The notes beneath the pieces were generated by a model. The model worked only from the letters and a program-made list of their open reading frames with translations. It made no database searches and was not told the origin of the DNA. The position numbers and the translations under genes are program-made. A stretch of DNA of 64,000 nt from Bugula neritina (taxonomy: Eukaryota > Animalia > Bryozoa), in contig OZ037767.1 of NCBI GenBank assembly GCA_964035545.1, forward strand, positions 18,258,259-18,322,258, read 5' to 3'. Shown here one piece after another: positions 1 to 64,000 of the stretch; position 1 is the first letter of the stretch, and the number at the start of each line of letters is the position of its first letter.

Positions 1-3000
1 TGCAACAAACTGAAATACACTGTAACATACTGAAATACACTGCAACATACTGCATTATACTGACATTTACTGGGACATATGGAATTACACTGCAACAAAT
101 TGAAGTACACTGCGACGCACTGAAACATACGGCAATATACTGAAATGTACTGCGACACATTGATATATACTGCAACATACTGAAATATGCTGTAGCGTAC
201 TGAAATTCACTGCAACACACTGAAGTATACTGTAATATACAGAAATGTAATGTAACAAACTGAAACATACGTCAACATACTGAAATGTACTGCAACATAC
301 TGAAATACACTGTAATATATTGAATTACACTGCAACATACTGCAACATACTGAAATACGCTGTAACATATTGAAATACACTGTAACACATGAAATATACT
401 GTAACTCATTGAAATATAGTGTAATATACATAAATGTACTGCAACATACTGGAATATACGGCAACATACTGAAATATACTGCGACAGATTGAAATATACT
501 GCAACATACTGAAATTTAATGCAAGATACTGCAATATACTGAAATACACCGTGAAATACTGAGATACATTGCAACATACTGCAACATACTGCAACATACT
601 GAAATACACTGTAACATATTGAAATACACTGCAAAACATTGAAATCTACTGCAACATACTGCAACATACTGAAATACGCTGTAAAATACTGAAATACACT
701 GCAACATACTGAATTATACTGACATACACTGGAACATATTGAAATATACTGCAACAAATTGAAGTATACTGCAACACACTGAAACATACGGCAACCTACT
801 GAAATATACTGCGACACATTGAAATATACTGCAACATACTGAAATACACTGTATCATACTGAAATAAACTGCAACACACTGAAGTGTACTGTAATATACA
901 GACATGTACTGTAACAAACTGAAACATACGTCAACATACTAAAATGTACTGCAACATACTGAGATACACTGTACTATACTGAAATATACTGCAACCTACT
1001 GCAACATACTGACATACGCTGTAACATATTGAAATACACTGCAACACATTGAAATATACTCCAACTCACTGAAATATAGTGTAATATACGGAAATGTACT
1101 GTGACATACTGGAATATACTGTAACACAATGAAATATACTTCAACATACTGAAATACGCTGTAACATACTGAAATATACTGCAACCTACTGCAACATACT
1201 GAAATACACTGTAACATACTGAAATACACTGCAACATACTACAACATACTGAAATACACTGTAAAATATTGAAATACACTGCAACACACTGAAATATACT
1301 GCAACATACCGAAATATATGGTGGACTACTGAAAAATACTGTAACACATTGAAAAATACTGCAACATACTGAAATATACTGTAACACACTGAAATATACT
1401 GCAACATACTGAAGTACACTGTAATATACTGAAATACACTGTAACATACTGAAATACACTGCGACATACTACAACATACTGAAATACACTGTAACATATT
1501 GAAATACACTGCAATACACTGAAACATATTGAAATACACTGCAACACACTGAAATATACTGCAACATCCCGAAATAAATGGTAAACTACTGAAATATACT
1601 GTAACACATTGAAAAATACTGCATCATATTGAAATATAGTGTAACACACTGAAATATACTGCAACATACTGAAATACACTGTAACATACTAAAAGATACT
1701 GCAACATAGTGAAATACACTGCTACATACTGAAATATACTGCAACATACTGCAACATACTGAAATACATTGTAACACACTGAAATACGCTGAAACATACT
1801 GCAACATATTGAAATACACTGCAACACATCGAATTATACTGCAACATACCTAAATATACAGTAATATACTGAAATATACTGTAACACATTGAAAAGTACT
1901 GAAACATACTGAAATATACTGAAAGACACTGCTACATACTGAAATATACTGCAAGATACTGCAACATACTGAAATACACTATAACATACTGAAATATACT
2001 GCAACATACTGAAATACACTGCTACATACTGAAATATACTGCAACATACCTAAATATACGGTCATATACTACAATATACTGTAACACATTGAAAAACACT
2101 GCAACATACTGAACTATACTGCAAGTTACTGAAATGCACTGTAACATACTGAAACACACTGCAACATACTGCATTATACTGACATACGCTGTAACATATT
2201 GAAATACACTGCAACACATTGAAATATACTCTAACTCACTGAAATATAGTGTAATATACGAAAATGTACTGTGACATACTGGAATATACTGTAACACAAT
2301 GAAATATACTTCAACATACTGAAATACGCTGTAACATACTGAAATATACTGCAACCTACTGCAACATACTGAAATACACTGTAACATACTGAAATACACT
2401 GCAACATACTACAACATACTGAAATACACTGTAAAATATTGAAATACACTGCAACACACTGAAATATACTGCAACATACCGAAATATATGGTAGACTACT
2501 GAAAAATACTGTAACACATTGAAAAATACTGCAACATACTGAAATATACTGTAACACACTGAAATATACTGCAACATACTGAAGTACACTGTAATATACT
2601 GAAATACACTGTAACATACTGAAATACACTGCGACATACTACAACATACTGAAATACACTGTAACATATTGAAATACACTGCAATACACTGAAACATATT
2701 GAAATACACTGCAACACACTGAAATATACTGCAACATCCCGAAATAAATGGTAAACTACTGAAATATACTGTAACACATTGAAAAATACTGCATCATATT
2801 GAAATATAGTGTAACACACTGAAATATACTGCAACATACTGAAATACACTGTAACATATTAAAAGATACTGCAACATAGTGAAATACACTGCTACATACT
2901 GAAATATACTGCAACATACTGCAACATACTGAAATACATTGTAACACACTGAAATACGCTGAAACATACTGCAACATATTGAAATACACTGCAACACATC

Positions 3001-6000
3001 GAATTATACTGCAACATACCTAAATATACAGTAATATACTGAAATATACTGTAACACATTGAAAAGTACTGAAACATACTGAAATATACTGAAAGACACT
3101 GCTACATACTGAAATATACTGCAAGATACTGCAACATACTGAAATACACTATAACATACTGAAATATACTGCAACATACTGAAATACACTGCTACATACT
3201 GAAATATACTGCAACATACCTAAATATACGGTCATATACTACAATATACTGTAACACATTGAAAAACACTGCAACATACTGAACTATACTGCAAGATACT
3301 GAAATGCACTGTAACATACTGAAACACACTGCAACATACTGCATTATACTGACATACGCTGTAACATATTGAAATACACTGCAACACATTGAAATATACT
3401 CTAACTCACTGAAATATAGTGTAATATACGGAAATGTACTGTGACATACTGGAATATACTGTAACACAATGAAATATACTTCAACATACTGAAATACGCT
3501 GTAACATACTGAAATATACTGCAACCTACTGCAACATACTGAGATACACTGTAACATACTGAAATACACTGCAACATACTACAACATACTGAAATACACT
3601 GTAACATATTGAAATACACTGCAACACACTGAAATATACTGCTACATACCGAAATATATGGTAAACTACTGAAAAATACTGTAACACATTGAAAAATACT
3701 GCAACATACTGAAATATACTGTAACACACTGAAATATACTGCAACATACTGAATTACACTGTAGCATACTGAAATATACTGCAACATACTGAAATACACT
3801 GCTACATACTGAAATATACTGCAAAATACTGCAACTTACTGAAATACACTGTAACATACTGAAATACACTGCAACATACTACAACATACTGAAATACAGT
3901 GTAACATATCGAAATACACTGCAACACAATAATATATACTGCAACATACCGAAATATTTGGTAAACTACTGAAATATACTGTAACACATTGAAAAATACT
4001 GCAACATACTGAAATATACTGTGACACACTGAAATATACTGCAACATACTGAAATACACTGTAACATACTGAAGTATACTGCAACATACTGAAATAAACT
4101 GCTACATACTGAAATATACTTCAAGATACTGCAACAAACTGAAATACACTGTAACATACTGAAATACACTGCAACATACTGCATTATATTGACATCTACT
4201 GGGACATATGGATTTACACTGCAACAAATTGAAGTACACTGCGACGCACTGAAACATACGGCAATATACTGAAATGTACTGCGACACATTGATATATACT
4301 GCAACATACTGAAATATGCTGTAGCGTACTGAAATTCACTGCAACACACTGAAGTATACTGTAATATACAGAAATGTAATGTAACAAACTGAAACATACG
4401 TCAACATACTGCAACATACTGCAACATACTGAAATACGCTGTAAAATACTGAAATACACTGCAACATACTGAATTATACTGACATACACTGGAACATATT
4501 GAAATATACTGCAACAAATTGAAGTATACTGCAACACACTGAAACATACGGCAACATACTGAAATATACTGCGACACATTGCAATATACTGCAACATACT
4601 GAAATATGCTGTAGCATACTGAAATACACTGCAACACACTGAAGTATACTGTAATAGACAGAAATATACTGTAACAAACTGAAACATACGTCAACATACT
4701 GAAATGTACTGCAACATACTGAGATACACTGTAATATACTGAATTACACTGCAACATACTGCAACATACTGAAATACGCTGTAACATATTGAAATACACT
4801 GCAACACATTGAAATATACTGTAACTCACTGAAATATAGTGTAATATACGGAAATGTACTGTAACATACTGGAATATACTATAACACACTGAAATACACT
4901 GTAACATACTGCAACATTCTAAAATACACTGTAACATATCGAAATACACTGCCACACACTGAAATATACTGCAACATACCGAAATCAATGGTAAACTACT
5001 GAAATATACTGTAACACAATGAAAAACACTGCAACATACTGAACTATACTGCAAGATACTGCAACATACTGAAATACACTGTAACATACTGAACCACACT
5101 GCAACATACTGCATTATACTGACATACGCTGTAACATATTGAAATACACTGCAACGCTTTGAAATATACTGTAACTCACTGAAATATACTGCAACATACT
5201 GAAATACACTGTAACATACTGAAGTATACTGCATCATACTGAAATAAACTGGTACATACTGAAATATACTTCAAGATACTGCAACAAACTGAAATACACT
5301 GTAACATACTGAAATACACTGCAACATACTGCATTATACTGACATTTACTGGGACATATGGAATTACACTGCAACAAATTGAAGTACACTGCGACGCACT
5401 GAAACATACGGCAATATACTGAAATGTACTGCGACACATTGATATATACTGCAACATACTGAAATATGCTGTAGCGTACTGAAATTCACTGCAACACACT
5501 GAAGTATACTGTAATATACAGAAATGTAATGTAACAAACTGAAACATACGTCAACATACTGAAATGTACTGCAACATACTGAAATACACTGTAATATATT
5601 GAATTACACTGCAACATACTGCAACATACTGAAATACGCTGTAACATATTGAAATACACTGTAACACATGAAATATACTGTAACTCATTGAAATATAGTG
5701 TAATATACATAAATGTACTGCAACATACTGGAATATACGGCAACATACTGAAATATACTGCGACAGATTGAAATATACTGCAACATACTGAAATTTAATG
5801 CAAGATACTGCAATATACTGAAATACACCGTGAAATACTGAGATACATTGCAACATACTGCAACATACTGCAACATACTGAAATACACTGTAACATATTG
5901 AAATACACTGCAAAACATTGAAATCTACTGCAACATACTGCAACATACTGAAATACGCTGTAAAATACTGAAATACACTGCAACATACTGAATTATACTG

Positions 6001-9000
6001 ACATACACTGGAACATATTGAAATATACTGCAACAAATTGAAGTATACTGCAACACACTGAAACATACGGCAACCTACTGAAATATACTGCGACACATTG
6101 AAATATACTGCAACATACTGAAATACACTGTATCATACTGAAATAAACTGCAACACACTGAAGTGTACTGTAATATACAGACATGTACTGTAACAAACTG
6201 AAACATACGTCAACATACTAAAATGTACTGCAACATACTGAGATACACTGTACTATACTGAAATATACTGCAACCTACTGCAACATACTGACATACGCTG
6301 TAACATATTGAAATACACTGCAACACATTGAAATATACTCCAACTCACTGAAATATAGTGTAATATACGGAAATGTACTGTGACATACTGGAATATACTG
6401 TAACACAATGAAATATACTTCAACATACTGAAATACGCTGTAACATACTGAAATATACTGCAACCTACTGCAACATACTGAAATACACTGTAACATACTG
6501 AAATACACTGCAACATACTACAACATACTGAAATACACTGTAAAATATTGAAATACACTGCAACACACTGAAATATACTGCAACATACTGAAATACACTG
6601 TAACATATTAAAAGATACTGCAACATAGTGAAATACACTGCTACATACTGAAATATACTGCAACATACTGCAACATACTGAAATACATTGTAACACACTG
6701 AAATACGCTGAAACATACTGCAACATATTGAAATACACTGCAACACATCGAATTATACTGCAACATACCTAAATATACAGTAATATACTGAAATATACTG
6801 TAACACATTGAAAAGTACTGAAACATACTGAAATATACTGAAAGACACTGCTACATACTGAAATATACTGCAAGATACTGCAACATACTGAAATACACTA
6901 TAACATACTGAAATATACTGCAACATACTGAAATACACTGCTACATACTGAAATATACTGCAACATACCTAAATATACGGTCATATACTACAATATACTG
7001 TAACACATTGAAAAACACTGCAACATACTGAACTATACTGCAAGATACTGAAATGCACTGTAACATACTGAAACACACTGCAACATACTGCATTATACTG
7101 ACATACGCTGTAACATATTGAAATACACTGCAACACATTGAAATATACTCTAACTCACTGAAATATAGTGTAATATACGGAAATGTACTGTGACATACTG
7201 GAATATACTGTAACACAATGAAATATACTTCAACATACTGAAATACGCTGTAACATACTGAAATATACTGCAACCTACTGCAACATACTGAAATACACTG
7301 TAACATACTGAAATACACTGCAACATACTACAACATACTGAAATACACTGTAACATATTGAAATACACTGCAACACACTGAAATATACTGCTACATACCG
7401 AAATATATGGTAAACTACTGAAAAATACTGTAACACATTGAAAAATACTGCAACATACTGAAATATACTGTAACACACTGAAATATACTGCAACATACTG
7501 AATTACACTGTAGCATACTGAAATATACTGCAACATACTGAAATACACTGCTACATACTGAAATATACTGCAAAATACTGCAACTTACTGAAATACACTG
7601 TAACATACTGAAATACACTGCAACATACTACAACATACTGAAATACAGTGTAACATATCGAAATACACTGCAACACAATAATATATACTGCAACATACCG
7701 AAATATTTGGTAAACTACTGAAATATACTGTAACACATTGAAAAATACTGCAACATACTGAAATATACTGTGACACACTGAAATATACTGCAACATACTG
7801 AAATACACTGTAACATACTGAAGTATACTGCAACATACTGAAATAAACTGCTACATACTGAAATATACTTCAAGATACTGCAACAAACTGAAATACACTG
7901 TAACATACTGAAATACACTGCAACATACTGCATTATATTGACATCTACTGGGACATATGGATTTACACTGCAACAAATTGAAGTACACTGCGACGCACTG
8001 AAACATACGGCAATATACTGAAATGTACTGCGACACATTGATATATACTGCAACATACTGAAATATGCTGTAGCGTACTGAAATTCACTGCAACACACTG
8101 AAGTATACTGTAATATACAGAAATGTAATGTAACAAACTGAAACATACGTCAACATACTGCAACATACTGCAACATACTGAAATACGCTGTAAAATACTG
8201 AAATACACTGCAACATACTGAATTATACTGACATACACTGGAACATATTGAAATATACTGCAACAAATTGAAGTATACTGCAACACACTGAAACATACGG
8301 CAACATACTGAAATATACTGCGACACATTGCAATATACTGCAACATACTGAAATATGCTGTAGCATACTGAAATACACTGCAACACACTGAAGTATACTG
8401 TAATAGACAGAAATATACTGTAACAAACTGAAACATACGTCAACATACTGAAATGTACTGCAACATACTGAGATACACTGTAATATACTGAATTACACTG
8501 CAACATACTGCAACATACTGAAATACGCTGTAACATATTGAAATACACTGCAACACATTGAAATATACTGTAACTCACTGAAATGTAGTGTAATATACGG
8601 AAATGTACTGTAACATACTGGAATATACTATAACACACTGAAATACACTGTAACATACTGCAACATTCTAAAATACACTGTAACATATCGAAATACACTG
8701 CCACACACTGAAATATACTGCAACATACCGAAATCAATGGTAAACTACTGAAATATACTGTAACACAATGAAAAACACTGCAACATACTGAACTATACTG
8801 CAAGATACTGCAACATACTGAAATACACTGTAACATACTGAACCACACTGCAACATACTGCATTATACTGACATACGCTGTAACATATTGAAATACACTG
8901 CAACGCTTTGAAATATACTGTAACTCACTGAAATATACTGCAACATACTGAAATACACTGTAACATACTGAAGTATACTGCATCATACTGAAATAAACTG

Positions 9001-12000
9001 GTACATACTGAAATATACTTCAAGATACTGCAACAAACTGAAATACACTGTAACATACTGAAATACACTGCAACATACTGCATTATACTGACATTTACTG
9101 GGACATATGGAATTACACTGCAACAAATTGAAGTACACTGCGACGCACTGAAACATACGGCAATATACTGAAATGTACTGCGACACATTGATATATACTG
9201 CAACATACTGAAATATGCTGTAGCGTACTGAAATTCACTGCAACACACTGAAGTATACTGTAATATACAGAAATGTAATGTAACAAACTGAAACATACGT
9301 CAACATACTGAAATGTACTGCAACATACTGAAATACACTGTAATATATTGAATTACACTGCAACATACTGCAACATACTGAAATACGCTGTAACATATTG
9401 AAATACACTGTAACACATGAAATATACTGTAACTCATTGAAATATAGTGTAATATACATAAATGTACTGCAACATACTGGAATATACGGCAACATACTGA
9501 AATATACTGCGACAGATTGAAATATACTGCAACATACTGAAATTTAATGCAAGATACTGCAATATACTGAAATACACCGTGAAATACTGAGATACATTGC
9601 AACATACTGCAACATACTGCAACATACTGAAATACACTGTAACATATTGAAATACACTGCAAAACATTGAAATCTACTGCAACATACTGCAACATACTGA
9701 AATACGCTGTAAAATACTGAAATACACTGCAACATACTGAATTATACTGACATACACTGGAACATATTGAAATATACTGCAACAAATTGAAGTATACTGC
9801 AACACACTGAAACATACGGCAACCTACTGAAATATACTGCGACACATTGAAATATACTGCAACATACTGAAATACACTGTATCATACTGAAATAAACTGC
9901 AACACACTGAAGTGTACTGTAATATACAGACATGTACTGTAACAAACTGAAACATACGTCAACATACTAAAATGTACTGCAACATACTGAGATACACTGT
10001 ACTATACTGAAATATACTGCAACCTACTGCAACATACTGACATACGCTGTAACATATTGAAATACACTGCAACACATTGAAATATACTCCAACTCACTGA
10101 AATATAGTGTAATATACGGAAATGTACTGTGACATACTGGAATATACTGTAACACAATGAAATATACTTCAACATACTGAAATACGCTGTAACATGCTGA
10201 AATATACTGCAACCTACTGCAACATACTGAAATACACTGTAACATACTGAAATACACTGCAACATACTACAACATACTGAAATACACTGTAAAATATTGA
10301 AATACACTGCAACACACTGAAATATACTGCAACATACCGAAATATATGGTAGACTACTGAAAAATACTGTAACACATTGAAAAATACTGCAACATACTGA
10401 AATATACTGTAACACACTGAAATATACTGCAACATACTGAAGTACACTGTAATATACTGAAATACACTGTAACATACTGAAATACACTGCGACATACTAC
10501 AACATACTGAAATACACTGTAACATATTGAAATACACTGCAATACACTGAAACATATTGAAATACACTGCAACACACTGAAATATACTGCAACATCCCGA
10601 AATAAATGGTAAACTACTGAAATATACTGTAACACATTGAAAAATACTGCATCATATTGAAATATAGTGTAACACACTGAAATATACTGCAACATACTGA
10701 AATACACTGTAACATACTAAAAGATACTGCAACATAGTGAAATACACTGCTACATACTGAAATATACTGCAACATACTTCAACATACTGAAATACATTGT
10801 AACACACTGAAATACGCTGAAACATACTGCAACATATTGAAATACACTGCAACACATCGAATTATACTGCAACATACCTAAATATACAGTAATATACTGA
10901 AATATACTGTAACACATTGAAAAGTACTGAAACATACTGAAATATACTGAAAGACACTGCTACATACTGAAATATACTGCAAGATACTGCAACATACTGA
11001 AATACACTATAACATACTGAAATATACTGCAACATACTGAAATACACTGCTACATACTGAAATATACTGCAACATACCTAAATATACGGTCATATACTAC
11101 AATATACTGTAACACATTGAAAAACACTGCAACATACTGAACTATACTGCAAGTTACTGAAATGCACTGTAACATACTGAAACACACTGCAACATACTGC
11201 ATTATACTGACATACGCTGTAACATATTGAAATACACTGCAACACATTGAAATATACTCTAACTCACTGAAATATAGTGTAATATACGAAAATGTACTGT
11301 GACATACTGGAATATACTGTAACACAATGAAATATACTTCAACATACTGAAATACGCTGTAACATACTGAAATATACTGCAACCTACTGCAACATACTGA
11401 AATACACTGTAACATACTGAAATACACTGCAACATACTACAACATACTGAAATACACTGTAACATATTGAAATACACTGCAACACACTGAAATATACTGC
11501 TACATACCGAAATATATGGTAAACTACTGAAAAATACTGTAACACATTGAAAAATACTGCAACATACTGAAATATACTGTAACACACTGAAATATACTGC
11601 AACATACTGAATTACACTGCTACATACTGAAATATACTGCAAAATACTGCAACTTACTGAAATACACTGTAACATACTGAAATACACTGCAACATACTAC
11701 AACATACTGAAATACAGTGTAACATATCGAAATACACTGCAACACAATAATATATACTGCAACATACCGAAATATTTGGTAAACTACTGAAATATACTGT
11801 AACACATTGAAAAATACTGCAACATACTGAAATATACTGTGACACACTGAAATATACTGCAACATACTGAAATACACTGTAACATACTGAAGTATACTGC
11901 AACATACTGAAATAAACTGCTACATACTGAAATATACTTCAAGATACTGCAACAAACTGAAATACACTGTAACATACTGAAATACACTGCAACATACTGC

Positions 12001-12395
12001 ATTATACTGACATCTACTGGGACATATGGAATTACACTGCAACAAATTGAAGTACACTGCGACGCACTGAAACATACGGCAATATACTGAAATGTACTGC
12101 GACACATTGATATATACTGCAACATACTGAAATATGCTGTAGCGTACTGAAATTCACTGCAACACACTGAAGTATACTGTAATATACAGAAATGTAATGT
12201 AACAAACTGAAACATACGTCAACATACTGCAACATACTGCAACATACTGAAATACGCTGTAAAATACTGAAATACACTGCAACATACTGAATTATACTGA
12301 CATACACTGGAACATATTGAAATATACTGCAACAAATTGAAGTATACTGCAACACACTGAAACATACGGCAACATACTGAAATATACTGCGACAC
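1..12395 (+). repeat. Higher-order repeat A: copies starting at 1, 5280 and 9029 (5279 bp, 3749 bp, third copy partial)
   Basis: Identical ORF-track peptides at 207/5486/9235 and 272/5551/9300. A shared 1-bp deletion (acacat-gaaat) sits at 390, 5669 and 9418, and the marker aaatttaatgcaag occurs in each copy. Confidence 0.93.
1011..3750 (+). repeat. 1170-bp tandem duplication nested in HOR-A copy 1 (~2.3 copies)
   Basis: gacatacgctgtaacatatt at 1011, 2181 and 3351. Near-identical ORFs at 1186/2356, 1326/2496, 1834/3004 and 2022/3192, all offset by 1170. Confidence 0.92.
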
Positions 12396-15300
12396 ATTGA
12401 AATATACTGCAACATACTGAAATACACTGTATCATACTGAAATAAACTGCAACACACTGAAGTGTACTGTAATATACAGACATGTACTGTAACAAACTGA
12501 AACATACGTCAACATACTAAAATGTACTGCAACAGACTGAGATACACTGTAATATACTGAAATATACTGCAACATACTGCATTATACTGACATACGCTGT
12601 AACATATTGAAATACACTGCAACGCTTTGAAATATACTGTAACTCACTGAAATATACTGCAACATACTGAAATACACTGCAACATACTACAACATACTGA
12701 AATACACTGTAACAGATCGAATTACACTGCAACAAATTGAAATATACGGCAACATACCAAAATATACGATAAACTACTGAAATATCCTGTAACACATTGA
12801 AATACACTTTAACATACTGAAATATACTGCAACCTACTGCAACATACTGACATACGCTGTAACATATTGAAATACACTGCAACACATTGAAATATACTGT
12901 AACTCACTGAAATATAGTGTAATATACGGAAATGTACTGTAACATACTGGAATATACTATAACACACTGAAATACACTGTAACATACTGCAACATTCTAA
13001 AATACACTGTAACATATCGAAATACACTGCCACACACTGAAATATACTGCAACATACCGAAATCAATGGTAAACTACTGAAATATACTGTAACACAATGA
13101 AAAACACTGCAACATACTGAACTATACTGCAAGATACTGCAACATACTGAAATACACTGTAACATACTGAACCACACTGCAACATACTGCATTATACTGA
13201 CATACGCTGTAACATATTGAAATACACTGCAACGCTTTGAAATATACTGTAACTCACTGAAATATACTGCAACATACTGAAATACACTGTAACATACTGA
13301 AGTATACTGCATCATACTGAAATAAACTGCTACATACTGAAATATACTTCAAGATACTGCCACAAACTGAAATACACTGTAACATACTGAAATACACTGC
13401 AACATACTGCATTATACTGACATACACTGGAACATATTGAAATATACTGCAACAAATTGAAGTATACTGCAACACACTGAAACATACGGCAACATACTGA
13501 AATATACTGCGACACATTGAAATATACTGCAACATACTGAAATACACTGTATCATACTGAAATAAACTGCAACACACTGAAGTGTACTGTAATATACAGA
13601 CATGTACTGTAACAAACTGAAACATACGTCAACATACTAAAATGTACTGCAACATACTGAGATACACTGCAATATACTGAAATATACTGCAACCTACTGC
13701 AACATACTGACATACGCTGTAACATATTGAAATACACTGCAACACATTGAAATATACTCTAACTCACTGAAATATAGTGTAATATACGGAAATGTACTGT
13801 GACATACTGGAATATACTGTAACACAATGAAATATACTTCAACATACTGAAATACGCTGTAACATACTGAAATATACTGCAACCTAGTGCAACATACTGA
13901 AATACACTGTAACATACTGAAATACACTGCAACATACTACAACATACTGAAATACACTGTAACATATTGAAATACACTGCAACACACTGAAATATACTGC
14001 AACATACCGAAATATATGGTAGACTACTGAAAAATACTGTAACACATTGAAAAATACTGCAACATACTGAAATATACTGTAACACACTGAAATATACTGC
14101 AACATACTGAAATACACTGTAACATACTGAAATACACTGTAACATACTGAAATACACTGCGACATACTACAACATACTGAAATACACTGTAACATATTGA
14201 AATACACTGCAATACACTGAAACATATTGAAATACACTGCAACACACTGAAATATACTGCAACATACCGAAATAAATGGTAAACTACTGAAATATACTGT
14301 AACACATTGAAAAATACTGCAACATATTGAAATATAGTGTAACACACTGAAATATACTGCAACATACTGAAATACACTGTAACATACTAAAATATACTGC
14401 AACATACTGAAATACACTGCTACATACTGAAATATACTGCAACATACTGCAACATACTGAAATACACTGTAACATACTGAAATACGCTGAAACATACTGC
14501 AACATACTGAAATACACTGCAACACATCGAATTATACTGCAACATACCTAAATATACAGTAATATACTGAAATATACTGTAACACATTGAAAAGCACTGC
14601 ACCATACTGAAATATACTGAAAGACACTGCTACATACTGAAATATACTGCAACATACCTAAATATACGGTAATATACTAAAATATACTGTAACACATTGA
14701 AAAACACTGCAACATACTGAACTATACTGCAAGATACTGAAATACACTGTAACATACCGAAATATACTGCAACATACTGCATTATACTGACATACGCTGT
14801 AACATATTGAAATACACTGCAACACATTGAAATATAATCTAACTCACTAAAATATAGTGTAATATACGGAAATGTACTTTGACATACTGGAATATACTGT
14901 AACACAATGAAATATACTTCAACATACTGAAATACGCTGGAACATACTGAAATATACTGCAACCTACTGCAACATACTGAAATACACTGTAACATACTGA
15001 AATGCACTGCAACATACTACAACATGCTGAATTACACTGTAACATATTGAAATACACTGCAACGCACTGAAATATACTGCAACATACCGAAATATATGGT
15101 AAACTACTGACAAATAATGTAAAACATTGAAAAATACTGCAACATACTGAAATATACTGTAACACACTGAAATATACTGCAACATACTGAAATACACTGT
15201 AACATACCGAAATATACTGCAACATACTGAAATACACTGCTACATACTGAAATATACTGCAAAATACTGCAACATACTGAAAAACACTGTAACATACTGA

Positions 15301-15861
15301 AATACACTGCAACACACTACAACATACAGAAATACAGTGTAACATATTGAAATACACTGCAACACAATGATATATACTGCAACATACCGAAATATATGGT
15401 AAACTACTGAAATATACTGTAACACATTGAAAAATACTGCAACATAAAGAAATATACTGTGACACACTGAAATATACTGCAACATACTGAAATACACTGA
15501 AACATACTGAAGTATACTGCAACATACTGAAATAGACTGCTACATACTGAAATATACTTCAAGATACTGCAACAAACTGAAATACATTGTAACATACTGA
15601 AATACACTGCAACATACTGCATTATACTGACATCTACTGGGACATATGGAATTACACTGCAACAAATTGAAGTACACTGCGACGCACTGAAACATACGTC
15701 AACATACCAAAATGTACTGCAACATACTGAGATACACTGTAATATACTGAAATATACTGCAACCTACTGCAACATACTGACATACGCTGTAACATATTGA
15801 AATACAGTGCAACACATTGAAATATACTCTAACTAACTGAAATATAGTGTAATATACGGAA

Positions 15862-17265
15862 ATGTACTGTGACATTATAAACACAATTATCAATGATGGC
15901 GCTTTTCCAAATGAACTAAAAAAAGCTAAAGTTGTTCCTCTACACAAAAAAGGCATAGCTACTGATGTAAGTAATTACCGCCCAATTTCTATACTACCTG
16001 TTTTCAGTAAGATAGCTGAAAAGATTTTAAATAAGCAAATAGTAGATTTTCTAGAAAGCAAAAATTATTTAACTGATAAGCAGTACGGCTTTAGACGAAA
16101 TAGAAACACAAATAATGCCTTAATTAATCTAACAAATAAGGTTTTAAATGCCATGAACAATGGTAATTCTGTAGCTGGAATTTTCCTCGATTTTAGTAAG
16201 GCCTTTGACACAATAAATCATGAAATCTTATTAGCTAAATTAAAAATGCTCCACTTTTCAAGTCACAGTGTGAAGCTAATTAAAAATTATCTGTCCAATC
16301 GTCAACAGTCTACTATTATTAACAACACATATTCTGACTTTATTCATATCACATGTGGAGTACCACAAGGATCCATACTTGGTCCCACACTATTCCTAAT
16401 TTATATAAATGATCTTCCAGATGTAACTATGCATTTAGACCCTATATTATTTGCCGATGATACGAACCTCTTCTTTGAATCAAAAAATCTATTAAACAAT
16501 ATGGACGTCATAAACTGTGAATTAAAGAAAATTGAAAATTGGTGCAATAAAAATAAATTAACTGTAAATATGAGTAAAACAAACTATATGATAATCAAAA
16601 CAGCGCAAAATAAACAAGATTTAAATGGCTTTGCCTTAGAAATGTTTAACAAAAAATTAGTGGAAGTAAAATCAACTACCTTCTTAGGTATTATAATAGA
16701 TTCACATCTTTCTTGGCAACAACATTGCAGCAAACTTTGTCAAAACCTAAGGCCCTTAGTAGGCTTGATAAGTAAATGTTCCAATCACCTACCTAGAAAA
16801 ATTCTAATACAAATATATAACTCTTTTGTAAATTCTAAATTAACATATTGCCTAGAATCGTGGGGTAATGCAGCAAACATTTATCTTGAACCACTACATT
16901 TACTGCAAAAGAAAATACTGAGAATTATATATAAAAAGCATCACCTTTCCCCATCTAAACCACTGTTTCTTAGTTCTTCAATCATGCCTATTCACACTCT
17001 ACACAAATTCAAATTAATACTGCTCTCACATAAACTTTACTATTCTCAACTAACACATCTCACACATAACTATCCCACAAGATTTTCAGAGTTCAGCCTA
17101 CAAACTCCTCCATCATCAACTGCTGCAGGTCAACGAAGAGTGGAATTCCAATGTTCGTCGCTATGGAATAAATTGCCTAGTTCTATTCGTGCTGTGGAGA
17201 GGGAGGCTGGTTTCAAACTTGCCCTGAGAGACCATCTAATGGCAAATTTCCAGATAAAAAAATAA
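15862..17265 (+). CDS. LINE ORF2 fragment: reverse transcriptase plus C-terminal region, endonuclease missing; frame open, ATG lies in the satellite flank
   Basis: Motifs AKVVPLHKKG, NYRPISILPVFSKIAEK, QYGFR, FLDFSKAFDTINH, GVPQGSILGP, LFADDT, FLGIIID and LWNKLP; 467 codons without a stop. Confidence 0.9.
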   Translation: MYCDIINTIINDGAFPNELKKAKVVPLHKKGIATDVSNYRPISILPVFSKIAEKILNKQIVDFLESKNYLTDKQYGFRRNRNTNNALINLTNKVLNAMNNGNSVAGIFLDFSKAFDTINHEILLAKLKMLHFSSHSVKLIKNYLSNRQQSTIINNTYSDFIHITCGVPQGSILGPTLFLIYINDLPDVTMHLDPILFADDTNLFFESKNLLNNMDVINCELKKIENWCNKNKLTVNMSKTNYMIIKTAQNKQDLNGFALEMFNKKLVEVKSTTFLGIIIDSHLSWQQHCSKLCQNLRPLVGLISKCSNHLPRKILIQIYNSFVNSKLTYCLESWGNAANIYLEPLHLLQKKILRIIYKKHHLSPSKPLFLSSSIMPIHTLHKFKLILLSHKLYYSQLTHLTHNYPTRFSEFSLQTPPSSTAAGQRRVEFQCSSLWNKLPSSIRAVEREAGFKLALRDHLMANFQIKK

Positions 17266-17333
17266 TACTTTTTTAAGTTGCTAAAACTTCCAAAAACCTA
17301 AACAAAAATCTTATATAACTGTCAACCATTCAT

Positions 17334-17378
17334 GGCTCGGTGCCCCGACTAGCTACAGTGCTATTGCGCCATAGGCCC
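17334..17378 (+). promoter_or_regulatory. LINE 3'-UTR stem-loop (putative RT recognition element), element 1
   Basis: GC-rich island in an AT-rich UTR. Inner stem TAGC(17350)/GCTA(17360); outer stems GGTGC/GCGCC and GGCT/GGCC with G-U pairs. Homologous to 60249-60292. Confidence 0.6.
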
Positions 17379-17434
17379 TGTCATTTTGTTTATTTTTTTC
17401 TCAATTAATTTTTTCCCGACTATGACAAAATAAA

Positions 17435-17470
17435 AAACAAACAAACAAACAAACAAACAAACAAACAAAC
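17435..17470 (+). repeat. (AAAC)9 LINE 3' tail
   Basis: Nine perfect AAAC units immediately after AATAAA. Confidence 0.95.
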
Positions 17471-20252
17471 ATACTGGAATATACTGTAACACAATGAAAT
17501 ATACTTCAACATACTGAAATACGCTGTAACATACTGAAATATACTGCAACCTACTGCAACATACTAAAATACACTGTAACATACTGAAATACACTGCAAC
17601 ATACTACAACATACTGAAATACACTGTAACATATTGAAATACACTGCAACACACTGAAATATACTGCAACATACCGAAATATATGGTAAACTACTGAAAA
17701 ATACTGTAACACATTGAAAAATACTGCAACATACCGAAATATACTGTAACACACTGAAATATACTGCAACATACTGAATTACACTGTAACATACTGAAAT
17801 ATACTGCAACATACTGAAATACGCTGCTACATACTGAAATATACTGCAAAATACTGCAACATACTGAAATACACTGTAACATACTGAAATAAACTGCAAC
17901 ACACTGAAATATACTGCAACATACCGAAATATATGGTAGACTACTGAAAAATACTGTAACACATTGAAAAATACTGCAACATACTGAAATATACTGTAAC
18001 ACACTGAAATATACTGCAACATACTGAAGTACACTGTAATATACTGAAATACACTGTAACATACTGAAATACACTGCGACATACTACAACATACTGAAAT
18101 ACACTGTAACATATTGAAATACACTGCAATACACTGAAACATATTGAAATACACTGCAACACACTGAAATATACTGCAACATCCCGAAATAAATGGTAAA
18201 CTACTGAAATATACTGTAACACATTGAAAAATACTGCATCATATTGAAATATAGTGTAACACACTGAAATATACTGCAACATACTGAAATACACTGTAAC
18301 ATACTAAAAGATACTGCAACATAGTGAAATACACTGCTACATACTGAAATATACTGCAACATACTGCAACATACTGAAATACATTGTAACACACTGAAAT
18401 ACGCTGAAACATACTGCAACATATTGAAATACACTGCAACACATCGAATTATACTGCAACATACCTAAATATACAGTAATATACTGAAATATACTGTAAC
18501 ACATTGAAAAGTACTGAAACATACTGAAATATACTGAAAGACACTGCTACATACTGAAATATACTGCAAGATACTGCAACATACTGAAATACACTATAAC
18601 ATACTGAAATATACTGCAACATACTGAAATACACTGCTACATACTGAAATATACTGCAACATACCTAAATATACGGTCATATACTACAATATACTGTAAC
18701 ACATTGAAAAACACTGCAACATACTGAACTATACTGCAAGATACTGAAATGCACTGTAACATACTGAAACACACTGCAACATACTGCATTATACTGACAT
18801 ACGCTGTAACATATTGAAATACACTGCAACACATTGAAATATACTCTAACTCACTGAAATATAGTGTAATATACGGAAATGTACTGTGACATACTGGAAT
18901 ATACTGTAACACAATGAAATATACTTCAACATACTGAAATACGCTGTAACATACTGAAATATACTGCAACCTACTGCAACATACTGAAATACACTGTAAC
19001 ATACTGAAATACACTGCAACATACTACAACATACTGAAATACACCGTAACATATTGAAATACACTGCAACACACTGAAATATACTGCTACATACCGAAAT
19101 ATATGGTAAACTACTGAAAAATACTGTAACACATTGAAAAATACTGCAACATACTGAAATATACTGTAACACACTGAAATATACTGCAACATACTGAATT
19201 ACACTGCTACATACTGAAATATACTGCAAAATACTGCAACTTACTGAAATACACTGTAACATACTGAAATACACTGCAACATACTGCATTATACTGACAT
19301 CTACTGGGACATATGGAATTACACTGCAACAAATTGAAGTACACTGCGACGCACTGAAACATACGGCAATATACTGAAATGTACTGCGACACATTGATAT
19401 ATACTGCAACATACTGAAATATGCTGTAGCGTACTGAAATTCACTGCAACACACTGAAGTATACTGTAATATACAGAAATGTAATGTAACAAACTGAAAC
19501 ATACGTCAACATACTGCAACATACTGCAACATACTGAAATACGCTGTAAAATACTGAAATACACTGCAACATACTGAATTATACTGACATACACTGGAAC
19601 ATATTGAAATATACTGCAACAAATTGAAGTATACTGCAACACACTGAAACATACGGCAACATACTGAAATATACTGCGACACATTGAAATATACTGCAAC
19701 ATACTGAAATACACTGTATCATACTGAAATAAACTGCAACACACTGAAGTGTACTGTAATATACAGACATGTACTGTAACAAACTGAAACATACGTCAAC
19801 ATACTAAAATGTACTGCAACAGACTGAGATACACTGTAATATACTGAAATATACTGCAACATACTGCATTATACTGACATACGCTGTAACATATTGAAAT
19901 ACACTGCAACGCTTTGAAATATACTGTAACTCACTGAAATATACTGCAACATACTGAAATACACTGCAACATACTACAACATACTGAAATACACTGTAAC
20001 AGATCGAATTACACTGCAACAAATTGAAATATACGGCAACATACCAAAATATACGATAAACTACTGAAATATCCTGTAACACATTGAAATACACTTTAAC
20101 ATACTGAAATATACTGCAACCTACTGCAACATACTGACATACGCTGTAACATATTGAAATACACTGCAACACATTGAAATATACTGTAACTCACTGAAAT
20201 ATAGTGTAATATACGGAAATGTACTGTAACATACTGGAATATACTATAACAC

Positions 20253-23200
20253 ACTGAAATACACTGTAACATACTGCAACATTCTAAAATACACTGTAAC
20301 ATATCGAAATACACTGCCACACACTGAAATATACTGCAACATACCGAAATCAATGGTAAACTACTGAAATATACTGTAACACAATGAAAAACACTGCAAC
20401 ATACTGAACTATACTGCAAGATACTGCAACATACTGAAATACACTGTAACATACTGAACCACACTGCAACATACTGCATTATACTGACATACGCTGTAAC
20501 ATATTGAAATACACTGCAACGCTTTGAAATATACTGTAACTCACTGAAATATACTGCAACATACTGAAATACACTGTAACATACTGAAGTATACTGCATC
20601 ATACTGAAATAAACTGCTACATACTGAAATATACTTCAAGATACTGCCACAAACTGAAATACACTGTAACATACTGAAATACACTGCAACATACTGCATT
20701 ATACTGACATACACTGGAACATATTGAAATATACTGCAACAAATTGAAGTATACTGCAACACACTGAAACATACGGCAACATACTGAAATATACTGCGAC
20801 ACATTGAAATATACTGCAACATACTGAAATACACTGTATCATACTGAAATAAACTGCAACACACTGAAGTGTACTGTAATATACAGACATGTACTGTAAC
20901 AAACTGAAACATACGTCAACATACTAAAATGTACTGCAACATACTGAGATACACTGCAATATACTGAAATATACTGCAACCTACTGCAACATACTGACAT
21001 ACGCTGTAACATATTGAAATACACTGCAACACATTGAAATATACTCTAACTCACTGAAATATAGTGTAATATACGGAAATGTACTGTGACATACTGGAAT
21101 ATACTGTAACACAATGAAATATACTTCAACATACTGAAATACGCTGTAACATACTGAAATATACTGCAACCTAGTGCAACATACTGAAATACACTGTAAC
21201 ATACTGAAATACGCTGCAACATACTACAACATACTGAAATACACTGTAACATATTGAAATACACTGCAACACACTGAAATATACTGCAACATACCGAAAT
21301 ATATGGTAGACTACTGAAAAATACTGTAACACATTGAAAAATACTGCAACATACTGAAATATACTGTAACACACTGAAATATACTGCAACATACTGAAAT
21401 ACACTGTAACATACTGAAATACACTGTAACATACTGAAATACACTGCGACATACTACAACATACTGAAATACACTGTAACATATTGAAATACACTGCAAT
21501 ACACTGAAACATATTGAAATACACTGCAACACACTGAAATATACTGCAACATACCGAAATAAATGGTAAACTACTGAAATATACTGTAACACATTGAAAA
21601 ATACTGCAACATATTGAAATATAGTGTAACACACTGAAATATACTGCAACATACTGAAATACACTGTAACATACTAAAATATACTGCAACATACTGAAAT
21701 ACACTGCTACATACTGAAATATACTGCAACATACTGCAACATACTGAAATACACTGTAACATACTGAAATACGCTGAAACATACTGCAACATACTGAAAT
21801 ACACTGCAACACATCGAATTATACTGCAACATACCTAAATATACAGTAATATACTGAAATATACTGTAACACATTGAAAAGCACTGCACCATACTGAAAT
21901 ATACTGAAAGACACTGCTACATACTGAAATATACTGCAACATACCTAAATATACGGTAATATACTAAAATATACTGTAACACATTGAAAAACACTGCAAC
22001 ATACTGAACTATACTGCAAGATACTGAAATACACTGTAACATACCGAAATATACTGCAACATACTGCATTATACTGACATACGCTGTAACATATTGAAAT
22101 ACACTGCAACACATTGAAATATAATCTAACTCACTAAAATATAGTGTAATATACGGAAATGTACTTTGACATACTGGAATATACTGTAACACAATGAAAT
22201 ATACTTCAACATACTGAAATACGCTGGAACATACTGAAATATACTGCAACCTACTGCAACATACTGAAATACACTGTAACATACTGAAATACACTGCAAC
22301 ATACTACAACATGCTGAATTACACTGTAACATATTGAAATACACTGCAACGCACTGAAATATACTGCAACATACCGAAATATATGGTAAACTACTGACAA
22401 ATAATGTAAAACATTGAAAAATACTGCAACATACTGAAATATACTGTAACACACTGAAATATACTGCAACATACTGAAATACACTGTAACATACCGAAAT
22501 ATACTGCAACATACTGAAATACACTGCTACATACTGAAATATACTGCAAAATACTGCAACATACTGAAAAACACTGTAACATACTGAAATACACTGCAAC
22601 ACACTACAACATACAGAAATACAGTGTAACATATTGAAATACACTGCAACACAATGATATATACTGCAACATACCGAAATATATGGTAAACTACTGAAAT
22701 ATACTGTAACACATTGAAAAATACTGCAACATAAAGAAATATACTGTGACACACTGAAATATACTGCAACATACTGAAATACACTGAAACATACTGAAAT
22801 AGACTGCTACATACTGAAATATACTTCAAGATACTGCAACAAACTGAAATACATTGTAACATACTGAAATACACTGCAACATACTGCATTATACTGACAT
22901 CTACTGGGACATATGGAATTACACTGCAACAAATTGAAGTACACTGCGACGCACTGAAACATACGTCAACATACCAAAATGTACTGCAACATACTGAGAT
23001 ACACTGTAATATACTGAAATATACTGCAACCTACTGCAACATACTGACATACGCTGTAACATATTGAAATACAGTGCAACACATTGAAATATACTCTAAC
23101 TAACTGAAATATAGTGTAATATACGGAAATGTACTGTGACATACTGGAATATACTGTAACACAATGAAATATACTTCAACATACTGAAATACGCTGTAAC

Positions 23201-26200
23201 ATACTGAAATATACTGCAACCTACTGCAACATACTAAAATACACTGTAACATACTGAAATACACTGCAACATACTACAACATACTGAAATACACTGTAAC
23301 ATATTGAAATACACTGCAACACACTGAAATATACTGCAACATACCGAAATATATGGTAAACTACTGAAAAATACTGTAACACATTGAAAAATACTGCAAC
23401 ATACCGAAATATACTGTAACACACTGAAATATACTGCAACATACTGAATTACACTGTAACATACTGAAATATACTGCAACATACTGAAATACGCTGCTAC
23501 ATACTGAAATATACTGCAAAATACTGCAACATACTGAAATACACTGTAACATACTGAAATAAACTGCAACACACTGAAGTGTACTGTAATATACAGACAT
23601 GTACTGTAACAAACTGAAACATACGTCAACATACTAAAATGTACTGCAACATACTGAGATACACTGTAATATACTGAAATATACTGCAACCTACTGCAAC
23701 ATACTGACATACGCTGTAACATATTGAAATACTTTGCAACACATTGAAATATACTCTAACTCACTGAAATATAGTGTAATATACGGAAATGTACTGTGAC
23801 ATACTGGAATATACTGTAACACAATGAAATATACTTCAACATACTGAAATACGCTGTAACATACTGAAATATACTGCAACCTACTGCAACATACTGAAAC
23901 ACACTGTAACATACTGAAATACACTGCAACATACTGAATTATACTGACATACACTGGGACATATTGAAATACACTGCAACAAATTGAAGTATACTGCAAC
24001 ACACTGAAACATACGCCGACACACTGAAAAATACTGCGACACATTGAAATATACTGCAACATACTGCAACATACTGAAATACATTGTAACATACTGAAAT
24101 ACACTGCAACATACTACAACATACTGAAATACACTGTAACATACTGCAACATTCTAAAATACACTGTAACATATCGAAATACACTGCCACACACTGAAAT
24201 ATACTGCAACATACCGAAATCAATGGTAAACTACTGAAATATACTGTAACACAATGAAAAACACTGCAACATACTGAACTATACTGCAAGATACTGCAAC
24301 ATACTGAAATACACTGTAACATACTGAACCACACTGCAACATACTGCATTATACTGACATACGCTGTAACATATTGAAATACACTGCAACGCTTTGAAAT
24401 ATACTGTAACTCACTGAAATATACTGCAACATACTGAAATACACTGTAACATACTGAAGTATACTGCATCATACTGAAATAAACTGCTACATACTGAAAT
24501 ATACTTCAAGATACTGCCACAAACTGAAATACACTGTAACATACTGAAATACACTGCAACATACTGCATTATACTGACATACACTGGAACATATTGAAAT
24601 ATACTGCAACAAATTGAAGTATACTGCAACACACTGAAACATACGGCAACATACTGAAATATACTGCGACACATTGAAATATACTGCAACATACTGAAAT
24701 ACACTGTATCATACTGAAATAAACTGCAACACACTGAAGTGTACTGTAATATACAGACATGTACTGTAACAAACTGAAACATACGTCAACATACTAAAAT
24801 GTACTGCAACATACTGAGATACACTGCAATATACTGAAATATACTGCAACCTACTGCAACATACTGACATACGCTGTAACATATTGAAATACACTGCAAC
24901 ACATTGAAATATACTCTAACTCACTGAAATATAGTGTAATATACGGAAATGTACTGTGACATACTGGAATATACTGTAACACAATGAAATATACTTCAAC
25001 ATACTGAAATACGCTGTAACATACTGAAATATACTGCAACCTAGTGCAACATACTGAAATACACTGTAACATACTGAAATACGCTGCAACATACTACAAC
25101 ATACTGAAATACACTGTAACATATTGAAATACACTGCAACACACTGAAATATACTGCAACATACCGAAATATATGGTAGACTACTGAAAAATACTGTAAC
25201 ACATTGAAAAATACTGCAACATACTGAAATATACTGTAACACACTGAAATATACTGCAACATACTGAAATACACTGTAACATACTGAAATACACTGTAAC
25301 ATACTGAAATACACTGCGACATACTACAACATACTGAAATACACTGTAACATATTGAAATACACTGCAATACACTGAAACATATTGAAATACACTGCAAC
25401 ACACTGAAATATACTGCAACATACCGAAATAAATGGTAAACTACTGAAATATACTGTAACACATTGAAAAATACTGCAACATATTGAAATATAGTGTAAC
25501 ACACTGAAATATACTGCAACATACTGAAATACACTGTAACATACTAAAATATACTGCAACATACTGAAATACACTGCTACATACTGAAATATACTGCAAC
25601 ATACTGCAACATACTGAAATACACTGTAACATACTGAAATACGCTGAAACATACTGCAACATACTGAAATACACTGCAACACATCGAATTATACTGCAAC
25701 ATACCTAAATATACAGTAATATACTGAAATATACTGTAACACATTGAAAAGCACTGCACCATACTGAAATATACTGAAAGACACTGCTACATACTGAAAT
25801 ATACTGCAACATACCTAAATATACGGTAATATACTAAAATATACTGTAACACATTGAAAAACACTGCAACATACTGAACTATACTGCAAGATACTGAAAT
25901 ACACTGTAACATACCGAAATATACTGCAACATACTGCATTATACTGACATACGCTGTAACATATTGAAATACACTGCAACACATTGAAATATAATCTAAC
26001 TCACTAAAATATAGTGTAATATACGGAAATGTACTTTGACATACTGGAATATACTGTAACACAATGAAATATACTTCAACATACTGAAATACGCTGGAAC
26101 ATACTGAAATATACTGCAACCTACTGCAACATACTGAAATACACTGTAACATACTGAAATACACTGCAACATACTACAACATGCTGAATTACACTGTAAC

Positions 26201-28011
26201 ATATTGAAATACACTGCAACGCACTGAAATATACTGCAACATACCGAAATATATGGTAAACTACTGACAAATAATGTAAAACATTGAAAAATACTGCAAC
26301 ATACTGAAATATACTGTAACACACTGAAATATACTGCAACATACTGAAATACACTGTAACATACCGAAATATACTGCAACATACTGAAATACACTGCTAC
26401 ATACTGAAATATACTGCAAAATACTGCAACATACTGAAAAACACTGTAACATACTGAAATACACTGCAACACACTACAACATACAGAAATACAGTGTAAC
26501 ATATTGAAATACACTGCAACACAATGATATATACTGCAACATACCGAAATATATGGTAAACTACTGAAATATACTGTAACACATTGAAAAATACTGCAAC
26601 ATAAAGAAATATACTGTGACACACTGAAATATACTGCAACATACTGAAATACACTGAAACATACTGAAATAGACTGCTACATACTGAAATATACTTCAAG
26701 ATACTGCAACAAACTGAAATACATTGTAACATACTGAAATACACTGCAACATACTGCATTATACTGACATCTACTGGGACATATGGAATTACACTGCAAC
26801 AAATTGAAGTACACTGCGACGCACTGAAACATACGTCAACATACCAAAATGTACTGCAACATACTGAGATACACTGTAATATACTGAAATATACTGCAAC
26901 CTACTGCAACATACTGACATACGCTGTAACATATTGAAATACAGTGCAACACATTGAAATATACTCTAACTAACTGAAATATAGTGTAATATACGGAAAT
27001 GTACTGTGACATACTGGAATATACTGTAACACAATGAAATATACTTCAACATACTGAAATACGCTGTAACATACTGAAATATACTGCAACCTACTGCAAC
27101 ATACTAAAATACACTGTAACATACTGAAATACACTGCAACATACTACAACATACTGAAATACACTGTAACATATTGAAATACACTGCAACACACTGAAAT
27201 ATACTGCAACATACCGAAATATATGGTAAACTACTGAAAAATACTGTAACACATTGAAAAATACTGCAACATACCGAAATATACTGTAACACACTGAAAT
27301 ATACTGCAACATACTGAATTACACTGTAACATACTGAAATATACTGCAACATACTGAAATACGCTGCTACATACTGAAATATACTGCAAAATACTGCAAC
27401 ATACTGAAATACACTGTAACATACTGAAATAAACTGCAACACACTGAAGTGTACTGTAATATACAGACATGTACTGTAACAAACTGAAACATACGTCAAC
27501 ATACTAAAATGTACTGCAACATACTGAGATACACTGTAATATACTGAAATATACTGCAACCTACTGCAACATACTGACATACGCTGTAACATATTGAAAT
27601 ACTTTGCAACACATTGAAATATACTCTAACTCACTGAAATATAGTGTAATATACGGAAATGTACTGTGACATACTGGAATATACTGTAACACAATGAAAT
27701 ATACTTCAACATACTGAAATACGCTGTAACATACTGAAATATACTGCAACCTACTGCAACATACTGAAACACACTGTAACATACTGAAATACACTGCAAC
27801 ATACTGAATTATACTGACATACACTGGGACATATTGAAATACACTGCAACAAATTGAAGTATACTGCAACACACTGAAACATACGCCGACACACTGAAAA
27901 ATACTGCGACACATTGAAATATACTGCAACATACTGCAACATACTGAAATACATTGTAACATACTGAAATACACTGCAACATACTACAACATACTGAAAT
28001 ACACTGTAACA
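20253..28011 (+). repeat. 3870-bp near-perfect tandem duplication
   Basis: ORFs 20541/24411, 21171/25041, 22527/26397, 23234/27104 and 23691/27561 are identical at offset 3870; identity is lost at 28012. Confidence 0.93.
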
Positions 28012-31000
28012 GATCGAATTACACTGCAACAAATTGAAATATACTGCAACATACCAAAATATACGATAAACTACTGAAATATCCTGTAACACATTGAAAT
28101 ACACTTTAACATACTGAAATATACTGCAACCTACTGCAACATACTGACATACGCTGTAACATATTGAAATACACTGCAACACATTGAAATATACTGTAAC
28201 TCACTGAAATATAGTGTAATATACGGAAATGTACTGTAACATACTGGAATATACTATAACACACTGAAATACACTGTAACATACTGCAACATTCTAAAAT
28301 ACACTGTAACATATCGAAATACACTGCCACACACTGAAATATACTGCAACATACCGAAATCAATGGTAAACTACTGAAATATACTGTAACACAATGAAAA
28401 ACACTGCAACATACTGAACTATACTGCAAGATACTGCAACATACTGAAATACACTGTAACATACTGAACCACACTGCAACATACTGCATTATACTGACAT
28501 ACGCTGTAACATATTGAAATACACTGCAACGCTCTGAAATATACTGTAACTCACTGAAATATACTGCAACATACTGAAATACACTGTATCATATTGAAAT
28601 AAACTGCAACACACTGAAGTGTACTGTAATATACAGACATGTACTGTAACAAACTGAAACATACGTCAACATACTAAAATGTACTGCAACATACTGAGAT
28701 ACACTGTAATATACTGAAATATACTGCAACCTACTGCAACATACTGACATACGCTGTAACATATTGAAATACACTGCAACACATTGAAATATACTCTAAC
28801 TCACTGAAATATAGTGTAATATACGGAAATGTACTGTGACATACTGGAATATACTGTAACACAATGAAATATACTTCAACATACTGAAATACGCTGTAAC
28901 ATACTGAAATATACTGCAACCTACTGCAACATACTGAAATACACTGTAACATACTGAAATACACTGCAACATACTACAACATACTGAAATACACTGTAAC
29001 ATATTGAAATACAATGCAACACACTGAAATATACTGCAACATACCGAAATATATGGTAGACTACTGAAAAATACTGTAACACATTGAAAAATACTGCAAC
29101 ATACTGAAATACACTGTAACATACTGAAATACACTGTAACATACTGAAATACACTGCAACATACTGCATTATACTGACATCTACTGGGACATATGGAATT
29201 ACACTGCAACAAATTGAAGTACACTGCGACGCACTGAAACATACGGCAATATACTGAAATGTACTGCGACACATTGATATATACTGCAACATACTGAAAT
29301 ATGCTGTAGCGTACTGAAATTCACTGCAACACACTGAAGTATACTGTAATATACAGAAATGTAATGTAACAAACTGAAACATACGTCAACATACTGCAAC
29401 ATACTGCAACATACTGAAATACGCTGTAAAATACTGAAATACACTGCAACATACTTAATTATACTGACATACACTGGAACATATTGAAATATACTGCAAC
29501 AAATTGAAGTATACTGCAACACACTGAAACATACGGCAACATACTGAAATATACTGCGACACATTGAAATATACTGCAACATACTGAAATACACTGTATC
29601 ATACTGAAATAAACTGCAACACACTGAAGTGTACTGTAATATACAGACATGTACTGTAACAAACTGAAACATACGTCAACATACTAAAATGTACTGCAAC
29701 AGACTGAGATACACTGTAATATACTGAAATATACTGCAACATACTGCATTATACTGACATACGCTGTAACATATTGAAATACACTGCAACGCTTTGAAAT
29801 ATACTGTAACTCACTGAAATATACTGCAACATACTGAAATACACTGCAACATACTACAACATACTGAAATACACTGTAACAGATCGAATTACACTGCAAC
29901 AAATTGAAATATACGGCAACATACCAAAATATACGATAAACTACTGAAATATCCTGTAACACATTGAAATACACTTTAACATACTGAAATATACTGCAAC
30001 CTACTGCAACATACTGACATACGCTGTAACATATTGAAATACACTGCAACACATTGAAATATACTGTAACTCACTGAAATATAGTGTAATATACGGAAAT
30101 GTACTGTAACATACTGGAATATACTATAACACACTGAAATACACTGTAACATACTGCAACATTCTAAAATACACTGTAACATATCGAAATACACTGCCAC
30201 ACACTGAAATATACTGCAACATACCGAAATCAATGGTAAACTACTGAAATATACTGTAACACAATGAAAAACACTGCAACATACTGAACTATACTGCAAG
30301 ATACTGCAACATACTGAAATACACTGTAACATACTGAACCACACTGCAACATACTGCATTATACTGACATACGCTGTAACATATTGAAATACACTGCAAC
30401 GCTTTGAAATATACTGTAACTCACTGAAATATACTGCAACATACTGAAATACACTGTAACATACTGAAGTATACTGCATCATACTGAAATAAACTGCTAC
30501 ATACTGAAATATACTTCAAGATACTGCCACAAACTGAAATACACTGTAAAATACTGAAATACACTGCAACATACTGCATTATACTGACATACACTGGATC
30601 ATAGTGAAATATACTGCAACAAATTGAAGTATACTGCAACACACTGAAACATACGGCAACATACTGAAATATACTGCGACACATTGAAATATACTGCAAC
30701 ATACTGAAATACACTGTATCATACTGAAATGAACTGCAATACACTGAAGTGTACTGTAATATACAGACATGTACTGTAACAAACTGAAAAATACGTCAAC
30801 ATACTAAAATGTACTGCAACATACTGAGATACACTGCAATATACTGAAATATACTGCAACCTACTGCAACATACTGACATACGCTGTAACATATTGAAAT
30901 ACACTGCAACAGATTGAAATATACTCTAACTCACTGAAATATCGTGTAATATACGGAAATGTACTGTGACATACTGGAATATACTGTAACACAATGAAAT

Positions 31001-32789
31001 ATACTTCAACATACTGAAATACGCTGTAACATACTGAAATATACTGCAACCTAGTGCAACATACTAAAATACACTGTAACATACTGAAATACACTGCAAC
31101 ATACTACAACATACTGAAATACACTGTAACATATTGAAATACACTGCAACACACTGAAATATACTGCAACATACCGAAATATATGGTAGACTACTGAAAA
31201 ATACTGTAACACATTGAAAAATACTGCAACATACTGAAATATACTGTAACACACTGAAATATACTGCAACATACTGAAATACACTGTAACATACTGAAAT
31301 ACACTGTAACATACTGAAATACACTGCGACATACTACAACATACAGAAATACACTGTAACATATTGAAATACACTGCAATACACTGAAACATATTGAAAT
31401 ACACTGCAACACACTGAAATATACTGCAACATACCGAAATAAATGGTAAACTACTGAAATATACTGTAACACATTGAAAAATACTGCAACATATTGAAAT
31501 ATAGTGTAACACACTGAAATATACTGCAACATACTGAAATACACTGTAACATACTAAAATATACTGCAACATACTGAAATACACTGCTACATACTGAAAT
31601 ATACTGCAACATACTGCAACATACTGAAATACACTGTAACATACGGAAATACGCTGAAACATACTGCAACATACTGAAATACACTGCAACACATCGAATT
31701 ATACTGCAACATACCTAAATATACAGTAATATACTGAAATATACTGTAACACATTGAAAAGCACTGCACCATACTGAAATATACTGAAAGACACTGCAAC
31801 ATACCTAAATATACGGTAATATACTAAAATATACTGTAACACATTGAAAAACACTGCAACATACTGAACTATACTGCAAGATACTGAAATACACTGTAAC
31901 ATACCGAAATATACTGCAACATACTGCATTATACTGACATACGCTGTAACATATTGAAATACACTGCAACACATTGAAATATAATCTAACTCACTAAAAT
32001 ATAGTGTAATATACGGAAATGTACTTTGACATACTGGAATATACTGTAACACAATGAAATATACTTCAACATACTGAAATACGCTGGAACATACTGAAAT
32101 ATACTGCAACCTACTGCAACATACTGAAATACACTGTAACATACTGAAATACACTGCAACATACTACAACATACTGAAATACACTGTAACACATTGAAAT
32201 ATACTGCAACCTACTGAAACATATGGCATCATACTGAAAAGTACTGCAACACATTGAAATATAACGCAACATACTGATATATGCTGTAGCATTCTGAAAT
32301 ACATTCCAACACACTGAAGTATACTGTAATATACAAAAACGTACTGTAACATACTGAAACATACGTCAACATACTGAAATGTACTGCACCATACTGAAAT
32401 TTACTGCAACATACTGAACTATATCGCAACAAACTGAAATCTATGGTAACATACTGAAATATGTTGCAAACTACGAAAATAAACTGCAACATACCGAAAA
32501 ATACTGCAACTGTGCAACATATTGAGATATACTGCAGAAATACTGAAATATACCGCAACAACTTAAAAGTTACTGTATGATACTGAAATATACTCAAACA
32601 CACTGAAATAAACTGCAAAATACTGAAATATACTGTAACATACTGAAACATACTGCAACATACAGCAACATACTGAAATATACTGTAATACATTGAAATA
32701 CACTGCAACACATTGAAATAGACTGCAACATACCAGAATATATGATAAACTACTGAAATATACTGCAACACCTTGAAAAACACTGCAAC

Positions 32790-35700
32790 ATACTGAAATA
32801 TACTGCAAGATACTGCAACATACTGAATTACACCGTAACATACTGAAATACACTGCAACATACTGCAACATACTGAAATACACTGTAACATATTGAAATA
32901 CACTGCAACACATTGAAATACACTGCAACAGTTTAAAACATCTGACAACATACTGAAATATACTGCGAGACATTTAAATATACAGCAACATAGTGAAATA
33001 TGCTGTAACATACTGAAATATACTGCAACATATCAAAGTATATCGCAATATACGGGCATGTACTGTAACATACTGAAACATACTGCAACATACTAAAATA
33101 TACTGGAACATACCGAAACATACTGCAACATAATGAAATATACTGTAACACACTGAAATATACAGCAAACTACTGAATTATGTTGTAACATACTGAAACA
33201 TACTGCAACATACTGAAATATACTGTAACACATTGAAAAACACTGCAACATACTGAAATATCCTGCAAGATGCTGCAACGCACTAAAATACACTGCAACA
33301 TACTACAACATATTGAAATACACTGCAACACATCAAAATATACTGCAGCATACCTAAATATACGGTAATAAACTGAAATATACTGTAACACATTGGAAAA
33401 ATACTGCAACATACTGAATTATAATGCAAGATACTGCAACATACTGAAATACACTGTAGCATACTTAAATACACTGCTAGATACTGCATTATACTGACAT
33501 ACACTGGAACATATTGAAATACACTGCAACAAATTGAAGTATACTGGAACACACTTAAACATACGGAAACATACTGAAACATACTGCGACACAATGAAAT
33601 GTACTGCATCATACTGAGATACACTGTAATATACTGAATTACACTGCAACATACTGCAAAATACTGAAATACGCTGTAACATATTAAAATACACCGCAAC
33701 ACATTGAAATATACTGCAACAAACTGAAACATACGGCAACATACTGAAAAGTACTGCAACACATTGAAAGATACTGCAACACACTGAAATATGCTGTAGC
33801 GATCCAAAATACATTCCAACACACTGAAGTACACTGTAATATACAGAAATGTACTGCAACATACTGAAACATACGTCAACATGCTGAAATGTACTGCAAC
33901 ATACTGAAATATACCGCAACAAACTGAAATTCATGGTAACATACTGAAATATGTTGCAAACTACTAAAATAAACTGCAACATATCGAAAAATACTGCAAT
34001 TGTGCAACATAATGAAATATACTGCAGAAATACTGAAATATACTGCAACAACTTAAAAGTTACTGTATGATGCTGAAATATACTCAAACGCACTGAAATA
34101 AACTGCAAAATACTGAAAGATACTGTAACATACTGAAACATACTGCAACACACTGAAGTATACTGCAACATACCTAAATATGCTGCAAGACACTGCAACA
34201 TACTGAAATATACCGCAACAAACTGAAATTCATGGTAACATACTGAAATATGTTGCAAACAACTAAAATAAACTGCAACATACAGAAAAATACTGCAACT
34301 AAGCAACATAATGGAATATACTGCAAAAATACTGAAATATACTGCAACAACTTACAAGTTACTGTATGATGCTGAAACATACTCAAACACACTGAAATAA
34401 ACTGCAAAATACTGAGAGATACTGTAACATACTGAAACATACTGCAACACACTGAAGTATACTGCAACATACCTAGATATACTACAAGATACTGCAACAT
34501 ACTGAAATATACTGTAACATACTGAAAAACACTGCAACAAACTGCAACATACTGCAACATACTGAATTACACTGTGACATACTGGAATACACTGCAACAT
34601 ACTGCAATAGACTGTAACACACTTGAATATACTGCATCATACTGGAATAAACTATAACATACTGAAATAGACTGCAACATACTGAAATACACTGTTACAT
34701 ACTGAAATATACTGCAACGTACTGCAACATACTGAAATACACGGTAACATACTGAAATACACTGCAACATACTACAACATATTGAAACACACTGCAACAC
34801 ATCGAAATGAACTGCAACATACTGAGATACACTGTAATATACTGAATTACCCTGCAACATATTGCAACATACTGAAATATGCTAGAACATATTGAAATAC
34901 ACCGCAACACATTGAAATATACTGCAACATACTGAAACATACGACAACATACTGAAAAGTACTGCAACACATTGAAATATACTGCAACATACTGAAATAT
35001 GCTGTAGCATTCTGAAATACATTCCAACACACTGAAGTATACTGTAATATACAGAAACGTACTGTAACATACTGAAACATACGTCAACACACTGAAATGT
35101 ACTGCAATACATTGAAATATACTGCAACACGCTGAATTATCTGACAACATACTGAAATGTACTGCAACACATTGAAATATACTGCAACACGCTGAAACAT
35201 CTGACAACATACTGAAATATACTGCGAGACATTGAAAAATACTGCAACATAGTGAAATATGCTACAACATACTGGATTAGACTGCAACATACTGCAACAT
35301 ACTGAAATACGCTGTAACATATTGAAACACACCGCAACACATTAAAATATACTGCAACAAACTGAAACATACGGCAACATACCGAAAAGTACTGCAACAC
35401 ATTGAAATATACTGCAACACACTGAAACATCTGACAACATACTGAAATATACTGCGAGACATTGAAATATACTGCAACATAGTGAAATATGCTGTAACAT
35501 ACTGAAATATACTGCAACATGTCAAAGTATATCGAAATTTATGGACATGTATTGTAACATACTGAAACATACTGCAACATACTAAAGTATACTGTGACAA
35601 ATTTGCTGTAACATATTGAAATGCACTGCAACATACTGAAATACACTGCAACATACCTAAATATACGGTAACATATTGAAACATACTGCAACACATAGAA

Positions 35701-38700
35701 ATATACTGCAACATACTGATATACGCTGTAGCACACTGAAAAACAGTGCAAAAAACTGAAATATAGTGTAATATACGGCAATGTACTTTAACATACTGAA
35801 ATACACTGTAACACATTGAAATATACTGCAACATACTGAAACATATGGCAACATACTGAAAAGTACTGCAACACATTGAAATATACTGCAACATACTGAA
35901 ATATGCTGTAGCATTCCGAAATACATTCCAACACACTGAAGTATACTGTAATATACAAAAACGTACTGTAACATACTGAAACATACTGCAACATACAGCA
36001 ACATACTGAAATATACTGTAATACATTGAAATACACTGCAACACATTGAAGTAGACTGCAACATACCAGAATATATGGTAAACTACTGAAATATACTGTA
36101 ACACGCTGAAACATCAGACAACATACTGAAATATACTGCGAGACATTGAAAAATACTGCAACATAGTGAAATATGCTGTAACACACTGGATTAGACTGCA
36201 ACATACTGCAACATACTGAAATACGCTGTAACATATTGAAATACACCGCAACACATTAAAATATACTGCAACAAACTGAAACATACGGCAACATACTGAA
36301 AAGTACTGCAACACATTGAAATATACTGCAACACACTGAAACATCTGACACCACACTGAAATATACTGCGAGACATTGAAATATACTGCAACATACTGAA
36401 ATACACTGCAAGATACTGCAACCTACTGAATTACACCGTAACATACTGAAATACACTGCAACATACTGCAACATACTGAAATACACTGTAACATATTGAA
36501 ATACACTGCAACACATTGAAATACACTGCAACAGACTAAAACATCTGACAACATACTGAAATATACTGCGAGACATTTAAATATACAGCAACATAGTGAA
36601 ATATGCTGTAACATACTGAAATATACTGCAACATATCAAAGTATATCGCAATATACGGGCATGTACTGTAACATACTGAAACATACTGCAACATACTAAA
36701 ATATACTGGAACATACCGAAACATACTGCAACATAATGAAATAGACTGTAACACACTGAAATATACGGCAAACTACTGAATTATGTTGTAACATACTGAA
36801 ATATACTGTAACACATTGAAAAACACTGCAACATACTGAAATATCCTGCAAGATGCTGCAACGCACTAAAATACACTGCAACATACTACAACATATTGAA
36901 ATACACTGCAACACATCAAAATATACTGCAGCATACCTAAATATACGGTAATAAACTAAAATATACTGTAACACATTGGAAAAATACTGCAACATACTGA
37001 ATTATAATGCAAGATACTGCAACATACTGAAATACACTGTAACATACTGAAATACACTGCTACATACTGCATTATACTGACATACACTGGAACATATTGA
37101 AATACACTGCAACAAATTGAAGTATACTGGAACACACTTAAACATACGGAAACATACTGAAACATACTGCGACACAATGAAATGTACTGCATCATACTGA
37201 GATACACTGTAATATACTGAATTACACTGCAACATACTGCAACATACTGAAATACGCTGTACCATATTAAAATACACCGCAACACATTGAAATATACTGC
37301 AACAAACTGAAACATACGGCAACATACTGAAAAGTACTGCAACACATTGAAAGATACTGCAACACACTGAAATATGCTGTAGCGATCTGAAATACATTCC
37401 AACACACTGAAGTACACTGTAATATACAGAAATGTACTGCAACATACTGAAACATACGTCAACATGCTGAAATGTACTGCAACAAACTGAAATATACCGC
37501 AACAAACTGAAATTCATGGTAACATACTGAAATATGTTGCAAACTACTAAAATAAACTGCAACATACCGAAAAATACTGCAATTGTGCAACATAATGAAA
37601 TATACTGCAGAGATACTGAAATATACTGCAACAACTTAAAAGTTACTGTATGATGCTGAAATATACTCAAACGCACTGAAATAAACTGCAAAATACTGAA
37701 AGATACTGTAACATACGGAAACATACTGCAACACACTGAAGTATACTGCAACATACCTAAATATACTGCAAGACACTGCAACATACTGAAATATACCGCA
37801 ACAAACTGAAATTCATGGTAACATACTGAAATATGTTGCAAACAACTAAATTAAACTGCAACATACCGAAAAATACTGCAACTAAGCAACATAATGGAAT
37901 ATACTGCAAAAATACTAAAATATACTGCAACAACTTACAAGTTACTGTATGATGCTGAAACATACTCAAACACACTGAAATAAACTGCAAAATACTGAGA
38001 GATACTGTAACATACTGAAACATACTGCAACACACTGAAGTATACTGCAACATACCTAGATATACTACAAGATACTGCAACATACTGAAATATACTGTAA
38101 CATACTGAAAAACACTGCAACATACTGCAACACACTGCAACATACTGAATTACACTGTGACATACTGGAATACACTGCAACATACTGCAATAGACTGTAA
38201 CACACTTGAATATACTGCAACATACTGGAATAAACTATAACATACTGAAATAGACTGCAACATACTGAAATACACTGTTACATACTGAAATATACTGCAA
38301 CGTACTGCAACATACTGAAATACACGGTAACATACTGAAATACACTGCAACATACTACAACATATTGAAATACACTGCAACACATCGAAATGAACTGCAA
38401 CATACTGAGATACACTGTAATACACTGAATTACCCTGCAACATATTGCAACATACTGAAGTATGCTAGAACATATTGAAATACACCGCAACACATTGAAA
38501 TATGCTGCAACATACTGAAACATGCGACAACATACTGAAAAGTACTGCAACACATTGAAATATACTGCAACATACTGAAATATGCTGTGGCATTCTGAAA
38601 TACATTCCGACACACTGAAGTATACTGTAATATACAGAAACGTACTGTAACATACTGAAACATACGTCAACACACTGAAATGTACTGCAATACATTGAAA

Positions 38701-39200
38701 TATACTGCAACACGCTGAAACATCTGACAACATACTGAAATGTACTGCAACACATTGAAATATACTGCAACTCGCTGAAACATCTGACAACATACTGAAA
38801 TATACTGCGAGACATTGAAAAACACTGCAACATAGTGAAATATGCTATAACATACTGGATTAGACTGCAACATACTGCAACATACTGAAATACGCTGTAA
38901 CATATTGAAATACACCGCAACACATTAAAATATACTGCAACAAACTGAAACATACGGCAACATACTGAAAAGTACTGCAACACATTGAAATATACTGCAA
39001 CACACTGAAACATCCGACAACATACTGAAATATACTGCGAGACATTGAAATATACTGCAACATAGTGAAATATGCTGTAACATACTGAAATATACTGCAA
39101 CATGTCAAAGTATATCGAAATTTATGGACATGTACTGTAACATGCTGAAACATACTGCAACATACTAAAGTATACTGTAACAAATTTGCTGTAACATATT
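32790..39200 (+). repeat. Older ~3.6-kb HOR duplication in subfamily II (offset 3583-3603)
   Basis: ORF pairs 32933/36536 (3603) and 34174/37757, 34695/38278, 35084/38667 (3583), with scattered substitutions between copies. Confidence 0.85.
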
Positions 39201-42200
39201 GAAATACACCGCAACACATTAAAATATACTGCAACAAACTGAAACATACGGCAACATACTGAAAAGTACTGCAACACATTGAAATATACTGCAACACACT
39301 GAAACATCTGACACCACACTGAAATATACTGCGAGACCTTGAAATATACTGCAACATACTGAAATACACTGCAAGATACTGCAACATACTGAATTACACC
39401 GTAACATACTGAAATATACTGCAACATATCAAAGTATATCGCAATATACGGGCATGTACTGTAACATACTGAAACATACTGCAACATACTAAAATATACT
39501 GGAACATACTGCATTATACTGACATACACTGGAACATATTGAAATACACTGCAACAAATTGAAGTATACTGCAACACACTGAAACATACGGCAACATACT
39601 GAAATATACTGCGACGCATTGATATATACTGCAACATACTGAAATATGCTGGAGCGTACTGAAATACACTGCTACACACTGAAGTATACTGTAATATACA
39701 GAAATGTAATGTAACGTACTGAAACATACGTCAACATACTGAAATCTACTGCAACATACTGAAATACACTGTAATATACTGAATTACACTGCAACATACT
39801 TCAACAGACTGATATACGCTGTAACATATTGAAGTACACTGCAACACATTGAAATATACTGTAACTCACTGAAATATAGTGTAATATACAGAAATGTACT
39901 GCAACATACTGAATTATACTGTAACACACTGAAATATACTGCAACATACTGGAATACATTGTAAAATACTGAAATGTACTGCAAACTACTACAACATACT
40001 GAAATACACTGTAACATACTGAAATCCACTGTAACATACTGAAATACACTGCGACATACTACAACATACTGAAATACACTGTAACATATTGAAATACACT
40101 GCAATATACTGTAACATATTGAAATACACTGCAACACACTGACATATACTGCAACATACCGAAATAAATGGTAAACTACTGAAAAATACTGTAACACATT
40201 GAAAAATACTGCAACATATTGAAATATAGTGTAAAACACTGAAATATACTGCAACATACTAAAATACACTGTAACATACTAAAATATACTGCAACATACT
40301 GAAATACACTGCTACTTACTGAAATATACTGCAACATACTGCAACATACTGAAATACACTGTAACATACTGAAATACACTGCTACATACTGATATCTGCA
40401 ACATACCTAAATATACGGTAATATACTAAAATATACTGTAACACATTGAAAAACACTGCAACATACTGAACTATACTGCAAGATACTGCAACATACTGAA
40501 ATACACTGTAACATACTGAAACACACTGCAACATACTGCATTATACTGACATACGCTGTAACATATTGAAATACACTGCAACGCATTGAAATATACAGTA
40601 ACTCACTGAAATACACTGTAACATACTGAAATACACTGTAACATACTGAAGTATACTGAAACATACTGAAATACACTGCTACAAACTGAAATATACTGCA
40701 AGATACTGCAACATACTGAAATACACTGTAACATACTGAAATACACTGCAACATACTGCGTTATACTGACATACACTGGAACATATTGAAATACACTGCA
40801 ACTAATTGAAGTATACTGCAACACACTGAAACAAACGGCAACATACTGAAATATACTGCGACGCATTGATATATACTGCAACATACTGAAATATGCTGGA
40901 GCGCACTGAAATACACTGCTACACACTGAAGTATACTGAAGTATACTGAAACATACTGAAATACACTGCTACATACTGAAATATACTGCAAGATACTGCA
41001 ACATACTGAAATACACTGTAATATACTGAATTACACTGCAACATACTGCAACATACTGAAATACGCTGTAACATATTGAAATACACTGTAACACATGAAA
41101 TATACTGTAACTCACTGAAATATTATAGTGTAATATACGTAAATGTACTGCAACATACTGTAATATACGGCAACATACTGAAATATACTGCGACAGATTG
41201 AAATATACTGCAACATACTGAAGTTTAATGCAAGATACTGCAATATACTGAAATACACCGTGACATACTGAGATACATTGCAACATACTGCAACATACTG
41301 CAACATACTGAAATACACTGTAACATATTGAAATACACTGCAACACATTGAATTCTACTGCAACATACTGCAACATACTGAAATACACTGTAAAATACTG
41401 AAATACACTGCAACACATTGAAATATACTCTAACTCACTGAAATATAGTGTAATATACGGAAATGTACTGTGACATACTGGAATATACTGTAACACAATG
41501 AAATATACTTCAACATACTGAAATACGCTGTAACATACTGAAATATACTGCAACCTACTGCAACATACTGGAATACACTGTAACATACTGAAATACACTG
41601 CAACATACTACAACATACTGAAATACACTGTAACATATTGAAATACACTGCAACACACTGCAACATACTGCAACATACTGAAATACACTGTAACATATTG
41701 AAATACACTGCAACACCTTGAAATATACTGCAATACACTGAAACATACGGCAAGATACTGGAATGTACTGCGACACATTGAAATATACTGCAACATACTG
41801 AAATATGCTGTAGCATACTGAAATACACTGCAACACACTGAAGTATACTGTAATAGACAGAAATGTACTGTAACAAACTGAAACATACGTCAACATACTG
41901 AAATGTACTGCAACATACTGAGATACACTGTAATATACTGAATTACACTGTAACATACTGCAACATACTGAAATACGCTGTAACATATTGAATTACACTG
42001 CAACACATTGAAATATACTGTAACTTACTGAAATATAGTGAAATATACGGAAATGTACTGTAACATACTGGAATATACTATAACACACTGAAATACACTG
42101 CAACATACTGCAACATCCTGAAATACACTGTAACATATCGAAATACACTGCAACACACTGAAATATACTGCAACATACCAAAATAAATGGTAAACTACTG

Positions 42201-45200
42201 AAATATACTGTAACACATTGAAACACACTGCAACATACTGAACTATACTGCAAAATACTGCAACATGCTGAAATACACTGTAACATACTGAAACACACTG
42301 CAACATACTGTATTATACTGACATACGCTGTAACACATTGAAATATACTGTAACTCACTGAAATACACTGTAACAGACTGAAATACACTGTAAAATACTG
42401 AAGTATACTGCAACATACTGAAATACACTGCTACACACTGAAGTATACTGTAATAAACAGAAATGTAATGTAACATACTGAAACATACGTCAACATACTG
42501 AAATACACTGTAATATACTGAATTACACTGCAACATACTGCAACAGACTGAAATACGCTGTAACATATTGAAATACGCTGCAACACATTGAAATATACTG
42601 TAACTCACTGAAATATACTGTAACACACTGAAATATACTGCAACATACTGGAATACATTGTAAAATACTGAAATATACTGCAAACTACTGCAACATACTG
42701 AAATACACTGTAACATACTGAAATACACTGTAACATACTGAAATACACTGCGACATACTACAACATACTGAAATACACTGTAACATATTGAAATACACTG
42801 CAATACACTGCAACACATTGAAATACACTGCAACACACTGAAGTATACTGTAATATACAGAAATGTACTGTAACGAACTGAAACATACGTCAACACACTG
42901 AAATGTACTGCAATACATTGAAATATACTGCAACACGCTGAAACATCTGACAACATACTGAAATGTACTGCAACACATTGAAATATACTGCAACTCGCTG
43001 AAACATCTGACAACATACTGAAATATACTGCGAGACATTGAAAAACACTGCAACATAGTGAAATATGCTATAACATACTGGATTAGACTGCAACATACTG
43101 CAACATACTGAAATACGCTGTAACATATTGAAATACACCGCAACACAAAAAAATATACTGCAACAAACTGAAACATACGGCAACATACTGAAAAGTACTG
43201 CAACACATTGAAATATACTGCAACACACTGAAACATCTGACAACATACTGAAATATACTGCGAGACATTGAAATATACTGCAACATAGTGAAATATGCTG
43301 TAACATACTGAAATATACTGCAATATGTCAAAGTATATCGAAATTTATGGACATGTACTGCAACATACTGCAACATACTGAAATACACTGTAACATATTG
43401 AAATACACTGCAACCCATTGAAATCTACTGCAACATACTGCAACATACTGAAATACACTGTAAAATACTGAAATACACTGCAACACATTGAAATATACTC
43501 TAACTCACTGAAATATAGTGTAATATACGGAAATGTACTGTGACATACTGGAATATGCTGTAACACAATGAAATATACTTCAACATACTGAAATACGCTG
43601 TAACATACTGAAATATACTGCAACCTACTGCAACATACTGAAATACACTGTAACATACTGAAATCCACTGTAACATACTGAAATACACTGCGACATACTA
43701 CAACATACTGAAATACACTGTAACATATTGAAATACACTGCAATATACTGTAACATATTGAAATACACTGCAACACACTGACATATACTGCAACATACCG
43801 AAATAAATGGTAAACTACTGAAAAATACTGTAACACATTGAAAAATACTGCAACAAATTGAAATATAGTGTAAAACACTGAAATATACTGCAACATACTA
43901 AAATACACTGGAACATACCGAAACATACTGCAACATAATGAAATATACTGTAACACACTGAAATATACGGCAAACTACTGAATTATGTTGTAACATACTG
44001 AAACATACTGCAACATACTGAAATATACTGTAACACATTGAAAAACACTGCAACATACTGATATACGCTGTAGCACACTGAAAAACAGTGCAAAAAACTG
44101 AAACATAGTGTAATATACGGCAATGTACTGTAACATACTGAAATACACTGTAACACATTGAAATATACTGCAACATACTGAAACATATGGCAACATACTG
44201 AAAAGTACTGCAACACATTGAAATATACTGCAACATACTGAAATATGCTGTAGCATTCCGAAATACATTCCAACACACTGAAGTATACTGTAATATACAA
44301 AAACGTACTGTAACATACTGAAACATACGTCAACATACTGAAATGTACTGCACCATACTGAAATTTACTGCAACATACTGAAATATATCGCAACAAACTG
44401 AAATTTATGGTAACATACTGAAATATGTTGCAAACTACGAAAATAAACTGCAACATACCGAAAAATACTGCAACTGTGCAACATAATGAGATATACTGCG
44501 GAAATACTGAAATATCCTGCAACAACTGAAATATACTCAAACACACTGAAATACACTGCAAAATACTGAAATATACTGTAACATACTGAAACATACTGCA
44601 ACATACAGCAACATACTGAAATATACTGTAACACATTGAAATACACTGCAACACATTGAAATACACTGCAACATACCAGAATATATGGTAAACTACTGAA
44701 ATATACTGTAACACCTTGAAAAACACTGCAACATACTGAAATATACTGCAAGATACTGCAACATACTGCAACATACTGAATTGTGCTGTAACATACTGAA
44801 ATACACTGCAACATACTGCAACATACTGCAACATACTGAAATACACTGTAACATATTGAAATACACTGCAACACATTGAAATACACTGCAACAGACTGAA
44901 ACATCTGACAACATACCGAAATATACTGCGAGACATTTAAATATACAGCAACATAGTGAAATATATGGCAAACTACTGCAATATACTGTAACACATTGAA
45001 AAATACTGCAACATACTGAAATAGACTGTAACATACTGAAATACACTGCAACATACTATAACATATTGAAATACACTGCAACACATCGAAATGAACTGCA
45101 ACATACCGAGATACACTGTAATATACTGAATTACACTGCAACATATTGCAACATACTGAAATATACTGCAACATACTGAAACATACGACAACATACTGAA

Positions 45201-48200
45201 AAGTACTGCAACACATTGAAATATACTGCAACATACTGAAATATGCTGTAGCATTCTGAAATACATTCCAACACACTGAAGTATACTGTAATATACAGAA
45301 ACGTACTGTAACATACTGAAACATACGTCAACATACTGAAATGTACTGCAATACATTAAAATATACTGCAACACGCTGAAACATCTGGCAACATACTGAA
45401 ATGTACTGCAACACATTGAAATAAACTGCAACACGCTGAAACATCAGACAACATACTGAAATATACTGCGAGACATTGAAAAATACTGCAACATAGTGAA
45501 ATATGCTGTAACACACTGGATTAGACTGCAACATACTGCAACATACTGAAATACGCTGTAACATATTGAAATACACCGCAACACATTAAAATATACTGCA
45601 ACAAACGGAAACATACGGCAACATACTGAAAAGTACTGCAACACATTGAAATATACTGCAACACACTGAAACATCTGACAACATACTGAAATATACTGCG
45701 AGACATTGAAATATACTGCAACATAGTGAAATATGCTGTAACATACTGAAATATACTGCAACATGTCAAAGTATATCGAAATATATGAACATGCACTGTA
45801 ACATAATGAAACATACTGCAACATACTAAAATATACTGTAACAAATTTGCTGTAACATATTGAAATGCACTGCAACATACTGAAATACACTGCAACATAC
45901 CTAAATATACGGTAACATATTGAAACATACTGCAACACATTGAAATATACTGCAACATACTGATATGCGCTGTAGCACACTGAAAAACAGTGCAACAAAC
46001 TGAAATATAGTGTAATATACGGCAATGTACTGTAACATACTGAAATACACTGTAACACATTGAAATATACTGCAACAAACTGAAACATACGGCAACATAC
46101 TTTGAAAAGTACTGCAACTCATTGAAATATACTGCAACATAGTGAAATATGCTGTAACATACTGAAATATACTGCAACATGTCAAAGTATATCGAAATAT
46201 ATGAACATGCACTGTAACATACTGAAACATACTGCAACATACTAAAATATACTGTAACAAATTTGCTGTAACATATTGAAATGCACTGCAACATACTGAA
46301 ATACACTGCAACATACCTAAATATACGGTAACATATTGAAACATACTGCAACACATTGAAATATACTGCAACATACTGATATGCGCTGTAGCACACTGAA
46401 AAACAGTGCAACAAACTGAAATATAGTGTAATATACGGCAATGTACTGTAACATACTGAAATACACTGTAACACATTGAAATATACTGCAACATACTGAA
46501 ACATATGGCATCATACTGAAAAGTACTGCAACACATTGAAGTATACTGCAACATACTGAAATATGCTGTAGCATTCCGAAATACATTCCAACACACTGAA
46601 GTATACTGTAATATACAAAAACGTGCTGTAACATACTGAAGCATACGTCAACATACTGAAATGTACTGCACCATACTGAAATTTACCGCAACATACTGAA
46701 ATATATCGCAACAAACTGAAATTTATGGTAACATACTGAAATATGTTGCAAACTACGAAAATAAACTGCAACATACCGAAAAATACTGCAACTGTGCAAC
46801 ATAATGAGATATACTGCAGAAATACTGAAATATACTGCAACAACTTAAAAGTTACTGTATGATACTGAAATATACTCAAACACACTGAAATAAACTGCAA
46901 AATACTGAAATATACTGTAACATACTGAAACATACTGCAACATACAGCAACATACTGAAATATACTGTAACACATTGAAATACACTGCAACACATTGAAA
47001 TAGACTGCAACATACCAGAATATATGGTAAACTACTGAAATATACTGTAACACCTTGAAAAACACTGCAACATACTGAAATATACTGCAAGATACTGCAA
47101 CATACTAAATTACACTGTAACATACTGAAATACACTGCAACATACTGCAACATACTGAAATACACTGTAACATATTGAAATACACTGCAACACATTGAAA
47201 TACACTGCAACAGACTGAAACATCTGACAACATACTGAAATATACTGGGAGACATTTAAATATACAGCAACATAGTGAAACATATGGCAAACTACTGAAA
47301 TATACTGTAACAGATTGAAAAATACTGCAACATACCGAACTAGACTGTAACATAATGAAATAGACTGCAACATACTGAAATACACTGCAACATACTGAAA
47401 TACACTGCAACATACTGAAATACACTGCAACATACTGAAATACACTGTTACATACTGAAATATACTGCGACGTACTGCAACATACTGAAATACACGGTAA
47501 CATACTGAAATACACTGCAACATACTACAACATATTGAAATACACTGCAACACATCGAAATGAACTGCAACATACTGAGATAGACTGTAATATACTGAAT
47601 TACACTGCAACATATTGCAACATACTGAAATACGCTGTAACATATTAAAATACACCGCAACACATTGAAATATACTGCAACATACCGAAATATATGGCAA
47701 ACTACTGAAATATACTGTAACACATTGAAAAATACTGCAACATACTGAAATAGACTGTAACACACTTAAATATACTGCAACATACTGAAATATACTAAAA
47801 CACACTGAAATAGACTGCAACATACTGAAATACACTGTTACATACTGAAATATACTGCAACGTACTGCAACATACTGAAATACACGGTAACATACTGAAA
47901 TACACTGCAACATACTACAACATATTGAAATACACTGCAACACATCGAAATGAACTGCAACATACTGAGATACACTGTAATATACTGAATTACACTGCAA
48001 CATATTGCAACATACTGAAGTATGCTGTAACATATTGAAATACACCGCAACACATTGAAATATACTGCAACATACTGAAACATACGACAACATACTGAAA
48101 AGTACTGCAACACATTGAAATATACTGCAACATACTGAAATATGCTGTAGCATTCTGAAATACATTCCAACACACTGAAGTATACTGTAATATACAGAAA

Positions 48201-49107
48201 CGTACTGTAACATACTGAAACATACGTCAACATACTGAAATGTACTGCAATACATTGAAATATACTGCAACACGCTGAAACATCTGGCAACATACTGAAA
48301 TGTACTGCAACACATTGAAATATACTGCAACACGCTGAAACATTTGACAACATACTGAAATATACTGCGAGACATTGAAAATTACTGCAACATAGTGAAA
48401 TATGCTGTAACATACTGGATTAGACTGCAACATACTGCAACATACTGAAATACGCTGTAACATATTGAAATACACCGCAACACATTAAAATATACTGCAA
48501 CAAACTGAAACATACGGCAACATACTGAAAAGTACTGCAACACATTGAAATATACTGCAACACACTGAAACATCTGACAACATACTGAAATATACTGCGA
48601 GACATTGAAATATACTGCAACATAGTGAAATATGCTGTAACATACTGAAATATACTGCAACATGTCAAAGTATATCGAAATATATGGACATGTACTGTAA
48701 CATACTGACACATACTGCAACATACTAAACTATACTGTAACAAATTTGCTGTAACATATTGAAATGCACTGCAACATACTGAAATACACTGCAACATACC
48801 TAAATATCTGGTAACATGTTCAAACATACTGCAACACATTGAAATATACTGCAACATACTGATATACGCTGTAGCACACTGAAAAACAGTGCAACAAACT
48901 GAAATATAGTGTAATATACGGCAATGTACTGTAACATACTGAAATACACTGTAACACATTGAAATATACTGCAACATACTGAAACATATGGCAACATACT
49001 GAAAAGTACTGCAACACATTGAAATATACTGCAACATACTGAAACATATGGCAACATACTGAAAAGTACTGCAACACTTTGAAATATACTGCAACATACT
49101 GAAATAT

Positions 49108-49863
49108 CACAGGATAGTTAAGGGCAACCTTTTAGCTGCAACTGCCTTGCTGAGGTTTGCATTGTAATCATATAAGAATTCAGTACCAGTAAAATAAAAT
49201 CTCACCTAATTGTGCTAGAGTCAAAATTTAAAAACTATGTTGTAGATCTTTTTTTTCTCCAGTGTAAGATTTTTGGAACTTTCAATTTTCCTTTTTTTCG
49301 CAAAGTTATAGACAAAAAACTGCCGAATTTTGGCCAATTTTGCCTGAAAAGCTGACTTTTCAGTACCAGTAAAATATCTCAGCAGCAAAGCATGATATCT
49401 GAATAAAAATTGCACTGCTGGAATCCTGAGATATTTTTCCAGTGTAAGTTTTTTTCTTTTTTCAATAACTCTGCTAGATTTCTCAGAAATTGGTGATTTA
49501 TAAACTGAAAATGCCATATTTTCTCATAAGAAACTAGCAGCGCACAGCACTTCACGCTTCACTGAGCACGTAGGGATGAGAAGATATTGGCGCCTACATA
49601 ATAATTACAGGCTAGCTAGCTGGCAGGCTATAATGAATAGCTCGCTTTGTACTTTGTTTATGTAGCACCCATAATGGAATGTTGATAGATAATGCAGCCC
49701 TAACGAAGGTTGTTGCTTATTGGTTGTAGTTTAATCTTAGGCTAAACAATTACAAGTAGGCAACACGAATGCCACCCGCAGAGCAATATTATCCAAGAAC
49801 CTGAACTACATTTTGAGAGAAATTTATGACATTCTTAGTGAGGATGCCCTTAACTATCCTGTG
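49108..49863. mobile_element. 756-bp non-autonomous DNA transposon, probably CMC (EnSpm/CACTA-like) superfamily
   Basis: TIRs CACAGGATAGTTAAGGGCA(A/T)CCT at 49108-49130 and 49841-49863 (19 bp perfect, 22/23 overall). 2-bp TSD AT at 49106-49107 and 49864-49865; removing the element restores satellite gaaatatgctgtagcattcc. No transposase ORF. Superfamily inferred from CAC termini plus the 2-bp TSD. Confidence 0.9.
49179..49520 (+). repeat. Diverged ~180-bp tandem duplication inside the TIR element
   Basis: ttcagtaccagtaaaata at 49179 and 49359; tccagtgtaag at 49258 and 49438 (both offset 180). Confidence 0.75.
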
Positions 49864-52800
49864 ATGCTGTAGCATTCCAAAATACATTCTAACACACTGA
49901 AGTATACTGTAATATACAAAAACGTACTGTAACATACTGAAACATACGTCAACATACTGAAATGTACTGCACCATAGTGAAATTTACTGCAACATACTGA
50001 AATATATCGCAACAAACTGAAATTTATGGTAACATACTGAAATATGTTGCAAACTACGAAAATAAACTGCAACATACCGAAAAATACTGCAACTGTGCAA
50101 CATAATGAGATATACTGCAGAAATACTGAAATATCCTGCAACAACTTAAAGGTTACTGTATGATACTGAAATATACTCAAACACACTGAAATAAACTGCA
50201 AAATACTGAAATATACTGTAACATACTGAAACATACTGCAACATACAGCAACATACTGAAATATACTGTAACACATTGAAATACACTGCAACACATTGAA
50301 ATAGACTGCAACATACCAGAATATATGGTAAACTACTGAAATATACTGTAACACCTTGAAGAACACTGCAACATACTGAAATATACTGCAAGATACTGCA
50401 ACATACTGAATTACAGTGTAACATACTGAAATACACTGCAACATACTTCAACATACTGCAACATACTGAAATACACTGTAACATATTGAAATACACTGCA
50501 ACACATTGAAATACACTGCAACAGACTGAAACATCTGACAACATACTGAAATATACTGCGAGACATTTAAATGTACAGCAACATAGTGAAATATGCTGTA
50601 ACATACTGAAATAAACTGTAACATACGGAAATATATTGTGACATACTGAAATACATGGAAACATTCTGAAATATACTGCAACATACTGATTTATATTGCA
50701 ATATACTGAGATACACTGTAATATACTGAGTTACATTGCAACATACTGCAACATACTGAAATACGCTGTAACATATTGAAATACACTGCAACACATTGAA
50801 ATATACTGCAACAAACTGAAACATACGGCAACATGATGAAATATACTGCAGAAATACTGAAATATACTGCAACAACTTAAAAGTTACTGTATGATACTGA
50901 AATATACTCAAACACACTGAAATAAACTGCAAAATACTGAAATATACTGTAAAATACTGAAACATACTGCAACATACAGCAACATACTGAAATATACTGT
51001 AACATATTGAAATACACTGCAACACATTGAAATAAACTGCAACATACCAGAATATATGGTAAACTACTGAAATATACTGTAACACCTTGAAAAACACTGC
51101 AACATACTGAAATATACTGCAAGATACTGCAACATACTGAAATATACTGTAACATACTGAAATATACTGCGAGACATTTAAATATACAGCAACATAGTGA
51201 AATATGCTGTAACATACTGAAATATACTGCAACATATCAAAGTATATCGCAATATATGGACATGTACTGTAACATACTGAAACATATTGCAACATACTGA
51301 AATATACCGTAACACATTGAAAAACACTGCAACATACTGAAATATACTGCAAGATGCTGAAATATACTGCAACATACTGCAACACACAGAAATTTGCTGT
51401 AACATATTGAAATGCACTGCAACATACTGAAACATACTGGAACATACTAAATTATACTGGAACATACCGAAACATACTGCAACACAATGAAATACACTGT
51501 AACACACTGAAATACACTGCAACATACTACAACATATTGAAATACACTGCAACACATCAAAATATACTGCAGCATACCTAAATATACGGTAATAAACTGA
51601 AATATACTGTAACACCTTGAAAAATACTGCAACATACTGAAATATAATGCAAGATACTGCAACATACTGAAATACACTGTAACATACTGAAATACACCGC
51701 TACATACTGCATTATACTGACATACACTGGAACATATTGAAATACACTGCAACAAATTGAAGTATACTGCAACACACTGAAACATACGGAAACATACTGA
51801 AATATACTGCGACACATTGAAATGTACTGCAACATACTGAGATACACTGTAATATACTGAATCACACTGCAACATACTGCAACATACTGAAATACGCTGT
51901 AACATATTGAAATACACCGCAACACATTGAAATATACTGCAACAAACTGAAACATACGGCAAGATACTGAAAAGTACTGCAACACATTGAAATGTACTGC
52001 AACATACTGAAATATGCTGTAGCAATCGGAAATACATTCCAACACACTGAAGTATACTGTAATATACAGAAACGTACTGTAACATATTGAAACATACGTC
52101 AACATACTGAAATGTACTGCAACATACTGAAATATACCGCAACAAACTGAAATTCATGGTAGCATACTGATATATGTTGCAAACTACTAAAATAAACTGC
52201 AACATACCGAAAAATACTGCAATTGTGCAACATAATGAAATATACGGCAAAAACACTGAAATATACTGCAACAACTTGAAAGTTACTGTATGATGCTGAA
52301 ATATACTCAAACACACTGAAATAAACTGCAAAATACTGAAAGATACTGTAACATACTGAAACATACTGCAACACACTGAAGTATACTGCAACATACCTAA
52401 ATATACTGCAAGATACTGCAACATACTGAAATATACTGTAACATACTGAAATACACTGCAACATACCTAAATATACGGTAACATATTGAAATATACTGCA
52501 ACATACTGATATACGCTGTAGCACACTGAAAAACAGTGCAACACACTGAAATATAGTGTAATATACGGCAATGTAATGTAACATACTGAAATATACTGTA
52601 ACACATTGAAATATACTGCAACACATTGAAATAAACCGCAACATTCCGAAAAATACTGCCACTGTCCAACATAATGAAATATACTGCAGAAATACTGAAA
52701 TATACTACAACAACTTAAAAGTTACTGTATGATACTGAAATATACTCAAACACACTGAAATATACTGCAAAATACGGAAATATACTGTAACATACTGAAA

Positions 52801-55800
52801 CATACTGCAACATAAAGCATTATACTGAAATATACTGTAACATATTTAAATACACTGCAACACATTGAAATAAACCGTAACATACAGAAATATATGGTAA
52901 ACTACTGAAATATACTGTAACACATTGAAAAACACTGCAACATACTGAAATATACTGCAAGATACGGCAACATACTGAAATACACTGTAACATACTGAAA
53001 TACACTGCTACATACTGCATTATACTGCAACATACTGCAACATACTGAAATACACTGTTCCATATTGAAATACACTGCAACACATTGAAATATACTGCAA
53101 CACAATGAAACGTCTGACAACATACTGAAATATACTGCGAGACATTGAAATATACTGCAACATAGTGAAATATGCTGTAAAATACTGAAATATACTGCAA
53201 CATATCAAAGTATATCGAAATATACGGACATGTACTGTAACATACTGAAACATACTGCAACATACTAAAATATACTGGAACATACCGAAACATACTGCAA
53301 CATAAGGAAATATACTGTAACACACTGAAATATACGGCAAACTACTGAATTATGTTGTAACATACTGAAACATACCTCAACATACTGAAATATACTGTAA
53401 CACATTAAAAAACACTGCAACATACTGAAATATACTGCAAGATACTGCAACATACTGAAAAATACTGTAACATACTGAAATATACTGCGAGACATTTAAA
53501 TATACAGCAACATAGTGAAATATGCTGTAACATACTGAAATATACTGCAACATATCAAAGTATATCGCAATATATGGACATGTATTGTAACATACTGAAA
53601 CATATTGCAACATACTGAAAAGTACTGCAACACATTGAAATATACTGCGACATACTGAAATATACTGTAACATACTGAAATACACTGCAACATACTGCAA
53701 CATACTGCAATATACTGAATTACACTGTGACATACTGGAATACACTGCAACACATTGAAACATACTGCAACTCACTGAAACATTTTTCAACATACTGAAA
53801 TATACTGCAAGATATCGAAGTATATCGTAATATACGGACATGTACTGTAACATACTGAAACATACTGAAACATACTGAAACATACTAAAATATACTGGAA
53901 CATACCGAAACATACTGCAGCATAATGAAATATACTGTAACACTTCGAGTTATATGGCAAAATACTGAATTAAGTTGTAACATACTGAAACACACTGCAA
54001 CACACCTAAATATACGGTAACATATTGAAGCATACTGCAACACATTGAAATATACTGAAACATACTGATATACGCTGTAGCACACTGAAAAACAGTGCAA
54101 CACACTGAAATATAGTGTAATATACGGCAATGTACTGTAACATACTGAAATATACTGTAACACATTGAAATATACTGCAACACATTGAAATAAACTGCAA
54201 CATACCGAAAAATACTGCCACTGTCCAACATAATGAAATATACTGCAGAAATACTGAAATATACTGCAACAACTTAAAAGTTATTGTATGATGCTGAAAT
54301 ATACTCAAACACACTGATATATACTGCAAAATACTGAAACATACTGCAACACACTGAAGTATACTGCAACATACCTAAATATACTGCAAGATACTGCAAC
54401 ATACTGAAATATACTGTAACATACTAAAATACACTGCAACAGACTGCAACATACTGCAACATACTGCAACATACTGCAACATACTGAAACATACTTCAAC
54501 ATACTGAAAGATACTGCAAGATAATGAAGTATATCGTAATATACGGACATGTACTGTAACATACTAAAATATACTGGAACATACCGAAACATACATCAAC
54601 ATAATGAAATATACTGTAACACACTGAAATATACGGCAAACTACTGAATTATGTTGTAACATACTGAAACAAACCACAACATACTGAAATATACTGTAAC
54701 ACATTGAAAAACACTGCAACATACTGAAACATACTGCAAGATGCTGCAACATACAGAAATACACTGTAACACACTAAAATACACTGCAACATACTATAAC
54801 ATATTGAAATACACTGCAACGCATCAAAATATACTGCAGCATACCTAAATATACGGTAATAAACTGAAATATACTGTAACACATTGGAAAATACTGCAAC
54901 ATACTGAAATATAATGCAAGATACTGCAACATACTGAATTATACTGCTACATACGTAATACACGGTAACACACCAACATATTATACCGTAACCTGTAGAA
55001 ACATGTTGTGACATATTGAAATACACTGAAATATACTGAAATATACTGCAACATACTGATATATACAGCAACATACTGATATGCACTGCAACATACTGAA
55101 ATATACTGTAACATACTGAAATACACTGCAACATACTACAACATACTGAAATACACTGTAACATATTGAAATACACTGCAACACTTTGAAATATACTGCA
55201 ACATACCGAAATACATGGCAAACTACTGAAACATACTGTAACACAATGAAAAATACTGCAACATACCGAAATAGACTGTGACACACAAAAATATACTGCA
55301 ACATACTGAAATAAACTTTAACATGCTGAAATAGACTGCAACATACTGAAATACACTGTTACATACTGTAATATACTGCAACATACTGCAAATTACTGAA
55401 ATACACGGTAACATACTGAAATACACTGCAACATACTGCAAATTACTGAAATACACGGTAACATACTGAAATACACTGCAACATACTGAAATACACTGTT
55501 ACATACAGAAATATACTACAACACACTGCAACATACTGAAATACACTGTAACACACTGAAATACACTGCAACCTACTACAACATATTGAATTACACTGCA
55601 ACACATCAAAATATACTGCAACATACCTAAATATACGGTAATAAACTGAAATATACTGTAACACATTGAAAAAAAACTGCAACATACTGAAATGTAATGC
55701 AAGATACTGCAACATACTGAAATACACTGGAACATACTGATATACACTGCAACAAATTGAAGTATACTGCAACACACTGAAACATACGGAAACATATTGA

Positions 55801-58800
55801 AATACACCGCAACACATTGAAATATACTGCAACATACTGAAATATACGGCAACATACTGAATTATACTGCTACATACGTAATATACGGTAACACACCAAC
55901 ATATTATACCGTAACCTGTAGAAACATGTTGTGACATATTGAAATACACTGAAACATACTGAAATATACTGCAACATACTGATATATACAGCAACATACT
56001 GATATGCACTGCAACATACTGAAATATACTGTAACATACTGAGATACACTGCAACATACTACAACATACTGAAATACACTGTAACATATTGAAATACACT
56101 GCAACACTTTGAAATATACTGCAACATACCGAAATATATGGCAAACTACTGAAACATACTGTAACACAATGAAAAATACTGCAACATACCGAAATAGACT
56201 GTAACACACTTAAATATACTGCAACATACTGAAATACACTGTTACATACTGTAATATACTGCAACATACTGCAAATTACTGAAATACACGGTAACATACT
56301 GAAATACACTGCAACATACTGCAAATTACTGAAATACACGGTAACATACTGAAATACACTGCAACATACTGAAATACACTGCAACATACTACAACATATT
56401 GAATTACACTGCAACACATCAAAATATACTGCAACATACCTAAATATACGGTAATAAACTGAAATATACTGTAACACATTGAAAAAAATACTGCAACATA
56501 CTGAAATGTAATGCAAGATACTGCAACATACTGAAATACACTGTAACATACTGAAATACACTGCAACATACTGCATTATACTGACATACACTGGAACATA
56601 TTGATATACACTGCAACAAATTGAAGTATACTGCAACACACTGAAACATATGGAAACATATTGAAACACACCGCAACACATTGAAATATACTGCAACATA
56701 CTGAAACATACGGCAACATACTGAAAAGTACTGCAACACATTGAAATTTACTGCAACATACTGAAATATGCTGTAGCATTCTGAAATACATTCCAACACA
56801 CTGAAGTATACTGTAATATACAGAAACGTACTGTAACATCCTGAAACATACGTCAACATACTGAAAACCACTGCAACATACTGAAATAGATTGTAACACA
56901 CTGAAAGATACTGCAACATACTGAAATAAACTGTAACATACTGAAACAGACTGCAACATACTGAAAAACACTGTTACATACTGAATTATACTGCAACAAA
57001 CTGCAACATACTGAAATACACTGTAACATACTGAAATACACTGCAACATACTACAACATACTGAAATACACTGTAACATAGTGAAATACACTGCAACACA
57101 TTGAAATATACTGCAACATAGTGAAATATGCTGTAACATACTGAAATATACCGCAACAGATCGAAGTATATCGTAATATACGGACATGTACTGTAACATA
57201 CTGAAACATACTGAAACATACTGAAACATACTAAGATATACTGGAACATATCGAAACATACTGCAACATACTGCAACATACTGAAATACACTGTAACATA
57301 CTGAAATAGGATGCAATTGACTGTTATATACTGCAACATACTTAAATGTTTTGCAATATACTGAAAGATACTGGAACATACTGAATTTTACTGCAACATA
57401 CTGAACTATACTGTAACATACGTAATCTACTGTAACATACTGAAATATAATGTACCAGGCTGAAATATATTGTAACATACTGAAATACACTGTAATACTG
57501 AAATATACTGCAATATACTGATATATACTGCAACACACTGATACATACTGCAACACAGTGAAATAAACTGTAAAAAAATTGAATTAAACTGTAACATACT
57601 GAAATATACTGTAACAAACTGAAATGTACTGCAACATTCTGTAATAATTTGCTGCATACTGATATATACTGCAACATACTGAATTATACTGCTACATACG
57701 TAATATACGGTAACACACCAACATATTATACCGTGTGTTGTGACATATTGAAATACACTGAAACAAACTGAAATATACTGCAACATACTGATATATACAG
57801 CAACATACTGATATGCACTGCAACATACTGAAATATACTGTATCGTACTGAAATACACTGTAACATACTGAATCGTACTGTAACACATTATATATAATAT
57901 TCTAACACAATGAAATATACTGTAATATACTAAAATATACTATAACATACTGAAATATACAGCTGCATACTGATATATACTGCAACATACTGCAACATAC
58001 TGCAACGCACTGGAATATACTGTCACACACGTAATATACAGTAACACATCGAAATATACCGTAACATGTTGAAATATATTCTAACATATTGAAATACACT
58101 GAAACATACTGAAATATACCCCCAACATACTGATATATACCGCAACATACTGATATATACTGCAGCAAACTGAAATATATTGTAACAAACTGAAATATAC
58201 TGTGACATACCGAAATAGGCTGCAACAGACTGTTATACACTGTAACATACTGAAAGATACTGCAACATGCTGAATTTTACTGCAACATACTGAAATATAC
58301 TGCAACATACGTAGTCTACCGTAACATACTAAAATATAATGTAACAGGCTGAAATATATTCTATCATACTGAAATACACTGCAATACTGAAATATACTGC
58401 CACACACTGATATATACTGCAACACATTGAAATATACTGTAAAATACTGAAATAAACTGTAACATACGGAAATATATTGTGACATACTGAAATACATTGA
58501 AACATTCTGAAATATACTGCAACATACTGATATATATTGCAACACACTGATATATACTGCAATACACTGAAATATACTGTGAAATACTAAAATAGACTCT
58601 AACATACTGAAGTACACTGTAACATACTGAAATATACTGTAACCTACTGAATTAAACTGCAAGATACTGAAATATACTACAACATGCTGATATATGAATA
58701 CTAAAACATACTGAATCTTACTGTAACACATTAAATATATTCTAACATAATGAAATATACTGTAATATACTAAAATATACTGCAACAAACTGAAATATGC

Positions 58801-58968
58801 TGCAACAGACTGACATATACTGCAGCACACTGAAATTTCTTGCAACATACTGAAAGATACTGCAACATACTGATATATACTGTAACACATTGAAAAACAC
58901 TGCAACATACTGAAATATACTGCAAGATGCTGCAACATACTGAAATACACTGTAACACACTGAAATAC
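49864..58968 (+). repeat. 10-bp/20-bp satellite array, segment 3 (diverged subfamily II)
   Basis: Same monomers with more substitutions and indels; lies between the TIR element and the second LINE. Confidence 0.98.
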
Positions 58969-60208
58969 TTGAAAAAATAATCTGCAGGCAATTAAATGAA
59001 CATTTAAACCTACACAAAATTTTGTCGGTTTCTCAATTTGGCTTCCAACAGAAGAAGGGTGCACAAGACGCACTGTTTAAGTTTTCAGACCAATCCTTCA
59101 AAGCACTTAATGACTCATCAGTAATATTGGGTATTTTCATTGATTTCTCAAAAGCATTCGATACAATCAACCACAATATTTTGCTACAGAAACTACGAGA
59201 TTACAATTTTGATTCTCACTCCATAAGTTTAATCCAAAACTACTTGACCAATCGAACTCAGCATGTTATAATAGAGAACAGTATATCCAATTCCTTGCAT
59301 ATCACCTGTGGAGTTTCCCAGGGCTCTATCTTGGGCCCTGTGCTCTTTCTGCTGTACATAAATGATTTAGCTACCCATTGTCCTCTTTTTGACACTGTTC
59401 TGTTTGCCGACGACACAAATCTTTTTTGGAAGAGCAAAGATTTAAATGCTGATATTGGAAATATAAACTCCTCACTAAATAAAGTTAACAACTGGTGCAT
59501 TGCAAACAAACTAACTCTAAACTTAACGAAAACAAACTATATCATTGTTAAAAACTACCAAAAGAATTTTGTACTTAACAGTACCATCCATATTGACAAT
59601 ATACCTCTCTCACCTAGCTCAGAAATAAAATTTTCAGGTCTAGTCATTAACATTAACTTAAACTGGTGTGCTCATATAAATTTTTCAAGGACTCAGCTCA
59701 ACAAAGTAACTGGTATGATATACTTAGCTTCAAAGTTTTTACCATACAAAGCTTTGATTTTATTATATAACAGTCTGATAAACAGCAAACTTACATTTTG
59801 CTTAGAAGCCTGGGGAAATGCCCCTAAAACCCATCTGAACAAGTTGCTTTTAATTCAAAAGCGCATTATTCGCATTATTTTCCACAAATCACCTACTGAA
59901 CACACGTCACCTCTATTTATCAAAGCAGAAATTCTTCCTATTGATCTCTTGTATATCTACAGCCTATGTCTTCTTGGTCATTCAGCTTATTATACTCCAT
60001 CTCACACCAAACAACCACCAACTTACCTCACCAGACATTCTGAACTTTCCCTACCCTTACCTCTCTCTACCTCCGCAGCAGGTCATCGTCAAACGTCCTA
60101 CCAGATGTCTAGCAATTGGAAGAAACTGCCTCTCACTTTAAAACATCATCAAAGCTTTGCCACATTTAAATATTGTTGAAAAAGCACCTACTAAAATCTT
60201 TAACTTAA
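58965..60208 (+). pseudogene. Degenerate LINE ORF2 reverse transcriptase fragment
   Basis: Reads ILEKII...QFGFQ...FIDFSKAFDTINH...GVSQGSILGP...LFADDT...KFSGLVI. Conserved positions are altered (GVPQG to GVSQG, FLG to FSG). An apparent 1-bp frameshift at ~60171 stops the frame at 60179, while the shifted frame gives LLKKHLLKSLT* (stop 60206-60208), aligning to ALRDHLM of element 1. Confidence 0.88.
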
Positions 60209-60248
60209 TCTAAATAAATAGTTCCCACTATTTTTTCAACTGCCACTT

Positions 60249-60292
60249 GGGCCCCGCTCCTTGAATAGCTATGCTACTGAGCACATGGGCCC
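60249..60292 (+). promoter_or_regulatory. LINE 3'-UTR stem-loop (putative RT recognition element), element 2
   Basis: Nested stems GGGCCC/GGGCCC, GCTC/GAGC and TAGC(60266)/GCTA(60273); shares primary motifs with 17334-17378. Confidence 0.65.
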
Positions 60293-60402
60293 CCATCTTG
60301 ACTTTGATTGATATTATATATAAATTGAATTTAGCTCTTTTTGTGTTACTGTTGTATATTTGTATTTTTTTTGTCCTTTTGTTTTTTTGATGGAAATAAA
60401 GA

Positions 60403-60422
60403 AAACAAACAAACAAACAAAC
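60403..60422 (+). repeat. (AAAC)5 LINE 3' tail
   Basis: Five AAAC units after AATAAAGA. Confidence 0.93.
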
Positions 60423-63400
60423 ATGCTACAACATATTGAAATACACTGCAACACATCAAAATATACTGCAACATACCGAAATATACGGTAATAAACTGAA
60501 ATATACTGTAACACATTGAAAAAAACTGCAACATAATGAAATATAATGCAAGATACTGCAACATACTGAAAAACACTGTAACATACTGAAATACACTGTA
60601 ACATACTGAAATACACTGCAACATACTGCATTATACTGACATACACTGGAACATACTGAAATACACTGCAAGAAATTGAAGTATACTGCAACACACTGAA
60701 ACATACGGCAACATACTGAAAAGTACTGCAACAGATTGAAATATACTGCAACATACTGAAATATGCTGTAGCATTCTGAAATACATTCCAATACACTGAA
60801 GTATACTGTAGTATACAGAAACGTACTGTAACATACTGAAACATACGTCAACATACTGAAATGTACTGCAACATACTGAAATATACCGCAGCAAACTGAA
60901 ATTCATGGTAACAAACTGAAATATGTTGCAAACTACTACAATAAGCGGCAACATACCGAAAAACACTGCAACTGTGCAACATAATGAAATATACTGCAAA
61001 AAATACTGAAATGTACTGCAACAACTTAAAAGTTACTGGATGATGCTGAAACATACTCAAACACACTGAAATAAACTGCAAATTACTGAAAGATACTGTA
61101 ACATACTGAAACATACTGCAACACACTGAAGTATTCTGCAACATACCTAAATATACTGCAACATACTGCAACATACTGAAATATACTGTAACATACTGAA
61201 AAACACTGCAACATACTGCAACATACTGCAACATACTGAATTACACTGTGACATACTGGAATACACTGCAACACATTGAAACATACTGCAACACACTGAA
61301 ACATACTTCAACATACTGAAATATACTGCCAGATAACGAAGTATATCGTAATATACGGACATGTACTGTAACATACTGAAACATATTGAAACATACTGAA
61401 ACATACTAAAATATACTGAAACACACCAAAACATACTGCAACATAATGAAATATACTGTAACACACTGAAATAAATGGCAAACTACTGAATTATGTTGTA
61501 ACATACTGAAAAATACTGCAACCTACTGAAATTTACTGTAACACATTGAAAAACACTGCAACATACTAAAATATACTGCAAGATGCTGCAACATACTGAA
61601 ATACACTGTAACATACTGAAATACACTGCAACATACTACAACATATTGAAATACACTGTAACATATTGAAATAAACTGCAACATTTCGAAATATATGGTA
61701 ACTACTGAAATATACTGCAACATACTGCAACATACTGCAACATACTGAAATACACTGTAGCATATTGAAATACACTGCAACACAGTGAAATATACTGCAA
61801 CACACTTAAACATCTGACAACATACTGAAATATTATGCGAGACATTGAAATATACTGCAACATAGTGAAATATGCTGTAACATACTGAAATATACCGCAA
61901 TAGATCGAAGTATATCGTAATATACGGACATGTACTGTAACATACTGCAACATACTGAAATATGCTGTAGCATTCTGAAATACATTCCAACACACTGAAG
62001 TATACTGTAATATACAGAAACGTACTGTAACATACTGAAACATACTGCAACATACTGAAATGTACTGCAACATACTACAACATACTGAAACATACTGAAA
62101 CATACCGAAATATACTGCAACATACTGAAATATACTTCAACATACTGATATATACTGCAGCATACTGCAACACACGGAAACTTGCTGTAACATATTGAAA
62201 TGCACTGCAACATACTGAAATACACTGCAATATACCTAAATATATGGTAATATACTGAAATATACCGTAACTTATTGAAAAACAATGCAACATACAGAAA
62301 TATACTGTAACACATTGAAATATACTGCAACATACTGAAATATACTGTAACATACTGAAACATACTGCAACACACTGAAGTATACTGCAACATACCTAAA
62401 TAAACTGCAAGATACTGCAACATACTGAAATATACTGTAACATATTGAAATACACTGCAACATACTGCAACATACTGCAACATTTTGAATTACATTGTGA
62501 CATACTGAAATACACTGCAACACATTGAAACATACTGCAACACACTGAAACATACTTCAACATACTGAAATATACTGCAAGATATCGAAGTATATCGTAA
62601 TATACGGACATGTACTGTAACATACTAAAACATACTGAAACATACTGAAACATACTGAAACATACTGAAACATACTAAAACATACTGGAACATACCGAAA
62701 CATACTGCAACATAATGAAATATACTGTAACACACTGAATTATATGGCAAAATACTGAATTATGTTGTAGCATACTGAAACACATTGCAACATACTGAAA
62801 TATACTTCAACATACTGAAATGTACTGCAACATACTGCAACAGGCGGAAATTTGCTGTAACATATTGAAATGCACTGCAACATACTGAAATACACTGCAA
62901 CATACCTAAATATACGGTATCATATTGAAATATACTGCAACACATTGAAATATACTGCAACATACTGATATACGCTGTAGGACACTGAAAAACAGTGCAA
63001 CTCATTGAAATATAGTGTAATATACGGAAATGTACTGTAACATACTGAAATATACCGCAACATACTGAAATACACGGTAACATACTGAAATATACTGCAA
63101 CATACTGAAATACACTGTTACATACTGAAATATACTGCAACATACTGCAACATACTGAAATACACTGTAACACACTGAAATACACTGCAACATACTACAA
63201 CATATTGAAATACACTGCAACACATCAAAATATACTGCAACATACTGCAACATACTGAATTACACTGTGACATACTGAAATACACTGCAACACATTGAAA
63301 TATACTGCAACAGACTGAAACATACTTCAACATACTGAAATATACTGCAAGATATCGAAATATATTGTAATATACGGACATGTACTGTAACATACTGAAA

Positions 63401-64000
63401 CATACTGAAACATACTAAAACATACTAAAATATACCGGAACATACCGAAAAATACTGCAACATACTGAAATATACTGTAACGCACTGAATTATATGGCAA
63501 AATACTGAATTATGTTGTAACATACTGAAACATACTGCAACATACTGAAAGATACTTCAACATACTGTAATATACTGAAATATATCGTAACATAATGAAA
63601 CATACTGTTACATACTGGAATATATTGTAACATGATTGAAATATATTGTAACAAACTGAAATATACTGTGACATACTGAAATAGGATGCAATTGACTGTT
63701 ATATACTGCAACATACTTAAATATTTTGCAATATACTGAAAGATACTGGAACATACTGAATTTTACTGCAACATACTGATATATACTGCAACACAGTGAT
63801 ATATACTGTAAAAAACTGAATTAAACTGTAACATGCTGAAATATACTGTAACAAACTGAAATGTACTGCAGATTCTGTAATAATTTGCTGCATACTAATA
63901 TATACTGCAACATACTGAATTATACTGCTACATACGTAATATACGGTAACACACCAACATATTATACCGTAACCTGTAGAAACATGTTGTGACATATTGA
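60420..64000 (+). repeat. 10-bp/20-bp satellite array, segment 4 (diverged; runs off window end)
   Basis: Satellite resumes as aacatgctacaacatattg after the (AAAC)5 tail. Confidence 0.98.

Follow-up and report, generated by a model that had tools for sequence, protein, structure and literature searches.

Dispersed sister LINEs with (AAAC)n tails enter the commonest Bugula neritina satellite in one orientation and at one repeat phase

CR1-type "stringent" LINEs end in a hairpin and a short tandem-repeat tail, which are thought to serve as the recognition site of the reverse transcriptase (Suh 2015, as relayed in PMC8665684). A closer tie to a repeat is described for Togen, which resides in (TG)n, for some HERO families and for members of the R1/Tx1 group; these are microsatellite- or repeat-specific LINEs that insert into a tandem repeat at a fixed position and in a fixed orientation, with essentially all copies in the target (PMC4640811 and its ref. 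12, Kojima and Fujiwara 2004). In the plant Cuscuta europaea, a short endonuclease target motif of the L1-CS elements is conserved in the monomer of the CUS-TR24 satellite, and satellite makes up to 50% of LINE neighbourhoods; L1-CS belongs to the poly(A)-tailed L1s, and its site is TTTT|AA-like (PMC8091179). In RTE-related retroposons, finally, the first duplicated base correlates with the microsatellite-like 3′ tail (PMC6007223). Here we compare these systems with LINEs inserted in a satellite of the bryozoan B. neritina.

The window, a stretch of 64,000 nucleotides of contig OZ037767.1, is one 10+10-bp tandem array with ~60 kb of satellite (period 20, 3203 copies, 70% matches in TRF), and k-mer mapping identified only three non-satellite stretches within it (Table 1). 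Two of these are LINE copies, referred to below as elements 1 and 2. The third is not a LINE but a terminal-inverted-repeat element that stands outside the LINE system. Two 16-mers of the satellite motif occur 53,102 and 41,445 times genome-wide, and extrapolation from their densities in the window gave ~9 to 10 Mb of satellite, or ~4.2 to 4.8% of the 216-Mb assembly. This satellite is the commonest of its host. The sequence-only reading had described AAC as dense on the + strand of the repeat and near-absent on the other, and counts over 60.1 kb of satellite agree (2908 on the + strand versus 59 on the − strand). AACAT is likewise denser in the satellite than in ordinary flanks (29.9 versus 4.2 per kb), so that ~26% of all AACAT sites and ~14% of all ACAT sites are held there.

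Table 1. Features of the window, with coordinates counted from its first nucleotide
Feature	Coordinates	Strand	Evidence
Satellite array, period 10/20	1..15871, 17471-49107, 49864-58965, 60423-64000	+	TRF, k-mer map
LINE family 1 copy (element 1), 5′-truncated, 1.6 kb	15872..17470	+	RVT_1 E 1e-37; BLAST to longer copies
Family 1 3′-UTR hairpin	17331..17380	+	MFE −16.4 kcal/mol
Element 1 AATAAA (17429-17434) and (AAAC)9 (17435-17470)	17429..17470	+	Direct sequence reading
Uninterrupted sister sites of the element 1 target	23099..23180; 26969-27050	+	Flanks 99.5% identical
Non-coding element, 756 bp, MITE-like DNA transposon	49108..49863	.	19-bp perfect terminal inverted repeats
LINE family 2 copy (element 2), 5′-truncated, ~1.45 kb	58966..60422	+	RVT_1 E 4e-26; longer-copy comparison
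Family 2 3′-UTR hairpin	60249..60292	+	MFE −17.5 kcal/mol
Element 2 AATAAA (60395-60400), G, A-rich (AAAC)n tail (60402-60422)		+	Direct sequence reading

Both LINEs lie on the + strand, end in AATAAA and (AAAC)n, and are fused directly to an AT of the satellite (at 17471-2 for element 1, junction 17470/17471, and at 60423-4 for element 2, junction 60422/60423), all as first described. The earlier proposal that they belong to two divergent families with common C-terminal motifs also held: their proteins are 45% identical over 399 aa, and the motifs are present. Both window open reading frames are C-terminal halves of a reverse transcriptase (Pfam RVT_1). Element 1 contains the C-terminal part of ORF2 up to the stop at 17263-17265, followed by the 3′ UTR and the tail; its start had been placed at 15868 and was moved to 15872, where BLAST matches to longer copies begin. 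In element 2, a remnant of ORF2 spans 58977-60179, and the 5′ boundary is ambiguous (58966-58972) because AAATACT is common to the satellite and the LINE. Two empty sister sites of element 1 are preserved in the window and both read GTGACATACTGG. Compared with these sites, the insertion was exact with a duplication of 0 to 4 bp, and its target was GAC|AT, confirming that the tail had just a 2-nt match there.

To these two families we added a third sister family, which is absent from the window. RVT_1 matches in ORF2, the two from the window included, had E values of 1e-37, 4e-26, and 7e-37. A full-length family 1 copy comprises an ORF1 of 186 aa and an ORF2 frame of 981 codons, the N terminus of which matched PF14529 (E 1e-3) and PF03372 (E 4e-3), both below the Pfam cut-offs. 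Most ~960-aa homologues found in a word-based protein search (41 to 50% identity) carry PF03372/PF14529 and PF00078; an automatic cluster name in the Atlas reads "jockey-like". All three families have the (AAAC)n tail and a 3′-UTR hairpin (−16 to −17.5 kcal/mol) whose outer stem is GGCC/GGCC and whose apex is AGCUA in each family, a comparison based on separate folds, as the MAFFT alignment of the family 2 3′ UTR was poor. Family 1 is young, since many copies are 99.9 to 100% identical (element 1 shares this identity with at least six other copies, on five contigs) and empty sister sites persist in the same higher-order repeat. Family 2 is older, with copies 95 to 97% identical (~97% between element 2 and its nearest copies). 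The families are best read as young, dispersed sister LINEs that are CR1-like and "stringent" by architecture. Their reverse transcriptase domain and their hairpin with a microsatellite-like tail agree with an APE-type LINE of the CR1/Jockey group. As in the CR1 elements covered by PMC8665684, a single ORF2 provides reverse transcriptase and a putative endonuclease, a 3′-UTR hairpin precedes a repeat tail, 5′ truncation is frequent, and target-site duplications are short or missing. Unlike the amniote CR1 elements in the same text, which have an 8-mer tail unit, the families described here have an AAAC unit and an invertebrate host, and the likeness is one of architecture.

The sequence-only reading had suggested that the lineage of the window may be specialised for the satellite. 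We read the 3′ flanks (137 to 159 bp per copy) of all findable copies of family 1 (n = 70), family 2 (n = 67), and family 3 (n = 61). Copy anchors allowed at most one mismatch, so old diverged copies were missed; as a strict junction pattern had a sensitivity of 26% on this satellite, a looser pattern and direct reading of the flanks were used instead. Only 2/70 family 1 copies and 1/67 family 2 copies lay in the satellite (2.2% together versus the satellite share of 4.2 to 4.8%), and thus there was no enrichment of these families (0.3- to 0.7-fold). They are spread in proportion to sequence space, the very outcome that the earlier reading had named as speaking against it, and specialisation of these two families is not supported. 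Family 3 was enriched 3.4- to 3.9-fold, with 10/61 copies in the satellite (p ~2e-4 to 2e-3). Outside the satellite lay 97% of family 1, 98.5% of family 2, and 84% of family 3 copies, and near-exclusive residence in one target, as in LINEs of the R1/R2/Tx1/Togen type, was not found for any of the three families.

The copies that do lie in the satellite are ordered. All 13 from the three families are co-oriented with the repeat (p 2e-4), and all but one (12/13) have their junction at the AAAC|AT step of the 10-mer. Eleven of the 12 independent copies share the same 10-mer phase (p ~1e-10 versus a uniform phase). Pattern scans that admitted every phase and both orientations returned + oriented AAAC|AT junctions only. 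The orientation bias and the junction phase expected from the window were thus upheld genome-wide, and with them the idea of the satellite as a polarised landing pad for (AAAC)n-tailed LINEs. In this fixed position and orientation within a tandem repeat, the insertions resemble those of Togen, HERO, and R1/Tx1 elements as described above, while differing from them in the residence of most copies elsewhere.

The same junction is preferred in unrelated DNA. Among non-satellite copies, AT directly followed the tail in 23/50 family 3 insertions (46%, p ~6e-10) and in 26/68 family 1 insertions (38%, p ~6e-9), compared with an expected 11%; family 2 showed no such excess outside the satellite (6/63, or 10%, versus 11%). 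For families 1 and 3, insertions in the satellite cluster at the one monomer position that holds the general target motif. Overall, 13/68 AAAC|AT-type insertions (19%) lie in the satellite, which holds ~14 to 26% of ACAT/AACAT sites. No single motif model accounts for every family: family 1 falls below the AACAT-availability model (2/28 versus 26%, p 0.02), and family 3 lies above the ACAT model (10/33 versus 14%, p 0.02). In most copies the tail conceals the part of the target that lies upstream of the nick. In copies with a readable target-site duplication, the first nick fell immediately 5′ of AT even after AAT, GAA, and GAC, and a nick preference of the endonuclease is thus also required. 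Microhomology between tail and target, which had been put forward as an aid to priming, would be only part of the mechanism.

In our view, these are most likely dispersed sister LINEs whose nicking and priming favour a short site, and for which the satellite is a motif-dense, non-dedicated target. Elements with an ORF2 of ~970 aa (putative endonuclease and reverse transcriptase), a short ORF1, a conserved 3′-UTR hairpin, and an (AAAC)n tail would use target-primed reverse transcription to insert at a site that is short and degenerate. The first nick would mostly fall immediately 5′ to AT and in fewer cases 5′ to T, and the A and C bases that often precede it could pair with the tail; target-site duplications span 0 to 11 bp, and microhomology joins the 5′ ends. 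The satellite offers CAAC|ATACTG every 10 to 20 bp along one strand but hardly ever along the other, and with the site on one strand only, landed copies would be co-oriented and at the same repeat phase. It is permissive rather than dedicated, and the majority of copies land elsewhere. The AAAC|AT preference itself probably combines nick choice by the endonuclease with tail pairing. A likeness to RTE-related retroposons, in which the tail repeat is also correlated with the first target bases, suggests by analogy that the RNA tail may help to choose or stabilise the priming site, although those elements belong to another LINE clade and have an upstream T-stretch one helical turn away (PMC6007223).

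We regard true satellite targeting as unlikely. On that reading, the whole lineage, or failing that family 3, would recognise the satellite as such, through sequence beyond the 4- to 5-nt motif or through chromatin, for example, centromeric chromatin, and would be turning into a site-specific LINE. The enrichment of family 3 and its position above the ACAT expectation favour such targeting, as do the eight or nine independent events, with distinct truncation points and flanks, behind its satellite copies. However, most copies of every family lie outside the satellite, unrelated DNA shows the same AAAC|AT junction, and the family 3 excess is about what the AACAT density of the satellite predicts (30% versus 26%). 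Moreover, family 3 was discovered via its satellite junctions, which makes its enrichment test post hoc. It is similarly improbable that family 3, potentially with its sisters, represents early satellite targeting with a tail and nick preference tuned to the CAAC|AT step. If this were true, the (AAAC)n tail and the satellite may be co-evolving, and the satellite would be a safe haven for family 3, with one in six insertions already there.

Somewhat less likely again is a retention bias, in which insertion is random and copies in inert satellite escape the selection that removes those in euchromatin. Such a bias is generally expected of heterochromatin and would accord with the enrichment of family 3, but families 1 and 2 show none, the older family 2 has the lowest satellite share, and retention is unable to yield the 13/13 orientation or the 12/13 phase, on which grounds we rejected it as the main cause. 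Chance (binomial p 5e-4 for orientation and 1e-10 for phase), or one insertion copied along with the satellite higher-order repeat, as in one 100% identical duplicate pair (L068/L069, contig C135), is very improbable and effectively refuted by the other 12 copies, which lie on eight contigs and differ in flanks, tails, and 5′ truncation points (64 bp to ~2 kb).

Preference for a short motif in a motif-dense satellite, the reading that we favour, involves no new kind of mobile element and has a plant precedent in Cuscuta L1-CS and CUS-TR24. There, too, insertions occupy one or two monomer positions and tend to face one way with respect to the satellite; unlike L1-CS, the families described here have 2 to 16% of their copies in satellite and carry microsatellite tails. 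A preference of 2 to 5 nt combined with a strand-asymmetric repeat leads to oriented, phase-locked insertions that mimic site specificity in one window, and a few co-oriented insertions are consequently poor ground for inferring targeting. Three young, close families with a graded AAAC|AT preference (46%, 38%, and 10%) could allow the contribution of endonuclease choice to be separated from that of tail pairing.

The assembly comprises 216 Mb in 321 contigs. The window is a single tandem array with a 10-bp sub-period, a 20-bp unit (TRF: 3203 copies, 70% matches) and strong strand asymmetry, and contains three non-satellite stretches. To estimate the satellite's genome share, counts of two unit-derived 16-mers in the window's 60.1 kb of satellite and in the whole genome were extrapolated by k-mer density. 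The first 16-mer (309 in the window, 53,102 in the genome) implied 10.3 Mb (4.8%), and the second (277 and 41,445) implied 9.0 Mb (4.2%). Satellite arrays sit mostly on one assembly strand. The satellite also forms a higher-order repeat of ~3.87 kb (window 15832-27050), whose copies at 23099 and 26969 share 99.5% identity, and a 4.28-kb repeat outside the window (C3:18207022 and C3:18211302) is 99% identical to window 30001-30600. The TIR element is a 756-bp non-coding sequence with 19-bp perfect terminal inverted repeats starting CACAGGATAG, inserted in the satellite with an apparent 2-bp AT duplication.

Non-satellite stretches within the window
Feature	Window coordinates	Strand	Located by
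First LINE (element 1)	15872-17470	+	K-mer mapping
TIR element	49108-49863		K-mer mapping
Second LINE (element 2)	about 58966-60422	+	K-mer mapping

Both LINEs are 5'-truncated remnants consisting of the C-terminal half of a reverse-transcriptase ORF (RVT_1 match, E 1e-37 for element 1 and 4e-26 for element 2), a 3' UTR, AATAAA and an (AAAC)n tail. Their shared + orientation and 3' ends were confirmed in the window sequence, and the protein motifs quoted for them in the sequence-only reading were found in both. The two proteins are 45% identical over 399 aa, indicating that the elements represent distinct families (1 and 2) of one lineage. A full-length family-1 copy, stitched from two loci (L213 and L001), contains a 186-aa ORF1 followed by a 981-codon ORF2 frame. 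ORF1 (L213:2013-2570) matches Pfam PF25298, Baculovirus FP protein domain 2 (E 1e-11), while endonuclease matches at the N-terminus of the ORF2 frame were below threshold. Relatives in public data are ~960-aa proteins with 41-50% identity, most of which carry PF03372/PF14529 plus PF00078. Families 1 and 2 and a sister family absent from the window (family 3) share an equivalent 3'-UTR hairpin (-16 to -17.5 kcal/mol) lying about 50-110 nt 5' of the tail, in which the outer stem is GGCC/GGCC, the inner stem is of GCGC type and the apex is AGCUA. The 3' end of family 3 differs from those of families 1 and 2, but its hairpin and tail are the same. A hairpin-plus-microsatellite 3' end is described for CR1 LINEs (PMC8665684, citing Suh 2015), and families 1 to 3 have the same arrangement.

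Copies with 99.9-100% identity to element 1 lie on contigs C1, C2, C3, C5 and C7. Uninterrupted sister segments of the higher-order repeat (window 23099-23180 and 26969-27050), with flanks 99.5% identical to those of element 1, read GTGACATACTGG. Compared with these, the filled site, GTG-ACAT-[LINE...(AAAC)9]-ATACTGG, shows that the insertion was exact, with a 0-4-bp duplication. The sister sites also confirmed that the target offered the tail a match of just 2 nt, AC. The insertion is later than the satellite's last homogenisation. Element 2 is ~97% identical to its nearest relatives, and its 5' join shows 6-7 nt of microhomology (AAATACT) between satellite and LINE.

We searched the genome for satellite preceded by at least three AAAC units, without restriction on phase or orientation. 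Only + oriented junctions were recovered; nine lay outside families 1 and 2, and fetching these revealed family 3. All 13 satellite copies of the three families run in the satellite's own orientation (p 2e-4). In 12 of them AAAC|AT leads into the final four bases of the 10-mer, and the remaining copy is shifted by 2 nt. Reading of the flanks identified no opposite-orientation satellite copy in any of the three families. Thus, the expected orientation bias and fixed junction phase within the satellite were borne out. Separately, a 556-bp family-3 remnant (L067, G000:C106:380-1100) lies exactly at a satellite strand switch, with inverted satellite on its 5' side (0.82 of k-mers on the - strand) and direct satellite on its 3' side; as it is near a contig end, either a genuine inversion at the LINE or an assembly join may account for this.

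For a genome-wide census, 3' ends were located by family-specific 17-19-nt anchors (<=1 mismatch) and BLAST-type searches, the DNA 3' of every anchor was read, and anchor matches lacking a tail were set aside as chance. The census covers copies close enough in sequence to match the anchors. Two of 70 family-1 copies (2.9%) were in satellite, namely, the window's own and another at a distance of 0.36 Mb, in a ~250-bp satellite patch (L010), as was 1 of 67 family-2 copies (1.5%), the window copy. Together, 3 of 137 copies (2.2%) correspond to 0.5 fold of the satellite's genome share and hence to no enrichment in families 1 and 2; the non-satellite copies lie in unrelated DNA across all nine large contigs. 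The suggestion that these families are specialised for the satellite was not supported, since their copies are dispersed in proportion to sequence space. Strictly target-specific LINEs, including microsatellite-specific families, have essentially all copies in their target (PMC4640811), a feature that we tested for in families 1 to 3 and found to be absent. For family 3, all 61 anchors were exact, and 10 of 61 copies (16%) were in satellite, with an eleventh in a degenerate satellite variant. This corresponds to a 3.4-3.9-fold enrichment (p 2e-4 to 2e-3), a post hoc test because the family was found through its satellite junctions. One family-3 satellite pair is a 100% identical duplicate. The family-3 satellite copies arose independently; their flanks differ, and their truncation points range from 64 bp to about 2 kb. 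Two family-2 pairs with identical flanks, L040/L051 (C5, 8.20 and 8.30 Mb) and L188/L208 (C3, 15.24 and 15.84 Mb), are segmental duplications carrying the LINE.

Outside the satellite, AT follows the tail in 23 of 50 family-3 copies (p about 6e-10) and 26 of 68 family-1 copies (p about 6e-9), compared with 11% expected from base composition; non-satellite family-2 copies showed no such increase (6 of 63). Copies readable at both ends have 0-11-bp duplications and frequent 5' microhomology. In one family-1 copy (L009, G000:C3:31609769-31613406), ~28 nt of 5' flank recurs ~40 nt downstream of the tail; this target-site duplication appears unusually long and would be about 65 bp. In the satellite, the first nick lies directly 5' of AT after CAAC and likewise after CAAT (L061, 6-bp duplication ATACTG), GAA (L065) and GAC (element 1), and a ...|AT nick preference is therefore needed besides tail pairing. 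Integration would thus combine a nick preference for ...|AT with tail pairing over up to 3 nt.

In the satellite, AACAT occurs 29.9 times per kb on the + strand and 0.4 times per kb on the - strand, compared with 4.2 per kb in ordinary flanks (both strands combined), so that ~26% of AACAT sites and 14% of ACAT sites genome-wide belong to the satellite. Among AAAC|AT-type insertions, 13 of 68 (19%) lie in satellite (family 3, 30%; family 1, 7%; family 2, 14%). Motif availability explains the overall number, orientation and phase of satellite insertions, and its fit differs between families, not being equally good for all. The view of the satellite as a polarised landing pad is retained: the one-strand motif would set orientation and phase. 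Families 1 and 2 are not enriched there.

The nearest described parallel is found in Cuscuta europaea. There, the CUS-TR24 monomer conserves the short endonuclease motif of the L1-CS lineage, so that insertions cluster at two monomer positions in a preferred orientation (PMC8091179). In RTE-related retroposons, the tail repeat is linked to the first duplicated bases (PMC6007223). Families 1 to 3 add a further example of such behaviours, already known elsewhere, from CR1-like elements of an invertebrate.
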